In this document: one piece after another, positions 1-64,000 of the stretch
Layout: each line of letters opens with the position of its first letter
Numbering within the stretch: the first letter of the stretch is position 1
DNA from: an uncultured bacterium
Lineage (GTDB): Bacteria > Patescibacteriota > JACMRA01
Assembly (NCBI GenBank): GCA_963704645.1
Contig: OY969926.1
Location: 832,001-896,000 of the forward strand
Direction: 5' to 3'
DNA length: 64,000 nucleotides
Made by a program: the position numbers and the translations under genes
The notes under the pieces: generated by a model
Database searches by the model: none
What the model saw: only the letters and a program-made list of their open reading frames with translations
Told to the model about the DNA's origin: nothing

Positions 1-620
1 TGTTTGTAAATTTTATGCTAGGTCACGGATGGAATGTGGCCAGTTGGGTTGCTTTGGCCAGCTCTGCTTTTAGTTTTGTTGTGTCCATTTTTGTTTCACT
101 TTTTGTAGCCTCAATTTTTAGATTAAATGGACTTGGTTCAGACGGATCTGTGTTTTTGGCATCGGTAGGGTTTACTACTCCCCAACTAACCGATCTATTT
201 TTAATAGGAACTTTTTTGGCTGTAACCGGTGCTTTAGACGATGTTACTTCTGCTCAAGCTGTTTCTATTAAAGAAATATCTTCAATGGGAAATGGAGCTA
301 GTTTTATAGAATTGTATAAGCATGGAACAAAAGTTGGGCAAGAACATTTGGTTTCTATGATTAACACCTTAATTTTGGCTTTTGTGGGTGCCTCACTACC
401 TACTTTCATGGTTCTTTATTTGCAAAATCAAACTAATATTTGGTTTTTATTAAGCAGGGAAGATGTTTTAGAAGAAATTGTGCGCTCTTTGCTGGCCAGC
501 TTCACTTTAGTTTTAGCAATTCCACTAACCACAGTTTTAGCCAGTTATGTATTTTCTAGGGCTAATAAAAACAAAAAGCAAGATGAATCCCAAGTTGCTT
601 CTACAAATCTATCTTTTTAA
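1..620 (+). CDS. YibE/F family membrane protein (5'-partial; frame is open to the window edge)
   Basis: Motifs GALDDV.SAQA, G..HL.SMINTLILAFVGASLP and EEIVRSL typical of YibE/F; multiple TM helices. Confidence 0.85.
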   Translation, partial: FVNFMLGHGWNVASWVALASSAFSFVVSIFVSLFVASIFRLNGLGSDGSVFLASVGFTTPQLTDLFLIGTFLAVTGALDDVTSAQAVSIKEISSMGNGASFIELYKHGTKVGQEHLVSMINTLILAFVGASLPTFMVLYLQNQTNIWFLLSREDVLEEIVRSLLASFTLVLAIPLTTVLASYVFSRANKNKKQDESQVASTNLSF

Positions 621-653
621 AACGTAGGACTACTAGTCTGTCACTGAATAAGT

Positions 654-672
654 TGACATATACAAGGGTGAC
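654..672 (+). repeat. Dispersed 19-mer TGACATATACAAGGGTGAC, copy 1
   Basis: Identical to 9215-9233; shares the AGGGTGAC end with family A. Confidence 0.75.
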
Positions 673-708
673 TTAACCCTCAGACACCTAAATAGTAATC
701 TAATCTAA

Positions 709-1887
709 TTACAGCAATTCCCAGTTTTGTTGATTATATTCAACTAGCTTAGTTTTTTGCTTCTTGGCAGTTTGTAAAATGTCTTGATAGGTTATCCAAA
801 ACTCTTGCACTTCTTCTAAGGGAATAAACTTTGTGTTATTGTTTTCCAACAAATCTAAAAACAAATTAGTGTGATCTAAATTATTATTTTTTTCTAAATT
901 AAAACTAAAATTGTGTTCTATGCCGTTAAAAGTTAAATTAGGGTTTGGGAAAATTGACCATACCAAATTTTCAACAGGTCCATATTCAACAATAATTTGA
1001 CTTTCTTTTCTACCAAGTTTTTTCCCTGAAATTATTGAAACTGGTATTTTGTTTTTCCCTAAAACTATACTTCCAGTTAGGCTGAAAAATGTATCTGTCT
1101 GGGAAGATTCCAAGTCTAGGTCGTGAAGATAACTATTGTATTGGCCGAATATAATTTTATTCCAATTGTAATTTATTTTGTTATTTGAATAGTTTGAATC
1201 TATAGGAATGTTTTGGAAAACAAGTTTGGCTAAGTTATGAACATGAGGCCACATGTCTTTTAAGGCCCCAATTGTGTTGTAATAACCACCTCTATTTTTT
1301 ACACCTTCTTCTTCAAGTAAATAAATTTTAATAAAACTAGGCTTAATGTCTTTTAAAAATTGCAAATTAGATTTATCGGCTTTGGTAAATATTGTGGAAG
1401 TTTTGTATAAATAATGATCAAAGAAATGAACTTGCTCTTCTAATTCGTTTTTTCTAATAATCTCACTTAATTGCTTAGCTTCCTGTAAATTTTGGCCAAA
1501 AGGCTTTTCAATTATAACATCTACTAACTTCCCTTTAATAGTTGAAATGTTTTCCAGAATAGGGTAATAAGCTATTGGTGGAAGAGCTAAATATATAACT
1601 AAACGCTCTAGGTCATCAACTTGCAGAAGTAAATTGGAAACAAAATCTGGTTGGTTGTAACTTGCTTGAATAAACTGTATATTATTAATTTTATGCTTGC
1701 CGCTTGGACTAGCTTGGTTTAGAACTTTATTTATTTCACTTAAGTCTGGTTCACTTCGTGAAACACCTATTAAATTTATTTGAACTTTATCTTCATAATT
1801 TTCGGCCAATTGGGCTAAAGCCGGCAAAATTTTTTTCTTAGCTAGGTCTCCGGTTATACCAACCAAAGCGAATTTCCATATTTCCAT
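709..1887 (-). CDS. zwf: Glucose-6-phosphate 1-dehydrogenase (short, divergent)
   Basis: GITGDLAKKK, YLALPP, IIEKPFG, DHYLYK, RGGYY...GALKDM motifs. Confidence 0.85.
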   Translation of the reverse strand: MEIWKFALVGITGDLAKKKILPALAQLAENYEDKVQINLIGVSRSEPDLSEINKVLNQASPSGKHKINNIQFIQASYNQPDFVSNLLLQVDDLERLVIYLALPPIAYYPILENISTIKGKLVDVIIEKPFGQNLQEAKQLSEIIRKNELEEQVHFFDHYLYKTSTIFTKADKSNLQFLKDIKPSFIKIYLLEEEGVKNRGGYYNTIGALKDMWPHVHNLAKLVFQNIPIDSNYSNNKINYNWNKIIFGQYNSYLHDLDLESSQTDTFFSLTGSIVLGKNKIPVSIISGKKLGRKESQIIVEYGPVENLVWSIFPNPNLTFNGIEHNFSFNLEKNNNLDHTNLFLDLLENNNTKFIPLEEVQEFWITYQDILQTAKKQKTKLVEYNQQNWELL

Positions 1888-2012
1888 AAATATTTTTAAG
1901 TAACAAATTAGTCTTCTAAAAATTGACTAGCTTGGCAAGGGGAATAGTGTAACACCCAAAATTTAACCAAAGAAAATTCCCTTGGGTTTAAGCAAGGGGC
2001 TGATATGTTTTA

Positions 2013-2543
2013 CTATTTGGTAAAAGTATCTGGTATATAAGGATCGGGTGGAAATTCCTTTAAATTATAGTTTGGTTCTTGCCGTAATGTACGAAAAATA
2101 GATAATTGTTGTCCAATTGATAAATCGTAGAAATAAATATACCTTCCTTCCTTAATTCTTTCTTTTACCTGCTTTGGTGTAAGTTTAATGTCTCTGGTAA
2201 CCCTGTTGGTGTTGGGTGCTACGCATAGTTCTGAACTTGCAACAGCTTGTGGAGCTGTAGAGCAAACTCTTATTAGGGTGTCTCCTTCAATTCCGCAAAT
2301 TACTCCTGGTGGTTGTTCCTGATTGCACAAAGGATCTTTTTTGGTGGCACCTTTCAAAAGTATAACCTCCTCTCTTTCGTTGAACGAACTTTCCGATCTG
2401 TTCTGTCTAACAAGTCCAGGCTCTTCTTTTACTTTTACGCTGGTTCTTGTTGTTACACGCTGCACCGGGCTGCACATTGCAATTAACCCAAAAACTAATA
2501 CAATAATGATAATATTTCCAAGACAGCCGAATAATCCTCTCAT
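2013..2543 (-). CDS. Orphan exported/lipoprotein-like hypothetical protein
   Basis: N-terminal hydrophobic helix ending LIAMC; four further Cys; AGGAGG SD upstream; terminator-like hairpin at ~1975-2000. Confidence 0.6.
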   Translation of the reverse strand: MRGLFGCLGNIIIIVLVFGLIAMCSPVQRVTTRTSVKVKEEPGLVRQNRSESSFNEREEVILLKGATKKDPLCNQEQPPGVICGIEGDTLIRVCSTAPQAVASSELCVAPNTNRVTRDIKLTPKQVKERIKEGRYIYFYDLSIGQQLSIFRTLRQEPNYNLKEFPPDPYIPDTFTK

Positions 2544-2689
2544 TGCTTCCTCCTTTTTGTTACAAAAATTTAACCAAGTTAACTTCTATTTTTTTTGGTA
2601 GAATGGCAAGGTTAAATTAAAAAGTGTTTATTTTAAACTAAATAGCTTGACAAAAAGGCTGTAAAATTCAACATTTGGTAAGTATTGTT

Positions 2690-2765
2690 GCCATCATAGC
2701 TCAGTCGGTAGAGCATTTCCATGGTAAGGAAAAGGTCATCGGTTCGAATCCGATTGATGGCTCCA
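2690..2765 (+). tRNA. tRNA-Thr(GGT)
   Basis: Cloverleaf GCCATCA..TGATGGC, anticodon arm TTTCC-ATGGTAA-GGAAA, TTCGAAT T-loop, encoded CCA; TTGACA upstream. Confidence 0.97.
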
Positions 2766-2775
2766 GAAATTTTAA

Positions 2776-2803
2776 GTTTCCCCCTCAAGGGAGATTTTTT
2801 ATT
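2776..2803 (+). terminator. Intrinsic terminator after tRNA-Thr
   Basis: TTTCCC-CTCAA-GGGAGA hairpin followed by a T tract. Confidence 0.65.
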
Positions 2804-2940
2804 TGGTAGAATGTTGTTATGTGTTTAATATTCGTGGTTTGCAAACACACCAAATCTATCCCTATGGTAGAGGGAGTTATTTTTAAATTCTGAAATGAGA
2901 TTTGGTGATGGGAAAATAAATTGTACTCATTTTAAATAAA

Positions 2941-2963
2941 TGGCGAGACGGGCCCGCCTCTAC
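2941..2963 (-). repeat. GTAG-type REP
   Basis: rc GTAGAGGCGGG-CCCGT-CTCGCCA; near-identical to 60028-60050. Confidence 0.75.
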
Positions 2964-2996
2964 AATAATTAAATTGTTACAACTGTGGCTCGTGAA

Positions 2997-3695
2997 TTAA
3001 ATTACATCTTCCACTCCGCCTATTACTATTACGAATTCACCTTTAAAAGTTATGTTTTTTACAACTAAACTTTCTACATTTCCACGCCAATAGGTTTCGT
3101 GTAGCTTAGAAATTTCTCTGGCAATAAAAATTAGGCGGTTAGGCGGAAGATGGGTTTTAATTTCTTCTATAGTTCGTTCCATACGGTGAACCGATTCAAA
3201 AATAACCGTTGCTGTTTGACTGTTAACAAGTTCTTTCCAAAAAGTTTGTCTGCCTTTTTTTATAGGAAGAAAGCCTTTGAAGCTCCAATCTTTAGTAATC
3301 ATACCAGAGGCTACAATGGTTGGAATTAAGCTGGTTGGTCCGGGCAGTACTGTAAATTTTAAATTATGCTCCCACATTTTTTGAATAATAAGCTTACCTG
3401 GGTCAGAAATTCCCGGAGTTCCAGCATCGCAAACCAAACCAACCATAAATTCGGGTTGATTGTCTTGTCGCATCTTCATCTCCTCAATAATTTCGTTAAT
3501 ATCTTTCCAGTTAATTTCCTGATTTCTACTTAATTGAACTAGCTTTTTTGGCTTCTCAATATCCAACAACTTTAACAATTGCCCAGTATGCCTTGGGTCT
3601 TCACAAATTAAAATTTCACAGGATTTAATAACATTAATAGCTCGCAAAGTTATGTCTTCAAGGTTGCCAATTGGTGTGGGAATTAAGTAGAGCAT
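2997..3695 (-). CDS. rsmI: 16S rRNA (cytidine1402-2'-O)-methyltransferase
   Basis: LYLIPTPIGNLEDITLRA, DAGTPGISDPG, FESVHR, AREISKLHE, KGEFV. Confidence 0.95.
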   Translation of the reverse strand: MLYLIPTPIGNLEDITLRAINVIKSCEILICEDPRHTGQLLKLLDIEKPKKLVQLSRNQEINWKDINEIIEEMKMRQDNQPEFMVGLVCDAGTPGISDPGKLIIQKMWEHNLKFTVLPGPTSLIPTIVASGMITKDWSFKGFLPIKKGRQTFWKELVNSQTATVIFESVHRMERTIEEIKTHLPPNRLIFIAREISKLHETYWRGNVESLVVKNITFKGEFVIVIGGVEDVI

Positions 3696-3799
3696 AGGCT
3701 AAAATTATGAATACTTTAATTAATTATATATTATTAAACTGGGTCAATGGCAATAAAAAAACTAGCTCTGGGCTGGTTGGTGTGAGTTTTAAACATTAT

Positions 3800-4090
3800 T
3801 TAATCGATATAAACAATATCAGAAACTTTAGGAAAGTCTAATTCTATGCGGTTTCTTTGACTTAAAGCTAATTGACACATATTAGCCAAACTACTAAGAT
3901 CCTCATTTTCTAGGTGGATGCAGAAAGTAAAGGCACAGTCTAATAAAACCTCCCAAGAATGATCTGTTCTCCCTGATAATCTAAAACTACTTACTGCAAC
4001 TTGACCTTCAAGAAGTGAAAACAGTGATAGTATGTTTCTAGAGACTTCTTCAGGTACTTGATACAAAACAGCCGAATCATTTTTATTCAT
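3800..4090 (-). CDS. Orphan hypothetical protein (96 aa)
   Basis: ORF with own TTGACT box (~4148-4153) and terminator hairpin/T tract at ~3752-3780. Confidence 0.55.
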   Translation of the reverse strand: MNKNDSAVLYQVPEEVSRNILSLFSLLEGQVAVSSFRLSGRTDHSWEVLLDCAFTFCIHLENEDLSSLANMCQLALSQRNRIELDFPKVSDIVYID

Positions 4091-4264
4091 ATTTTGATCT
4101 TAAATGTACTCAAAGAATAATCTCTGTATGGCACACAAAATATGTAAAGTCAATTACTGTTGAATCTTCTCAATCTGGTCTTTCAGTCTTTTGTTTTAAT
4201 TTAGGATCTTGCTTTTTTCTTAATTATGTGATTATACTTAGTACGTAGAAGCATAGGGTAGGTT

Positions 4265-4600
4265 ATGGACTTATATTGTCTTCGGAAAAATGTAGATAAA
4301 TCTATAAGAGTAGATATTACTGGAAAATTGGTAGATACTTCATCTGATTCGGTGCTTAAGGATAGTGAGACATATTTAACCTCAACTTTCGCACTAAAAG
4401 TAAAACAGGTGACAGATTTTCCAGACCACAGTCTTGTCACTGTAGTTCCAGATACTATTACTCTTTACAGAGCTGATAGTCATGAGCGACTGGATGTTGT
4501 TGTAACTGATATAATTGTCCGTAATAAAATTAGTTATCTACTAGCTAGTACTAGTGACGGTGCTGAAAAAATGCTTCAACTGAAAGGTGGCGAGGTATAA
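4265..4600 (+). CDS. Orphan hypothetical protein (111 aa, beta-rich)
   Basis: ORF with purine-rich SD-like AGGGTAGG and terminator at 4630-4656. Confidence 0.55.
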   Translation: MDLYCLRKNVDKSIRVDITGKLVDTSSDSVLKDSETYLTSTFALKVKQVTDFPDHSLVTVVPDTITLYRADSHERLDVVVTDIIVRNKISYLLASTSDGAEKMLQLKGGEV

Positions 4601-4629
4601 ACCTAAAGTTACAAATCTAATAGTAAATT

Positions 4630-4656
4630 AAGCTTTCCAAACAGAAGGCTTTTTTC
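4630..4656 (+). terminator. Intrinsic terminator
   Basis: AAGCTTTC-CAAACA-GAAGGCTT plus T tract. Confidence 0.65.
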
Positions 4657-4803
4657 TTGCTAAAAAATATGACACTAAATTTTGTTGTACTAACCTATTT
4701 TCTCAAAATAAACTTGTTTAAAAAGTATAGAGTTCACCAATAAAATAATTTTAATGTGTCTACAAAACTGTCACATGAGCTAAACTTTTTAAGGTAAAAT
4801 CTC

Positions 4804-6615
4804 CTAAACTTTCTCAATCTGGTCTTTAAGCTCTAACCAAACAATTTCGGCATCGGCTAATTTGGCTTTTGTTACATCGTCGTCTTGGCCTTCATCAATT
4901 AGGTTTTGTAAATTCTGCATTTTTCTTTCGGCTTTTTGAAGTTCTTTGTTTAGTTCAAACAATTTTTTTCTAGCTTCCTTGCTTAAATTTCCTCCTGAAC
5001 TAGCTGACCCACTTCCATTTTCAGAAGATCCTGAAACATTTGTACCATTTCCTCCTGCCCCAGATATATCAAATTTAGCTGTGGAAATTTCTTCCTTTTT
5101 GTTATTGCTATTTTCTAAATCGGCGGCTTGTTCTAAATTCCAAACGTAATCTTGGTAACTTCCCAAAATTCTTTTCAGCCCTCCGTCTTTAATTTCAATT
5201 ATTTCGTTGGCAATTAAACTTACAAAAGTACGGTTGTGGCTAATTACGAAAACAGTTCCATTAAATGCTCCAAGAGCCGCACCAAGTGCTTCTACAGTTT
5301 CAAAATCAAGGTGGTTAGTAGGTTCGTCTAACAAATAAACGTCGGCTTTTCCTAAAAATATTCCTGCTAAACAAAGTCTGGCTTTTTCACCTCCACTTAA
5401 AACCGAAACTGTTTTGTCATAATCGTTTCTGGTAAATAAGAAGTTGCCTAAAATACGGTAAACTTCGTCCATACTTGCATTTCCTTCGGCGGCTCTGGAG
5501 GCAAAAGCAAAAATTGTATCTTCTGGCTTTAATCCTTCGCTTACATGTTGGTTATAAAAACCTAGTTTCAAACCCTTCTTCCAAGCAACTTGGCCTTTAA
5601 CAGCAGGAATTTCACCCATAATCGTTTTCATGAAAGTACTTTTTCCTTGTCCGTTGTCTCCTAAAATAGCAGTTTTTTTGCCACGCTCTACACGTAAATC
5701 TATATTTTTAACAATGGTTTTATTTGGGTACCCAATATCCATTTGTAAGCATTCCATCGCGTCTCCTTGCTTATTTTCTACAGCAGGAATATGCATTTTT
5801 ACTGTGCTAAAAGCGGTAGCAATTCCAATCTTTTTAGTGTCCAATTTATCTATTAAACGCATTTTAGACTGGGCCGATTTGGCTTTGCTGGCTTTAGCAC
5901 CAAATTTATCAACGAAAGTTTGTAGCTGCTTTTGCTTCTTCTCAATGTTTTCATTTACACTTTTAGCCAGTTCTTCTTGTTCCTGTTTAAATTCTAAATA
6001 TTCTTCCAAGCCTTCGTTATGTAAAAATAGTTGCCCGTTACCAACATCCAACGTAGAGTTACAAGTTTTCTTAATAAATTCACGGTCGTGGGTTATAACC
6101 ATTACTGTTCCTTTAAAGTCTAGCAAAAACTTTTCCAGCAAAATTAAAGTTGATAAATCTAAATAGTTAGTAGGCTCGTCCAACAAAAGTAAATTAGGTT
6201 CAAAAAGCAGGGTAGCTGTTAATTTAACTCTCATCTGAAAACCTCCAGACAAACTAGTTACTTTCATTTCCAATTTCTCATTTTTTAATTGGAATTTGCT
6301 AGCTACTTTGGCACATTCCCAGCTCGGTTTTTTGGTGTAACGCTCTAAAAACTCAATTACAGTTTCACCTTCTAAAAATGGATCATTTTGTTCAATATAG
6401 CCCAAACGCATGTAAGGAAAATGTTGAATTTCACCTAAATCTGGTTCGTCCAAACCCATAATCATTTTAAAAAGGGTGGTTTTACCAGCTCCATTTCTTC
6501 CCACAACTCCAATTTTCTGGTTTTCACTAACAACTAGGTTGGCTTCGGTGAATATTTTCTTTACTCCAAAAGATTTGGAAAGGTCTTTAATTTGCAACAA
6601 CGGACGATTAGCCAT
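4804..6615 (-). CDS. ABC-F family ATPase (ribosome-associated, Uup/YheS-like)
   Basis: Two ABC cassettes (GRNGAGKT, LSGG, LLDEPTNYLD; GDNGQGKS, LSGGE, LDEPTNHLD), no TM segments, C-terminal coiled coil. Confidence 0.93.
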   Translation of the reverse strand: MANRPLLQIKDLSKSFGVKKIFTEANLVVSENQKIGVVGRNGAGKTTLFKMIMGLDEPDLGEIQHFPYMRLGYIEQNDPFLEGETVIEFLERYTKKPSWECAKVASKFQLKNEKLEMKVTSLSGGFQMRVKLTATLLFEPNLLLLDEPTNYLDLSTLILLEKFLLDFKGTVMVITHDREFIKKTCNSTLDVGNGQLFLHNEGLEEYLEFKQEQEELAKSVNENIEKKQKQLQTFVDKFGAKASKAKSAQSKMRLIDKLDTKKIGIATAFSTVKMHIPAVENKQGDAMECLQMDIGYPNKTIVKNIDLRVERGKKTAILGDNGQGKSTFMKTIMGEIPAVKGQVAWKKGLKLGFYNQHVSEGLKPEDTIFAFASRAAEGNASMDEVYRILGNFLFTRNDYDKTVSVLSGGEKARLCLAGIFLGKADVYLLDEPTNHLDFETVEALGAALGAFNGTVFVISHNRTFVSLIANEIIEIKDGGLKRILGSYQDYVWNLEQAADLENSNNKKEEISTAKFDISGAGGNGTNVSGSSENGSGSASSGGNLSKEARKKLFELNKELQKAERKMQNLQNLIDEGQDDDVTKAKLADAEIVWLELKDQIEKV

Positions 6616-6774
6616 AATTATTTGAATGTATTTATAGGTTGTGTTTTAGTCAAAGTTGAGGGGTTTGGTAGTTTTTGGGTATGAAAATAGAGGCTTATTG
6701 GGCCTCCAGAATTTTTAGTCAAAATTAAAAGGTTGAGCGATGAAATATATTTTAGTTTTCTAGTTGCTAGTAAT

Positions 6775-7020
6775 CTAATTAAAAAGTCGCCTTAGATTAT
6801 AAGCCATAAGAGGCCAGCCGTTTAAAACTGACTGATGAATTTCATCTACCTTTTTTTTAAAATGTAGTGGCATTTCTTCGTAACTATATCTCTCATAATC
6901 CAGAGGGTCATTTTGGATTATATGCCAGTCCAACTTTCCTTCATCGTAAAACAAAGCATACTCATAAACATTGTCTTTTTTTGTTATAGTTTCCCCATTT
7001 ATGGTAACTAAATAAAGCAT
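6775..7020 (-). CDS. Orphan hypothetical protein (81 aa; start moved to ATG 7020)
   Basis: GGAG SD before ATG 7020; the ORF-track TTG at 7083 is part of a TTGCCA -35 box; terminator GAGGC..GCCTC at ~6689-6708. Confidence 0.5.
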   Translation of the reverse strand: MLYLVTINGETITKKDNVYEYALFYDEGKLDWHIIQNDPLDYERYSYEEMPLHFKKKVDEIHQSVLNGWPLMAYNLRRLFN

Positions 7021-7288
7021 TGTTTTTTCTCCAAAACTGTAACTCAATATTTCTAATAATACATAGTTGCAACCATTTGGCAAGTGTGTTTTTTAGAGAA
7101 AGCTTTTAACATTTAGCCTAAAACTTCTACTATGCCAAGACAAACTACTGTTCGCATATTTATACAAATAATATCAAAAATCTTTTATTCTGTAGGCTAA
7201 ACTGTTCACTGTATATTTTTAACACAAACGCTTTTCCAAAAAATACAACTTTATTGGATGTTTATAAATGTAGTTTTTACATGTAATT

Positions 7289-7687
7289 ATGCCTACTAAT
7301 TATGGCGAAGGAAGCTCGTTGTTTATGTATTTTCAAGATTACACTACTAATCAACTTGGTTTCTCAATAGGTTTATCTACCAATTTAGTATCTCCCGCAG
7401 CTTACGCAAGTTTGTATTCAGACGAAACACTTCAAATTTGTAACAACGAAATGGAGGATTTGGCTTTTCACACCAGAATTATTTTGGGCAGGGAAGCAAT
7501 TTTCTTTAGATTTGTTGAGGGCAGCTATGCTACAATTGGAGACATGATGAGTAAAGTGATACAGCTGAATAATTTCTTAAAAATGCAAGATGTGTCGGTG
7601 GTTCATCAGTTTTTTGCTGAAGAGAAATTTGTACAACAACTTATGCAATATTTTCCAAGCAGTTTTGAATTTCATTTTCAGTTTTGA
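7289..7687 (+). CDS. Orphan hypothetical protein (132 aa)
   Basis: ORF track; no recognisable motif; TGA stop. Confidence 0.5.
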   Translation: MPTNYGEGSSLFMYFQDYTTNQLGFSIGLSTNLVSPAAYASLYSDETLQICNNEMEDLAFHTRIILGREAIFFRFVEGSYATIGDMMSKVIQLNNFLKMQDVSVVHQFFAEEKFVQQLMQYFPSSFEFHFQF

Positions 7688-7796
7688 TTCTTATTCCAAA
7701 AGAAAATTGATCTTTAATTTTTGGTGAAACTTTGACATTTGGTCTAAACTTTAACTTCATTGGAGTGTACGGTTTAGTTTTAAATGTGAGGAGTAT

Positions 7797-7862
7797 ATGG
7801 CAGTAGGTTTTTTAATTTTGCTATGTATGGCTGGGCTTATTCTAGTTGGATTTATAGGGTAG
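7797..7862 (+). CDS. Small hydrophobic peptide MAVGFLILLCMAGLILVGFIG (21 aa)
   Basis: GAGGAG SD shortly upstream, TTGACA at 7732, terminator at 7906-7928; absent from the ORF track. Confidence 0.55.
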   Translation: MAVGFLILLCMAGLILVGFIG

Positions 7863-7905
7863 CCGTTTATTGATTAGCTCGATTTGTTGTATAAACAAAT
7901 ATTAT

Positions 7906-7928
7906 AAGAGTCTTATAGACTCTTTTTT
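7906..7928 (+). terminator. Intrinsic terminator
   Basis: AAGAGTC-TTATA-GACTCTT plus T tract. Confidence 0.7.
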
Positions 7929-8058
7929 CTTTGGGCGAAATTCAAACTAAATTATGTTTTAAACAGTAATGTTAGCAGTATAATTTTTTGAAGCTATTGC
8001 CTAAAACCAAAAAAAATGTTGAGTTGAAACAGTTAGTAGATTTATTACAGGAGGAATT

Positions 8059-8394
8059 ATGAATTGGGGTCAATTGTTAAACAATAGTATATCTTGGCTA
8101 GAAGAACTTTTTCTCAAGCAATTGGGTTGGAGTTGTTTTATAGTTGGTTTTACTGTTCTGATTGTATGTTTGGCCTTTTCTAACATACCAAAAAATACAG
8201 CGATGATTTTAAGGCCTGCAATTTTTGTAGGGGCCGTTGCCATATGCTACGAATGGGGTCTTAAGTATATAGGCTATGCAACAAGATTTCCAGTGATGTT
8301 TTTAATAGTATTTTTAGCACTGCTAAATGTTTATCAAAGCATATTCACTAATTATCCAAAAAAAACTCAACAAGTTGGCGGAGGCAAAGGTTAA
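8059..8394 (+). CDS. Orphan 3-TM membrane protein
   Basis: Three hydrophobic helices; AGGAGG SD; terminator at 8410-8434. Confidence 0.65.
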   Translation: MNWGQLLNNSISWLEELFLKQLGWSCFIVGFTVLIVCLAFSNIPKNTAMILRPAIFVGAVAICYEWGLKYIGYATRFPVMFLIVFLALLNVYQSIFTNYPKKTQQVGGGKG

Positions 8395-8409
8395 AAAACT
8401 GTGAATTTT

Positions 8410-8434
8410 GGCTATTTTATATAGCCTTTTTTTT
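8410..8434 (+). terminator. Intrinsic terminator
   Basis: GGCTAT-TTTAT-ATAGCC plus T8. Confidence 0.7.
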
Positions 8435-8479
8435 ATGGGTAAATGTTTTACTAGAAAGCAATAAAATTTTTAAATAAAA

Positions 8480-8554
8480 TGGTCGGGATGCAGGGAATTG
8501 AACCCTGTACCTCATGCACCCCATGCATGCGCTCCACCGGTAAGCCACACCCCG
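8480..8554 (-). tRNA. tRNA-Pro(GGG)
   Basis: Reverse complement CGGGGTG...CATCCCG-A-CCA; anticodon arm CATGC-ATGGGGT-GCATG; TTCAATT T-loop. Confidence 0.95.
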
Positions 8555-8598
8555 ATATAAAAATTACAGTGAATTTGAATTAGTTTGGCAAGGCACAG

Positions 8599-9135
8599 CT
8601 AAATTTTTTCCCAGAAACCTGCCGTTACTTCTAATGGTCCTTCCGGGTCTCCAGCTAGGCAAACTTCGCATACAGGAAAAACTTGTCCGGCTGAAAAAGT
8701 TTCAATATAGCCACAATCCATGCACAAATATTCTCCGCTTTCTGCAACAATTTGACCCCACGCCCAATAACCATCTTTGTCTGTGTCGGTTTTATTATAG
8801 TTAAGCTCAAAAGTGTTGGAAACTTCAAGCCAATTATACTTCTTTTCTGGTTTAAGTTTGTGGGTTAAATATTTTGGAACTCCGTTTTCTATGTTCAACC
8901 AAATAATTGCCTCATCTAAAGTTTTGCGGTCTTTTAAATCTTTAATTTGTTGGAAAAACTCTCTCCACTCTGGTAAAATATCGTCTTGCAAATTGTGCCA
9001 ATAACTTCCAAAAGTAGAAGATATAGTGGTTTTAGAAACAAATTCTTGTTGGGTTTTGTAAAACTCACTGTTAAAATCTGATAGGTAAATTACATTTAAT
9101 CCGTCTTTTAATTCAGATAAAGTGGCCAAAGTCAT
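8599..9135 (-). CDS. Hypothetical protein with C-terminal zinc-ribbon/rubredoxin-like domain
   Basis: GEYLCMDCG...FPVCEVC (two CxxC); TTGACA-N17-TAAAAT promoter 6 nt before ATG. Confidence 0.7.
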   Translation of the reverse strand: MTLATLSELKDGLNVIYLSDFNSEFYKTQQEFVSKTTISSTFGSYWHNLQDDILPEWREFFQQIKDLKDRKTLDEAIIWLNIENGVPKYLTHKLKPEKKYNWLEVSNTFELNYNKTDTDKDGYWAWGQIVAESGEYLCMDCGYIETFSAGQVFPVCEVCLAGDPEGPLEVTAGFWEKI

Positions 9136-9214
9136 AAGCCTATTTTAGTTGTCTACATTGGCTTTGTCAAGACTGAATGACCGTTTTGTTTAGTTTCAAC
9201 GTAATTACTATTTA

Positions 9215-9233
9215 TGACATATACAAGGGTGAC
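9215..9233 (+). repeat. Dispersed 19-mer TGACATATACAAGGGTGAC, copy 2
   Basis: Identical to 654-672. Confidence 0.75.
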
Positions 9234-9363
9234 AGGCTGGATAGCTCGCGGTTTGTAGGTATGACATGTTTACGACCACTAATATACTGAGACTCCACTA
9301 TATGCTTACAAAGTAATAAGCCGATTCCTTGACTTCACAAATATATTCAACCAGAAACTTGTC

Positions 9364-10875
9364 ATGTCTTTGCCATATTTATTTGGAGTAAAACTTCCAC
9401 AAATTAGCAAAATTAATTTGAAGGCTGAAGTTAGAAATTTGAAGCAGAATAGCAAAACTAGTTTATACTTTTTATATAGCGAATTTTTATTAAGAGCCAA
9501 TCGAAACCCTGCTTATAAAGAGGTTTTAAACAAAGCTAGCATATCAGCTATAGATGGAAAAGGTTTGCATTGGAGCATGTGGAGAGTTATGGGAATTGGT
9601 GTTTTACCTAAGTTGTATTCTAATTTTGTTATAAATTGGCCAATATTTTTTAGGCTTCCAGTTTTTATAATTTTCTTCGGGTTAGAGTTAATTTGGAATT
9701 TAGTAGTTGGGTTGGTAACACTTTTATTAAAAATAAATTATACTTCAAGAACTAGAAACCAAACAATTTTGGGAAGAGATTTTGTTTATGATCTAATTAA
9801 AATAGCTGAAGAAAGAGGCTGGAAAACATTAATATTAGGAGGTAACTCAGCTAGCGATGAAGTAACCAAAAACCTTGTTCAACAAATTTTCCCCAATTTG
9901 AATTTAGTAACCTGGACACGCTCTTCTACATCGCTTTTAATGAAGGATATTCAGCCTAAAATTCCAACAAGGCCATATAATAATTTTGTAGACAGAGTTT
10001 TATCTTTTCTATCTAATAACCAAACTGTTTTAACAAGCAGCAATGTGTGCCAAGTTTTCCCCGATCTATATGAAGCCAAGCTATTTATTAAGCAAGAAAA
10101 GCCAGATTTAATTTTAACTTGTTTAGGTGGGGCAAGTGGAAAGCAAGAATTCTTTATAGATAATTTGTGCAATGACCCCGAGATACAATTTACTTTGGCT
10201 ACAGGAATTGGAGCGGCGGTTGACCATTTAGGTGGCGGTGCTAAACAGACTGAGGCTCCCAAATTTATGCAAAATATTGGGTTGGAATGGTTATTCAGGT
10301 TTTATAGTCAGCCATATAGAAGGCTTAGAATTGTAGATTCTATTGTGACACTTTGGTTTTGGACTACACTTCAAGAATTTATGTTAAATGGTAAGACTAG
10401 AAATACAGTTCACGCAGCACTTCACCGCTCTGATAGTTTATCTAGTAATGTTAAAATTTCTCAAAGCAGTCCTTTCTTGCTGGTGGAAAGGTATAATATT
10501 TTACCAGGTGATACTGGTTGGAGCATGGTTCAAGGTGAAATTGAAAACAAAGAAGATATTGGGCAGGCAGCATTACGTGAAGTTGTTGAGGAAACAAACT
10601 TAATTAAAAAAGATTTAATTTTGGTAGATTCGCCTGTAGATGTTGGTTTAGAATATAGCACTATATCATTTATACGATATCTTTTGTGGGGAGCAAAATA
10701 CAGTTCAACCAGAAACTATGTGCAGTTAATTGAATATATTGGTAGTAATTTACATCCAAAAACCAATTGGGAAAATCAAAGAGCTAAATGGTGGCCAGTG
10801 GCTGATATTACTTCAGTTTTATCTGTAGAAAAAAGAGTTGTTTGGGAAAAATTTATGTGGCAAAGAAGAAGTTAA
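9364..10875 (+). CDS. WecB/TagA/CpsF glycosyltransferase fused to a C-terminal NUDIX hydrolase
   Basis: AIDGKG, LGRDF, GKQEFFI, GIGAAVD, APKFMQNIGLEWLFRFYSQPYR (TagA); GEIENKEDIGQAALREVVEETNL (NUDIX box). Confidence 0.85.
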   Translation: MSLPYLFGVKLPQISKINLKAEVRNLKQNSKTSLYFLYSEFLLRANRNPAYKEVLNKASISAIDGKGLHWSMWRVMGIGVLPKLYSNFVINWPIFFRLPVFIIFFGLELIWNLVVGLVTLLLKINYTSRTRNQTILGRDFVYDLIKIAEERGWKTLILGGNSASDEVTKNLVQQIFPNLNLVTWTRSSTSLLMKDIQPKIPTRPYNNFVDRVLSFLSNNQTVLTSSNVCQVFPDLYEAKLFIKQEKPDLILTCLGGASGKQEFFIDNLCNDPEIQFTLATGIGAAVDHLGGGAKQTEAPKFMQNIGLEWLFRFYSQPYRRLRIVDSIVTLWFWTTLQEFMLNGKTRNTVHAALHRSDSLSSNVKISQSSPFLLVERYNILPGDTGWSMVQGEIENKEDIGQAALREVVEETNLIKKDLILVDSPVDVGLEYSTISFIRYLLWGAKYSSTRNYVQLIEYIGSNLHPKTNWENQRAKWWPVADITSVLSVEKRVVWEKFMWQRRS

Positions 10876-10937
10876 AAGTTTAGAAGAGGTAAATTGCTTG
10901 ACAAACCATGTCTTTGGCCTAAGATTTAAAGGAGTTT

Positions 10938-11014
10938 GCAGCCGTAGCTCAGCGGATTAGAGCGTCTGGTTGCGGTCCAGAAGGTCGCAGGTTCGATCCC
11001 TGCCGGTTGCACCA
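10938..11014 (+). tRNA. tRNA-Arg(GCG)
   Basis: GCAGCCG..CGGTTGC-A-CCA; anticodon arm TCTGG-TTGCGGT-CCAGA; A20 arginine identity element present. Confidence 0.95.
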
Positions 11015-11048
11015 AATTTTTAATTATAAACACCATATATTGTTTTCC

Positions 11049-12323
11049 ATGTTGTCTATTAATTACAATCCGAAAAAGTTATGGAGTTCCAAAAACAAAA
11101 AAAACAAATTCCCAAGCAGCACAAATCAAGATAACAACTCTAAATATCTTCCAAAAAAGAAAAGTAGATTTGAATTTAATTTTTTTAAAAACATTTTGAG
11201 AGCTAAAACAAACCTTAAATCAGATTTAGGTTCTATCTTAAGCCCCAAGGCTAAGAAGTTTTCAAGTTCTAACAACAAACAGAGCTACCCAATTTCTGGT
11301 CAATCTAGCAATATGAAGGTATTTGCCCCTAAAGCTTTACCAGACAATATTGTAGCTAAAGTAATTCCAGCAAGAAAAAGTAAATTTAGTTTTGGGTTTA
11401 AACCTGTAAAAAAACTTCAGGAAAGTTTGCATCCCAGAACTTTTTTTGGCTTCATGGCTTCATGGCAAAAAGAGTTTAAATTGTGGCTGGCTAAAATTCA
11501 GCTTATACCTAGGTTAAACCAATTAATATGGTTAGGTAGCTTAATAGTATTTTTAATGTTTTTCGTTTACCTATGCTTATTCGATACAACTTTTATTGTT
11601 AAAAATTACGAAATTAGATTTGCAAAAGGTTCGTATTTATCTGCAACTGATATGGCTAAAATTATAGAATCTTCTAAAAATTCTAAGCTTCTGGGAATTA
11701 TTCCTAACAATCAATATTGGTTTTTAAATAGCCAAAATTTAACTACAGTTTTTAGTAAGAATCAGAAAGAAATAAGGGATGTGAAAGTAATAGACAGAGT
11801 GTGGCCCAACAGCGCAATTTTAGAAATTACAACCGAGCCAATTTTGCTAACCTTAGGAATTAACAACGGAGAATATTGGAGAATTAGCCAATCTGGCGAA
11901 GTTTTAAGCAAAGACGATTCAGGATTAAGGGAAAAACTTGTTACTGTAGACAGACCCATTTCCTTAAATAAAAGCGGAGTTACCTTACAAAACTATTCTT
12001 TTCAAGACGATTTACCCCAGCTGAACCGATTTTGGTTTATAAACTGGCTATGGAAATTAATGGATTTACTAAATTATAAAGTAATTAGCACAACTCTGCC
12101 CAGTTTGTTTGATACAGACGTTATTCTTACCCTAGATTCTGGCACTAAATTGTATTTTGATTCCACGTCACTTGCCCAAGAATCTCAGAAGAAGAGAGTG
12201 GAAACAGTTTTGGATAGTAAATATAGAACTGAAATTAACTTGGGCGAAATTAATTACTTCGATTTTAGAATTTCAAGAAAAGTCTATATTTGCTTGCAGA
12301 ATAGAGAGTGCACTTCTAATTAA
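11049..12323 (+). CDS. FtsQ/DivIB-like cell division protein with long basic N-terminus
   Basis: Single TM then POTRA-like IRDVKVIDRVWPNSAILEITTE and C-terminal YFDFR; the ORF-track start at 11007 overlaps the tRNA so ATG 11049 is preferred. Confidence 0.65.
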   Translation: MLSINYNPKKLWSSKNKKNKFPSSTNQDNNSKYLPKKKSRFEFNFFKNILRAKTNLKSDLGSILSPKAKKFSSSNNKQSYPISGQSSNMKVFAPKALPDNIVAKVIPARKSKFSFGFKPVKKLQESLHPRTFFGFMASWQKEFKLWLAKIQLIPRLNQLIWLGSLIVFLMFFVYLCLFDTTFIVKNYEIRFAKGSYLSATDMAKIIESSKNSKLLGIIPNNQYWFLNSQNLTTVFSKNQKEIRDVKVIDRVWPNSAILEITTEPILLTLGINNGEYWRISQSGEVLSKDDSGLREKLVTVDRPISLNKSGVTLQNYSFQDDLPQLNRFWFINWLWKLMDLLNYKVISTTLPSLFDTDVILTLDSGTKLYFDSTSLAQESQKKRVETVLDSKYRTEINLGEINYFDFRISRKVYICLQNRECTSN

Positions 12324-12437
12324 CGCATCTTTAATTGGAACACAACCGTTATTAATTTACAATACTTTTTACTTGGGGTATATTCGAACTGATGTTAAAA
12401 CTTATTCGGTTTTTAACTAGAAAAATTGTACAACTTT

Positions 12438-14510
12438 ATGTCTAAAATTTTATGTGTGCTAGATGGTTTTGGTTTACTTCCTACATCTAAAAATAATGCT
12501 ACAGGTCTGGCCCAAATGCCAAATTTCAAATATCTTTTAAACAATTATTTCTGGACTACTTTAAATGCAGACGGGGTAAGTGTAGGTCAAGAAGCTGGGC
12601 TGGTTGGCAATAGCGAAGTTGGTCATATGAACATTGGCGGGTTAAAATTGGTTCCACAATTAAGTTATCAAATTACTGGTTCTGCAGAAAGTGGATATTT
12701 ATTAAATAAGGAAATTACTCCTAATCAGCTGTTTAGCCCACAAGATTTTTTGGGTAAGTTGTGGAGTTCCTCCCCAACGCACATTGCCGATGGAGATCAT
12801 GGGGTCTCGGCTACAACAGATAAATCGAAAACAATTCATTTGGTTGGTTTATTTTCTACGGGTTCAATTCATTCTGATTTACGACACTGGGCTGGTTCAA
12901 TTGAAGCTGCAGGGAAGGCTGGGGGGGAAAAAATTGTTTTACATATAATTTCAGATGGGCGAGATTCTGACCGACAAAGTTTAGGGGCTACTTGGGAGTA
13001 TTTTATAAATAAATTTGAAAGTCAGTTACAGCCTTATCAACACAAATTGTTTCTAGGTTCTGTTGGTGGACGTTTTTATTCTATGGATAGAGACAACAAT
13101 TGGGGTAGGGTGGCTAGGGGAATTATGCCAATGTTTGAGTATAAAGCTTTTGATAAAGAAGACGAAGGCAATTTTACTTTATTCAAAAAACATATTCTAG
13201 CTAAATACGAAGTTAATTTAGATCAAATTTTAGAAAGTGAAAAGCAAAGTTTGGAGAAAGACAATAGGCATTTTGAAACAGAAGAAGAGTATCAAGAGTT
13301 TGGCTATAAGAATTTTCATGTTTTCACAGAGCAGCATTTTTATACTTTCAATCCAGATAAAGCAGAGAGACTTGCTAACGGTCCTTTGAAAACTGATATA
13401 AAATGGATGCTTGAGTTTTATTCTAAAAAAAATTATAATAAGGAAATTTACGACGAATTTATTTTGCCTTGCAGCTGGTATTATCTACCAGTAAGTTTTA
13501 AGACTAGGCCTTTTTCTGGAATTTCAAAGAATGATACCGTTTGGCTACTTAATTTCCGTACAGATAGAATGAAGCAGTTTGCCTCAATGTTGTGTGATTT
13601 AAATCAGGAATTTAAACTAAATTTAACCATTCTTTCCAATAATAGTTACGGCATTAAACAAGAAATATTTTTAGACGAAAACCTAAACAAATCGGAAAAT
13701 ATTATTCCTAAAGATTTTAATATTGAAACTTATAAGGAAGGTGGTTATTATCCTATTTTTAAGAATAAACCTGTTAAATCAACGTTAGCTGAATACATTA
13801 GTAAGCAGGGTCAAACTCAGTTACATATAGCCGAGACTGAAAAATTTAACCATGTTACTTACTTTATGAATGGTGGGCAAAGCAAAAAATGGGAGGGTGA
13901 AGATTGGGTTGTAATAGATTCTAATAAGGTTAACAGCCATGCTGAAAAACCAGAAATGAAAGCCAAAGAAGTAACTGATTACATTTTAGAAAGCGGCATT
14001 GGAAAATATGATTATATCTTAGTGAATTACGCTAATCCAGACATGATTGGCCATACTGGAAACATTGAAGCAGCAATTAAAACAATGGAAGTAGTAGATG
14101 AACAATTAGGTAGATTAATTGAAGCCTGCGAAAGCGGTGGCCACAGTTTAATAATTACAGCAGATCATGGTAATGTAGAAAAAGTTGGTAACTTTGAAGA
14201 CAACCAAGGGCATAATTTAATTGATACAGAGCACAATTCAAGCTCGGTGCCGTTAATTGTGTTAAGCCCAAATTGGAAAACGAAATCTGAAAATATTGTT
14301 GGTTTAAATAGCCAATTTATTGAAGAAATTTTAGCTAAGGCAGCTAGCCTGGAAAAAGAAAAAATTCATGCTGATTCAGAAAAACTAGGTTTGGTTTTAA
14401 ATCAGACAAACTTGGTAAATTTATCCAATAATGAATGGCTAGATAGAAACCAAATTCCAACCCCTGTTCTTCCGCTTTGGTATGCTGGCTTATTAGTACT
14501 AATCAGCTAA
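12438..14510 (+). CDS. gpmI: 2,3-bisphosphoglycerate-independent phosphoglycerate mutase with large insertions
   Basis: LDGFG, GNSEVGH, DGRD, GRFYSMDRD, NFRTDR, AETEK, NPDMIGHTG, TADHGN. Confidence 0.93.
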   Translation: MSKILCVLDGFGLLPTSKNNATGLAQMPNFKYLLNNYFWTTLNADGVSVGQEAGLVGNSEVGHMNIGGLKLVPQLSYQITGSAESGYLLNKEITPNQLFSPQDFLGKLWSSSPTHIADGDHGVSATTDKSKTIHLVGLFSTGSIHSDLRHWAGSIEAAGKAGGEKIVLHIISDGRDSDRQSLGATWEYFINKFESQLQPYQHKLFLGSVGGRFYSMDRDNNWGRVARGIMPMFEYKAFDKEDEGNFTLFKKHILAKYEVNLDQILESEKQSLEKDNRHFETEEEYQEFGYKNFHVFTEQHFYTFNPDKAERLANGPLKTDIKWMLEFYSKKNYNKEIYDEFILPCSWYYLPVSFKTRPFSGISKNDTVWLLNFRTDRMKQFASMLCDLNQEFKLNLTILSNNSYGIKQEIFLDENLNKSENIIPKDFNIETYKEGGYYPIFKNKPVKSTLAEYISKQGQTQLHIAETEKFNHVTYFMNGGQSKKWEGEDWVVIDSNKVNSHAEKPEMKAKEVTDYILESGIGKYDYILVNYANPDMIGHTGNIEAAIKTMEVVDEQLGRLIEACESGGHSLIITADHGNVEKVGNFEDNQGHNLIDTEHNSSSVPLIVLSPNWKTKSENIVGLNSQFIEEILAKAASLEKEKIHADSEKLGLVLNQTNLVNLSNNEWLDRNQIPTPVLPLWYAGLLVLIS

Positions 14511-14520
14511 AATTTATTGT

Positions 14521-15147
14521 TTATTGTCTTAAGGCTTCTTTTATTGCTTGGGCATTAAGTAAGGCTGCAGTTTGCAAATTGGTTTGCTGATCTTTTTGGA
14601 ACAAAGCCATAACTTGTGTTGAAACATATGAAGGATTCGGTACATTTTCAAACACAAAACCACTTACTTTACCGTCTGCACTTTCGCCAGAACTTCCAGC
14701 AGTTTGAACCACAACGTTACCAAAGTTTAGCAAAGTTCCCCAAAAACCATTTTTCTTGTAACTAACGTCTTCAATATTGGCTATGCTTAAAGTGTTAACT
14801 TCCCTGTTAAACAATCCTTTTTGGTCTACATCAATAACTCTTTCCGAGGTTACTATTTGAATAGATAAATAATAATTGTGAAAAATAATACTAAAAATTA
14901 ATATTAAAATTGCATTTATAGAAAATAAAAATACATCAAAAAGTGCCATTCCACCTTTATCTAAAAAGCCAAGCAAAACAGCTCTTGCTGCCAGCATTAC
15001 TAGAAAAACTAAAAATAATCCTATGGCTTTGGTTACTATAATTACTAAATCTTCTCTAACTACTAAAACTAGATCTTCGTCATTTTTTACTTTATCTGGA
15101 AGGCCAGGTTTATTCCAAATTAATTCGTCAAAATTAGTTTCTTTCAT
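14521..15147 (-). CDS. Bacterial PH-domain membrane protein
   Basis: Two TM helices then VTSERVIDVDQKGLF...IEDVS...LNFGNVVVQTAG...FENVPNP. Confidence 0.8.
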   Translation of the reverse strand: MKETNFDELIWNKPGLPDKVKNDEDLVLVVREDLVIIVTKAIGLFLVFLVMLAARAVLLGFLDKGGMALFDVFLFSINAILILIFSIIFHNYYLSIQIVTSERVIDVDQKGLFNREVNTLSIANIEDVSYKKNGFWGTLLNFGNVVVQTAGSSGESADGKVSGFVFENVPNPSYVSTQVMALFQKDQQTNLQTAALLNAQAIKEALRQ

Positions 15148-15239
15148 ATTCTATAAAAGTTATATTTTACGCCGAATGTCAATTTTGGATTATTCTTAAA
15201 GATTTTGACATTAAAACAATAAATAATCAGGTTTCAAGC
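15148..15239. promoter_or_regulatory. Divergent leaderless-type sigma70 promoters (PH-domain gene / ctpA)
   Basis: TTGACA on each strand (15177-15182 minus, 15205-15210 plus), each exactly 29 nt from its ATG; no SD. Confidence 0.65.
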
Positions 15240-16439
15240 ATGGAAAATAATAATACTGATGTTGCTTTAGAAAGTGGAAATCAAACAAATACTCTTAAAT
15301 TGCTTAACAGACGATTGGTAATTTTTGAGGTTTTAACTTTGGTTTTAATAATTGCTGTTGGTTTTTTTGCGGTAGATAAGTTTTATCCTGCCGAAATTAA
15401 TAGACAGACAGCTAACAGAAAGCAAGAAATTTTGAATATTATTAAAAACAACTATAAAGGTGATGTTTCAACTGCTGCTGAGCAGTCTAATGGTGAGCTT
15501 GCTGGCTTGGTTGCATCTTTAAAAGACCCATATTCAGATTTTATTCCTAAAGATAAAATTAACGATTTTCAAAATGGCCTAAACGAAAAATACAGCGGAA
15601 TTGGAATTAGGTTTAGTCGTGAAAATAGCAGGGTTTTTGTAACTCAAGTTTTTAAAAATGGCCCTGCAAGTTTGGCTGGAATTAATATTGGCAACGAACT
15701 TTTAAAAGTAGAAGACAAAGAAATTAAAAATTTAAACAATGACCAACTAGCTAATTTCATTAGAGGTGAAGAAAACAGCACTGTAAATATTACTATTTCA
15801 ACTTCCCCCAAAGACCAGCCTGCAGTGGAAAAAAAGATTACTTTAACCAGAAAAAATGTTCAGTCAGATTTAGTAAGTCTGGAAGTTAAAGATGATGTGG
15901 GTGTAATTAGTATTACTTCTTTCGGAGATGCCACTGGTTTTAAAATGGGAGAAATTGCTAAAGAGATAAGGAGTAATTCCAACATTAAAAAACTGGTATT
16001 AGACTTAAGAAGTAATACAGGTGGTTTGTTAGACCAATCAACAATAGTTGCAAGTTACTTTCTGCCAGAAAATAGTATGTTTGTAAAAGAAAACTATAAA
16101 AATACTACAAAAGAGGAGCGAACAAAAAAGGTTGAAAATAGTTTAGTAAATTACCCGGTAATTGTTGCTGTAGATCAAAGCTCGGCTTCCGCTAGCGAAA
16201 TTTTAGCAGCATCTCTGCGAGACTATAGAAATGTAAAGCTAGTAGGACAAAAAACTTATGGAAAAGGAGTCGTTCAGCAAATTTTTACTTTGAGTAGTGG
16301 AGACTTACTAAAAATTACCATTGCAGAGTGGTTGTCGCCAAAGGGTGAAAAAATTAATGGTAAAGGCTTGGAGCCAGATATTTCTGTAGATATTGATAAA
16401 AACACTATAGATAAAGCAGTGGAAGAAATTAATAAATAA
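15240..16439 (+). CDS. ctpA: S41 C-terminal processing peptidase with PDZ domain
   Basis: DPYS, GIGI PDZ, LDLRSNTGG, SASASEI, TYGKG.VQ, GLEPDI. Confidence 0.92.
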   Translation: MENNNTDVALESGNQTNTLKLLNRRLVIFEVLTLVLIIAVGFFAVDKFYPAEINRQTANRKQEILNIIKNNYKGDVSTAAEQSNGELAGLVASLKDPYSDFIPKDKINDFQNGLNEKYSGIGIRFSRENSRVFVTQVFKNGPASLAGINIGNELLKVEDKEIKNLNNDQLANFIRGEENSTVNITISTSPKDQPAVEKKITLTRKNVQSDLVSLEVKDDVGVISITSFGDATGFKMGEIAKEIRSNSNIKKLVLDLRSNTGGLLDQSTIVASYFLPENSMFVKENYKNTTKEERTKKVENSLVNYPVIVAVDQSSASASEILAASLRDYRNVKLVGQKTYGKGVVQQIFTLSSGDLLKITIAEWLSPKGEKINGKGLEPDISVDIDKNTIDKAVEEINK

Positions 16440-16451
16440 CAGTCATTTTAA

Positions 16452-17738
16452 ATGCCTAAATTGGCAATAGATTTAAGAAGTTTAAATTATCCTGTTAGAA
16501 CTGGAGTAAACATTTATTTCCTTAATGTGTTAAAAGTGCTATCTGAAATTAAGCAGAAGCAACCAAATATAGAAGTCACAGGCTTTGGTTTACAGCAGCC
16601 TAATTTGGCAAATTTAGAGAAAGAATTTTGGTGGTGGAAGCCATTGTTTAATAATTACATTCATTCTAAAAATATCTGGGCTGCTAAAATTATTCAAACC
16701 ATTTATTTAGTATTAAATTTATTTGGAATTGTAAGAATTAGTTCGAACTCATTTTTATCTTATTTTGGTATACCTAATAATGCTACTCATTTTTTTCAAC
16801 CTCAAATTAAAAGTATTATAATTCCAAAAACTTCTAATTGGTTAATTGCTACCCACGACTTTTTTTATTTACAAATTCCAGATTGGTCTAATTGGTTGAA
16901 AAGACCTAATGAATTAAAACTGTTGGCTAATAATTTGTTGAATCAATGTAACCAAGTCTGGGCTAATTCTATTTCAACAACTAATCAGATTAAGCAATTT
17001 TTTCCATCAACTAAAAAAGATAAAATTAAACTAGTTTACTTAGCCAGTTCAAATTATTATACGAAATCAATTGTAAATAATGATAATCGAAACAATTTAA
17101 AAACCTCTAATTCCATTAATTCTACAAACCTTGAAGACTCTTATTCTAAGCGTCAGGAATTCAAATCAAATCAGACTTTAATTATAAATAGAGAGGTGGA
17201 AGATGGGAAATATTTTATTGCTTTAGCTGGAATAGAACCTAGAAAAAATTGGTATAATTTACTGCAAGCATGGAAGATTTTGGAAGGGAAAAGCAGCTGG
17301 AATTACCGACTTGTTTTAGCTGGAAGAATTGTTGATAAAAAATATTATTTAGACTTATTAAATTTAATTGAACAATTTGATTTGAAGAACATTATTTGGA
17401 AATTAGATATTTCTGAGTTAGAAAAAACAGAACTTCTGAAAAATTCTATAGCTTTAGTTTACCCCTCGTTATTTGAAGGCTTTGGTTTCCCTATTCTAGA
17501 AAGTTGGGAGAATAATGTTTCAGTAATAGTAGGAAATATGGGTAGTAGTATGGAAATAGGGCAGGGGGCAGTTTTAGCGGTGAACCCCCTAGATATTGAA
17601 GATATAGCTGCTGCTATGGAAATTTTAGTAGAAGATGAGGTTTTTAGAAAAGAATTAATTGCTAAAGGATCAGTTCGTCTTAAAGATTTTTCTTGGGAGG
17701 AGTACAAAGTAAAATTGGAAGAGTGGTTAGGGTTGTAA
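16452..17738 (+). CDS. Glycosyltransferase family 4
   Basis: THD, GIEPRKN, YPSLFEGFGFPILE. Confidence 0.9.
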   Translation: MPKLAIDLRSLNYPVRTGVNIYFLNVLKVLSEIKQKQPNIEVTGFGLQQPNLANLEKEFWWWKPLFNNYIHSKNIWAAKIIQTIYLVLNLFGIVRISSNSFLSYFGIPNNATHFFQPQIKSIIIPKTSNWLIATHDFFYLQIPDWSNWLKRPNELKLLANNLLNQCNQVWANSISTTNQIKQFFPSTKKDKIKLVYLASSNYYTKSIVNNDNRNNLKTSNSINSTNLEDSYSKRQEFKSNQTLIINREVEDGKYFIALAGIEPRKNWYNLLQAWKILEGKSSWNYRLVLAGRIVDKKYYLDLLNLIEQFDLKNIIWKLDISELEKTELLKNSIALVYPSLFEGFGFPILESWENNVSVIVGNMGSSMEIGQGAVLAVNPLDIEDIAAAMEILVEDEVFRKELIAKGSVRLKDFSWEEYKVKLEEWLGL

Positions 17739-17994
17739 ATTATTTCAAGTATAAACTTTCTGGGGGAAGATATGTATTATTTCACAGGATTAATGAAAGA
17801 AAACAGGAGTTGCAAACCTCATCTTTCTCGCACCTAGCTACCTCCAAGCCTGACGGCCTGGCTCCTCTTGCTAGGTCTACTTTCCATCTCATTAACTCTT
17901 GCAATTTTGCCCAAAACAAAAAAACAAAATACACTAACAAGCATAAGCAGAAAATATACTCTTCTGTGTGTATTTAAAAAAACAAAAACAAAAT

Positions 17995-19653
17995 ATGAAC
18001 CAAAAAAAATCTTTGAAAAAAGACACTAATCTAAATTCCTTCTTCCAATCAAAAAAAGGTAAATATTCTTTAGTCTCAGTATTAGCACTTTCTGTACTTC
18101 TTATCTCAGGATTATTTACATATAACCTATTAAAACAAGATTCTGATACAGCCAAAGCAGCAAATACAGCAGCAACTGCTTTTAACCCCTCAGACTGTGC
18201 AACTTATACATCTAATGGAGGAACAAATACAGCAGGAGTATGTTTTGTAAAAATGTATGAAAAGAACGGACAATTATATAGAAGTTTAGATATTGCTCCA
18301 GGAGAATTAGTTAATGTAAGAAACTATTATAATAATACAACTACAGCATCTGTAACAGCAGCTAACATTACAGATAGTATGCCAGCCAACTTCACAAGAG
18401 TAGGAGCAGTAACAAATAGTTATGTAGACGCTACTCCAGTAACACTAAACAATAATGTATTTACAGGACAGAACCTTTCTGTAGCACCAGGTGCTGGATA
18501 CTTTGGTTATGCTGCAGACAATACTCTTACTTCTTCTAATTTGGAGTTGGGGAAGAAGAGGTATTTCATAATTAATGAATGTGATTACAACCAAGGTAAT
18601 GTAAATATTACCTACAACAGAACACCGGCCGGGGTACCTAGTAACACAGTACCTTCAGGAATCACTTGTCAGACTACAGGATATGGAGCAGGAGGCCCTG
18701 CCAGTATTGTGCCTATAGATATTGCAGGAAAAAGAAACATGTACATAGCTGAATGTGACTACAATACTAATAATGCTACTATTACATACAATAGAACAGG
18801 AAATAGCGGGGCAACTAACGGCACTGTACCTGCAACTAACTGTGTAACTACTGGTTATGTATTTTCTGGTGCTCACCAATTAAACTTTGACTTATTAGGA
18901 AATAGATATGTTCATCTTGCAGAATGTGACTATAGTGGTGGAACTATTACTTACAACAGAACTGGTAACTTTACAGCTAATAACACTGCTACTTTAAGTG
19001 TGGTTTGTTCTGCTACTGGTTTTGGAGCAGCAGTAGGTGGAACCAGTATTACTTCCGACCTCTCAGACACCACCAGAGGCCACGGCTACATCTCATACTC
19101 CATGCAAGCACCAGCCAGTGGACTTACCAACGGACAACAGGTTGGCACCACGGGGACTCTAACAGCATCAGGAGCTAAAACATCAGGAACAGCTAGCTCT
19201 TTAACAGTTAACTTCACTTCACTTCTAGAAGTAGAATGTTCCATCACAGACCCATGTGCCCTATTCGAAACAGCACTATCCTACAGCCCAACCCAAGCCC
19301 TAGCCAAAAGATATGGAGCTTCTGGTTCTACAAACTCAGATAACCTAATACTAACTCTAAAAGATACAAGATTAGAACAATCTGGATTTACTACAACATG
19401 TTCCATAAAATACAAATTCAGAACAGATACAAGCTACAGAACATTAACAACAAACTCTACATACAACAATACTACAGGATGTACAGGAAACCTTCTTAAA
19501 GCAAATCAACTATTATTCAATGTAGACTTTGAAATAACTGCAATAACAACAAATACAACTACAAACACTACAAAGAACTATCTAATCTATTCCAACTATG
19601 ATTTCAAAGCTGGTTCTATTGGAGTTACTTCTATTGGTGGAAGTGGGTTGTAG
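17995..19653 (+). CDS. Membrane-anchored, Thr/Gly/Asn-rich surface protein with a DUF11-like domain and three Cys-containing repeats
   Basis: N-terminal TM; YYNNTTTASVTAANITDSMPANF (DUF11-like); 3x ECDY..ITYNRT..C..TG(Y/F); ATG 17995 preferred over GTG 17968. Confidence 0.7.
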   Translation: MNQKKSLKKDTNLNSFFQSKKGKYSLVSVLALSVLLISGLFTYNLLKQDSDTAKAANTAATAFNPSDCATYTSNGGTNTAGVCFVKMYEKNGQLYRSLDIAPGELVNVRNYYNNTTTASVTAANITDSMPANFTRVGAVTNSYVDATPVTLNNNVFTGQNLSVAPGAGYFGYAADNTLTSSNLELGKKRYFIINECDYNQGNVNITYNRTPAGVPSNTVPSGITCQTTGYGAGGPASIVPIDIAGKRNMYIAECDYNTNNATITYNRTGNSGATNGTVPATNCVTTGYVFSGAHQLNFDLLGNRYVHLAECDYSGGTITYNRTGNFTANNTATLSVVCSATGFGAAVGGTSITSDLSDTTRGHGYISYSMQAPASGLTNGQQVGTTGTLTASGAKTSGTASSLTVNFTSLLEVECSITDPCALFETALSYSPTQALAKRYGASGSTNSDNLILTLKDTRLEQSGFTTTCSIKYKFRTDTSYRTLTTNSTYNNTTGCTGNLLKANQLLFNVDFEITAITTNTTTNTTKNYLIYSNYDFKAGSIGVTSIGGSGL

Positions 19654-19682
19654 GGGTTAATCATTGAAATTCACAACACTAT

Positions 19683-19792
19683 GTAGGGGAGATGCTTGTC
19701 ATCTCCCAGGGGGAAGGGGATGGGGAGTGGACTTTAGTATGGGAATACTTTAACTCAACAACACCAAGTAGGGGAGATGCTTGTCGCCTCCC
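19683..19792 (+). repeat. Pair of GTAG-type REPs
   Basis: GTAG-GGGAGATG-CTTGT-CATCTCCC (19683-19707) and GTAG-GGGAGATG-CTTGT-CGCCTCCC (19768-19792). Confidence 0.8.
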
Positions 19793-20148
19793 ACTTGGGG
19801 TGTGACAAGGAAATAGAGAAAAACAAAATCAAATACATAAAGTCTTAATCCCGCATTCCAAAACTACCCTCAAACCTTGCGGCGCTACCCCCAAGCCTTT
19901 GGCTTGACCCCTTCGGGCAAACATGTCGGTTGAAACAAGTTCAACCTGCGCCAGTTTACTTACCAGGGGTACTTTCAGCCACGGTTTACTCTAATTGTGC
20001 TATACTTCTAACCAAACTTAGCTCCCTTTATTGGGGGTTTTGGTTTATGTAAGCAGAGTTAAAGCGCTTTATGTATCTTAAAGATGTGTCAAACTTACAG
20101 TCTCTCTTCCCTTGACGCTAACGTTCAAGTTTATATTCCTAAAAAAGT

Positions 20149-21606
20149 ATGAATGTACTATCTAAAACTGAAGTTATATCTAAAATGTTTAAAGCCTACG
20201 ATATGCGTGGCAAAGTACCAGATCTTACTGCCGAAGTTTACTATTTAATGGGTCAGGCTTTGTACGATGTAGTGCTTTTTCCTGAAAAATTAAAAACTGA
20301 AATTAGTTTGTTTTGTGATGCCCGTTATTCTAGTCCAATATTCTATAAAGCTTTTGCAGCAGGCTATTTGTCTAAGGGTGGTACAATTGTGCCAATGGGG
20401 CTAGCTACTACAGAAATGATGTACGCTTCCTGCATAGTTTTTAACAGACCTGGGGTTACAATCACAGCTTCGCATAACCCAAAAGATGATAATGGTTTAA
20501 AAATGATAAAAAACCACCCACAAATTTTGGGTAGGGCAGAAGGTTTAGAAACCATGATGAACTATGTTTTGGAAAGAATTGAAGACTTTAGCTTAGATCT
20601 AAATACCTTGCTAGATTTAGAAGAAAATTTGGAGCAGAAAGAGAAAGTAATGGACTTGTTAATTCAAAAATATGTAGAAATTGCCAATCTTGAACAATCT
20701 GAACTTCAACTTGTGGCTAGAAATAAGAAATTAAAAATTGTTGTAGATACAGCTAACGGTATGAGCGGCCTTGTTTTGCCTGAAATTGCCAAATTATATA
20801 AAAATGTAGAGTTTGTACCTTTATATTGGGAAATTGACGGAACTTTTCCAAATCATCCAGCAGATCCGTTCAATCCAGCTAACTTAGTAGATTTACAAGC
20901 GAAAGTTAAAGAAGTAGGTGCAGATTTTGGTATTGGAATGGACGGTGATGGCGATAGGGCAGTTTTGGTTGATGAAAATGGGGATTTAGTAAACTCAGAG
21001 TTTTTTGTGGCTAAATGTGCAACTTTTTTTGTGGAAGAAGCCAGAGCCAAACCAGAGCTTGGTTTTAACCCAGCCATTGTTTACGTGACATCTTACTCTC
21101 GGGCTTTACCAGATGCAGTGTTGTCTGCTAACGGAACTGCAATTCCAAGTAAACAAGGACACGCTTTTGTTAAGGCAGAAATGAAAAATTACAATGCAAT
21201 TTATGGTGGTGAAGCTAGTGGACATCATTACTTCGGGCAGTTTGGCTATATGGATTCTGGGTTATTAGTTATTGGATTAGTTATAAATATGGTTGTTTCA
21301 GAAAATACCACTGCTTCAAAATTATGTGCATATTACACAGATAAATACTTTGTATCTGGAGAAAGAAACTTTGAAATGCCAGAAGGAACGCAGTTTTCTA
21401 AAATTAAAGATTCGCTTAAAAATCATTTCAAAAACGGAATTATAAACGAATTAGATGGTCTTAGTATGTTTTGGCCTGACTGGAAATTTACAGTAAGGTT
21501 CTCGCAAACATCCACAAAACCAACTTTAAGAGTAAATGTTGAAACTCGTGGAACTGATGAGCAGCATGCTAAATTGGAAGAGATTTTGAAGGTAGTTGGG
21601 GTTTAA
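20149..21606 (+). CDS. Phosphomannomutase/phosphoglucomutase
   Basis: FKAYDMRG, ITASHNP, DGDGDR, GGEASGH, LRVNVE. Confidence 0.93.
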   Translation: MNVLSKTEVISKMFKAYDMRGKVPDLTAEVYYLMGQALYDVVLFPEKLKTEISLFCDARYSSPIFYKAFAAGYLSKGGTIVPMGLATTEMMYASCIVFNRPGVTITASHNPKDDNGLKMIKNHPQILGRAEGLETMMNYVLERIEDFSLDLNTLLDLEENLEQKEKVMDLLIQKYVEIANLEQSELQLVARNKKLKIVVDTANGMSGLVLPEIAKLYKNVEFVPLYWEIDGTFPNHPADPFNPANLVDLQAKVKEVGADFGIGMDGDGDRAVLVDENGDLVNSEFFVAKCATFFVEEARAKPELGFNPAIVYVTSYSRALPDAVLSANGTAIPSKQGHAFVKAEMKNYNAIYGGEASGHHYFGQFGYMDSGLLVIGLVINMVVSENTTASKLCAYYTDKYFVSGERNFEMPEGTQFSKIKDSLKNHFKNGIINELDGLSMFWPDWKFTVRFSQTSTKPTLRVNVETRGTDEQHAKLEEILKVVGV

Positions 21607-21615
21607 GATAGGTGT

Positions 21616-22590
21616 TTAGACCGTAATTTTAAACTGTACTTTCATTTCCCAAGTCTTACCTGGTTCAACAATAATTGGATTGTCGTTGATAGCATTAGTG
21701 CCACGTGTAAATGGTTCAATACAAATAAAATTATAGTCAGGCTGTTCTGTCGTTTGAGACCAAATAACCAGATTTTGTATCTCCATGTTTGAGCTTGCCT
21801 CTGTAATTGTAATTGTTTTATCTGGGAAAGTTACTGCAACTTGGCCGCTAAAATCATTAAAAATTTCTTTAGAAAATCCATTCCAATCTACATTTTCTCC
21901 ACTCCAAACAAGATTGTTAATATCGCTTTCAACTTTTAACTCTGAAGAAGTAAATGAGCGTTGTTTGTCCTCATTATTAGACTCCATTTCCAAGTTTTTA
22001 GAAAACTGACTAGAAATTCTAAGTTTGCTTTTATCTTCATGATTTATTGGGAAATAAGGGTGTAAACCAGGAGCAATTGGTAAATTATTTTCCCCATTAT
22101 TAGTAACTTTCAAAGTGTAGATCAAGGAATTTGCAATACTAATATCAACAATAATTTCGGCTAGAAAATTATATGGGTAAGCAAGTTGCATTTCTGGTGA
22201 AATATCTTGATTGCTTAAAATAATGTGTAGAAGAGTAGGCGAGTTGTTTTCACCTGACAATTTCTCTAATGATTTCACATCTGTACTCGTGTTATCGTTA
22301 AAGTTAGTCTCCAAATCTAAATTGCTGGCATTAGAGTTGGGTAGAACTTGTTTCCACAAACAATTTCTAGCAAAGCCATGCTGGGCAATTGGCAAGCCAG
22401 ACTTGTTAAAAATTCCATTTTCTAGTGGGTTGGCAAAAGGAAATAAAATTGGAACTCCAGATCGTTTAAGTGTTGAACCTTGGTAGAAAACTTCCTGCCC
22501 ATCATTCACCCAAGCTAATAAAGTTCCACCTTCTAAATTGATTGTAATCTTATTATTTTTATACGAAGTAAGAATTAAATTTGGGATCAT
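21616..22590 (-). CDS. Aldose 1-epimerase (galactose mutarotase-like) with insertions
   Basis: SGVPILFPF, QHGFARN, GLHPYF, FICIEP; ATG 22590 fits the promoter spacing. Confidence 0.85.
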   Translation of the reverse strand: MIPNLILTSYKNNKITINLEGGTLLAWVNDGQEVFYQGSTLKRSGVPILFPFANPLENGIFNKSGLPIAQHGFARNCLWKQVLPNSNASNLDLETNFNDNTSTDVKSLEKLSGENNSPTLLHIILSNQDISPEMQLAYPYNFLAEIIVDISIANSLIYTLKVTNNGENNLPIAPGLHPYFPINHEDKSKLRISSQFSKNLEMESNNEDKQRSFTSSELKVESDINNLVWSGENVDWNGFSKEIFNDFSGQVAVTFPDKTITITEASSNMEIQNLVIWSQTTEQPDYNFICIEPFTRGTNAINDNPIIVEPGKTWEMKVQFKITV

Positions 22591-22721
22591 ACTCAAATAT
22601 TGTAGTTTAGAAAATGCTTGTCAAAATTGAAAAGTTGGGTAACAAATTGATGGCACTTAGTGGATAAATGTAAAATAATGGATAACATTACCAGTGTTAG
22701 AGCTAGAGTTGAAGATATGGA

Positions 22722-23057
22722 GTGGCAAGATACTCCAGCAGGTCAGTTTTTTCAGGCACACCAATAACTCAGTCCATTCCGTCTCAGGAGATTGATTTAA
22801 TTTTGAACCCCATTCGGCCTCCAGGAGTAGAGGTTAACGATGAAAAGCATTGTTGGACTGCATATCCTCAAAAAGAATTAACGGTTCATTCTGTTTGTCT
22901 CTCCTCTGTGATAGTAATGTATGCTTGGTATGACATGTACAAGTGTCTGGATGTCAATTCTAAAATTTTGCTGGGTATTCATTATTTTGATAAAGAAAGC
23001 GATAGGTGTAAGTATATAAAGAAAGTCTGGGCTGCAGTGATAGCAATTATAGACTAA
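22722..23057 (+). CDS. Orphan hypothetical protein (111 aa)
   Basis: ORF followed by terminator AAGGCTTCCA-ATCG-TGGAGGTCTT (23066-23097). Confidence 0.45.
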   Translation: MARYSSRSVFSGTPITQSIPSQEIDLILNPIRPPGVEVNDEKHCWTAYPQKELTVHSVCLSSVIVMYAWYDMYKCLDVNSKILLGIHYFDKESDRCKYIKKVWAAVIAIID

Positions 23058-23130
23058 ACATTGTTAAGGCTTCCAATCGTGGAGGTCTTAATTTTTTGCC
23101 AAAACCACACTCCTTATTTTAAATTAAATT

Positions 23131-24087
23131 ATGCATATCCCCAAAAAGAAGTTTGGACAGAATTTTTTGGTAAACAAAGAAGCTAAAAGTAAATTGGCGG
23201 TGGCGGTGAAAAGCTTTGTAGAAATAACTAAGGCCGAAACTATTTTGGAAATTGGGCCAGGACTTGGTGATTTAACCGAAATTTCCTGTAAAATATTACC
23301 TGTAATCGCTGTAGAAATAGACTTTGATATAGTGGAAAAAATGGAAGTTAAATTTCAAAATAATTTCAGTGTGGTGAATCAGTCTAAACTATATTTAGGT
23401 GATATTTACCAATGGCAAAAGCAAATTTTAGAGGGAATAGTCCACGACATTAACCAATTAGATTATGGTTTAGAGTCTGAAGTATCCTCCCAGCAAAATG
23501 TGGAGACTGTACGATCTGAGTTGTTACAAGGTAATCCTCCTAAAAAAACAATAGTTCCTGCAGAGTTTAAAAGTTTTTATTTGCAAGACAACTGGGTTTT
23601 AATTTCCAACTTACCTTATAATTTGGGTTCACGTATTTTGGTTGATATGGCCATTCTTCGTCCAAACTCTTCCTTTTTGGTTATTTTGCAAGAAGAAGTG
23701 GTAGATAAACTGGTCAATTTAGATAAGCATTTTACATTTTTTGGGGCTTGGTTGAATATTTTTTATTCTTTTAAAAAAGAGGTTATTTTACCCAGGCATT
23801 ACTTTAATCCTCAGCCTAATGTCACATCGGCTTTAGTTTCTGCTGTGTCCAAACCATTGCCATCATATTTGGAATCTGTTCAGCAAAGATTATTGGCTTT
23901 AAGCACATTAAAAAAGCTATTTGCCTTCCCTAGTAAAACCATTTATAATAATTTAAGGCAGATGAACTACAAAGACCATGAAATTCATCTTTTACTAAAT
24001 TCTGCCAACATCCAAATTCAAGCAAGACTAAATAAAGATAATTATTTGCCTCTTTTGCACAAAATCTTGGGCGTTGACAAAGTATAG
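23131..24087 (+). CDS. rsmA: 16S rRNA adenine dimethyltransferase (KsgA) with internal insertion
   Basis: KKFGQNFL, LEIGPGLG, VEID, ISNLPY, FNPQPNVTS. Confidence 0.92.
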   Translation: MHIPKKKFGQNFLVNKEAKSKLAVAVKSFVEITKAETILEIGPGLGDLTEISCKILPVIAVEIDFDIVEKMEVKFQNNFSVVNQSKLYLGDIYQWQKQILEGIVHDINQLDYGLESEVSSQQNVETVRSELLQGNPPKKTIVPAEFKSFYLQDNWVLISNLPYNLGSRILVDMAILRPNSSFLVILQEEVVDKLVNLDKHFTFFGAWLNIFYSFKKEVILPRHYFNPQPNVTSALVSAVSKPLPSYLESVQQRLLALSTLKKLFAFPSKTIYNNLRQMNYKDHEIHLLLNSANIQIQARLNKDNYLPLLHKILGVDKV

Positions 24088-24218
24088 GCACTTAACCAAA
24101 GTTATTTTATCATAATTAATCTGTAAATAAAGCGAACAATCGGCAATATACAAATATAAATTTTAAAAAATAAAACTAACAAAAAGTAGCTGGGGGAAAT
24201 TACTACTTACAATTATAC

Positions 24219-25646
24219 ATGTCTGTTACGCACAACTACTGGCCACTAGTGTTAGAAAACCTTAAAGATAAGGTGTCTTCAAGCACATTTAAGGCTTTTT
24301 TTAGTCGTGTAGAATTTGTATCAACTTCTAACCAAGGTAGAAAAATTATTTTGTCTGTTCCGTCTGTATTTAACAGGAATTTCATTGAAAAGAAATACAA
24401 GCAAGATTTAAAAAATTCTATTCAAGCATATTACCCTCAAGTAATTCATATAGATTACGAAGTTCACCCAGATTTAGAAAGCTTGGCTGTTCCTGCGTCA
24501 CAGCAATTGTTGCAACAAGAAGAGACTGAAGTTCAAACTGCCCCAATTAATTTTCAAACTAACGCAGAGCCAGCATTGTTAAGCAGCTATCTTCCTAAGA
24601 AAACTTTAAATAATTTAAACCCAAAATACACCTTCGATAACTTTGTTGTAACAAGAAACAACGAGTTGGCCGTAAACGTAGCTAACAGTGTTATAAGTCA
24701 GCCTGGAACTTTGTATAACCCTGTGTTTTTGTATGGAAAAGTTGGTTTAGGTAAAACCCATTTACTTCAAGCTATTGGGCAGAAAATGTTGGAACAAAGG
24801 CCAAATATTAATATTAAATATATTCCTGCGGAAACTTTTGCCAATCAGTACATTTTAGCAGTTCAAAAAAGGGAAACAACCCAATTCCGTGAATATTATA
24901 GAACTGTAGATTTGTTGTTAATAGATGACATCCAGTTTATTTCAGGAAAAGAGGCAACTCAGGAAGCTTTTTTCTATACCTTTAACGAACTTCATCAACA
25001 GAACAAACAAATTATTATTACTTCAGATAGACCGCCTAAACACCAAGCAGCAATTGAAGAAAGATTAATTTCTAGGTTTGAATGGGGAATGGTCGTAGAT
25101 ATTCACCCGCCAGCTTTAGAAGACAGGGTTAGTATTTTAAAAGACAAAGCTGAGCGTTTTCAGTTACCACTAGACGATTCCCAAATTTTACAAATTGCCA
25201 ACAAGGTAGAAACTAATGTGCGCGAAATGGAAGGTGTTTTAAACCGAATTAAGGCAATATATAATTTATCCGGCAGAACTGAAATTGCCCAAGTAGAATT
25301 AGATAGAACTTTATCTGGCTTAACTTCAGGTGCAGTTAATGTAAATTTAAATGTAAAATATCAGAACCCAGAAAGTATAATTCAAGCTGTGGCTAGAGTT
25401 TTGGGTATTTTAAAAGAAGATATTTTAGGGAAAAGTAGACTGCAAGATGTAGCTTTGGCCAGGCAAGTTTGCATGTGGTTTATGAAACACGAATTAAATT
25501 TGTCATATCCGTCAATTGGCAAAGTTTTGGGTGGAAAAGATCACTCAACAATTATGCACGGTTGCCAAAAAATTGAATTATGTCGTACTAATAACATTAA
25601 GCTTCAGCAACAAATAGAATTAGTGAAGCAAGTTCTAAATCAATAA
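24219..25646 (+). CDS. dnaA: Chromosomal replication initiator
   Basis: LNPKYTFDNFV, YNPVFLYGKVGLGKTHL, LLIDDIQF, NVREMEG, GGKDHSTI. Confidence 0.98.
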   Translation: MSVTHNYWPLVLENLKDKVSSSTFKAFFSRVEFVSTSNQGRKIILSVPSVFNRNFIEKKYKQDLKNSIQAYYPQVIHIDYEVHPDLESLAVPASQQLLQQEETEVQTAPINFQTNAEPALLSSYLPKKTLNNLNPKYTFDNFVVTRNNELAVNVANSVISQPGTLYNPVFLYGKVGLGKTHLLQAIGQKMLEQRPNINIKYIPAETFANQYILAVQKRETTQFREYYRTVDLLLIDDIQFISGKEATQEAFFYTFNELHQQNKQIIITSDRPPKHQAAIEERLISRFEWGMVVDIHPPALEDRVSILKDKAERFQLPLDDSQILQIANKVETNVREMEGVLNRIKAIYNLSGRTEIAQVELDRTLSGLTSGAVNVNLNVKYQNPESIIQAVARVLGILKEDILGKSRLQDVALARQVCMWFMKHELNLSYPSIGKVLGGKDHSTIMHGCQKIELCRTNNIKLQQQIELVKQVLNQ

Positions 25647-25698
25647 ATATACAAAGCCCAGTTGTTTTTTACAACTAGATAATGAAAAGTAAATATAA

Positions 25699-26370
25699 AT
25701 GTCTAACAGTGGCGTAATTTTTCAAAAGGTAGCCAACTCTTCTGAAATTAAAAAGAAAATTAGTCCCTCTTTAAAGCAGGAGTTATTAGATTATTTACTC
25801 TACTTTTTAAGGGTATTTCTGTCTGTTGCCATTGTATATGTCTTAATTAGATGGACAGTTTTTGATGTAATTGGAATTTCTGGTAAGTCAATGTTCCCAA
25901 CTTATAATACCAGTGATATTATTTATATTGATCAGTTAACCCCTAAATTTGGTTCTTATCAAAGAGGTGATGTAGTGGTTCTAAAATCTCCTCCAGATAT
26001 TTCTGGAAAAAGAGAATTATTTATTAAAAGGGTGATTGGTTTACCTGGTGAAAAAGTTGTAACAGAAGAAGGTCAAGTGTTTATATACAATGCAGACTAT
26101 CCAGATGGAGTGCAACTAAACGAATTAGCTTATTTAGATGCTTCAGTTAATACTTTCAAAAATTTAAATTCTGGTGGGCAAAGATACGAAGAGCGTGTGC
26201 TAGATAAAGACCAATATTTTGTAATGGGAGACAATCGTGGTGGTAGTGCAGATAGTAGATCTTTTGGTGCAATTTCTAAAAAAGACATTTTGGGTAAAGA
26301 ATTTTACCGAGTTATTCCTCCTCAGAAATCTGGCTTTTACAAGTTACCAAAATATAATATTTCCAACTAA
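25699..26370 (+). CDS. lepB: Signal peptidase I
   Basis: SGKSMFPT, RGDVVV, FIKRVIGLPGE, GDNRGGSADSR. Confidence 0.95.
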   Translation: MSNSGVIFQKVANSSEIKKKISPSLKQELLDYLLYFLRVFLSVAIVYVLIRWTVFDVIGISGKSMFPTYNTSDIIYIDQLTPKFGSYQRGDVVVLKSPPDISGKRELFIKRVIGLPGEKVVTEEGQVFIYNADYPDGVQLNELAYLDASVNTFKNLNSGGQRYEERVLDKDQYFVMGDNRGGSADSRSFGAISKKDILGKEFYRVIPPQKSGFYKLPKYNISN

Positions 26371-27477
26371 ATGTCTGAACAAAATTCAACTTTGAAAAAT
26401 TATCGTATCAAAATTATTAAAGATCAAGATATTTGGTCGGATTTTGTAAATCATTTAAACTTAAACACCTTTTTGCATTCTTCAGCTTGGGTTAATTTTA
26501 ATCAAAAGTTTGGACATAAAACTTGGCAATTAGGTTTGTATTATGAGGAAGAATTGGTTGGAGTAGCTTTAATTCTAAAAATTGTAGCCAAGCGTGGAAC
26601 TTTTATATTTTGTCCTCACGGTCCACAAACCAGTGCTTATGCAGATTATTTGGAACAAATGAAACAAGCTCAGATTTCAAATTCTCATTTATTGCATGAA
26701 ATTCAAGCTGAAGTATTTGCCTTCACTGAATATTTGATAAAGCTTGGCAAGGAAGAAAAAGCTAGCTTTATAAGGTTTTCACCTATTTTTGAAGATATTC
26801 CAGAAATTAAAGAGCTTTTGCCTGGTCTTGGTTTTAGGCCAGCGCCAACCCATATGCACCATGAATTAACCACTGTTGTTGATGTTACTTCTTCTGAAGA
26901 AATTATTTTGGGAAGAATGAGAAAGACGATGCGTCAAATGATTAAAAAAGCGGAGAACATGGTTGCTGCTGGGGAAATTAAAACTGAATTTGTAGACACT
27001 ATTTCTAAAGAAATGCATGCTGTATATGAAGACACTGCGGTTCGAGGTGGTTTTGTGCCGTTTAGCAAAGATTATTTGCAAGCTGAATACGATTCTTTCA
27101 ATAATTTAGCAAAAGCAAAGCTAATGTCTGTTAGCTACGGTGGGAAAATTTTGTCTTGGGGAATGTATCTGTTTGATGGTAAAAGAGCATTCTATCATCA
27201 AGGTGCCAACTTATTAGATAAAAACGTGCCTGCTTCGTATTTGTGTCAATGGACTGGAATTAAATTAGCTAAAGAGATGGGTTGCCAAACTTACGATTTT
27301 TGGGGAGTGTCTCCAGAAGATAGACCAAATCACCCTTGGTATACTATCGGTCGGTTTAAGCGTGGTTTTGGAGGTCAGGACATGAAATTAATTGAAGCCC
27401 AAGATTTTATTTTATCTTGGCGTTATTGGATAACATGGCTGTTCGAAACTTGGCGTGCTAAAAAAAGAGGATTTTAA
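26371..27477 (+). CDS. FemABX-family peptidoglycan bridge aminoacyltransferase
   Basis: FLHSSAW, PHGP, YDFWGV, FKRGFGG. Confidence 0.9.
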   Translation: MSEQNSTLKNYRIKIIKDQDIWSDFVNHLNLNTFLHSSAWVNFNQKFGHKTWQLGLYYEEELVGVALILKIVAKRGTFIFCPHGPQTSAYADYLEQMKQAQISNSHLLHEIQAEVFAFTEYLIKLGKEEKASFIRFSPIFEDIPEIKELLPGLGFRPAPTHMHHELTTVVDVTSSEEIILGRMRKTMRQMIKKAENMVAAGEIKTEFVDTISKEMHAVYEDTAVRGGFVPFSKDYLQAEYDSFNNLAKAKLMSVSYGGKILSWGMYLFDGKRAFYHQGANLLDKNVPASYLCQWTGIKLAKEMGCQTYDFWGVSPEDRPNHPWYTIGRFKRGFGGQDMKLIEAQDFILSWRYWITWLFETWRAKKRGF

Positions 27478-27554
27478 TCATTTGATAGATGTAATAATAA
27501 TCTACTCTCCAAATCAAAACCCAACTAATCAATTAAACATACTAACAACAATTT

Positions 27555-28157
27555 ATGAACAAAATATCAGAAGAACTAACCTTAATTATTAAGAAAAAAA
27601 GCGCCGAAGGACAAATTTACCTTTCAGACTTTACACAACATTTTGGAGATCGTTCTATAGCCTTCATTATTGCTTTATTAGCTTTGCCAATCTCATTACC
27701 GTTCACACCGCCAGGAATAAACACACCTTTTGCTTTAATATGTATTATTTTAGCTATCAATTTCGGTTTAAATAAAAAAGATTTTAAATTGCCAAAGTTT
27801 ATTGAGTCTCAAAAGCTGCCTTTCAAGCCAGACGGTAAGTTTTTTAATGCCATGACCAAACTTTTAAGCTGGGCTGAAATTATAATTAAGCCACGTTTGG
27901 GTTGGGTTACAGACTCAGTTTTGTCTAAACCACTATTAGCATTAGGTTTAATTTGTGCTTCAACAGTAATGCTTATTCCGCTTCCAGTTATTAACTCTGT
28001 TTCTTCATTAATTGTGCTTTTAATTGCCTTAGGAATAGTCTCTAAAGATGGCCTGGTAGCTTTAGTATTTTCTTTAGCTGGTCTGCTTTTACTTCTTGGA
28101 AGCATAGCTGTAATAATTTACGGCATTGTCATTGGTCAAAGCTTTTTTGTTTACTAG
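27555..28157 (+). CDS. ExoD-family exopolysaccharide synthesis membrane protein
   Basis: LALPISLPFTPPG, IKPRL, LIPLP..N, KDG motifs. Confidence 0.8.
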   Translation: MNKISEELTLIIKKKSAEGQIYLSDFTQHFGDRSIAFIIALLALPISLPFTPPGINTPFALICIILAINFGLNKKDFKLPKFIESQKLPFKPDGKFFNAMTKLLSWAEIIIKPRLGWVTDSVLSKPLLALGLICASTVMLIPLPVINSVSSLIVLLIALGIVSKDGLVALVFSLAGLLLLLGSIAVIIYGIVIGQSFFVY

Positions 28158-28247
28158 TGAATGGGGTTATGATTAACCGCAGACTAAGGTTGAAATAGTT
28201 GTAAGGAGAATTATGTATCTCGAATTCTTAAATTTATATTGGAAGAT

Positions 28248-28577
28248 TTAAGTTTCTTCACTTGTTTGATTCTTTTCCAAAAATGTCTTTTTCTGTAAAA
28301 AAATACTTTCTTGTTCTAAAGATCTAAAAATTTTACGAATCAAAGACCTTCTAATTCCTAATTTTCTTCCTTTGTGAATTAGTTCTAATTGGTAACTATC
28401 ATTTGGGTTATTGGACTTAGTATTTTTGCCTCGCTTCTCTTTTTTTAGGGAAGGGGCTGGAGTTTCTTTTTTTGCCAATAAGCTTAAACGCTTTTGCAGC
28501 AAATTTAAAATTTCTAAATCTATTTTGTTAACTTTTGAAGTTATTTCTAAATCTAGGTTTTCACTTTCATCAGACAT
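28248..28577 (-). CDS. Chorismate-mutase (AroQ)-like small protein, degenerate
   Basis: VNKIDLEILNLLQKRLSL and IRKIFRSLEQESI resemble AroQ helices. Confidence 0.5.
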   Translation of the reverse strand: MSDESENLDLEITSKVNKIDLEILNLLQKRLSLLAKKETPAPSLKKEKRGKNTKSNNPNDSYQLELIHKGRKLGIRRSLIRKIFRSLEQESIFLQKKTFLEKNQTSEET

Positions 28578-28977
28578 AGTAATTACTTCTGAAACACTTT
28601 ATTCAAACCGTCAATTTTGAATAAAACCTTAAAATATTTTAACCAGAAACAAAGCCCCTTGCGGGGCCCTGAAACTTCATCATGCTTTTTGAAACAGGCT
28701 ATCACTTTTATCTTACCTGCTCCAAAAGAACATACTTTAAACTTACATAATTTTATCATAGTGTCAAATAAAATTATGCTTAATTTAATTGAGAGTAGGT
28801 AATGTCACTATATAAAAATATTCAGTCATTAAGGTTTAAATAAATCATCAACTTACACTATTATTCTGAAACTCCAAAATAATCTCTATTGTGGTTTGGT
28901 TTGCCATCCTTTCTAAGCCCTTCAATTTTAGATTGATAGTTTGACCAATTTGCTATTTCAAATTTGATTTAGAATGT

Positions 28978-30447
28978 ATGAAACTTTACCCAATTATTGG
29001 TATAGAAACCCATGTTCAGCTTAACACCGTTACTAAGCTATTTTGCTCTTGTTTAAACGAATTTGCCCCAGATACTCCTAATAAAAACATTTGTCCTTTT
29101 TGCACTGGTCAGCCTGGAGCTTTGCCTGTGCTAAACGCTGAAGCTGTTAAAAAAGCAATTTTGCTTGGTGTTGCAGTTAACGCTAAAATTCCTGGTAAAA
29201 CCCGTTGGGATAGGAAAAACTATTTTTACCCAGATCTGCCTGCTGGTTACCAAATTAGCCAGTACGATAATCCAATTGTAGAAAATGGCGTAGTGGAATT
29301 TTTTGCTGAAGACAAAACAAACGGTAATTTTACTGAACATTCCGTAGAATTAACTAGAGCCCACTTGGAAGCAGATGCAGGTAAATTGTTACACGTAGGA
29401 AATAAAACTTTGGTAGATTATAATCGTTCTGGCTGCCCATTAGTTGAAATTGTTACAGAGCCAGTAATTACAGAGGCAAAAGTTGCTATGGGATATGTTT
29501 CCGAATTACAGCTTCTGGTTCGCCGTTTGGGTGTTTCTGAAGCAAATATGGATAAAGGTCAGATGCGTTTTGATTGTAACTTAAGCTTACAAACTGAAGA
29601 AGAACACAAACTAGGTAAATTACCATCCTATAAAGTAGAGGTTAAAAATATAAACTCTGTTAGATCTCTGGGAAGGGCCATAGAGTTTGAAATTAAAAGA
29701 CAAACCGAATTATTAGAAAAAGGTGAAAAACCAGCTCAGGAAACCCGCGGCTGGAGAGACGATATGAATAGGTCCGAATCTCAGCGTAGTAAGGAAGCTG
29801 CAGATGACTATAGATATTTTCCAGAGCCAGATTTACAAATTCTAGAAATAAAAACCACTGATATTCCTGCAAAATCTGAATTGCCAGAATTACCAATGGA
29901 GCAAAGAAAAAGATATTTTGAGCTTGGTTTAAGTATCCAAATAGTTAACACATTGGTTGGACAAGAAGAATTAGCTAAATATTTTGACGGAGTTTGGTCT
30001 ATTATTCAGAACAAATTCCCTTCAGAAGGGTTAGAAATTGCTAGAAATGGTGCTAATATAATGTCTAATTTAATTGCTACTGCAGAAAAAATTGGTAAAA
30101 ACAGTTACGAATTAATTTCAGAAAATAATTTGGTAGAAATTGCTAAACTTTTCGTAGATAAAAAAATTAATAACCAGGGTGTACAAAAATTAATAGACAT
30201 TTTAATTGAATTCCCTAACTTATCTGTAAATGATGCGGCTACCGAAAACGGTTTGTTTCAGTTAAATGATGATAAGACTTTAGAGGTTTTTGTAGACTTG
30301 GTTATTCAAAGTAATGCCAAAGTAGTAGAAGAATATAAATCTGGGAAAGTTCAAGTAATTGGATTCTTAATTGGGCAATGTATGAAAGAGTCTAAAGGTA
30401 AAGGAAACCCTGGCAAGTTTAAGGAAATACTTGAGGGCAAGTTGTAG
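28978..30447 (+). CDS. gatB: Asp/Glu-tRNA amidotransferase subunit B
   Basis: IGIETHVQL, GQPGALP, RKNYFYPDLP.GYQISQ, HLEADAGK, DYRYFPEPDL. Confidence 0.98.
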   Translation: MKLYPIIGIETHVQLNTVTKLFCSCLNEFAPDTPNKNICPFCTGQPGALPVLNAEAVKKAILLGVAVNAKIPGKTRWDRKNYFYPDLPAGYQISQYDNPIVENGVVEFFAEDKTNGNFTEHSVELTRAHLEADAGKLLHVGNKTLVDYNRSGCPLVEIVTEPVITEAKVAMGYVSELQLLVRRLGVSEANMDKGQMRFDCNLSLQTEEEHKLGKLPSYKVEVKNINSVRSLGRAIEFEIKRQTELLEKGEKPAQETRGWRDDMNRSESQRSKEAADDYRYFPEPDLQILEIKTTDIPAKSELPELPMEQRKRYFELGLSIQIVNTLVGQEELAKYFDGVWSIIQNKFPSEGLEIARNGANIMSNLIATAEKIGKNSYELISENNLVEIAKLFVDKKINNQGVQKLIDILIEFPNLSVNDAATENGLFQLNDDKTLEVFVDLVIQSNAKVVEEYKSGKVQVIGFLIGQCMKESKGKGNPGKFKEILEGKL

Positions 30448-30563
30448 ATTTATCAGTGACATTCAGCGCGTTTACTATCTGCGGATATCATTTCTTTTGG
30501 TGGTATAGCTCCATTGTTAGTTATCGAGCCGTTTCCAGATGAGTTTAGGACTAAAGCCTAATT

Positions 30564-31958
30564 TTAATTCGTAGGCAAACCTGGTCTTGTTGTTCCGCCA
30601 TTACCATTAGTAGAAGTGTTTGTGTTTACAGTGCTGGTTTGACTGGTACTAGAAGAACTTGTAGGAGCCACTACTGCATCAGTCTTCACAAAGAAAACAA
30701 TAAGCTGAGTAATTGTAACCGCCAACAAAACTACAATTAAACCAATAATGGCATTGAAAAATGAGTCTTTAGCTTTTTTAACAGTTCCAGCGTCTCCAGC
30801 AGATGTAATCCATAAATATCCTGCCCAAATGAACAAACCTACAGTTATTACCGAAGAAATAGGAATTAAGAACCTAGTAATAATAACCTGAATTGTAAAT
30901 ATTATACTTTGTGGGTCTAAACTAAGCTGATTGTTTTGAACGCCAATTGTGCTATTTACAATGGTAACTATAGGCTGGGCAATAATTACTACAACCAAAC
31001 CAATAATACCACGTTCAATATTCTTTTTGCCATCCTCTTTGGAACCAGGTAAAGTAGAGAAGAAATATTTATAACCTCCCCAAACAATTACTAAAACTGC
31101 AACAACACTTGCTAAAGTAGTTAAGAAAGTAAGCCCTTGGGTTAAAATTGGCTCAATAAAATTCTTTGCTTTGTCTCCAAAATCTGTGTTGGCATCTGCA
31201 CCTTTAAACACGTTGTTTACTGCATCTACAATAAAATTAGCTAGAAGAACAATAATTAAACCAACAACTCCACTTTGAATATTTTTTGCACCTTCAGATT
31301 TGCCATCAATACCACCAATGAAGTATTTGTAACCACCCCAGGTAATTACTAACAAAGCAACTACACTTGCCAAAGTAACTAAAACGTTTCTAGCTGGTTG
31401 AAGTATTTGGTTAATAATTCCAGTTGCATTAAAGCCTTCTGCGGTGAAAGTTGTTTGAGTAATAGAAATAATTAAGTTAGAAGCCAAAATTATAGCCAAT
31501 CCAATAACACCTGCTTGTACAGCTTTAAGCCCGTTAGTTTTTCCATTAAAACCACCTGTAAAGTATTGAAAACCACCCCAAGTTATAACCAGTAAAGCTA
31601 AAGGAGTAGATAAAGAAACTAAAAATCCAACCACTGCGTTTAATAAGTCAAAAATAGAACAAAATGGAAGTATTTGAAAAGAGGCTAGGGTGCTATTTCC
31701 ACAATTGCCTCCTGTTGTATTATTATTAAATTCACCAGCCTTTGATCTTGCTACGCATTCTTTATACCTAGTACTGTCGGGGCTTAATCTTACTACATCC
31801 TGTGCACACTGTGTATCATAAATTGGTCCTGTGGTTCTACTATCCCCTTGTGCCTGTACACTTATTCCGCCAGAAGCCATGGCCAACCAACCGGTAAGTA
31901 TAATTACCAACAATAACAATTGAGGTGTTTTAACTAAAAGTTTTTTCAAGAAAGTCAT
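30564..31958 (-). CDS. Tandem VirB2/TrbC-like (T4SS-type) pilin protein with four pilin domains
   Basis: Signal peptide (VQA|QG) then 4x [TM-W(G/A)G(Y/F)x(Y/W)-polar loop-G(V/I)(I/V)GL-TM]. Confidence 0.75.
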   Translation of the reverse strand: MTFLKKLLVKTPQLLLLVIILTGWLAMASGGISVQAQGDSRTTGPIYDTQCAQDVVRLSPDSTRYKECVARSKAGEFNNNTTGGNCGNSTLASFQILPFCSIFDLLNAVVGFLVSLSTPLALLVITWGGFQYFTGGFNGKTNGLKAVQAGVIGLAIILASNLIISITQTTFTAEGFNATGIINQILQPARNVLVTLASVVALLVITWGGYKYFIGGIDGKSEGAKNIQSGVVGLIIVLLANFIVDAVNNVFKGADANTDFGDKAKNFIEPILTQGLTFLTTLASVVAVLVIVWGGYKYFFSTLPGSKEDGKKNIERGIIGLVVVIIAQPIVTIVNSTIGVQNNQLSLDPQSIIFTIQVIITRFLIPISSVITVGLFIWAGYLWITSAGDAGTVKKAKDSFFNAIIGLIVVLLAVTITQLIVFFVKTDAVVAPTSSSSTSQTSTVNTNTSTNGNGGTTRPGLPTN

Positions 31959-31963
31959 AATGT

Positions 31964-32488
31964 CTATTGTATTGGGGTGAAGAAGCTGGTTAATGTGGTG
32001 TTAGAAACGGTGCCTGGAACTTTTAAAACAATTACCAAAGTGTTTACTATAGCATAAGCTGAAAAAACCAATATTACTGCCACAATTGAATCTCTTAAAT
32101 TACCTAAAGCTTTTGTACTTTGGTTGCCATCTAAAGCACCGTAACTGTATTGGATTCCCGAGAATATAACTATGAAACCAAACAAGTAAACTACTAAACC
32201 AGATAAAAAGCCATAAGCTCTTACCAAAATATATGGAACAGATTCAAAACTAAGAGGTCTGGCTTTTCCATTTGCATCTGTGGAGCATTCATTCTGTATA
32301 ATAGGAACAAATTTGGTTGGAATAAAAATGTCGCCAATTGTAATTTTGCTTTGTGTACAGTTTACACCAGCTGCTTGTGCCATAGCGGTTGTCGTCGGTA
32401 ACAATATATTCAGCATCAAAAACAATGCTCCTACAGTTTTCAAAGCCCTAAAAGTTTTGCTAAGCAGTTTTGTTAAATATCTATCCAT
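31964..32488 (-). CDS. VirB2/TrbC-like pilin (single domain)
   Basis: Signal peptide AMA|QAA, IFSGIQY...KALGNLRDSIVAVILVFSAYAIV; TTGACC-N17-TATAAT overlaps the 32509 ATG so ATG 32488 is preferred. Confidence 0.7.
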   Translation of the reverse strand: MDRYLTKLLSKTFRALKTVGALFLMLNILLPTTTAMAQAAGVNCTQSKITIGDIFIPTKFVPIIQNECSTDANGKARPLSFESVPYILVRAYGFLSGLVVYLFGFIVIFSGIQYSYGALDGNQSTKALGNLRDSIVAVILVFSAYAIVNTLVIVLKVPGTVSNTTLTSFFTPIQ

Positions 32489-32507
32489 ATTTTTGTTTGT
32501 CTTTAGC

Positions 32508-32536
32508 ATTATACCTTATAATTTTGGCTTGGTCAA
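32508..32536 (-). promoter_or_regulatory. Near-consensus sigma70 promoter of the pilin operon
   Basis: TTGACC-N17-TATAAT. Confidence 0.75.
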
Positions 32537-32541
32537 AACAT

Positions 32542-33680
32542 TGTACCCGTTCACTACATATGATACTTAGGATGGTATTGTTGTAGGTATTTCATTGGTG
32601 GTATAAATTGTCCAATATCTCTTTTTAAACCCAGATGTGGTCTTTGGTTATTGTAGAAGTCTAGGTACATGATTAATTTTAGATTAAAAGCTTGTATATC
32701 ATCTCTTAGTATCCATAGATTATAATTAGCAAACTCTTCTTCCACACTTCTATTGAATCTTTCTATGTAAGCATTCATTTTAGGAGATTTAGGATAGTTC
32801 CAGAAATGAGTAATATCTTTAAATTTTAACAGTTCATCAAAGTTCTTATGATTTTCTTGTCCATTGTCTGTCTGAACTCTTTTAATCTGGTAAGGGAATA
32901 CATCTTGCATTCTTAAGAAGAAGTCTTTTGTACTATTACTACTTAATGTTTTGTAAGCATATACGAAAGAATATCTACTAACTAGATCTACAGCACAGAT
33001 TAAATATCTTTTTACTCCATTAAGATAAAAGGTTATTGCGTCTAATTGAATTAGATCTCCTGGGCTATTAGGCTGGTATTCTTTTCTTCTGGTTTTAACT
33101 TGCTTCCTAGGTTTTAGTAGTCTTTGTTTAATACTTCCTGTTCTACCGTCTAAATAGACTTGCTTTGAGTATTTGTAGACTGGTATTATTCTTTGATCTT
33201 TAAAAGTAGATATTATTCTGCCGATAGTTGAAATTGAAATAGTTTTTAGTGTTTTACTTGTTTCTTTTAGATTTTGTTCTGCACAGTAATCATCTAACAA
33301 TACTTTAAGTTTGTCTTTACCTAGATTAGGATATTGCAATCTAGTTTGTTGAATAAACTCAAGTATTCTCCCTTGTACATTTGACTGTCTAAATTTATTA
33401 GGTCTTTTGCTTTTATCCTTTAAATCGTATTTGTTACCAGCTCCATAATTAAGTTCACAACTTTTTCTCCATTTCTTCCTCCACCTAATTAAAGTTATTC
33501 TGGAAAGTTTACGATTTGAATCTAGAGATAATGCTTCTAATGTAGAATTAATACCATGCTTAAATGAGTATTCAATTATTTTAAATTTATCTTCCAAAGT
33601 GTAAGACATGATCATATGATAGTAGATTTAGGATTATTAATCTACCACCCTTTGGTATCATATGTGTTTGGACTTGTTCA
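32542..33680 (-). mobile_element. Complete insertion sequence, IS481-like (rve/DDE)
   Basis: Imperfect terminal IRs TGTACCCGTTCACTACATATGATAC / TGAACAAGTCCAAACACATATGATAC; flanking direct repeat AACAT (32537-32541, 33681-33685). Confidence 0.88.
32554..33615 (-). CDS. IS481-like transposase, integrase core domain
   Basis: PGDLIQLD, AVDLVSRY, VQTDNGQE, NAYIERFNR, YNNQRPH; stop codon lies inside the IR. Confidence 0.93.
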   Translation of the reverse strand: MIMSYTLEDKFKIIEYSFKHGINSTLEALSLDSNRKLSRITLIRWRKKWRKSCELNYGAGNKYDLKDKSKRPNKFRQSNVQGRILEFIQQTRLQYPNLGKDKLKVLLDDYCAEQNLKETSKTLKTISISTIGRIISTFKDQRIIPVYKYSKQVYLDGRTGSIKQRLLKPRKQVKTRRKEYQPNSPGDLIQLDAITFYLNGVKRYLICAVDLVSRYSFVYAYKTLSSNSTKDFFLRMQDVFPYQIKRVQTDNGQENHKNFDELLKFKDITHFWNYPKSPKMNAYIERFNRSVEEEFANYNLWILRDDIQAFNLKLIMYLDFYNNQRPHLGLKRDIGQFIPPMKYLQQYHPKYHM

Positions 33681-33684
33681 AACA

Positions 33685-33713
33685 TTGACAAATCTGGCAG
33701 GCTATTCCATTTT
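33685..33713 (+). promoter_or_regulatory. Promoter of the WecA-like gene
   Basis: TTGACA-N17-CATTTT; the first T belongs to the IS target-site duplication. Confidence 0.55.
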
Positions 33714-33728
33714 CAAAAAACCTTAAGC

Positions 33729-34814
33729 ATAAAATTTATACCTATTTCAATTATTTTTCTTGCCATTTTATTTTCCTTAGCATCTTTTGTTCTAAGTCTG
33801 GCTTTTCTTCCGTTAGTTTATAAATTATCTGTTAAATTTGGCTTTCAAGACGACCCTAATTCTGCTCCAAACCGTAAATTGCAGAACAGGCCAATTCCTT
33901 TAATGGGAGCTACCAGCTTTGTTTTAACCTCTGTTTTTTTAATGGGTTGTTTGTGGCTAATAAATAAATATGATTGGTTCAGTTTACGTATTTATTTACA
34001 GAATAACTTGGAATCTTTTCTTTTAGTTTGGGTATTTGTATCCATTATTTTATTGGGAATAGCTGGCGCTTTGGATGATTTAAATAAAATTTCTACAAAG
34101 TTTAGGTTTTTAATAGTTGGTTTGGCAATTCTGGTTGCAATTTTTTTAGGGGGCTTGAAAATTGATGCTTTGTCTTTCCCTTTTAATTATTTGCCCTTAA
34201 ATTTCTTCCTACTTCCTCAAGCCTTAGCGTTCTTGTGGTTAGGGTTTTGCTTGTTCGCAACTAAATTACTAGATGGTTTAGATGGTTTAGTTAGCAGTGT
34301 AGGTTTGGTGGCTTTTTTAACAATTGCTTCTATTTCAGCTTCGACTAGTGTGTATCAGCCATTAATTTTTATTTTCGCTTTAATTTGGGCAGCTGGAAGT
34401 GCTGGTTTTCTATCGTATAATTTTCCTAACGCTAAAATGTACCTAGGTGATGGTGGTTCAATGATTATAGGGTTTATGGTTGGTGTGCTTTCAATATTAT
34501 CTGGGGCGAAAATTGCTACAGCGGTAACAGTTTTGGGCTGGTTTATTTTAGATATTTTTGTGGTTTGGACAATACGTTTGTTACAAAAAACTAACCCGCT
34601 TACTACGGGGGATAGGAACCATTGGCATCACCGTTTACTTTCTTTGGGGATGAACAAAAGGCAAGTTTTGGTTCTTACTGTAATTTTATTAATTATTACT
34701 TCCCAACTAGGTATTTTGCTAAGCACAAAAGAAAAAGTACTAATTCCAATTTTCCAACTTATTTTTATATTGGCTACGCTTTATTTGGCCTATAAAAGAA
34801 AGGGTAGGAGTTAA
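33729..34814 (+). CDS. MraY/WecA-like polyprenyl-phosphate N-acetylhexosamine-1-P transferase (probable ATA start)
   Basis: DDPNSAPNRKLQNRPIPLMG, LDD, LDGLDGL, YNFPNA.MYLGDGG, DRNHWHHRL; frame stays open 50 codons upstream of TTG 33879 and encodes the first TM. Confidence 0.85.
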   Translation: MKFIPISIIFLAILFSLASFVLSLAFLPLVYKLSVKFGFQDDPNSAPNRKLQNRPIPLMGATSFVLTSVFLMGCLWLINKYDWFSLRIYLQNNLESFLLVWVFVSIILLGIAGALDDLNKISTKFRFLIVGLAILVAIFLGGLKIDALSFPFNYLPLNFFLLPQALAFLWLGFCLFATKLLDGLDGLVSSVGLVAFLTIASISASTSVYQPLIFIFALIWAAGSAGFLSYNFPNAKMYLGDGGSMIIGFMVGVLSILSGAKIATAVTVLGWFILDIFVVWTIRLLQKTNPLTTGDRNHWHHRLLSLGMNKRQVLVLTVILLIITSQLGILLSTKEKVLIPIFQLIFILATLYLAYKRKGRS

Positions 34815-35648
34815 TTATTTAGTCAATAAACCTGCTAGCTGACCTTGAATTTTTTGCACTCCTATAACCGCACCAGTATTAGTAGTTATCAATTGTTTTC
34901 TGTGAGGGAGTATATCAATATCAGGAGTTGTAATTGTGGGTTGCGGTACAGCTGAGATGATAGGCGTTGTTGTTTGAGGCTGTATATTTGTAGATTCGGG
35001 CCCTCCTCCTGGTGTTGCAGGTCTACTATCTCTCGTATGAGGCTGCGGTTGATTTTCTCCTACAAAATTTTCTGGTTTAGGAGGTTGATCGATTGCTGCT
35101 GGCAGGGAATAGGAATTAATATTGTCTTGAGGCTTACTACTCGCTTGAATCTCAGGATTTATATTACCTAGACCTACGCTTGGCATGAAGTCTAGGTTAT
35201 TATTCAAAATTGACTCTGAAATAGATTGCTCTTCTTGCGGCGGTGCAGTAATGCTAAGTGGCTTAGAGAAATCGATACTAAAATCAGTCTCTTTGGCGTC
35301 ACTCAAAAGTGGTGGAGTAGTTTGGCTGGCTGGTTCGACGCTTTTTGGAGTTTGAAAAGAAATTGGCTCTGCAGGGAAAAGTGGAGTTGTAGGAAGAGCG
35401 CCAATTGGTTTAGGGGCAATGCTACCTTCAGATGATGGCGGTACCTGTGGAATAGTACGAGCCTCTCTTAATTTTTTCAGTTTTTCAGCTAATGAAGTTG
35501 AGTATGTTGATTGCTCAGGCAGGAAAGTTTTAGGAAGGGGAGATACTGGAGCCTCATTAATTTTAACTGGTGCAATAGAGCCAGAACCAGGTGTAGATGG
35601 AAGTGTAATTGGCAATGTAAATAATGGGGCTTGTTCTTGAGGTTGCAT
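34815..35648 (-). CDS. Pro/Ser/Thr-rich, probably disordered hypothetical protein
   Basis: 277-aa ORF with strongly biased composition; its stop directly abuts the convergent WecA-like gene. Confidence 0.55.
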   Translation of the reverse strand: MQPQEQAPLFTLPITLPSTPGSGSIAPVKINEAPVSPLPKTFLPEQSTYSTSLAEKLKKLREARTIPQVPPSSEGSIAPKPIGALPTTPLFPAEPISFQTPKSVEPASQTTPPLLSDAKETDFSIDFSKPLSITAPPQEEQSISESILNNNLDFMPSVGLGNINPEIQASSKPQDNINSYSLPAAIDQPPKPENFVGENQPQPHTRDSRPATPGGGPESTNIQPQTTTPIISAVPQPTITTPDIDILPHRKQLITTNTGAVIGVQKIQGQLAGLLTK

Positions 35649-35735
35649 AAGTAGGTTTCTAACAAAGCAATTTGTTGAATTTTTATTTATTATACCTTTA
35701 ATATCACAAATTTACAAGCTTTGCAAGTGCTGCAA

Positions 35736-36734
35736 TTAATCTACCACAGATTGTAGGCCTTCCAAAATTTCTTTTTCGTTTAAGCCTTTCCCAATTAAAA
35801 CAAGTCTTGTTGTTGTCATATCTATATTTTTCTTAGGCTCAAACACATCTAAAGTTCTTTTGGCTCCAACCATTTGGAACAGAAACATTTCGTTTTTATT
35901 ATTTGAAACTTTAATGTTAATTAAGCCTTTAGCTCTTATAGCATTTTTGGGCATAGAGTTCATTAACCAACTATCTAATTTGTGCGGATTTAATGGTTTG
36001 CTGCTGGTAAAAACAACTTCATCTACATCGTGATGGTCGTGATGGTCGTGATGGTCGTGATGGTCGTGATGGTCGTGATGGTCGTGATGGTCGTGATGGT
36101 CGTTGGAACTTTCCACTGTTTCTAATTTTAAATTAGTCAACCTATCCAAACTCCATTTATTAGCATCAATTAATATAGAAGAATCCAAACCTCCTTCCTT
36201 GTTTTCAATAACAGTTGCTTCTGGGTTAATTTGGCTAATTAACTTGTAGAAGTTGGCAATTGTCTCAGCATCTAAATTATCTATTTTGTTCAAAACAATA
36301 ATATCGGCGAACTCAATTTGTTCAACAGCAACTTGGTAAGTTTCTTTGGTTAGTGCATAGTTTTGGCAATCTAATATTGCAACTACGCTGTCTAAACTAA
36401 CTTTGCCGTTCAAGTTTTCCATAGCAAAAGTTTCAGCAATTGGTTTTGGTTCAGCCAGACCAGATGCTTCAATAATTATATAATCAATTTTCTGTTCAGC
36501 TAGTTTAAGCACAGCATCTTGTAAGTCTTTTCTTACAATGCAGCATAAACATCCGTTAGACATTTCGACAAGCTCTTCTCCACTGGTTTCCACTAATTGT
36601 CCGTCTATGCCTTCACTTCCAAATTCATTAATAATTAGGCCAAATTTAAGTTGAGGATTTTTTTGAATTATTTGATTGACTAATGTGGTTTTTCCACTTC
36701 CAAGAAAGCCAGTTAGAATTGTGATTGGAATCAT
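35736..36734 (-). CDS. CobW/COG0523 metal-chaperone GTPase with His-rich insert
   Basis: TGFLGSGKTT, INEFG, NGCLCC, IEASGLAEP, LNKID, CobW_C; ATG 36734 preferred because TTG 36770 is a -35 box. Confidence 0.93.
   Translation of the reverse strand: MIPITILTGFLGSGKTTLVNQIIQKNPQLKFGLIINEFGSEGIDGQLVETSGEELVEMSNGCLCCIVRKDLQDAVLKLAEQKIDYIIIEASGLAEPKPIAETFAMENLNGKVSLDSVVAILDCQNYALTKETYQVAVEQIEFADIIVLNKIDNLDAETIANFYKLISQINPEATVIENKEGGLDSSILIDANKWSLDRLTNLKLETVESSNDHHDHHDHHDHHDHHDHHDHHDHHDVDEVVFTSSKPLNPHKLDSWLMNSMPKNAIRAKGLINIKVSNNKNEMFLFQMVGAKRTLDVFEPKKNIDMTTTRLVLIGKGLNEKEILEGLQSVVD
36028..36102. repeat. Perfect 9-bp tandem repeat (TCGTGATGG)x8 encoding (HHD)8
   Basis: Read directly from the sequence. 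Confidence 0.97.
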
Positions 36735-36940
36735 ATATTTAAAGTTTATATAAAAGGATTTTTTTAGCAAGGTAGAGTGGAGTGGGCAGATATTAAATAC
36801 GGGGCATCCAGCTCTCGTTCTTTAGTATGTGTTTTAATTTTGTTCAAAGATAAAGAACATCTTTTTTTAAAATTCCCAAGGCGGTGGTAAACATCGCTCC
36901 TTCAATTATTTATAAAAAATAATAAATTTATTCTCCAACT

Positions 36941-36966
36941 TAGACCCTGAAACAAGTTCAGGGTGA
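36941..36966 (+). repeat. REP-like family A, copy 1 (TAGACCCTGAAACAAGTTCAGGGTGA)
   Basis: Identical 26-mer at 36941, 43076 and 48685; hairpin CCCTGAA-ACAAG-TTCAGGG. Confidence 0.9.
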
Positions 36967-37067
36967 TATGCTCGACACTCAATGTTAATGTATGAAAAGG
37001 CTAAAAACTTTAGACTCAATACTCAGATCAATATAATTTCTCTAGTGACATGCTGACGCTGGCAATG

Positions 37068-38189
37068 TTATATCATTTTCCTAAGTACAATCTCAGCTTT
37101 TTTTATTGCAGATTGCATGTTTACAAAGGCTTCGTATGGGGAAACGAAGTTTTTAATTTCAGAATTGTAGTTTTCTGGTCTTAGATGTAATAAAAAATCT
37201 GCATTTTGTAGAGCTGCGAAGTTATAGAACAGTTCTTGACTTGAGGGTGTTGGTTTTAAAGCATGCTCTGTTAATATAACATTGGATCCATATCCCCAAA
37301 GACGAATAATTGCTCTTTCCATTGGTTTAAACAAAGCTAAAGAATAGTTATCGTTAATTCTAGGCTCCTTGTTTCCATCGAGCTTAATAATTTTTGGTTT
37401 AAGAATAGCGTTTGTGCTGGCAAGTCCAACTTTCATATTTAAACTTTTTATTATAAGCGGAATTGCTTTTTTACCTAAACTAAGTTGATTTATATCAAAA
37501 AACTGATTGTTTGGTTCAAAATAAAAATTACAGGCAGTATCGTTATCGATGTTTATCCAACTGGCTTTTTTCCCCTCAAAGCGTCTAAGTTCAGACAATT
37601 GCAAATTAAATTCTAGCTGTTTATCACTTTTGTGCCTGCATAAAAACGTTGTAATATTAGTTTTATGAATAATTCTTTCTAATTCTAAATTACGGTAAAG
37701 TTGAGGAATGTAAACAACTTTAGGGGTAGTTTTTAAATGGTAATTTATTGTTTTGATAGAATTAGCAACGGTTGTAGCCCACCAATCTATGTTGTATAAG
37801 CTTGTTAGAGAGTTTCCGTAAAAAGCATTGGCTACTAAAGTGATTTGGTTGGTATCAACTAGCTTCTTTATTTTCTTCAAAAGGCTTGGCATAATTTCAG
37901 CGGCAGATTGAACAAAATTACCCGTAATAATTAAATTAGCCTCAACTTCTTGCTGTATTAGAAAATCAATAATTGGTTCAAATTTTTCTTCAAGATCTTT
38001 TTTAAACAGTTTTTTACTGGCTTCAACATCAATGAACTGGCTATCAGGGTGACTTAGAATATCAATTAATGGCTCAATTTTGTAATAATCTAATTTGGAA
38101 AAATATAAGCTAATACTTTTAATATTAAAATTTTCCGGTTTGTTGCTTGTACTTAGCAACTCGGCTTGAAATGTATTTGAGCTGTTCAT
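37068..38189 (-). CDS. Glycoside hydrolase family 57-like protein, degenerate
   Basis: LIITG, AFYGNSLTSLY, LQNADF, SPYEAFVNM resemble GH57 blocks; operonic with a GT4. Confidence 0.55.
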   Translation of the reverse strand: MNSSNTFQAELLSTSNKPENFNIKSISLYFSKLDYYKIEPLIDILSHPDSQFIDVEASKKLFKKDLEEKFEPIIDFLIQQEVEANLIITGNFVQSAAEIMPSLLKKIKKLVDTNQITLVANAFYGNSLTSLYNIDWWATTVANSIKTINYHLKTTPKVVYIPQLYRNLELERIIHKTNITTFLCRHKSDKQLEFNLQLSELRRFEGKKASWINIDNDTACNFYFEPNNQFFDINQLSLGKKAIPLIIKSLNMKVGLASTNAILKPKIIKLDGNKEPRINDNYSLALFKPMERAIIRLWGYGSNVILTEHALKPTPSSQELFYNFAALQNADFLLHLRPENYNSEIKNFVSPYEAFVNMQSAIKKAEIVLRKMI

Positions 38190-38191
38190 AT

Positions 38192-39454
38192 TTATTTTGA
38201 ATCAATGGTTTTTTGAATAAAATCTACTAATTTTTCAACCTGCGCCTTCCAAGAATGAAGTTTAAGTTCTTTAGTTTGCTTTTCAAGTAATTCTAAGGCT
38301 GCATTTTTATTGTTTAAATAGAATAAAATATGTTGGGCAAAAGCTTGAGTATCGTGATAATTGAAGGTTGGTGTGGAAGGAATAACTCCAATAAAACCTG
38401 AAGTATTGCTTGCTATTACAGGAACTTTAGATCTGATTGCTTCTAATGCTGTTAAACCAAAAGGTTCACTTGGACTTGGCATTACAAATAAATCACAACT
38501 GGAATAAAGTCTTTTCTTTTCCTCGGAATTTAGCCAGCCAGTAAATAAAATATTTTTTTCTAACTCTTTTTCTGCAACAGCCTCTATTGTACTAGCCATT
38601 TTTCCACCATCACCAGCTATAATAAATTTAATTTGTGGATCAATTTTAATTGCTTTTACTGCTGTTTCTAACAAAAAAGAAATTCCTTTTTGGGTTTCTA
38701 ATCTTCCTATAAATAAAACATTTTTGCCCTTTTGCAAGTCTGGAATATCTAGTTCAATTGGTGTGAAATCTACATCGTCGTATACAACTTCAATTTTTTC
38801 ATTGGGAATATTACAAAAGTTATGTAACATTTGTTTGGATATTTCAGAAATAGCCACTATTCCATCTGCTTTTAAATAATAATCACGCTCCATGTTGGCA
38901 ATTATTCTGGCTGCTCCGCCAAATTTTCCGGTATTTCTATCAAATTCAGTGGCGTTGATGTAAAAAATGAATGGAATGTTAGACTTGCTTTTTAAATGCA
39001 TGAAGGTTGGAATAGATTCCCAATCTACACCTAAAATTACATCGAAACTTTGCTCATGGGTTAGTTCTTCAACGGCCATAGCAAAAGCTTTAGTAATCAT
39101 TGGTGTATTGTTTGGGTACAAATTAGTTTTTTTCTCTTGAGCGTGATAAATTGAATATAATTCGGGCCAAGTTTTTTTAGATTTCTTAACAGAGGGGTCT
39201 CTAAAATAGTCTAATTTAAAATCTAGCCCTTCAATTTGAATATCTGGTCTTAAATACTTCTTTAGTTGTTTGCTTAAGTCTATAGTGTTGGTAGGCTCAA
39301 ACGGTTTGGGAACATTAGGGCAAGCTACTGTAACGGTATGGCCTTGGTTGGTTAGCTCTGTAACAACATGCTTTATTAAAAATCCTAAACCTCCTGCAAT
39401 CATAGGGTACATTTCCCAACTTAAAATAAGAATGTTAAGTGTTTTTTGCTTCAT
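38192..39454 (-). CDS. GT4 glycosyltransferase (glycogen-synthase-like)
   Basis: LSWEMYPMIAGGLG, ATEFDR, GRLETQKG, MPSPSEPFGLTALEA. Confidence 0.9.
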   Translation of the reverse strand: MKQKTLNILILSWEMYPMIAGGLGFLIKHVVTELTNQGHTVTVACPNVPKPFEPTNTIDLSKQLKKYLRPDIQIEGLDFKLDYFRDPSVKKSKKTWPELYSIYHAQEKKTNLYPNNTPMITKAFAMAVEELTHEQSFDVILGVDWESIPTFMHLKSKSNIPFIFYINATEFDRNTGKFGGAARIIANMERDYYLKADGIVAISEISKQMLHNFCNIPNEKIEVVYDDVDFTPIELDIPDLQKGKNVLFIGRLETQKGISFLLETAVKAIKIDPQIKFIIAGDGGKMASTIEAVAEKELEKNILFTGWLNSEEKKRLYSSCDLFVMPSPSEPFGLTALEAIRSKVPVIASNTSGFIGVIPSTPTFNYHDTQAFAQHILFYLNNKNAALELLEKQTKELKLHSWKAQVEKLVDFIQKTIDSK

Positions 39455-39656
39455 GGTGAGCAAATTATAACTTGCTGTTTAGCTTATAGTCAAGGGGTTT
39501 TTAGGTTCAAATTCCAGTCAGTGTTTGATTTACTTAAAATATCCAATTTTATCTAAATAATAAATTATAAACACCATATAGCAATATCAAATTGCCTCAT
39601 CAAATGGTTACAGCTTACTATGGCACAAAGGTATAATTACCCAAAACTCAATAATT

Positions 39657-40235
39657 CTAATTTACTTTTGTAATTTTGGTACTTCTAAAAAATAACCACA
39701 ATTCTGCTGCAAATACTGTAATTGCTGTAAAATGTATGAATAAAAAGTAAGTTTGCTGGTTGTAGTTTATCCATTCTGTTTGATATAACAAAGCCGTAGT
39801 AACCCAATAAAAAATTGTTGCGTACAACGCAGATTTACCTAATTGTCTTGTAGGAAGTGCAAAACTTTGAATGTAAAAAGTTGTACTAGCTATGGCCAAA
39901 CAAAATAAAGCTGTAAAAGGGTAGGCTAGTTGGGTTAAAGATTGAATGGCTATAAAAATTAGCCAAATTTGGCTGGCAAAAAAAATAATATCTAGAAAGA
40001 CTAGAAAGCTTTTTTTCAAGTTTATTACTTCTTGTAAGCTTCTAAAAGAATAAATATAGCTTTTAAAGAGAAATAAAAGGCTTGCTGCAGCCAAAATTAT
40101 TGAGTACTTATCGTAATTATTTTTAAATGACTGCGCTAGCCAACCAATTTGAAAAACTGTGAAAGTAACAAAAAGCAACAAGCTAGATGTAAAGGCTTCT
40201 GGGTTTTTTAAAAACTGGTTTATTTTGGAAAACAT
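39657..40235 (-). CDS. Polytopic membrane protein (~6 TM), unknown function
   Basis: Hydrophobicity pattern. Confidence 0.65.
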   Translation of the reverse strand: MFSKINQFLKNPEAFTSSLLLFVTFTVFQIGWLAQSFKNNYDKYSIILAAASLLFLFKSYIYSFRSLQEVINLKKSFLVFLDIIFFASQIWLIFIAIQSLTQLAYPFTALFCLAIASTTFYIQSFALPTRQLGKSALYATIFYWVTTALLYQTEWINYNQQTYFLFIHFTAITVFAAELWLFFRSTKITKVN

Positions 40236-40293
40236 ATTTACTTGACTAAATTACGGTTGTTTACGATTTTTGAATTGTCAATTTATTGATTTT

Positions 40294-40368
40294 GGCGACG
40301 TGGCCGAATGGTTTAGGCAGAGGTCTGCAAAACCTTGCACGCCGGTTCGATTCCGGCCGTTGCCTCCA
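40294..40368 (+). tRNA. tRNA-Cys(GCA)
   Basis: GGCGACG..CGTTGCC-T-CCA; anticodon loop CTGCAAA. Confidence 0.96.
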
Positions 40369-40471
40369 AATAAATTTTTTAGCTCCTAACCAGGAGTTTA
40401 GTTTTTAGCTAAATCCTTTTAGACATAAAAAAAACGAGGAGTTTCCTCCACGTATAACCTGTTTTTTTATT

Positions 40472-42031
40472 TTATATAGAGCTGACCCAAATAATTATTT
40501 TAACATCTGTCTGAGCTGTTGGTAGAACCCATTCTGCGGGACAAACATCTAATATTGTATAAGTAAAATCTGGCTTTTTGTCTAAGCCGTTAAACAAAGT
40601 TTTAATTTTTTCATCTTTAATACAAATTTCGGTTTTTTCTGTGCTTTTAGCTGTGGCGGATTTTATTCTAGACCAGCTGTTATTGCTGTATAAATTACTA
40701 AATCCAGTTTTTTCTAAGGCAGTTGCTGCTTTTACTGTATCATTGCTTTGATTGCCTAAAATAGCCACCGGTGCTTCAAATAACTGAGTAGATTGCGTTT
40801 GAACAAGAATGTCTTGAACAAAAGATTTAGCTTTGTTTCGTGCGGCCGAAGTAGTGTTTCTTCCAGCTATAGCCCCTCCGCAATAAGTTATAATGTAAGC
40901 CCCATCATCAGAATCTCCTACACATAAAATTCCGTTCCCTGTTGCCCAAGTTACCCTAATAAAATTATTCTTAATTTCATCAATGTTCACATTTTTAAAA
41001 ATTTCATAGGCAGAAAGCATTTCGTCTAGTTTTACTGATGTTTTCATATTTTTACCTAAGATATCTAAGTAGGCATTAATTTTTGAAGCATTTACAGCTA
41101 AGTTCTCGGCTTTAATTTTTGTAATTACAGCTTGAATAATTTGCTGCTGTCTTCTACCTCTTTCAAAATCTGATCCTTGTCCGTTGTTGCCATATCTACT
41201 TCTAGCGTAAATTAAAGAAGTTCTAGCGTCCATTTTATTTATACCTTTAGTAAAAGTAGGGCAAGGTCGAACATAACCAGAATAGTTGTCTGTTGGGTAA
41301 TTACAGTCTGTGAAGGGTTGGTCTACATCAACTTCCACACCACCAAGTTGTTCAATAACTGCTTTAAAACCTTCAAAATTAATACTAACCCAATAGTGCA
41401 TTTGAATTCCAAATTCTTTCCCTAAAAAGTCTGATAGAAATTGTTCTCCTCCAACATCGCTGTATCCTGCTGTTTTTCTACCCTCTGCATAAGCTGCAGC
41501 ACCATTTATTTTATAGCTCCCAAAACCATCATATATATAAAAATCTCGCGGAATATTTAAAGTTACAACCTTTTTTTCTTTATGATAATAAGAAGCAATA
41601 ATTATAGTATCTGTTAAGCCAGCTACTGAATCTTTCCCAATCATTAAAACATTTGTTCTACCTTCTTCTTCGCCTTTCAAAGGAGTTCTTGTTTTTAACG
41701 GGTTTAAAGCTCCACCTAATTGACCAAGTTGATCTAGAAAACTGGTACTGCCACCTCCAAATATATCACTGGTTGCACTTAGCGTGGTAAATCCAAAATA
41801 TGTTCCCCCAGCAATTAATGACAAAGAAGCTAAAATTAAAATTAGGGAAATCATCTTTCTAAAACCGAATCTTTTCTTTTTTGGAGTTTTAAAATGATTG
41901 GTTTCCACTTTCTCTACTTCTTGACTATTTGTAGGTACAACAACACTTTCTGCGGTTATATTGTCTTCAGGTAATAAATTATTGTGAAATCTTTCTGTTG
42001 TATCGTCAGTTTTTTTAAAAATTGTAGGCAT
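40472..42031 (-). CDS. LCP (LytR-CpsA-Psr) glycopolymer transferase
   Basis: TM, NVLMIGKD, TDTI, IPRD, YARSR, SDFERGRRQQ. Confidence 0.93.
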   Translation of the reverse strand: MPTIFKKTDDTTERFHNNLLPEDNITAESVVVPTNSQEVEKVETNHFKTPKKKRFGFRKMISLILILASLSLIAGGTYFGFTTLSATSDIFGGGSTSFLDQLGQLGGALNPLKTRTPLKGEEEGRTNVLMIGKDSVAGLTDTIIIASYYHKEKKVVTLNIPRDFYIYDGFGSYKINGAAAYAEGRKTAGYSDVGGEQFLSDFLGKEFGIQMHYWVSINFEGFKAVIEQLGGVEVDVDQPFTDCNYPTDNYSGYVRPCPTFTKGINKMDARTSLIYARSRYGNNGQGSDFERGRRQQQIIQAVITKIKAENLAVNASKINAYLDILGKNMKTSVKLDEMLSAYEIFKNVNIDEIKNNFIRVTWATGNGILCVGDSDDGAYIITYCGGAIAGRNTTSAARNKAKSFVQDILVQTQSTQLFEAPVAILGNQSNDTVKAATALEKTGFSNLYSNNSWSRIKSATAKSTEKTEICIKDEKIKTLFNGLDKKPDFTYTILDVCPAEWVLPTAQTDVKIIIWVSSI

Positions 42032-42063
42032 GATTTTATTGTGTTAATTTGTTAATTTAGAAT

Positions 42064-42438
42064 TTACATCCTGTTCTCATTGTCGTTTGGGAAGGCAGAA
42101 TTACCTATTGCTTGGCCTATAGAAAGTGAAACGGAAATAATTAATAATGTAATAAATTGACCAAAACCAGAGCCGGAAATTGTAACACCTTGTGGTATAT
42201 TTAAGCTAACCCAGAGTACAAACAGGTTTATTAAAAAACCTAAAAACCCAAAACTTAGAAAGTTTAAAGGAAGCGTGAAAAGCTTTAAAATAGCTCCTAA
42301 TGTAAAATTCAACAAAGTTAAAATTAAAACTAAAAATACGGCAGAAGTTACCGAAGCTACTTTAAATTCTGGAAGAATAAAACTTAAGAATAATATTACC
42401 AGTACATTTATTACGAAGAAAACTAAACTGCGAAACAT
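42064..42438 (-). CDS. 4-TM phage-holin-family (YvlD-like) membrane protein
   Basis: LLNFTLGAILKLFTLPLNFLSFG..INL motif. Confidence 0.75.
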   Translation of the reverse strand: MFRSLVFFVINVLVILFLSFILPEFKVASVTSAVFLVLILTLLNFTLGAILKLFTLPLNFLSFGFLGFLINLFVLWVSLNIPQGVTISGSGFGQFITLLIISVSLSIGQAIGNSAFPNDNENRM

Positions 42439-42584
42439 ATTTGTTAAAATTGGCAGTAGCTTGTTAAGATGTCAAACCAGCTGAAACTTAGAACAGAGTT
42501 GACATACTTTTTTGAATGTGAGGATATATATTTAGTTTGGAGTAGAAATTGTATTTTTATCAAAAATCAAGGAGCTTTCATAGA

Positions 42585-42929
42585 ATGTGTAAAGTAAATA
42601 GAAATATTGGCACGGACGGCTCAATTTTAGCAGAACTAGAAACTGGTTCAGAAAATCCTATCTTAGAGTTACATTTTCCTCAATCTCTAGGTCAATCTCG
42701 CACCGATGTAATTTCAGTACTTTCTCAGCTGTCAGATTTTTTTCAATTTTCAGTTGAATATTTTATTCGTGAAGGTTTGGCGGTTGCAGACGATGACAGT
42801 TCCAATGTTTATGATCTTTCTTCTGCTAGAATAGCCATCACTCCAACACCAGCTGGACGACGTTTATTGAACTGTATTGAAAGTTTTTTTTCAACTTTAG
42901 AATCTGCTTTTATTCCAGTTACAGTTTAG
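42585..42929 (+). CDS. Orphan hypothetical protein
   Basis: TTGACA at 42499, AAGGAG SD before ATG 42585, terminator at ~42954-42985. Confidence 0.5.
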   Translation: MCKVNRNIGTDGSILAELETGSENPILELHFPQSLGQSRTDVISVLSQLSDFFQFSVEYFIREGLAVADDDSSNVYDLSSARIAITPTPAGRRLLNCIESFFSTLESAFIPVTV

Positions 42930-43075
42930 ATGGTAAAACTTTTTCCAAATTGAAAGGCTAGGTTCTATAATCTAGTCTTTTTTCTTTGGCTGAAAAGTTT
43001 TCGAAGTAGGGAATCTATAGTAAGGAGATACTTTGTACTTCAGGTTGGCTCGATAATTTTTTGCTACTCCACACC

Positions 43076-43101
43076 TAGACCCTGAAACAAGTTCAGGGTG
43101 A
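43076..43101 (+). repeat. REP-like family A, copy 2
   Basis: Identical 26-mer. Confidence 0.9.
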
Positions 43102-43294
43102 CAGTACTCGTGAATTTAGTCTGACAATGCTGATTAACTCTGGGTTACTCTGCTACTACACTTCATTGATAGTTTTTTAGGCTATATTTTTGACAAAAAC
43201 CTTAAAAAAGAGCAGGTTTGGCATAATTAAATTTGGCTTACTATTAATAAAGTTCAAATTAATTACTTACATTAAATAACAAATTACACACTAT

Positions 43295-43768
43295 ATGAAA
43301 ATAAACATAGGCTTAACCCCAGATCAATTAAAAGGTTCAGTTGCAATTTTAAACCAATTATTATCAGATGAATTTGCTTTGTATGTTAAAGCTAGAAAAT
43401 ACCACTGGAATGTAACAGGAATGCAATTCCACGATTTACATAAGTTTTTTGAAAGCATTTACGAAGATCTAGACGTTATTGTTGATGATATAGCAGAAAG
43501 AACAAGAGCTTTAGGTGCTTTCGCCCCAGGAACTTTAAGTGAGTTTCTTAAAACAACTAAAATCAAAGAAAACCCAGGAGAAGTTCCAGCCCATGCTGAA
43601 ATGGTTAAAGATTTGCTAGAAGACCACGAACAAATAATTCAAGATACTGATTTATATATTAAAAAAGTTACTGAAGAGTTGGAAGACGTAGGTACAGCCG
43701 ATTTTCTAACTGGAATTATGGAAAGGCAAACCAAAACAGCCTGGATGCTTAGAAGCATGATATCATAA
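43295..43768 (+). CDS. dps: DNA-binding ferritin-like protein Dps
   Basis: YHWNVTG..F..LH.FFE..Y....D.IAER, TADFL, WML. Confidence 0.95.
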   Translation: MKINIGLTPDQLKGSVAILNQLLSDEFALYVKARKYHWNVTGMQFHDLHKFFESIYEDLDVIVDDIAERTRALGAFAPGTLSEFLKTTKIKENPGEVPAHAEMVKDLLEDHEQIIQDTDLYIKKVTEELEDVGTADFLTGIMERQTKTAWMLRSMIS

Positions 43769-43868
43769 GTTCAGATATTTCTTTCATAAATTGTTTTGAC
43801 AAAATAGAGCTATACTTGCTTCATTAAGAAGTATTGATTTTTGGACATAAATTTAGAGGGGATGTGCT

Positions 43869-44252
43869 ATGCTTCAATTGCATTATGATGATGACAGATT
43901 GATAGGAAGTCTGGAAGGTGGGAACAAAATTTCTGCTGTTCATGACCTTGAAAATGATAACATTTTGATTCAAATTGATTTAGTTGATGTTCATAGCATT
44001 TCAGATTTTGAAGTATTTATTGATCAGGTCATCTTCAATATAGAACATTTTAAAACCGTTGCCTATGAATTTAGCAATGGTGTAAATGGACAAATTATTG
44101 TTGATTCCGATGGTGAAGTAAATAGACTTAGCCTTGCGTTCTCAGCTCAAATTACTGATACCGAGTATGCCAACCATTTGGACAAAGCTATTTATATCTC
44201 AAATGTTCTGGCAGGATTATTTGGCAATTTAGTTCAACAAGCTTATGCTTAA
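43869..44252 (+). CDS. Orphan acidic hypothetical protein
   Basis: TTGACA at 43796, GAGGGG SD, terminator GTGGCAC-CAA-GTGCCAC plus T tract (44260-44287). Confidence 0.55.
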   Translation: MLQLHYDDDRLIGSLEGGNKISAVHDLENDNILIQIDLVDVHSISDFEVFIDQVIFNIEHFKTVAYEFSNGVNGQIIVDSDGEVNRLSLAFSAQITDTEYANHLDKAIYISNVLAGLFGNLVQQAYA

Positions 44253-44320
44253 ACCTCAGGTGGCACCAAGTGCCACTTGTTTTTTTGACAAATTTTTGGG
44301 CAGGTGGTTCAAATAAGTAA

Positions 44321-45274
44321 ATGTCTAATGTTGAAATTCAGTCTGATTTTGTTGTACTTTTGTTTTATAAATATGTGGAAATTACCAACCCTGAAGAGCT
44401 TAGACAAAGCCAGTGGGATTTTTGTGTGGAATATAATTTAAAAGGTAGGGTAATTATTGCCAATGAAGGAATAAACGGTACTTTGGCAGGTAAAAAAGAA
44501 GATGTAGAAAAGTATCAACAGTTTATGGATTCTCAGGAATTGTTCCAAAATATTCATTGGAAAAAAAGTGCTGGTAAACAAGATAATCCTGGCTCAGATT
44601 TTCCTAAATTATCTATTAAAGTAAGAAAAGAAGTGGTTTCAGCTCATTTAGGTTCCGAAGATTTAAACCCGAATATTGTTACAGGTAAATATCTTCAACC
44701 AGAAGAATTGAACCAATGGTTTTTACAGGGAAAGAAGTTTTATATTGTAGATATGCGTAACGATTACGAACAAATTGTTGGAACTTTTGAAAACGCAATT
44801 CTTTCGCAGTTTAGTAATTTTAGAGACCTGCCGCAAATTTTACCTAAAATTGATCATTTAAAAAACGAGACAATTTTAACAGTTTGCACTGGTGGGATAA
44901 GATGTGAAAAAGCTTCTGGGTTCTTGGTAAAAAATGGTTTTACCGATGTTTATCAACTTTATGGTGGAATTGTAAGTTACATGGAAAAATATCCTAATCG
45001 AAACTTTTTAGGTAAGCTCTATGTTTTTGATCAGCGTGTGGTAATGGGTTTTAACCTTGATTCTCCAGAACATGTGGTTATTGGAAAATGCCAGAAATGT
45101 GGAAATACATCTGAAGACTATATTAATTGTAGTTTACCAACCTGTCACAAGCACTTCATTTGCTGCCAAAATTGTTTAAGTAAAAAATCTATTTTTAACG
45201 GTGTAGGTTTTTGTAATTTGGAATGTGAAGCGGAAATGGAAGAGAAGGTGAATGCTGAGGTTATAAAGGTTTAG
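44321..45274 (+). CDS. trhO: Rhodanese-domain tRNA U34 hydroxylase (YceA/UPF0176)
   Basis: LFYKY, LKGRVIIANEGINGT, DMRNDYE, CTGGIRCEKAS, GKLYVFDQR, Cys-rich C-terminus. Confidence 0.9.
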   Translation: MSNVEIQSDFVVLLFYKYVEITNPEELRQSQWDFCVEYNLKGRVIIANEGINGTLAGKKEDVEKYQQFMDSQELFQNIHWKKSAGKQDNPGSDFPKLSIKVRKEVVSAHLGSEDLNPNIVTGKYLQPEELNQWFLQGKKFYIVDMRNDYEQIVGTFENAILSQFSNFRDLPQILPKIDHLKNETILTVCTGGIRCEKASGFLVKNGFTDVYQLYGGIVSYMEKYPNRNFLGKLYVFDQRVVMGFNLDSPEHVVIGKCQKCGNTSEDYINCSLPTCHKHFICCQNCLSKKSIFNGVGFCNLECEAEMEEKVNAEVIKV

Positions 45275-45445
45275 GGTTATTTGAGGTTCGATGTTTATGT
45301 TGAGAGTTCAAAAGTGGTGCCCCATCTATGCTTATTCTATAACAAAAGACCCTGAGTTTTGTTCGTCTTGAGATAATTTAAAATGAATTTTGTTTGAACT
45401 TGGAAAACATCCGTATGAGAATTAAAGATGCGTGTTACAAGAATT

Positions 45446-45470
45446 TGTGGCTCGCCAGCTTCGCCGCTAC
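45446..45470 (-). repeat. GTAG-type repeat GTAGCGGCGAAGCT..., copy 1
   Basis: tgtggctcgccagcttcgccgctac vs tgtgactggcaagcttcgccgctac at 48594-48618. Confidence 0.7.
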
Positions 45471-45575
45471 GGATTTTTTCTTCCGTTTTTGGGTTTGAGT
45501 GTACTTTTTAAATCACAACGTTTTCATATTAAACGTGAGAAGTCGATGGTAAACATTGTCCCTACAAAATTTATT

Positions 45576-46127
45576 CTATTTTTTTGGGGGTGGCGTTGGC
45601 GGGGTGGCACCTGGTAAGCCGAAAACGTTACTGCCTACTTCACTTATACCTTTTCCAAAACCAGCGATTGTGTCCTCTACAAATTTGGTTATTGTGTCTC
45701 CGGGCTTACCCATAATTTTGCTTAAGAAAGGAATATCGGGAAGGTCGAACACGAAAATTTTACAAACGTAAAAGGCTACAGCAAACCAACCAACAATAAT
45801 TGCGTATTCGGTAGAAGAATTTTTATAAATCAAATATAATATAACTGCTGTTAAGTAAGACCACCACATCCAGGCTGCGTCGGCTATGGCTTTAGCCCCT
45901 TTTTTTTCGTTTTCAACTTCTCCGTCGCCAAATTTCACCCAGTAATAATAAAAATTACCTAGTAAAAGTAAGCTATAAAAAATGCACCAAGCAAAAGTAA
46001 ACATGTTAAGCCAGTAAAGCCAAGAACTTAAGTCTATATTAGAAATAAAGTCTAAACCGCCAGTGTTAGTGCTTGTAGAAACTGTGTTGCTAGACGAAGG
46101 GCCAGATTGATATAAATTATCGGACAT
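45576..46127 (-). CDS. Membrane protein, possibly a divergent pilin-like hairpin
   Basis: TM-GNFYYYW..GDGEVENEKKGAKAI-TM resembles the VirB2-like loop. Confidence 0.5.
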   Translation of the reverse strand: MSDNLYQSGPSSSNTVSTSTNTGGLDFISNIDLSSWLYWLNMFTFAWCIFYSLLLLGNFYYYWVKFGDGEVENEKKGAKAIADAAWMWWSYLTAVILYLIYKNSSTEYAIIVGWFAVAFYVCKIFVFDLPDIPFLSKIMGKPGDTITKFVEDTIAGFGKGISEVGSNVFGLPGATPPTPPPKK

Positions 46128-46334
46128 TATGCTATATATTTAAGCTGGGAAATGGGAATTGTCAAAAAAAGTTATACTGGCTAGAATCTGTCAGTAGACC
46201 TTTTGCTTTTCTGCCTTGCATCTCAATTGTCAATTATTAAACAACAATGTAGAGGAAGCCCGGTGGTTCCAAAGGTAGCTGTAAAAGGGTGGCGCAATCT
46301 TGAGTTAGACTTCTATAAACAAAAATAACAAAAT

Positions 46335-47372
46335 ATGAACAAAATTAAATTAGGAATTAACGGTTTTGGCAGAATTGGCAGACTAGCTACTAGAATTATT
46401 CTAACTAAATATTTAGATAAAATTGAAATTGTAGGAATTAACGATCTAACTTCTCCAGAAAACTTAGCCTATTTATTTGAATTTGATAGTACTTACCGTC
46501 GTTTTGAATATCCAGTAAAAACAGAAGGTGGAAAAATTATTATCCCTAGTTTGCAAGTTTCCATTCCTGTATTTAGTCAGCCTGATCCAAAATTAATACC
46601 ATGGAAAAGTGTTCGTGCTGAAATTATTTTAGAATGTACAGGAAGATTTTTAACTGAAGAACTGGCTTCGTTGCATTTGCAAGAAGGAATTGAAAAAATT
46701 ATTTTATCTGCACCAGCTAAGGATAAACAAACCCCAACTTTGGTAATTGGCGTAAATACATCCAACCCACAGATATCCGAAATAGCAACTTCCAAAATAA
46801 TTTCTAATGCCTCGTGTACTACTAATTGTATAGCGCCAGCTTTAAAGGTTTTAACTCAAAACTTTAAGTTTCAAAACATTATGGCTTTAACTGCCCACGC
46901 ATATACAGCTACCCAGTTTTTGCAAGACAGCCCAACCAAAAAAGATTTCCGTGACGGCAGAGCAGCTGCAGTAAATGCTATTCCAAGTACAACGGGTGCG
47001 GCCAAAGCTGTGGAATTAGTTTTGCCCGAATTAAAAGGCAAGGTTAATTTAAGTTCTTTAAGAATTCCTGTTGTTACTGGTTCCTATATATATTTAGTGG
47101 CTAACTTAGAACCTGGTTCGATAATTCCAACAAAAGAAGAACTGAACAAGGTTTTTGCGGAAGCTTCAAGCACATATCTTAAAAATATCTTAGAATATTC
47201 TGAAGCAAATTTAGTTTCTGGTGATGCTATTGGAAACCCTCACTCTTGTATTTTTGATGCAAGCTTAACCGAGATAAATGCCAATTCTATTAAGGTTGTT
47301 TTGTGGTATGATAATGAATGGGGCTATGCCAATAGGTTAGTTGAATTAGTTAGTTTATTAAAAAATAAGTAG
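46335..47372 (+). CDS. gap: Glyceraldehyde-3-phosphate dehydrogenase type I
   Basis: GINGFGRIGR, SNASCTTNC, HAYTATQ, WYDNEWGY. Confidence 0.97.
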   Translation: MNKIKLGINGFGRIGRLATRIILTKYLDKIEIVGINDLTSPENLAYLFEFDSTYRRFEYPVKTEGGKIIIPSLQVSIPVFSQPDPKLIPWKSVRAEIILECTGRFLTEELASLHLQEGIEKIILSAPAKDKQTPTLVIGVNTSNPQISEIATSKIISNASCTTNCIAPALKVLTQNFKFQNIMALTAHAYTATQFLQDSPTKKDFRDGRAAAVNAIPSTTGAAKAVELVLPELKGKVNLSSLRIPVVTGSYIYLVANLEPGSIIPTKEELNKVFAEASSTYLKNILEYSEANLVSGDAIGNPHSCIFDASLTEINANSIKVVLWYDNEWGYANRLVELVSLLKNK

Positions 47373-47375
47373 TAT

Positions 47376-47879
47376 ATGGCCATTAATCTAGTTTCCAATG
47401 TTTTTGCATTTATTGCAGTTTTGTTGTATGCAGCAACCCTTATACCAGGGCTAATAAACTATATTAATGTTGAATGGAAAACTTCAAAACTAACTCATTT
47501 TTTACATAGGCATAGAAGAGAAATTGGCATTATGTCTTTTGTTTTTGCATTTCTACACGCAGCAAGTATAGCTATTATTAGACAAATTAATTTAACTGAT
47601 CCTCTTTCTTATGTTAAATATTTTCAGGGTATTTTATTGCTAAGTATATTTTTTGCCTTGGCTGTAACTTCTAATAATTTCAGTGTTCATCATTTAAAAA
47701 AGAACTGGAAACGATTACATAGTTTAACTTTTGTGGCTTTATTTGTTTTGGTGTGGCATGTTGTAGACAAAATGTATGGTCATTGGACTTGGTTTACTCC
47801 ATTTGTATTGGGTATTTGTTTCACTTTAATTATATTTTTTATTAAACGAAAGAGGGTTGAACATTTAGGTAAAGGATAG
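47376..47879 (+). CDS. Ferric-reductase-like heme-binding membrane protein (MsrQ-like)
   Basis: RREIGI...LH, LAVTSN, WKRLHSL..V....H. Confidence 0.82.
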   Translation: MAINLVSNVFAFIAVLLYAATLIPGLINYINVEWKTSKLTHFLHRHRREIGIMSFVFAFLHAASIAIIRQINLTDPLSYVKYFQGILLLSIFFALAVTSNNFSVHHLKKNWKRLHSLTFVALFVLVWHVVDKMYGHWTWFTPFVLGICFTLIIFFIKRKRVEHLGKG

Positions 47880-47977
47880 GTGCGATTTATTGTAAGCGTA
47901 GAAATTACCATCCTAATTTTGAATTAAGCAAAAAAATAACTACTTCAGCGGGGTTGCGTAAAGTAGTTAAAATTAGT

Positions 47978-48478
47978 TTAAGCGTTACACCGTTTCATTG
48001 TGTCTTCCATTTCTTGCTCTAATAATTCATAGAGTTCAGAATCATCCCAAGGAACTTCCAAAGCTGCTTGTTGATCACACCAATCGTCGATGTGTGTTCT
48101 GTCACAATAACCTGCAGTTATATCATCAAATTCGAGTATCCACATTAGGTTGAACTTACCTTGGGAATTTGGTGTTCTTACATCAGCAGGGTAATTAATT
48201 ACTAATGGAAAGACATATTGCTCCAAAAAAGGCTTGATCAATATTTTTCTCAAGTCTTGCTCATCTGGAACATTCTCATTCCACTCCCACCAGAACCATT
48301 CATCACAAGCTAGATATACTTCGGTTAGAATCGCTCCATTACTGGCAATTTTTTCTAATTCGTTCCTTAAACATTCTGCTAACCTGTCTTCTGTTGCTAA
48401 AGAAAGACACAATCTAACTTTGTTATTTTCCAAAAAAGTTAGAGCATTTTCTTCAGAAAATTCAGAGTTATAACTCAC
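47978..48478 (-). CDS. Orphan acidic hypothetical protein
   Basis: AGGAG SD before GTG, TTGACC at ~48546-48551, terminator at ~47930-47970. Confidence 0.55.
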   Translation of the reverse strand: MSYNSEFSEENALTFLENNKVRLCLSLATEDRLAECLRNELEKIASNGAILTEVYLACDEWFWWEWNENVPDEQDLRKILIKPFLEQYVFPLVINYPADVRTPNSQGKFNLMWILEFDDITAGYCDRTHIDDWCDQQAALEVPWDDSELYELLEQEMEDTMKRCNA

Positions 48479-48593
48479 AATTTTCTCCTATTTCTGTTTG
48501 TAAAGATTTACAGAATAATTTGGGTTTAGCATAGAAATTGTTGTGGGTCAATGTTTGTATTTTTTGAATTAGGTTTCTTCTGCTTTTAAAATG

Positions 48594-48618
48594 TGTGACT
48601 GGCAAGCTTCGCCGCTAC
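48594..48618 (-). repeat. GTAG-type repeat GTAGCGGCGAAGCT..., copy 2
   Basis: Shares AGCTTCGCCGCTAC with 45457-45470. Confidence 0.7.
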
Positions 48619-48684
48619 TGGTTTTTATAATAATTTGACACTTGTTTTAGTGTTTGGAAAGGTATGGGTTATATTTATCTAGCT

Positions 48685-48710
48685 TAGACCCTGAAACAAG
48701 TTCAGGGTGA
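48685..48710 (+). repeat. REP-like family A, copy 3
   Basis: Identical 26-mer. Confidence 0.9.
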
Positions 48711-48744
48711 CATGACTCTCTTGCTCTCAAATTAATTTATAAAT

Positions 48745-49977
48745 ATGACTTTTCCTTCCACCTCAAAAAAACCTAGAATTGCTATTGTTCATGACTATTT
48801 TGGCCAATATGGTGGGGCTGAAAAGGTGGTGGAAACTTGGTTGGAAATGTTCCCGGATGCTGTTCTTTATACTTCTTACTTCATTCCAGAAAAATTTCTT
48901 TCGTCTAAAACTATAACTAAAATATGGCAACAGGGTAGGGTGGTTACAACCCCAGTTCAAAGTTTGTTTAAAATAAAGTTCTTCCAAAAATTTCAAAAGC
49001 ATTTGTTTTGGCTGTATCCCGTTTTAATGTCTTTTGTAACTGTAAAAAACGCTGATGTAGTTTTAGTTTCTTCAACCTATTGCGGTAAAAATGTTAAAGT
49101 AGAGGGGTCCGGTAGCTCAAATAATTCATCGCCAAACGATCAAGTTGAATTTCTTCCAAAAATAATTCACTATTGCCACTCTCCAACCCGTTTTTTGCAT
49201 GGTTTAGTTACCGAAACTGACCACCAATCTCTCTCCAAAATTTTTCAATTGGCTATTCCACTTTTCACTTTCTGGCTGAAATGGATGGATTTGAAAGCTG
49301 CTAATTATTTAACCAGTAAAGGTACAATTTGGGTGGGGAATTCTAAGTTTATTTGTGGTTTAATTAAACAAGTTTATAATATAGATTCCAAATTAATTTA
49401 CCCACCTGTAGAAATTAACAATTTCCTTGAAATTCAAAATACACCTGAAAGTTTTTATTTGTGTCATGGCCGAGTTAGTTTCCACAAACGCCTAGATTTG
49501 GCAATTCAAGCTTGTTTGGAATTGGGTAGACCATTAAAAATTGGTGGAACCTCAGCTTTACCTAAAGAGATGGATGATCTTAAACTTATAGTTTCTAGTT
49601 ATGAAAGCAAACATCCTGAAAGTGCTGGTTTAATTGAATTTTTAGGCAGAACTACAGATCAGCAATATTTCAATTTATTATCTAAAACCAAAGGTTTTTT
49701 GTTTCCAGGAAAGGAAGATGCCGGCATTACCCCAATAGAAGTATTTGCGGCTGGTGTGCCAGTAATTGCATATCAAGCTGGTGGTGCTTTAGAATATTTA
49801 GAAAATGGTGTTAACGGATTATTCTTTGCAGAACAAACAGTGGAAAGTTTGAAAGAAGCTATTTTAAAATATGAAAACATCCAAGAGGTCCAATTTAACT
49901 CTGAAAAAATAAAGAGTACAGTGAAGCCTTTTAGTAGCGAGGTTTTTCAGGAAAAAATTTTGGGTATAATAAGCTAG
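48745..49977 (+). CDS. Glycosyltransferase family 4
   Basis: HDY...GGAEKV, YCHSPTR, KRLDLAI, EDAGITPIE. Confidence 0.9.
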   Translation: MTFPSTSKKPRIAIVHDYFGQYGGAEKVVETWLEMFPDAVLYTSYFIPEKFLSSKTITKIWQQGRVVTTPVQSLFKIKFFQKFQKHLFWLYPVLMSFVTVKNADVVLVSSTYCGKNVKVEGSGSSNNSSPNDQVEFLPKIIHYCHSPTRFLHGLVTETDHQSLSKIFQLAIPLFTFWLKWMDLKAANYLTSKGTIWVGNSKFICGLIKQVYNIDSKLIYPPVEINNFLEIQNTPESFYLCHGRVSFHKRLDLAIQACLELGRPLKIGGTSALPKEMDDLKLIVSSYESKHPESAGLIEFLGRTTDQQYFNLLSKTKGFLFPGKEDAGITPIEVFAAGVPVIAYQAGGALEYLENGVNGLFFAEQTVESLKEAILKYENIQEVQFNSEKIKSTVKPFSSEVFQEKILGIIS

Positions 49978-50059
49978 TACTTTACCTGTATGCTACACAA
50001 ATTGACAAACAATCTAGTCTGTTTAAACATTACACAACGACTTTTTTAGTCTATATATT

Positions 50060-51205
50060 ATGAACTTTAAAGAACAGTTGATTGAATTTAAAACCAATTT
50101 TGATTATCAACTTAGCCAATACCTATTAAACAAAATTGAAGAAGCTGGAAAAATAAATAGCGTGGCTAAAACTAACTTGGAAGAAATTTACAGAGTTATT
50201 TTAGAAGTAAAATCGGCTGGAAAAAGAATTAGACCCGCCTTAACATATTTTGGGTTTTTAGCCACAGGGAAAACTCCTAACGAGCAAGATTTAAACAATA
50301 TTACCCAAGTTGGAATTGCTTTAGAATTATTCCACACTTTTGCTTTAATTCACGATGATATTATAGACGAAAGCTTAACTAGACGAGGTTCACCAACTGT
50401 TCAGGCTTTTTACCAAAATTATTTTCAAAATGAAGCCCAAAATCATATCGAGACTGATTCTTTAAACAGTCAAAACTCTGCTCAAGATGTAACTAGAAGT
50501 AACCATCTTGCTTTAGGGGCTACAATTTTAGCTGGAGATTTTGCCTACATGCTTTCTCAAGAAGTAATTGGAAAATTGCCAAGTTCTCCTAAAATTGAGA
50601 AGATGAAGGATCTATTTTACCAAATGCAGTTTGAACTTATTTCTGGTCAACTAGACGATTGTTACGGAGTTGGAATGGCAAATTTTGATAATTTAAAACC
50701 AAAAGATATTGAGCATATGTTGAAGTTGAAATCTGGTAACTATTCCATTCAAAAACCACTTTTGTTAGGTGCAAGTTTGGCAGAGGCTAGTTCTTCCCAG
50801 TTAGAAGCTTTAGATAAGGCCGGTGAAAAAATTGGCTTAGTCTACCAACTAACCGACGATATTATTAGTTTATTTGGTGATGAAGAAAAAACTGGAAAGC
50901 CTAGCAAGGCAGATATTGTTGAAGGAAAGCGTACTTTATTGATGTCTTCCTATTACAATTCCTTAGACGGTGAAAACAGAAATTCACTTAAGAATATTTT
51001 GGGGAACGCTGAAACTAGCAATGATGAAATTCAAACTTTAAAACAGAAAATGCTTAACAGTGGGGTTGTTGATTCATTGAAAAAGCGTTGTGATGAAGAA
51101 AATAATAGGGCTTGGGTAATTTTGTCTGAAATTTTTGACCCGTTAAACGTGGGCATTAAATTCATAAAAGACATGTCTGAGTATTTGGTTCTAAGAGACA
51201 GCTAG
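50060..51205 (+). CDS. Polyprenyl diphosphate synthase
   Basis: GKRIRP, LIHDDIID...RRG, AGD, GQLDD, QLTDD, DIVEGK. Confidence 0.92.
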   Translation: MNFKEQLIEFKTNFDYQLSQYLLNKIEEAGKINSVAKTNLEEIYRVILEVKSAGKRIRPALTYFGFLATGKTPNEQDLNNITQVGIALELFHTFALIHDDIIDESLTRRGSPTVQAFYQNYFQNEAQNHIETDSLNSQNSAQDVTRSNHLALGATILAGDFAYMLSQEVIGKLPSSPKIEKMKDLFYQMQFELISGQLDDCYGVGMANFDNLKPKDIEHMLKLKSGNYSIQKPLLLGASLAEASSSQLEALDKAGEKIGLVYQLTDDIISLFGDEEKTGKPSKADIVEGKRTLLMSSYYNSLDGENRNSLKNILGNAETSNDEIQTLKQKMLNSGVVDSLKKRCDEENNRAWVILSEIFDPLNVGIKFIKDMSEYLVLRDS

Positions 51206-51225
51206 AAGTATTTTGAACTAAATAA

Positions 51226-51254
51226 TTCAGGTTTTTAGGCAAATGAACCTGAAT
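51226..51254 (+). terminator. Inverted repeat/terminator
   Basis: ATTCAGGTT...AACCTGAAT followed by Ts. Confidence 0.5.
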
Positions 51255-51329
51255 TTTAAAATTAAATTGTTTGTAAAAAGCTAGAAAGTTGTTGACATTT
51301 ATACGAAGTCATTTTAATTTCTACTTATT

Positions 51330-52475
51330 ATGTCATTTCAACGAGATATGGAAGATTTTCTTCTGTATTGTGAACTAACCAAGCAGTATTCTGAAAACAC
51401 TGTGCGTAATTATAGGGCTACTATGGAGCGCTTTGGAAAGTTTTTGGAGGTTAGGCAAATAGCTAGAACTAACCAAATTGATATTGATATTGTGAACCAA
51501 TACCGTGTTCATTTAAACAAGCAAGAAAGCATTAGGGGAGATAAAATTAGTTTGAAAACTCAGGCTTATCAAATTGTAGTGTTAAGGTCCTTCTTAAAAT
51601 TTTTAATTAAAAATGGGGCTTTGGTTCTTTCTCCAGATAGATTGGAATTGCCTAAAACTAGAATGCGAAAAATTGAATTTTTAAATGAAACTGAGGTTCA
51701 AAAGCTAATTCATGTAATTATTCAAGATTCGGCTAAAGTTGCAGATGTTCAAAAGAAACGTAATCAGGCCATAGTTTTAATTTTGTTTGGTTCAGGTTTG
51801 CGTTTGTCTGAATTGCTAAGTTTGAAAAAAGCCCAAATTCCATTGTGGAAAGGAGAGGTTGAATTGGAGGAAGAAAATGCTAGTGTTGATAGTAACCCTC
51901 AAGAAAATGGAAGGAGCGTAGAAATTGTGAATGGTGATTTAAATCAAACTCTAAGTTTAGAGTCTGGACTTCCACAAAGTTCAACACTAGAAAAAGATAT
52001 TCCTATACAAAATACACCTAGAAATGAAACTACAAGCCCAGAAATGAGCGACAATCAGCTATTAATTCAAGGTAAAGGTGGAAAAGTCCGCTCGGCTTTT
52101 TTGGCTCCGGCTTCATTAGAAGCAATTCATGAGTATTTAAAAATTCGTGGGGAAGACGAAAACCCTTGGCTGTTCATTTCTTTTAGTAAAAACAGAACTA
52201 AAGATTTAAAAAAACAAAAACCATTAACTCCAAGAATGGTTCAGTTAATGTTACAAAGTTATGCCAACAGATTGGGTATTTATAAGCACGTTACGCCACA
52301 CACACTTCGTCATAGTTTTGCCACAAAGGTTTTAACTGAAGGAGGAGATTTGCGTTCGGTGCAGACTTTGCTTGGCCATTCTAATATTTCTACCACTCAA
52401 ATTTATACACATGTTAGTGACTGGCAAATTAGAGATTTACATTCCAAAGTGTTTGGCAAGAAAGAGGGGAAATAA
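51330..52475 (+). CDS. XerC/D-type tyrosine recombinase with a ~65-aa insertion
   Basis: SAM-like N-terminus (YSENTVRNY), GLRLSEL, GKGGK, TPHTLRHSFAT, LLGH, TTQIYTHV. Confidence 0.93.
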   Translation: MSFQRDMEDFLLYCELTKQYSENTVRNYRATMERFGKFLEVRQIARTNQIDIDIVNQYRVHLNKQESIRGDKISLKTQAYQIVVLRSFLKFLIKNGALVLSPDRLELPKTRMRKIEFLNETEVQKLIHVIIQDSAKVADVQKKRNQAIVLILFGSGLRLSELLSLKKAQIPLWKGEVELEEENASVDSNPQENGRSVEIVNGDLNQTLSLESGLPQSSTLEKDIPIQNTPRNETTSPEMSDNQLLIQGKGGKVRSAFLAPASLEAIHEYLKIRGEDENPWLFISFSKNRTKDLKKQKPLTPRMVQLMLQSYANRLGIYKHVTPHTLRHSFATKVLTEGGDLRSVQTLLGHSNISTTQIYTHVSDWQIRDLHSKVFGKKEGK

Positions 52476-52544
52476 TTAAAAACTACAGTTTTATGGGCAC
52501 TATTGACTAAAACGTGAATCAGCTTAAAAATTTATAAATAGCTT

Positions 52545-54080
52545 ATGTTAAATATTCTTACAAATCAACCCTCAACCGATATAATTCTTTGGAAGCTAAG
52601 TTTAATCTCCGTTTCTGAGCTCAGTTCTTTGGAAACTTCGTTAAAAGATATTTTAGGACTTGTAAAATTTACAGGAAAGTTTGGCCAAGTTTCCATTCTT
52701 GCTGAAAGAAAAGAAATTTTTGTAGGCTTAACCTTCCAACCAGAACAAAAAACCGCCGACCCTTATCACGTTTTTAATTTTTACCAATTGGGCGCTAAAA
52801 TAGTTCGAAGTATAGCTCCATTCAAAATTGAAAATTTGGAGTTGCAAAACCATTCTATTTTTTTGGAATCTAAACACAATAATTTTGGTGAATTTTCCAA
52901 ATATTTGTTAGATTTATTATTGGGAATTAGCCAAGCTAGCTGGAATTTAGACACATATTTACCAGAGTCTGAAGCAAAATCTAGAAATATAAATTTAAGT
53001 TTTGGCTCAAGTTTGTCTAACTTACTTACTCCAGATTTAGTTTCTACTTTTAATGCTTTAAATAACGGTGTTACTCTAACCAGAAGTTTGGTAGATGACA
53101 TTCCTGAAAACATTAACCCAACAACATTGCCAAAATTGGTTGAAAAAGAATTAGGCCATAAAGCAAATATAACATTAAAAGTTATAGATTATTCTAAAAT
53201 TGTAGAAATGGGTATGGAAGGAATATATTTTGTAGGCAGAGCAAGTATTCACGACCCTGTAATGGTTCACGTTGTTCTAAGCCCGAAGGGTGAAGTTAAA
53301 AATAGAGTTTGCTTGGTAGGTAAAGGTGTAACCTACGATTCTGGAGGTTTAGATATTAAAACAGCTGGTAGCATGAAAACTATGAAAGTGGATATGGCAG
53401 GAAGCGCTACAATGTTTGGTGTAATGAAAGTTTTATCTGAAATGGAACTAGAAAATACAGAAGTTCACTGGATTTCGGCTTGGGTAGAAAATATGGTTGC
53501 AGGAAATAGCTACAAAACCGATGACGTTCTAACAACATATTCTGGCCAAACTGTAGAAATTTGGAACACTGATGCTGAGGGAAGATTAACTTTAGCCGAC
53601 GCTTTGGCCTATGCTACATTACAAAACCCAGATTATATTATTGACGCAGCTACTTTAACAGGTGCAGCTGTAAGATCTGTTTCTGAATATTACACAGCCA
53701 TGATGAGTAACGATTTCAACTTGGTTCACGGTCTAGAAAAAACTTTCATTCAAGAAGGTGAAAAAACAACTCACACACCACTTCCAGAAGTTTTACGCTC
53801 TAAAGTAAAGGGAGATGTTGGCCAGTTACTAAACGTTAGCACAATTGGGGCATATGCAGGTCATTTAACAGCCGGTCTATTTTTAAGCTACTTCGTAGAT
53901 CAGAAAAACTTTAGAAACCCAAAATTAGATATTAAAGAACCAAAAGCATACGCTTGGGCTCACTTAGATATTGCAGGAAGTTGCTGGAACAAAAAACAAA
54001 ATGACTTGGAAGCAAACGGTGCTACAGGGCAAAGTGTTAGAAGTTTAGCCGCCTGGGTTATAGGGTTAGATGGAAAATAA
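52545..54080 (+). CDS. pepA: Leucyl aminopeptidase (M17)
   Basis: VGKGVTYDSGGLDIK, MKVDMAG, NTDAEGRL, ATLTGA, AHLDIAG. Confidence 0.95.
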   Translation: MLNILTNQPSTDIILWKLSLISVSELSSLETSLKDILGLVKFTGKFGQVSILAERKEIFVGLTFQPEQKTADPYHVFNFYQLGAKIVRSIAPFKIENLELQNHSIFLESKHNNFGEFSKYLLDLLLGISQASWNLDTYLPESEAKSRNINLSFGSSLSNLLTPDLVSTFNALNNGVTLTRSLVDDIPENINPTTLPKLVEKELGHKANITLKVIDYSKIVEMGMEGIYFVGRASIHDPVMVHVVLSPKGEVKNRVCLVGKGVTYDSGGLDIKTAGSMKTMKVDMAGSATMFGVMKVLSEMELENTEVHWISAWVENMVAGNSYKTDDVLTTYSGQTVEIWNTDAEGRLTLADALAYATLQNPDYIIDAATLTGAAVRSVSEYYTAMMSNDFNLVHGLEKTFIQEGEKTTHTPLPEVLRSKVKGDVGQLLNVSTIGAYAGHLTAGLFLSYFVDQKNFRNPKLDIKEPKAYAWAHLDIAGSCWNKKQNDLEANGATGQSVRSLAAWVIGLDGK

Positions 54081-54096
54081 AAATAAAAAAACCAAT

Positions 54097-54122
54097 GTAG
54101 GGGCGATGTTTAGCATCGCCTT
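54097..54122 (+). repeat. GTAG-type REP after pepA
   Basis: GTAG-GGGCGATG-TTTAG-CATCGCCT; degenerate relative at 45541-45565 (minus strand). Confidence 0.75.
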
Positions 54123-54178
54123 TGTTCATGCTGCAAAAAATAACGGCCACAGCGAAATAGCTGGCCAACAATCAGAAA

Positions 54179-54967
54179 GTGTGCAATACTCAGTACAAAG
54201 TTAGAATTGATACAAATATGTTAACTAAAAGCACAGGCTTAGAAGCACCAGTTACTTTAGCCAGTATTCCAGCAAGAAGAGTAGTTACAGCGGAAGAAAT
54301 TCTTAGTAAACCAGAAGATTTGAAGTTGCAGAAAGTAATGACAGATAGACTGTTTTCAATTCTTAGAGATACTTCAGCAATAAGAAATATAATTTACCAA
54401 TCTGTTAAAAGAAGCAGTAATTTAAATAGAGAAAACATTGGTGAAATTTGGTATATTGCATTATTTTTCAGTAAAAAAGAAACACATGAAAGAATTAATA
54501 TAATCAGAGAATTGTCTTTAACAGATCGAGTCTTAAGTTTTCAAACTCTTGTTTCAAAATTAAAAAATTCTAAATATGGTAGTGAAGTTTTTGAAGTCGA
54601 AAAAAACTGGTATCAGCCAACAGCTGCTGAAAGAATTATAAATACTCCTTCTGCCCAAAGCGGTCTTACTGCTGGGCCAAGTATCCAAAATACATATACA
54701 AACGAAGATGGAGAACTTGTGAAGATGGACTTTGTAAAATCTTCTATAATTTCATATAACAGCGACTTAGAAGCTCAACAAATAGCCACATATCAAGCAT
54801 CTAAATATCAGAATTTAAAACGCAGAGATCCTGCTGAAATAGGTAGTAAATTAAATGAGTTACGTAAAAATTCTTCTAGCCCGAAATCAGAGAAAGTAAA
54901 TACTTCACCAGTTTCAAAAATGTTTAACGGGGTGAAAAATTGGTTCGGCAAAATGTTGAATAGATAA
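54179..54967 (+). CDS. Hypothetical protein (start may be ATG 54218)
   Basis: 262-aa ORF with no recognised motif; amphipathic C-terminal helix. Confidence 0.6.
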   Translation: MCNTQYKVRIDTNMLTKSTGLEAPVTLASIPARRVVTAEEILSKPEDLKLQKVMTDRLFSILRDTSAIRNIIYQSVKRSSNLNRENIGEIWYIALFFSKKETHERINIIRELSLTDRVLSFQTLVSKLKNSKYGSEVFEVEKNWYQPTAAERIINTPSAQSGLTAGPSIQNTYTNEDGELVKMDFVKSSIISYNSDLEAQQIATYQASKYQNLKRRDPAEIGSKLNELRKNSSSPKSEKVNTSPVSKMFNGVKNWFGKMLNR

Positions 54968-55033
54968 TCTGAAAATGGTTTTATAATTATCAATTAATTA
55001 CTTTGGTTACAAGTAGGCAAGGCCGAACTACGC

Positions 55034-56179
55034 TTAGCCCCTCTTCTTAAACCATTGGCTTAATCTGGTTAAAAAATAATCTGGCTCTTTTAAAATTACA
55101 TCAAAAGCACCAGGATATGTTACAATTTCGCCTTTGTACCCTTCTTTAAATTTGCTAAATCCTTTTCCTTCTTCCCAGCCCCCAAGATCGTAACTGTTGC
55201 AATTGTAGGCTTTGCCAATATAAATAGCAGTTAAATGTATTAAATACTGACCGTAGTTATTGAAACTAGATGGATTGTTTCCTCCGTGTAAATAAACTAT
55301 TGTATCGTTAAAAACTCCACCAAGCCAACATGACTGTGGTATATTGTGCTGATCTTTTAAAATTATTGAATGGGCAAAATCTTGGTGAAATAATTCTTTC
55401 AAATAGCTTTTTGGATGAGTTGCAAAATCTTGTCTTTTGGTGGTGGCGTGATGAACTGCGTACCAATCGTCAAAGCTTGGATTATTTATTTCCACAGTCC
55501 AACCCATTTCCAAGCTTTTTTTAGTGTATCTTCTAATGTTCTGATTAGTTTTACTCCAAAACTCCGTGTTATTCTGAAAGAAATGTTTAAGATCTGAAAG
55601 GGATGGCGAAAAAGAGATTTTACTTTTACTGTCATTTAAAATTTCAGACTCATCCAAAAACTTATCTACAATACTGGTTGTATTTCTAACAGGTAGCTCG
55701 TACTTACTAGCTTTTATATCAGATATATTTAAAATTATGGTAGAAAGAAAGTTTATTTGGCGTAAACTTGGTACAATTTCTTCAGAAATTAGGTGAGCTA
55801 AATATTTTGAATGGCTATGTTCTCCGCTATGATTTATGCTGTCACCGTTTAATAAAGAGCTGTAAAATTCAGGGTCAAAATCAATTTTTAATAAAGTTGC
55901 TCCAACATTTTTCCCAGTAGAAATAATTTCTTCAACAAGTTTTTGAAATAGTGCGGTTGCTTCTTTTTTACTTTTTTTGCCAAAACCAGAACCAAGCCTT
56001 GGAACATATAACCAAACCTGATTAAACTTCCAAGGATATTGGTAAACGGCAACAGAATATTCTTCTAAACCAAAACTGGTTTTAATTTCTGTTTTGGCTA
56101 AATGTATTTTGTGGCTAATACCGTTAGCCTTAATCCAAAAATTGTACCAGCACTGGGTTTGTAAAAAATTGGTAGACAC
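55034..56179 (-). CDS. Second FemABX-family protein, with insertions
   Basis: NFLQT..W, YVPR, YLHGG, YDLGG, FKEGYKG. Confidence 0.82.
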   Translation of the reverse strand: MSTNFLQTQCWYNFWIKANGISHKIHLAKTEIKTSFGLEEYSVAVYQYPWKFNQVWLYVPRLGSGFGKKSKKEATALFQKLVEEIISTGKNVGATLLKIDFDPEFYSSLLNGDSINHSGEHSHSKYLAHLISEEIVPSLRQINFLSTIILNISDIKASKYELPVRNTTSIVDKFLDESEILNDSKSKISFSPSLSDLKHFFQNNTEFWSKTNQNIRRYTKKSLEMGWTVEINNPSFDDWYAVHHATTKRQDFATHPKSYLKELFHQDFAHSIILKDQHNIPQSCWLGGVFNDTIVYLHGGNNPSSFNNYGQYLIHLTAIYIGKAYNCNSYDLGGWEEGKGFSKFKEGYKGEIVTYPGAFDVILKEPDYFLTRLSQWFKKRG

Positions 56180-56197
56180 AATTGGTGAATTTTTAAA

Positions 56198-59140
56198 CTA
56201 CTTAAATAGTTTCTTCAAATACTGTCCAGTGTAACTACCTTTAACTTTACTTACTTTTTCTGGTGTTCCTTCGGCTACTATAATTCCCCCGTTTATTCCC
56301 CCTTCTGGACCTAAATCTATTACCCAATCTGCAGTTTTTATAACATCTAAATTGTGTTCAATAACTAAAACTGAATTACCTTTTCCTACTAATTGGTGTA
56401 AAACTTTAAGAAGTAATTTAACATCCAACGGGTGTAAACCTGTAGTTGGCTCATCAAGAATGTACAAAGTGTTTCCAGTTCCAACCTTAGAAAGCTCGGT
56501 GGCTAGTTTAATTCTTTGAGCTTCTCCACCAGACAAAGTGGTTGCAGATTGTCCCAAATGAATATAGCCTAAACCAACTTCTAACAATGTTTTCAATTTT
56601 CTGTTGGCCAGGGTGTGGTTTTGGAAGAACTCGAAGGCTTCCTCTACGCTCATATCCAAAATATCTGCAATGTTCTTGCCATTATAGGTAATTTCTAAAG
56701 TTTCACGGTTGTATCTTCTTCCTCCGCAGTCTTCGCAAACAACGTATACATCTGGTAAGAAGTTCATTTCTACTTTAATTAAACCGTCACCTTGGCAAGT
56801 TTCGCATCTTCCACCTGGAACGTTAAAACTAAATCTTCCTTGTAAATAACCTCTAGCTTTAGATTCTGGTAAATTAGAAAACAGTTCACGAATTGGAGAG
56901 AACAAACCAGTGTAAGTTGCTGGGTTACTTCTTGGTGTTCTACCAATTGGGCTTTGATCAATAATAATAGCTTTATCAATACCGTTCAAACCTGTAATTT
57001 CTTCAAACTTTCCTGTAGGTAACCTAGAATCGTAGAAATAATTCATTAAATGGTTAGAAAGAATATCGTTAATTAAGGTGCTTTTTCCACTACCAGAAAC
57101 ACCAGTTACACAAACAAAACGTTGCAACGGGAAATGAGTAGTTAGGTTTTGAAGGTTGTTTTCGTTAGCATTCCAAATAGAAATAATTGGTACTTCGCCT
57201 TTGCCCAACTTTACCTTAAATTTAGGATCGGTAGCTTCCAACATATCTGGAACTTTGTATTTAACTTCACGTCTTTCTGTAGGAATTTCAATAATGTCTG
57301 TTCCAGCCAAAAATCTACCGGTTGGCGATTCTGGGTTGGCTGCAACTTCTTCAGGAGTACCAACGGCAATTACTTCTCCACCGTGCTTTCCTGCTTTTGG
57401 ACCAATATCAACCAAAAAGTCGCTGTCTCTAATTGTTTCTTCGTCGTGTTCTACAACTAAAACGGAGTTTCCTAAATCTCTTAGGCGTTTTAAAGTTTCT
57501 AGCAATCTGCTGTTGTCACGTTGATGTAAACCAATGGAAGGTTCGTCTAAAATATATAAAACACCAGTTAAACCAGAACCAATTTGGGTGGCAAGACGTA
57601 TTCTTTGAGCTTCTCCACCAGACAAAGTTTCGCTGCTTCTAGATAAACTTAAGTATTCTAAACCAACATTCACCAAAAATCTTACTCTAGAAGTAATTTC
57701 GCGCAAAATCATTTTGGCAATTTCGTTTTCTTTTTGTGGAAGCAAGGCTAGTTTAGGGTCTTGCATGTTTTCAAAATGAGACAAAGCCTGGTTAATTGGC
57801 ATGCTGGAAATGTCGGCAATATTTTTGTCTAAAATAGTTACAGCTAATGTAGAGGGCTTAAGTCTGCAACCTTTACATTCTGGGCAAACTCCTTTAGTCA
57901 TGTAGCTTTCAATATCGCGTCTGCTGGCATCGGAAGTGGTTTCTTTATATCTTCGTTGCAAATTTGGAATGACACCTTCAAAACCGTCTCCACCGAATAA
58001 AATTAACTTTCTGTGTTTTTCAGATAAATCACGCCATGCTGTGTCTAAACTAAATTTGTGTTTCTTAGATAATGTTTGGAAAACCTGGGTAAGCCATCCT
58101 CCGCTTAAACTTAAACGACTTAATGGGCGAACACAACCTTCGGAAATAGATAAACTGTGGTTTGGTACAACTAATTCAGAATCAATTTCTGTAACAACAC
58201 CTAAACCAGTGCAAGCTGTACAAGCACCGTGTGGAGAGTTAAAACTAAACTGCCTTGGCTCTAATTCGCCAGGTGATCCGTGGCCATTTGGGCAGGAACG
58301 GTTTTTAGATAGAACAATTTTGCGCTCCTCTTCATCTGGTTTTATAATTAAAACGAAACATTTTTCATTGCCAAATTTTAAGGAAGTTTCAACAGAATCT
58401 GTAATTCTTAAGCGGTTTTCTGGAATAACATCAATTCTATCTACTACAATTTCTAAGCTATGCTTTTGTTGCTTGTTTAAATCTTCTTTTTCGGCAGCAT
58501 CAATTAACATTATTTTGCCATCAATTCTAATTCTTCTAAAACCATTTTTCTTGGCTTCAATTATATGTTGTCTGTGCCACCCTTTCATATCTTCAACAAC
58601 TGGGGCTAGAACTATTAATTGAGTTTCTGGTGGGTTACTCATTAATCTGTCTACCATTTTGGTCACGCTTTCCCCTGTAATTTCAGCATTACAAACAGGA
58701 CAGTGCTGAATACCAATTTTAGCGTATAAAAGTCTTAAATAATCGTAAATTTCGGTAACTGTTCCAACAGTAGAACGAGGGTTTTGGGAAGTAGATTTTT
58801 GATCGATGGAAATTGCAGGTGAAAGACCGTCAATGGAATCTAGATCTGGTTTTTCTTTTAAACCTAAAAATTGCCTAGCATAGCTGCTTAAACTTTCTAC
58901 ATAGCGGCGTTGCCCTTCGGCATAAATGGTGTCGAACACCAAACTAGACTTACCTGAACCAGACAAACCAGAAAACACAACAAGTTGATTTTTAGGAATA
59001 ACTAAAGATACATTTTTAAGGTTGTTTTCTCTTCCTCCACGAATTGTTATAAAGTCATGTGGGTTTGGAATTAAGCTGTTGTTGGCTAAATATTCAGGTG
59101 TATTGAAGTTTTTAATTTGCGTTGCTAAACTATCTGACAT
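56198..59140 (-). CDS. uvrA: Excinuclease ABC subunit A
   Basis: GLSGSGKSS, Zn fingers, LSGGEAQRI x2, GVSGSGKS; ATG 59140 preferred because TTG 59176 is the TTGACA box. Confidence 0.98.
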   Translation of the reverse strand: MSDSLATQIKNFNTPEYLANNSLIPNPHDFITIRGGRENNLKNVSLVIPKNQLVVFSGLSGSGKSSLVFDTIYAEGQRRYVESLSSYARQFLGLKEKPDLDSIDGLSPAISIDQKSTSQNPRSTVGTVTEIYDYLRLLYAKIGIQHCPVCNAEITGESVTKMVDRLMSNPPETQLIVLAPVVEDMKGWHRQHIIEAKKNGFRRIRIDGKIMLIDAAEKEDLNKQQKHSLEIVVDRIDVIPENRLRITDSVETSLKFGNEKCFVLIIKPDEEERKIVLSKNRSCPNGHGSPGELEPRQFSFNSPHGACTACTGLGVVTEIDSELVVPNHSLSISEGCVRPLSRLSLSGGWLTQVFQTLSKKHKFSLDTAWRDLSEKHRKLILFGGDGFEGVIPNLQRRYKETTSDASRRDIESYMTKGVCPECKGCRLKPSTLAVTILDKNIADISSMPINQALSHFENMQDPKLALLPQKENEIAKMILREITSRVRFLVNVGLEYLSLSRSSETLSGGEAQRIRLATQIGSGLTGVLYILDEPSIGLHQRDNSRLLETLKRLRDLGNSVLVVEHDEETIRDSDFLVDIGPKAGKHGGEVIAVGTPEEVAANPESPTGRFLAGTDIIEIPTERREVKYKVPDMLEATDPKFKVKLGKGEVPIISIWNANENNLQNLTTHFPLQRFVCVTGVSGSGKSTLINDILSNHLMNYFYDSRLPTGKFEEITGLNGIDKAIIIDQSPIGRTPRSNPATYTGLFSPIRELFSNLPESKARGYLQGRFSFNVPGGRCETCQGDGLIKVEMNFLPDVYVVCEDCGGRRYNRETLEITYNGKNIADILDMSVEEAFEFFQNHTLANRKLKTLLEVGLGYIHLGQSATTLSGGEAQRIKLATELSKVGTGNTLYILDEPTTGLHPLDVKLLLKVLHQLVGKGNSVLVIEHNLDVIKTADWVIDLGPEGGINGGIIVAEGTPEKVSKVKGSYTGQYLKKLFK

Positions 59141-59372
59141 ACTATAAAGCTGGATACAAGTTGGGGCTTTTGTCAAAGTTTATGGTGTTCAGGGGAAATA
59201 GGGGGGGTGACTTAGGGTAAATTTACGTTGAATTTAGGGAATGTTTTATGGAAGTATATTTTGGAGAGGTGATAGATGATTCTTGTAGAAATAAATTTTG
59301 ACTTTAGTATTTTTATGTGCTCTAATAAGTAGGTAGCAATTTTGTATACAATTTACTTTTAACGAGGTTAAT

Positions 59373-59852
59373 GTGGAGATTTTCTTTGTTCTTTTTAACG
59401 CTTTTATTGATGAGGTCAGGAATCACCCTATTTCATTTTTGGCTTGGCTACTTGTTTTCCTATCAGTAATTGTTAGAAATTACAAAGTTAGAAAGGCACT
59501 AGCTCTTATTGGTCTTGGTCTGATTGCACTTACGGTTGTGCTTGTTATTAGCGGGCAAATGTCTTGGTACTACCAAGTCAGGCTTGTTAATTACTTCACA
59601 TTTATGAACGCTTTAGTATATGGCTTTATCCGTTTTGTGTTAGCGTTATGCAAAATGGCAATCACTTGGGAGCTTGCTAATGAGAGTGCACCACTTATTT
59701 GCCTTGTCGTATGCACATACTCAGTTTTTACAAACTATGCATTGCCAATAGATGTAACGCTTGTAAATTGGGATATAGCCAAGTTTTATTTAGGCGGATG
59801 GGTGCTATTGATATTTGGTCATTTTAGCAATTTATTTCTAAACAACAAATAA
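59373..59852 (+). CDS. Orphan polytopic membrane protein
   Basis: GAGG SD before GTG, TTGACT at 59298, terminator at ~59858-59898. Confidence 0.55.
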   Translation: MEIFFVLFNAFIDEVRNHPISFLAWLLVFLSVIVRNYKVRKALALIGLGLIALTVVLVISGQMSWYYQVRLVNYFTFMNALVYGFIRFVLALCKMAITWELANESAPLICLVVCTYSVFTNYALPIDVTLVNWDIAKFYLGGWVLLIFGHFSNLFLNNK

Positions 59853-60027
59853 ACTTAAAAAGAGTTCTTGCAAAATTTTAAACCAAGAGCTCTTTTTCTT
59901 TGGGCGAAAATTTTTGGGAGTGTGGTTCTATGTGTTTAAAATAATGTAATTGCATAATGGTTTCTTACTGCTTTTGACCATATGGTCTTATTAAAATATA
60001 CTTTGGTTATTAACGACCAATAAATTA

Positions 60028-60050
60028 TGGCGAGACAGGCTCGCCTCTAC
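60028..60050 (-). repeat. GTAG-type REP
   Basis: rc GTAGAGGCGAG-CCTGT-CTCGCCA. Confidence 0.75.
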
Positions 60051-60063
60051 ACAAATTTAATAT

Positions 60064-60378
60064 ATGTTTCAATCAATTTTAAAATACTATAAACAAAATG
60101 ATCAGGTTATTTTTGTAATGCTTGGGCAATTGGCCGTGTTTGGTTTAATAATTGCAGCTATAATCTATGCAGTTTTGCAAATTTCAACTTGGCGTGGTTT
60201 TCAGTTTGATCCGTTTTTAACCATTTCTTTGGTGTATATAGTTTACTTGCAAAATAAGGTTTTAAAATCTATTCAATTTCAAAATCAGCAAAATATTCAA
60301 ATTCTTTCCAAGTTAGTAGAAAAACAAACGGCCGAGAAAGCTTCTACAAAATTGGCGGTGAAGAAAGCTGTGAAGTAG
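60064..60378 (+). CDS. Small 2-TM hypothetical protein
   Basis: Two hydrophobic helices and a Lys-rich tail. Confidence 0.6.
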   Translation: MFQSILKYYKQNDQVIFVMLGQLAVFGLIIAAIIYAVLQISTWRGFQFDPFLTISLVYIVYLQNKVLKSIQFQNQQNIQILSKLVEKQTAEKASTKLAVKKAVK

Positions 60379-60438
60379 TTTACTATATAGTTTAAGTTTT
60401 TTGTGTAAGAAAATAGCAGCTTCAGAGCTGCTTGAGTT

Positions 60439-60678
60439 TTATTTTTGAAGGTACAAACCAACAGCGAAAGCTATAATTGGTCTTCCGTAAGTTGCTAAAT
60501 CTGTGTCAGAATAAAGACAGGTCATTATATCCTCGGCTGCCAGATTTTTGGATGAGGCTATGGCATCAATTTTGCCATAAAGCTTTTCCGATAAAAATCT
60601 ACCATTATGTGGGTCTTTGAATTGATTATACTTCTCACCCAGGTTTTCAATAAAGTCATTAATATACATATTACCCAT
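60439..60678 (-). CDS. Orphan hypothetical protein (79 aa)
   Basis: GGAG SD upstream; terminator AGCAGCT..AGCTGCT at ~60410-60432. Confidence 0.45.
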   Translation of the reverse strand: MGNMYINDFIENLGEKYNQFKDPHNGRFLSEKLYGKIDAIASSKNLAAEDIMTCLYSDTDLATYGRPIIAFAVGLYLQK

Positions 60679-60726
60679 TCTCCAAAAACGAGAGTTCTTT
60701 ACATTAAAAGCACAAACTATAGTTTT

Positions 60727-62394
60727 CTACAAGTCCTTTTCTTGAATAAACTTCCTTGAACCGTAACCTTGATATAAAATGACTAAGTTTTTCTTTCCTT
60801 TCAGGTTTTTAAATAACTCTAATTTTCGCTTAATTTCCTTATTTGGAAGGGCGGAAACTATAATTTTTTCTTTTTCTAAGCCTAATTTTAAAAGCTCGTT
60901 TTGAACCATTTTAGAGTAATTTGGTCCTACTAAAACTATGAAATCTATGTTTGCCTCGCCTAGGCTTTTGGCTACTAATTGATGAGTGTTAACAGACTGG
61001 ATTCCAAGTTCGGCAATATCGTCTAAAAATATAATTTTCTTACCATCAAAATTCTTCAATAGTTCAATAGCATTTAAAACTCCGTCTAAGTTGGCGTTAT
61101 AGGAATCGTTAATTTTATAGCCGTACTCTGTTACTTCAACATTCAAAGTTCCTTCTGATGACGGCAAATTTAACAAGCTTTTACTTAAATTTTCTAATTT
61201 AAAACCGTATGCGGTGCAACAGGCCATGCTAGCTAAAATATTTTGAATACTACCTTTGCCAATTAAATTAGTTCTAAAATTGTACATCTGACCTTCCCAG
61301 AAAACGTTAAATTCTGTTCCTTCCAAATCGCTACTAATAATTTCTGCACGAATGTCTGCATCCTCTGAAAAACCGTATTTAATAAGTTTTACATCTTTTG
61401 GAACTACAATTTCTTGACACCAAGGACTGTCCCAATTAATTATCGCTAAGTTTTCAGGCTTCAAAAACTGTAAAGATTCACTTTCGGCTGAAATAATTTG
61501 TTCTTTTCCGCCAAACAAACTGTAATGTTGGTTATTTAAACCCGTAATAATACTAGTATTTGGAAAGCTGAACTTACATTGATCAATTCCATCACCTTGT
61601 TTATAGGCTCCAATTTCGCTAATAAAAATGTCTGTTTTAGAATCTAAACTTAAAATTTTTCTGGCTACAGCTAACGTGGAATTATGGTTTTTAAAAGTTT
61701 TTTCAACATTGAATTTGGTTGCAAGTAAGCTGGCCAAAATTTCTTTAGTAGAGCTTTTACCGTAACTGCCAGAAATGCCAACCACTTTTAAATTAAGCAA
61801 AGTTAGTCGGTGATGTTTGGCTTTAAGTGTAATTCTGTATTTTAAGAAGGTATCTAGTGGCCATAGAAGTAAAATTGAAAATCCAATAATTAAAGGTTGT
61901 ATTAAAGACAACATCAACAAACTAATTGGAATTGTGGAAATTAAAAATGAACAATTCGGACAGCTAAATATTTTATCTAAAAAAGAATACAACACTAAGT
62001 TGGCTACAATTGCAGTTACCGACAGCCCTAAAATTTTAAAAGAAAATTTAGGAAGCAAGGCTCGCTTTTGAATAATTTGCCTTGTAAAAATGGCTATCTC
62101 TATAAGCGAAGTTAGAATAATGAATAAATAGACAAACGGAGAATAAAGCCTTGAAAAAACATAATCTAAAATTAATGCAAACAGTGCCAAAATTCTAAAT
62201 GTAGTAAACCAATCTAAAAATACCCGGGGAAACTTTGGAGAACTTACTAAATCTAGGAATTTGTCTAAACGGTATTCTTTCCACTGCCAAATGTATAAAA
62301 AGTAAATAAGCTTTTTTATAAGTACTAAAACCGTTATTAGAATTGAAAAATAAAAAGCTAAAACAGTAAGTGCAATAAGTTCAAAAACCGACAT
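60727..62394 (-). CDS. MurF-like Mur ligase with N-terminal TM region
   Basis: VVGISGSYGKSSTKE, EIGAY, QH, INDSYNAN, ELG. Confidence 0.85.
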   Translation of the reverse strand: MSVFELIALTVLAFYFSILITVLVLIKKLIYFLYIWQWKEYRLDKFLDLVSSPKFPRVFLDWFTTFRILALFALILDYVFSRLYSPFVYLFIILTSLIEIAIFTRQIIQKRALLPKFSFKILGLSVTAIVANLVLYSFLDKIFSCPNCSFLISTIPISLLMLSLIQPLIIGFSILLLWPLDTFLKYRITLKAKHHRLTLLNLKVVGISGSYGKSSTKEILASLLATKFNVEKTFKNHNSTLAVARKILSLDSKTDIFISEIGAYKQGDGIDQCKFSFPNTSIITGLNNQHYSLFGGKEQIISAESESLQFLKPENLAIINWDSPWCQEIVVPKDVKLIKYGFSEDADIRAEIISSDLEGTEFNVFWEGQMYNFRTNLIGKGSIQNILASMACCTAYGFKLENLSKSLLNLPSSEGTLNVEVTEYGYKINDSYNANLDGVLNAIELLKNFDGKKIIFLDDIAELGIQSVNTHQLVAKSLGEANIDFIVLVGPNYSKMVQNELLKLGLEKEKIIVSALPNKEIKRKLELFKNLKGKKNLVILYQGYGSRKFIQEKDL

Positions 62395-62522
62395 TATATA
62401 TAAATTTGTTGGGAAGAGCGGGTTTGGTCAAGGTAAGAAATGTGAAGTTTAAATTTAACTTGATAAATGTTGAAAAAAGTGATTATAGATAAGTCGGCAT
62501 TTAGCATAGCGAGTATTAAAAA

Positions 62523-62804
62523 ATGAGACAATTCCAAACTTTGACTGGATCAGTTTATAAAATTCTAAAAGGCGACCCAGACGATCAAGTTCAAAAAGGC
62601 GATGAAAATCCTTTGCCTTTTGTGGGTGGGTGGAACGGTAGTATTGAAAGCTTTAAAGCTAACACCACCCCTCTGCGTATTTCTTCAGAATTTGTCTCAC
62701 CCGAGAGAATTGCTGAAGGAGAAGAACCAAAATGCGTCTTAATAGGAGGTGACTTGTTTGGCAGGATTTTCATTCGAGAGGTTCATATGTGGTCAATGAA
62801 TTGA
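62523..62804 (+). CDS. Orphan hypothetical protein (93 aa)
   Basis: ORF with terminator-like hairpin at 62811-62852; TGA stop. Confidence 0.4.
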   Translation: MRQFQTLTGSVYKILKGDPDDQVQKGDENPLPFVGGWNGSIESFKANTTPLRISSEFVSPERIAEGEEPKCVLIGGDLFGRIFIREVHMWSMN

Positions 62805-62927
62805 ACTAAAATTACCCAAGTAGCTTTCCTTAAAGTGAACGGGTGATTTTTTATTGGACTAAAGCTTTTGTAAGTTTGTTAAAAACCAAAATATGGTTAA
62901 TTCTTTGTAATAACAATAGAAAAATAT

Positions 62928-63722
62928 ATGCACCCAAGCTTAATAGAAATTGAACAAAAGTTTTATCAGAAACAGAAAGTTTTAAACGGATCAGATTTAT
63001 TTAAAGTGGCCAGTCATTATTACTTACAGTTTCAAAATAGCACAGACTACAAAGATAAGCTGGCACATATTAAGAAGGCAGGGTTTTTTGTTGATGGGGC
63101 TTTTAAAGCTGGGTTAGAAAGTGTGGATGAATTATGTTTGGCTAGAGATATATTAACCAAAGCTGTAAGCTATGCGTCTTTTCCTCAGACTTTATCTACT
63201 GTTTTGTCTAAAATTACTTTGAAATGGTTAACTAATTCAGGCCATGCTAATAGTGAAATAATTCAAACCAAAAAAATTAAGTTAGATGTTGAAACAGGAA
63301 TGTTAGTTGCTTTTTCTAAAACTGACGAAAATATAGACAGTGCTTATAGCCACGATAAATATATTAATTTGTTTAATGAAGGGGCTTTGTTTGCCTGTGG
63401 TTTGGGTGCTGATTTTCAGTTAAATCTGGAGGTGAGAGAAATTGAATCGGGCGAACCTGTGCTTCTAGCTAAAGAGTATTCCAAGTTAGAGCAGTCAACG
63501 CCAGTATTTAATATTTTAGTTGGTAATTATGGTTTGCAGGTGGGTGATAGTCTTAGCAGCCTTTACTTAGAAGACAAATACAACATTAAATTGAACAGTG
63601 GAGTATACAAATTAGGCCTATTTTGCTTGAAAAACGGCAAATTTGTATTAGTATTTTGTTATACGAAGTCAGTAGATTTTTATAAAAATAAAATTACAAC
63701 TATACCAAGTATAGAGGCTTAG
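62928..63722 (+). CDS. Hypothetical protein (helical N-terminus, beta-rich C-terminus)
   Basis: 264-aa ORF; no family recognised with confidence. Confidence 0.65.
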   Translation: MHPSLIEIEQKFYQKQKVLNGSDLFKVASHYYLQFQNSTDYKDKLAHIKKAGFFVDGAFKAGLESVDELCLARDILTKAVSYASFPQTLSTVLSKITLKWLTNSGHANSEIIQTKKIKLDVETGMLVAFSKTDENIDSAYSHDKYINLFNEGALFACGLGADFQLNLEVREIESGEPVLLAKEYSKLEQSTPVFNILVGNYGLQVGDSLSSLYLEDKYNIKLNSGVYKLGLFCLKNGKFVLVFCYTKSVDFYKNKITTIPSIEA

Positions 63723-63785
63723 AGGGTGTATTAAGTTGCCATATATATTGACATTCAATATTTTTTGGGTATCTATAAAACTATT

Positions 63786-64000
63786 ATGGTAAATTCTACA
63801 AAGCTTCACAGTCAAAATAAAATATTAATTTTATGCGGTCCTAGTGGAAGCGGCAAAGGCACTTTGGTTAGGCATTTACTAGAAACCCATCCGCTTTTTA
63901 GCTTATCTGTATCGTGTACAACTAGAAAGCCAAGAGTAGGGGAAGAAGAGGGGAGGGAATACTATTTTGTTAATACCGACGAATTTAAAAGAAGGATCTC
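63786..64000 (+). CDS. gmk: Guanylate kinase (3'-partial)
   Basis: Manual translation: ILCGPSGSGKGTL...SVSCTTRKPRVGEEEGREYYF. Confidence 0.95.
   Translation, partial: MVNSTKLHSQNKILILCGPSGSGKGTLVRHLLETHPLFSLSVSCTTRKPRVGEEEGREYYFVNTDEFKRRI

What the first reader, a model, noticed from the sequence alone, without database searches (positions are those of the whole stretch)
1975..62852. Dispersed self-contained orphan 'solo cassettes' (promoter + often SD + ORF + terminator) interleaved with SD-less housekeeping genes
Seen: small unrelated ORFs at 2013, 3800, 4265, 6775, 7797, 8059, 22722, 42585, 43869, 47978, 59373, 60439 and 62523 are each followed by an intrinsic-terminator hairpin. Most have longer leaders with clear SD motifs (AGGAGG at 2543 and 8059; GAGGAG at 7797; AAGGAG at 42585; AGGAG at 48478; GGAG at 7020) that core genes lack. 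Several dock directly against a core gene's -35 box: the terminator T tract runs into the -35 of rsmA (23096) and trhO (44285) and lies ~10 nt from that of rsmI (3747). Two terminators share a tail CTCTTTTT(T)CTTTGGGCGAAA (7920, 59890; variant at 42976). No integrase or attC is adjacent. Inference: either an undescribed single-gene cassette acquisition/shuffling system, or a second translation class (SD-led, possibly host- or phage-derived, or intended for host ribosomes). This is the best candidate for a new system in the window.
Basis: partly seen in the sequence, partly recalled or inferred. Interest (0 to 1): 0.7.

Follow-up and report, generated by a model that had tools for sequence, protein, structure and literature searches.

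The report
Small self-contained orphan genes, leaderless core
In this tiny bacterial genome the conserved genes appear to start translation at the very first base of their messages and have no ribosome-binding site or terminator, while about a hundred small strain-specific genes of unknown function carry the classical signals, and at least a few were visibly inserted between older genes.

Summary
13 of 14 small orphan ORFs in the window are followed by a hairpin plus T tract, against 3 of 48 other ORFs. Across the genome, small ORFs with no hit in the congener G001 have terminators in 115 of 266 cases and an SD core in 47 of 266. Large conserved ORFs have 77 of 510 and 16 of 510. The contrast repeats in G001.

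The "SD-less housekeeping genes" look leaderless. TTGAC peaks exactly 35 nt before their start codons, with a weak -10 at -12..-7 and T(-1)A(+1). Orphans have their TTGAC 61-100 nt upstream, so they have leaders.

The orphans are unrelated ORFans with host-like composition. One of them, 4265-4600, lies in a 644-nt insertion flanked by a 17-nt duplication of the ABC-F gene's 3' end. G001 has the uninterrupted site. Two similar footprints exist elsewhere.

I found no integrase, attC-like site, terminal inverted repeats or shared junction motif. My reading is young inserted accessory genes in a leaderless genome, not a dedicated cassette system. No expression data were available.

The parts
2013..2543 (-). 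Orphan ORF, 176 aa, with an N-terminal hydrophobic segment. AAGGAGG lies 5 nt before the ATG, TTGCCA at -66, and the terminator hairpin at 1998-1979.
   Evidence: No Pfam, PHROG or PADLOC hit. Found only in its own genome among 31 genomes. Only itself among 5.8e9 proteins.
1958..2586 (.). Direct repeat 1958-1979 / 2565-2586 (13 nt exact, 22 nt at 82%). It brackets exactly the leader + ORF + terminator of the 2013-2543 unit. Suggestive only.
   Evidence: Flanking repeats of 13 nt or more occur at 8 of 169 orphan runs against 1 of 169 in a reversed-flank control.
3800..4090 (-). Small ORF, 96 aa, genus-restricted. No SD, TTGACT at -63, no terminator by my scan.
   Evidence: 43% identical and syntenic in G001 directly after ABC-F. 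Not found next to ABC-F in 10 other genera with downstream sequence held.
4184..4810 (+). Inserted segment carrying orphan ORF 4265-4600 (111 aa) and its terminator at 4630-4651.
   Evidence: G001 has 65-88 nt at this junction. The ORF has a 34-36% identical paralog elsewhere in the genome. That paralog has a 78% identical relative in a metagenome. AF2 model is all-beta, pLDDT 69, with no clear fold match.
4167..4183 (.). Left copy of the 17-nt target duplication. With the bases to 4154 it is the stranded original 3' end of the ABC-F gene (reads KDQIEKIQQ stop on the minus strand), followed directly by the TTGACT promoter of 3800-4090.
   Evidence: G001 has one copy (KDQIEKLQG stop, then TTGACT). 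7 of the 10 other genera with a complete end also have a hydrophobic residue, mostly Leu, after the conserved acidic motif.
4811..4827 (.). Right copy of the 17-nt duplication. It is now the real 3' end of ABC-F (4804-6615, minus strand), which ends KDQIEKV stop.
6775..7020 (-). Orphan ORF, about 81 aa from the ATG near 7020. GGAG lies 9 nt upstream. Terminator at 6708-6688.
   Evidence: No hit in G001.
7289..7687 (+). Orphan ORF, 132 aa, no SD.
7797..7924 (+). 21-aa hydrophobic mini-ORF (7797-7862) behind GAGGAG, then the terminator at 7906-7924 with the tail motif at 7920-7940.
8059..8426 (+). Small membrane-protein ORF, 111 aa, behind AGGAGG. Terminator at 8410-8426.
   Evidence: 31% identical hit in G001.
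22722..23092 (+). Doubtful ORF: 111 aa, GTG start, no SD, low codon score. A strong hairpin at 23063-23092 is followed by a T tract that runs into the rsmA -35 box.
23096..23133 (+). Example of a leaderless-type promoter. TTGCCA at 23096-23101 lies 35 nt before the rsmA ATG at 23131.
42585..42981 (+). Orphan ORF, 114 aa from the ATG at 42585. AAGGAG lies 10 nt upstream. Terminator at about 42952-42981 with the variant tail.
43869..44290 (+). Orphan ORF, 127 aa, with GAGG at -13 and TTGACA at -73. The terminator lies at about 44257-44279, and its T tract runs into the TTGACA (44285-44290) of leaderless trhO (ATG at 44321).
   Evidence: Only itself plus one weak hit (E 2.7e-5) among 1.84e9 representatives.
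47938..48478 (-). Orphan ORF, 166 aa, GTG start behind AGGAG, TTGACC at -73. Terminator just below 47978.
   Evidence: Only itself among 5.8e9 proteins. AF2 single-sequence model pLDDT 35.
59373..59910 (+). Small membrane-protein ORF, 159 aa, with GAGGT and TTGACT at -75. Terminator at about 59860-59894 with the tail motif at 59890.
   Evidence: 62% identical and syntenic in G001.
60064..60678 (.). Convergent pair of small ORFs: 60064-60378 (+, 104 aa, 62% identical in G001) and 60439-60678 (-, 79 aa, no hit). They share one two-way hairpin at about 60416-60433.
62523..62852 (+). Orphan ORF, 93 aa, no SD, TTGATA at -63. Terminator at about 62812-62846.
51330..52475 (+). The only tyrosine recombinase gene found in the genome. 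It is not adjacent to any orphan and has a 75% identical match in G001.

Best explanation
The 'solo cassettes' are real. They are the minority class of transcription unit in a 1.27-Mb, Rho-less, Omp85-less genome that uses two expression grammars.

Conserved genes are leaderless. A sigma-70-type -35 box (TTGACA) sits 35-38 nt before the start codon, with a weak -10 at -12..-7. Transcription would therefore start at the A of the ATG. These genes have no SD, and terminators occur after them at background frequency.

Roughly a hundred small genes (about 50-200 aa) restricted to this strain or genus are ordinary leadered monocistronic units. Their promoter lies 60-100 nt upstream. They have a 25-65 nt leader, an SD in about a third of cases (usable because the 16S anti-SD is intact), and a strong intrinsic terminator.

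They are unrelated ORFans of unknown function that turn over quickly. At least some reached their present sites by insertion of DNA between or into older genes.

Inferred, not shown: a newcomer cannot easily acquire a promoter placed exactly at its start codon, so it needs a leader and an SD. In a genome without Rho, only newcomers that end their own transcript are tolerated, because read-through would bury the 5'-terminal AUG of the next leaderless gene and run over its promoter. Insertion uses general recombination or repair at short homologies, not a dedicated cassette machine.
For: Leaderless core genes:
- TTGAC starts exactly at -35 in 46 of 706 conserved ORFs and at -36..-38 in 43 more, against 0-12 at other positions.
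- In the 57 ORFs with TTGAC at -35, A at -11 is 77% and T at -7 is 65%.
- T at -1 is 68% in 396 ORFs.
- An SD core occurs in 16 of 510 large conserved ORFs, against 6% at random positions.
- Operon-internal ORFs have 4%.
- The anti-SD is present.
- In the window, 15 non-orphan ORFs (rsmA, trhO, gatB and ABC-F among them) have a TTGACA-like hexamer at -35..-38.

Orphans as a distinct class:
- Terminators follow 115 of 266 small no-hit ORFs against 77 of 510 large conserved ones. SD cores occur in 47 of 266 against 16 of 510. Both signals together occur in 34 of 266 against 5 of 510.
- Controls for the terminator scan give 18% on the antisense strand and 6% inside genes.
- Among the 115 orphans with a terminator, TTGAC lies at -38..-34 in 1.7% and at -100..-61 in 18%. 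For large conserved ORFs the figures are 14% and 6.5%.
- G001 repeats the pattern. Small no-hit ORFs there (n = 114) have SD in 25%, a terminator in 56% and TTGAC near -35 in 2.6%. Large conserved ORFs (n = 450) have 3.8%, 8.7% and 16%.
- A same-family genome, G007, also shows the TTGAC peak at -38/-37 and T at -1 in 68%.

Genome features: no Rho found in this closed genome.

ORFan status.

Turnover: of 73 junctions whose flanks are neighbours in G001, 37 are empty there and roughly 10-15 hold an unrelated ORF of similar size (my reading of the list).

Insertion footprints: a 17-nt duplication around 4265-4600, with the stranded original gene end. About 28 nt in three copies around two orphans at genome 910 kb. 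A 30-40 nt terminator copy at 1071 kb.
Against: - No transcript or protein data exist. No sequencing run was listed, so leaderless starts, leaders and terminator function are all inferred from sequence.
- SD is present in only 18-30% of orphans. 6 of 14 in the window lack one, so 'SD-led' describes a tendency.
- GC and GC3 of orphans equal those of the core (0.327 against 0.337; 0.262 against 0.250). This gives no sign of foreign origin.
- Only 3 of 37 empty-site junctions show a duplicated target.
- 4 of 14 window orphans are conserved in G001 at 31-62% identity, two or three of them syntenic. Part of the class is therefore resident and fast-evolving rather than newly inserted.
- The polarity of most presence/absence differences is unknown.
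- 'No hit in G001' also catches true core genes missing from that 86%-complete assembly, such as rsmA and dnaA.
- Some ORFs under 100 aa may not be genes.
- The tolerance argument about read-through is untested.
Confidence: 0.6

Rival explanations
1. The orphans are old resident genes that evolve too fast to be recognised. The differences from G001 are mostly losses in that lineage. Their SDs and terminators reflect high or separately regulated expression of small proteins, not youth or import.
For: - 4 of 14 window orphans have weak G001 homologs (31-62% identity, where neighbouring core genes mostly show 51-90%), two or three of them in the same place.
- Roughly 10-15 of 73 junctions hold an unrelated ORF of similar size at the same position in G001 (my reading of the list).
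- Composition is identical to the core.
- The HU-like gene, a conserved type of highly expressed small gene, also has an SD-like leader and a tailed terminator.
- The paralog of 4265-4600 is 78% identical to a metagenome protein, which suggests purifying selection.
Against: - The insertion at 4184-4810 is derived. The stranded ABC-F end matches the family-typical C-terminus.
- Two further duplicated-target junctions exist.
- 37 junctions are empty in G001 but only 5 of 43 reciprocal junctions are empty in G000.
- Three orphans have no relative at all in 1.8-5.8 billion proteins.
Confidence: 0.2
2. A dedicated single-gene cassette system is at work. The 3' hairpins with conserved tails are recombination sites (attC-like) used by a recombinase acting in trans, or units from leader to terminator are copied and pasted.
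For: - Almost every unit ends in a hairpin.
- Sub-families of hairpins share tails of the type T-run + TTGCCCAAAA or TTGGGCGAAA, at about 13-25 sites, several where no downstream gene could use them as a promoter.
- The terminator of 4265-4600 is better conserved with its paralog's (34 of 40 nt) than the proteins are (34-36%).
- Insertions are flanked by direct repeats.
- At 910 kb, two units sit in tandem, each bounded by a copy of the same 28 nt.
- The 13-nt repeat around 2013-2543 brackets exactly leader to terminator.
Against: - The hairpins are followed by T tracts, as terminators are.
- The tail also follows the HU-like gene.
- The duplicated sequences differ in length (17, about 28, 30-40 nt) and content (coding end, promoter, terminator), with no common motif.
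- The 644-nt insertion has no terminal inverted repeats and is not repeated elsewhere in the genome.
- No reverse transcriptase was found.
- The one tyrosine recombinase has a 75%-identical match in G001 and lies away from the orphans.
- Units are dispersed, in both orientations, each with its own promoter.
Confidence: 0.07
3. Much of the class is an annotation artefact. The ORFs are chance ORFs lying in small-RNA genes or long untranslated regions, whose terminators are then credited to them.
For: - 22722-23057 has a GTG start, no SD and a codon score below my cut-off.
- By my own estimate from base composition, several dozen chance ORFs of about 80 codons are expected in the non-coding tenth of this 33% GC genome.
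- The 151 of 266 small no-hit ORFs without a terminator have SD at background (8.6%).
- AF2 gave pLDDT 35 for 47978-48478.
Against: - By the same estimate, only about a dozen chance ORFs of 100 codons or more are expected, and far below one of 166-176 codons.
- SD plus start codon is in frame in 18% of these ORFs, against 2-9% in the other two frames.
- One family has a paralog and a 78% identical relative and an all-beta model at pLDDT 69.
- The size-matched 100-179 aa comparison still differs.
- Rfam finds only four tRNAs in the window.
Confidence: 0.08

Closest known systems
Bacterial genomes with frequent leaderless transcription (GeneMarkS-2 'group C': most Actinobacteria, Deinococcus-Thermus)
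   Same: The promoter sits at a fixed short distance from the start codon of first genes in operons, and there are two kinds of gene start in one genome. I read passages of PMC6028130. They say the Pribnow box lies about 10 nt from the start and that 25-50% of transcripts in group C are leaderless.
   Different: - Here the sharp signal is the -35 box, and the -10 is weak.
- Operon-internal and other conserved genes do not use SD either (2-7%), whereas the paper describes SD sites for the remaining genes.
- SD and terminators are concentrated in small lineage-specific genes.
- The lineage is a small-genome, Omp85-less one, not an actinobacterium.
Phage 'morons'
   Same: Single genes with their own promoter and terminator, added between older genes, spread horizontally, mostly of unknown function. 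I saw only the start of the abstract of PMC3594210 in the search listing. The anatomy with promoter and terminator is otherwise recalled.
   Different: - The neighbours here are housekeeping genes of the chromosome, not a prophage.
- 0 of 10 orphans hit a PHROG.
- No relative was found in viral contigs for the one family tried.
- Base composition is not deviant.
Integron gene cassettes
   Same: Single-gene units ending in an imperfect palindrome, with turnover between relatives.
   Different: Integron features are recalled, not tested against a model: cassettes are promoterless, stacked in one orientation at attI next to intI, and bounded by attC sites with conserved cores. Here the units are dispersed, lie in both orientations and have their own promoters. 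Their hairpins are followed by T tracts and share no common core. No integron-type integrase is nearby.
Bacterial ORFans gained by horizontal transfer
   Same: Taxonomically restricted genes without homologs, patchy between close genomes. The abstract of PMC13012023 (read in the outline) concludes that most E. coli ORFans were recently acquired horizontally and that a smaller fraction arose from resident sequence.
   Different: As far as I read, that work does not tie ORFans to a different set of expression signals. Here the ORFans differ from the core in leader, SD and terminator, and some show long target duplications.
Integrative elements inserted into the 3' end of a gene with a replacement end (attL/attR direct repeats)
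   Same: The 4184-4810 insertion sits in the 3' end of ABC-F. It is flanked by a 17-nt direct repeat, leaves the gene intact with a new short end, and strands the old end. The general pattern of such elements is recalled, not tested.
   Different: The insert is only 644 nt and carries one 111-aa gene and no integrase. The repeat is not shared with the other footprints.

Membership tests
Integron cassette array | Integron integrase (intI) next to the cassettes | tested here: not met
   The Pfam Phage_integrase model finds a single gene in the whole genome (window 51330-52475). It has a 75%-identical match in G001 and is not adjacent to any orphan. It was not tested for intI-specific features.
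Integron cassette array | Promoterless cassettes stacked in one orientation | tested here: not met
   The orphans are dispersed over the genome (counts per 100 kb) and lie on both strands. Several in the window have a TTGACA-like box 63-90 nt upstream.
Integron cassette array | attC site with conserved core at each cassette end | tested here: inconclusive
   No attC model was available. All-against-all comparison of 254 predicted terminators gives only small families, the largest with 11 members. The hairpins are followed by T tracts.
Phage moron | Independent unit: promoter + gene + terminator | tested here: met
   Sequence signals only. No transcript data.
Phage moron | Located inside a phage or prophage genome | tested here: not met
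0 of 10 orphans hit PHROGs.
Leaderless-type bacterial genome (GeneMarkS-2 group C) | Promoter at a fixed distance from the start codons of first genes in operons | tested here: met
   TTGAC peak at -35 (46 of 706 ORFs, plus 43 at -36..-38). A at -11 in 77% and T at -7 in 65% of that subset. T at -1 in 68%. Sequence inference only.
Leaderless-type bacterial genome (GeneMarkS-2 group C) | SD sites before the remaining genes | tested here: not met
   Operon-internal ORFs have an SD core in 4.2% of 213. SD is enriched only in small non-conserved ORFs.
IS element / MITE / transposon | Terminal inverted repeats, a transposase, multiple copies, target duplication of fixed length | tested here: not met
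   Tested for the 4167-4830 insertion only. It has no inverted repeats at its ends and no other copy in the genome beyond a 25-40 nt terminator match. The three footprints have duplications of 17, about 28 and 30-40 nt.
Retro-copied gene | A reverse transcriptase in the genome | tested here: not met
   The RVT_1 model finds no match in this closed genome. The control rang in 3 of 14 genomes.

The most novel reading that the evidence does not exclude
The hairpin-plus-tail elements are more than terminators. They would be the handles of a so far undescribed way of moving single, self-terminating genes. One version is recombination at hairpin or short-homology sites by a host enzyme acting in trans. 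Another is copying of whole transcription units from leader to terminator. Either would make this streamlined, leaderless genome a recipient of a steady flow of insulated one-gene modules. The tandem occupation of one 28-nt site at 910 kb, the repeat that brackets 2013-2543 from leader to terminator, and terminators that are better conserved than the proteins they follow are the hints.
Probability: 0.07. Interest if true: 0.85.

Novelty: new variant of a known kind. Interest (0 to 1): 0.52.

Why it matters
- Gene age and expression signals. If the sequence inference is right, this is a clear natural case in which gene age and expression grammar go together. Old genes of a streamlined, Rho-less genome would be leaderless, without SD and without terminators. 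Newcomers would carry the textbook signals.
- Gene calling. Start-site and small-gene prediction in such lineages needs two models.
- Testable idea. Only insulated, self-terminating units can be added next to leaderless genes.
- ORFan origin. The filled and empty sites with 17-40 nt duplications give rare direct footprints of how ORFans enter a small genome.
- Literature. Two searches found no paper that describes this split for a small-genome lineage. That is only as strong as those two searches.

Tried and rejected
- Function. Pfam, PHROGs and PADLOC gave no orphan hit above a curated cut-off or E 0.01. The ESM Atlas gave no usable hit for 2013-2543. AF2 on 47978-48478 alone gave pLDDT 35, which is uninformative. 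The pLDDT-69 model of 4265-4600 had no Foldseek match at E <= 0.001 and a best VIA-align Z of 4.9, below the tool's stated background.
- Weak match. The similarity of 43869-44252 to an SWM/Ig-like repeat protein (E 2.7e-5) is too weak to use.
- Relatives. The search for related loci found nothing for 59373-59852 in genome contigs. It found nothing for the 4265 family in metagenome or viral contigs.
- Expression. The look-up of sequencing runs listed no run and no RNA holder.
- Standard promoter scan. The sigma-70 scan was not enriched over shuffles (75 found against 70.9 expected). A strict TATAAT-type test for leaderless promoters was weak (13% against 5%), because the -10 is degenerate here.
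- Coding test. The six-frame codon test was uninformative, because open frames win by construction.
- Tail motif. I rejected it as a universal cassette boundary. It occurs at only about 13-25 sites and also follows the HU-like gene.
- D3 palindrome. It is a separate REP-like repeat.
- Reciprocal search. Looking for G001-specific insertions with duplicated targets gave 0 of 5.
- Taxonomy. The nearest named record (L062) is titled as a Bdellovibrionales MAG. The genome has no Omp85, and all 11 same-phylum genomes listed are 0.7-1.2 Mb. I therefore do not rely on that label. 'CPR-like' is my inference.
Supplements of papers were not consulted. Supplemental tables of PMC6028130 may list group assignments for related lineages.

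Full report
**Setting**

The window is bases 832001-896000 of a closed 1,272,640-bp genome with about 33% GC. It holds four tRNAs and no other Rfam match.

The named neighbours are ordinary housekeeping genes: zwf, rsmI, an ABC-F ATPase, gpmI, a Ctp protease, a phosphomannomutase, rsmA, dnaA, signal peptidase I and gatB.

The genome gave no match to Rho, Omp85 or reverse transcriptase. It has a shortened S1 and one tyrosine recombinase.

All 11 same-phylum genomes listed are 0.7-1.2 Mb. I infer a small-genome, single-membrane lineage. The nearest named record, L062, is titled as a Bdellovibrionales MAG, and I do not rely on that label.

**The observation**

I called ORFs myself: longest open frame, codon log-odds, greedy removal of overlaps. 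This gave 1148 ORFs covering 86% of the genome.

In the window, 14 small ORFs count as orphans. None has a Pfam, PHROG or PADLOC family.

- Terminators. 13 of the 14 are followed by a hairpin plus T tract in my scan. Only 3 of the 48 other ORFs are. The built-in scan sees the same hairpins in the first 20 kb.
- SD motifs. Six orphans have none.
- '7797'. This is a 21-aa hydrophobic mini-ORF behind GAGGAG.
- T tracts into -35 boxes. The T tracts after 22722 and 43869 do run into the -35 boxes of rsmA and trhO.
- Shared tail. It occurs exactly twice in the genome, both times in the window.

**The 'SD-less' genes**

The 16S rRNA ends with the canonical anti-SD. Even so, only 8% of all ORFs have a 4-nt SD core at -20..-4, against 6% at random positions. 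Only 16 of 510 large conserved ORFs have one. Operon-internal ORFs have 4%.

Upstream of ORFs with a hit in the congener, TTGAC starts exactly at -35 in 46 of 706 and at -36..-38 in 43 more. Other positions have 0-12. Where TTGAC is at -35 (57 ORFs), A at -11 is 77% and T at -7 is 65%. That is a weak -10 hexamer at -12..-7. T precedes the start codon in 68% of 396 ORFs.

A -35 box 35 nt before the ATG, a 17-nt spacer and a -10 ending 7 nt before the ATG place the transcription start on the A of the start codon. This is the sequence signature of leaderless mRNAs described for 'group C' genomes (passages of PMC6028130).

It remains inference from sequence.

**The orphans as a class**

I labelled an ORF conserved if tblastn found it in G001, the only same-genus genome. 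I fetched 888 kb of G001, which is 86% complete. 707 of 1148 ORFs hit.

| Class | Terminator | SD core | Both |
|---|---|---|---|
| Small (<180 aa), no hit | 115 of 266 | 47 of 266 | 34 of 266 |
| Small, conserved | 38 of 196 | 15 of 196 | 9 of 196 |
| Large, no hit | 24 of 175 | 15 of 175 | 8 of 175 |
| Large, conserved | 77 of 510 | 16 of 510 | 5 of 510 |

- Controls for the terminator scan are 18% on the antisense strand and 6% inside genes. Conserved genes therefore sit at background.
- Size-matched at 100-179 aa with a downstream gap of at least 40 nt, terminators follow 79 of 135 no-hit ORFs against 26 of 98 conserved ones.
- A start-agnostic test finds an SD 5-mer plus an in-frame start in 18% of small no-hit ORFs, against 4-6% in the other classes and 2-9% out of frame.
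- Orphans with a terminator have TTGAC at -38..-34 in 1.7% and at -100..-61 in 18%. Large conserved ORFs have 14% and 6.5%. The orphans therefore have leaders of roughly 25-65 nt.
- The pattern repeats in G001, analysed independently. Small no-hit ORFs (n = 114) show SD in 25%, a terminator in 56% (72% of 88 with a gap) and TTGAC near -35 in 2.6%. Large conserved ORFs (n = 450) show 3.8%, 8.7% and 16%.
- A same-family genome of another genus, G007 (304 kb sampled), has the TTGAC peak at -38/-37 and T at -1 in 68%. A same-phylum genome, G022 (400 kb sampled), is SD-poor at 16% but has no such peak.

The frequencies differ strongly.

**What the orphans are**

- Relatedness. They are unrelated to each other. 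Only 4265-4600 has a paralog (34-36% identity).
- Conservation in G001. Four of the 14 have G001 homologs. 3800 is 43% identical and syntenic. 8059 is 31%. 59373 and 60064 are 62% and syntenic. Neighbouring core genes mostly show 51-90%.
- No homologs. 2013-2543 and 47978-48478 match only themselves among 5.8 billion proteins. 43869-44252 matches only itself and one weak repeat-protein hit among 1.84 billion representatives. 2013-2543 is in none of 30 relatives searched.
- Composition. GC, GC3 and the share with hydrophobic segments equal those of the core.
- The 4265 family looks like a real protein family. The paralog has a 78% identical relative in a metagenome. A three-sequence AF2 model is an eight-strand all-beta fold at pLDDT 69 without a convincing match.
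- Doubtful ORFs. 22722-23057 is doubtful as a gene. ORFs under 100 aa are individually uncertain.

**Turnover and insertion**

For 73 runs of no-hit ORFs, both flanking genes are neighbours in G001. In 37 of these the G001 gap is under 330 nt and empty. In roughly 10-15 an unrelated ORF of similar size sits there (my reading of the list). In the reverse direction, only 5 of 43 junctions are empty in this genome.

Three of the 37 junctions show the empty-site sequence duplicated on both sides of the extra DNA.

The case in the window is clear:
- In G001 the ABC-F gene ends KDQIEKLQG-stop and is followed at once by the TTGACT promoter of the 3800 homolog.
- Here ABC-F ends KDQIEKV-stop at 4804.
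- 644 nt further on, at 4183-4154, lies a stranded copy reading KDQIEKIQQ-stop, followed by TTGACT.
- The two copies share 17 identical bases, or 20 nt at 95%.
- 7 of the 10 other genera with a complete ABC-F end also have a hydrophobic residue, mostly Leu, after the conserved acidic motif, as in the stranded copy and in G001. The insertion is therefore derived.

The insert carries one ORF (4265-4600) on the opposite strand with its own terminator. It has no inverted ends and is not repeated elsewhere apart from a 25-40 nt terminator match.

The other two footprints are:
- About 28 nt of a promoter region in three copies around two orphans at genome 910 kb.
- A 30-40 nt terminator copy at genome 1071 kb.

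Exact flanking repeats of 13 nt or more occur at 8 of 169 orphan runs against 1 of 169 in a control. One is the 13-nt repeat that brackets 2013-2543 from leader to terminator. That case is suggestive only.

**Mechanism**

Shown:
- Two classes of sequence signals exist.
- They are linked to conservation.
- At least three insertions have long target duplications.

Inferred:
- The orphans are transcribed from their own promoters, translated by SD-dependent or other leadered initiation, and terminated at their hairpins.
- Newcomers need leaders, because a promoter exactly at the start codon is hard to acquire.
- Without Rho, only self-terminating newcomers are tolerated next to leaderless genes.
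- Insertion goes through general recombination or repair at short homologies. The duplications vary in length and content, and no dedicated enzyme is evident.

**Against this reading**

- There are no expression data.
- SD is present in only a minority of orphans.
- Composition is host-like.
- Footprints occur at only 3 of 37 junctions.
- Part of the class is conserved in the genus.

**Comparison with known systems**

- The core-gene architecture works like GeneMarkS-2 group C genomes. It differs in that the remaining conserved genes lack SD.
- The orphans have the anatomy of phage morons but lie among chromosomal housekeeping genes and have no phage matches.
- They are not integron cassettes: no adjacent integrase, no array, and they have their own promoters.
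- They fit the general picture of ORFans gained by import (abstract of PMC13012023). The added feature is a distinct expression grammar.

**Verdict**

The 'second translation class' is supported as leadered against leaderless. A dedicated cassette system is not supported but is not excluded (about 7%). I rate this a new variant of known kinds, of moderate interest.

Noticed in passing
window 36931-36970, 43066-43105, 48675-48714: A REP-like palindromic repeat, with a hairpin of two 8-9 nt arms and conserved flanks. At least 27 copies lie in one orientation genome-wide, nearly all intergenic. Three copies directly abut the end of a repeated 325-aa gene with no hit in G001. This looks like an IS that targets the hairpin.
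   Followed up: partly
window 7920-7940, 59890-59910, 42976-42995; genome 76621, 540882, 650015, 1158783, 1160557 and others: Sub-families of terminators share a tail after the T tract, of the type TTGGGCGAAA or TTGCCCAAAA. There are about 13-25 sites. Several face a convergent gene, so the tail is not a promoter there. One follows an HU-like gene. Function unknown.
   Followed up: partly
window 19659-19708, 19744-19793, 54073-54122: Another repeated hairpin family, with a G-rich stem closing on itself. It acts as the terminator-like element after several large conserved genes genome-wide.
   Followed up: no
window 45442-45478, 48590-48626, 60022-60058: A 37-nt GC-rich repeat (family D4). It lies in leaders or intergenic regions and is also seen next to a tail motif at genome 76.6 kb.
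   Followed up: no
window 7797-7862: A 21-aa strongly hydrophobic mini-ORF with a strong SD and its own terminator. It could be a small membrane peptide or a type I toxin-like peptide.
   Followed up: no
window 36019-36117: Eight or more tandem copies of a 9-nt unit inside ORF 35736-36770 on the minus strand.
   Followed up: no
window 24219-25646: dnaA lies in the window just after rsmA. Cumulative GC skew rises across nearly the whole window without a turning point.
   Followed up: no
genome 650055-655677 (outside the window): A run of small minus-strand genes. Four of them (173-214 aa) and a 74-aa ORF have very similar terminators, three or four have SDs, and they surround a 353-aa transposase-like gene. 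Two share an N-terminal IEGQPV motif. This looks like a fast-diverging tandem family.
   Followed up: partly
whole genome: No match to Rho, Omp85 or reverse transcriptase. S1 is shortened to a 400-aa frame. There is a single tyrosine recombinase.
   Followed up: partly
window 50060-51205 and 51330-52475: Two adjacent 381-aa genes, both conserved in G001. Only the second matches the tyrosine recombinase model.
   Followed up: no
genome-wide junctions: Asymmetry between the congeners. 37 of 73 junctions are empty in G001, but only 5 of 43 reciprocal junctions are empty in this genome. This fits net gain here or net loss there.
   Followed up: partly
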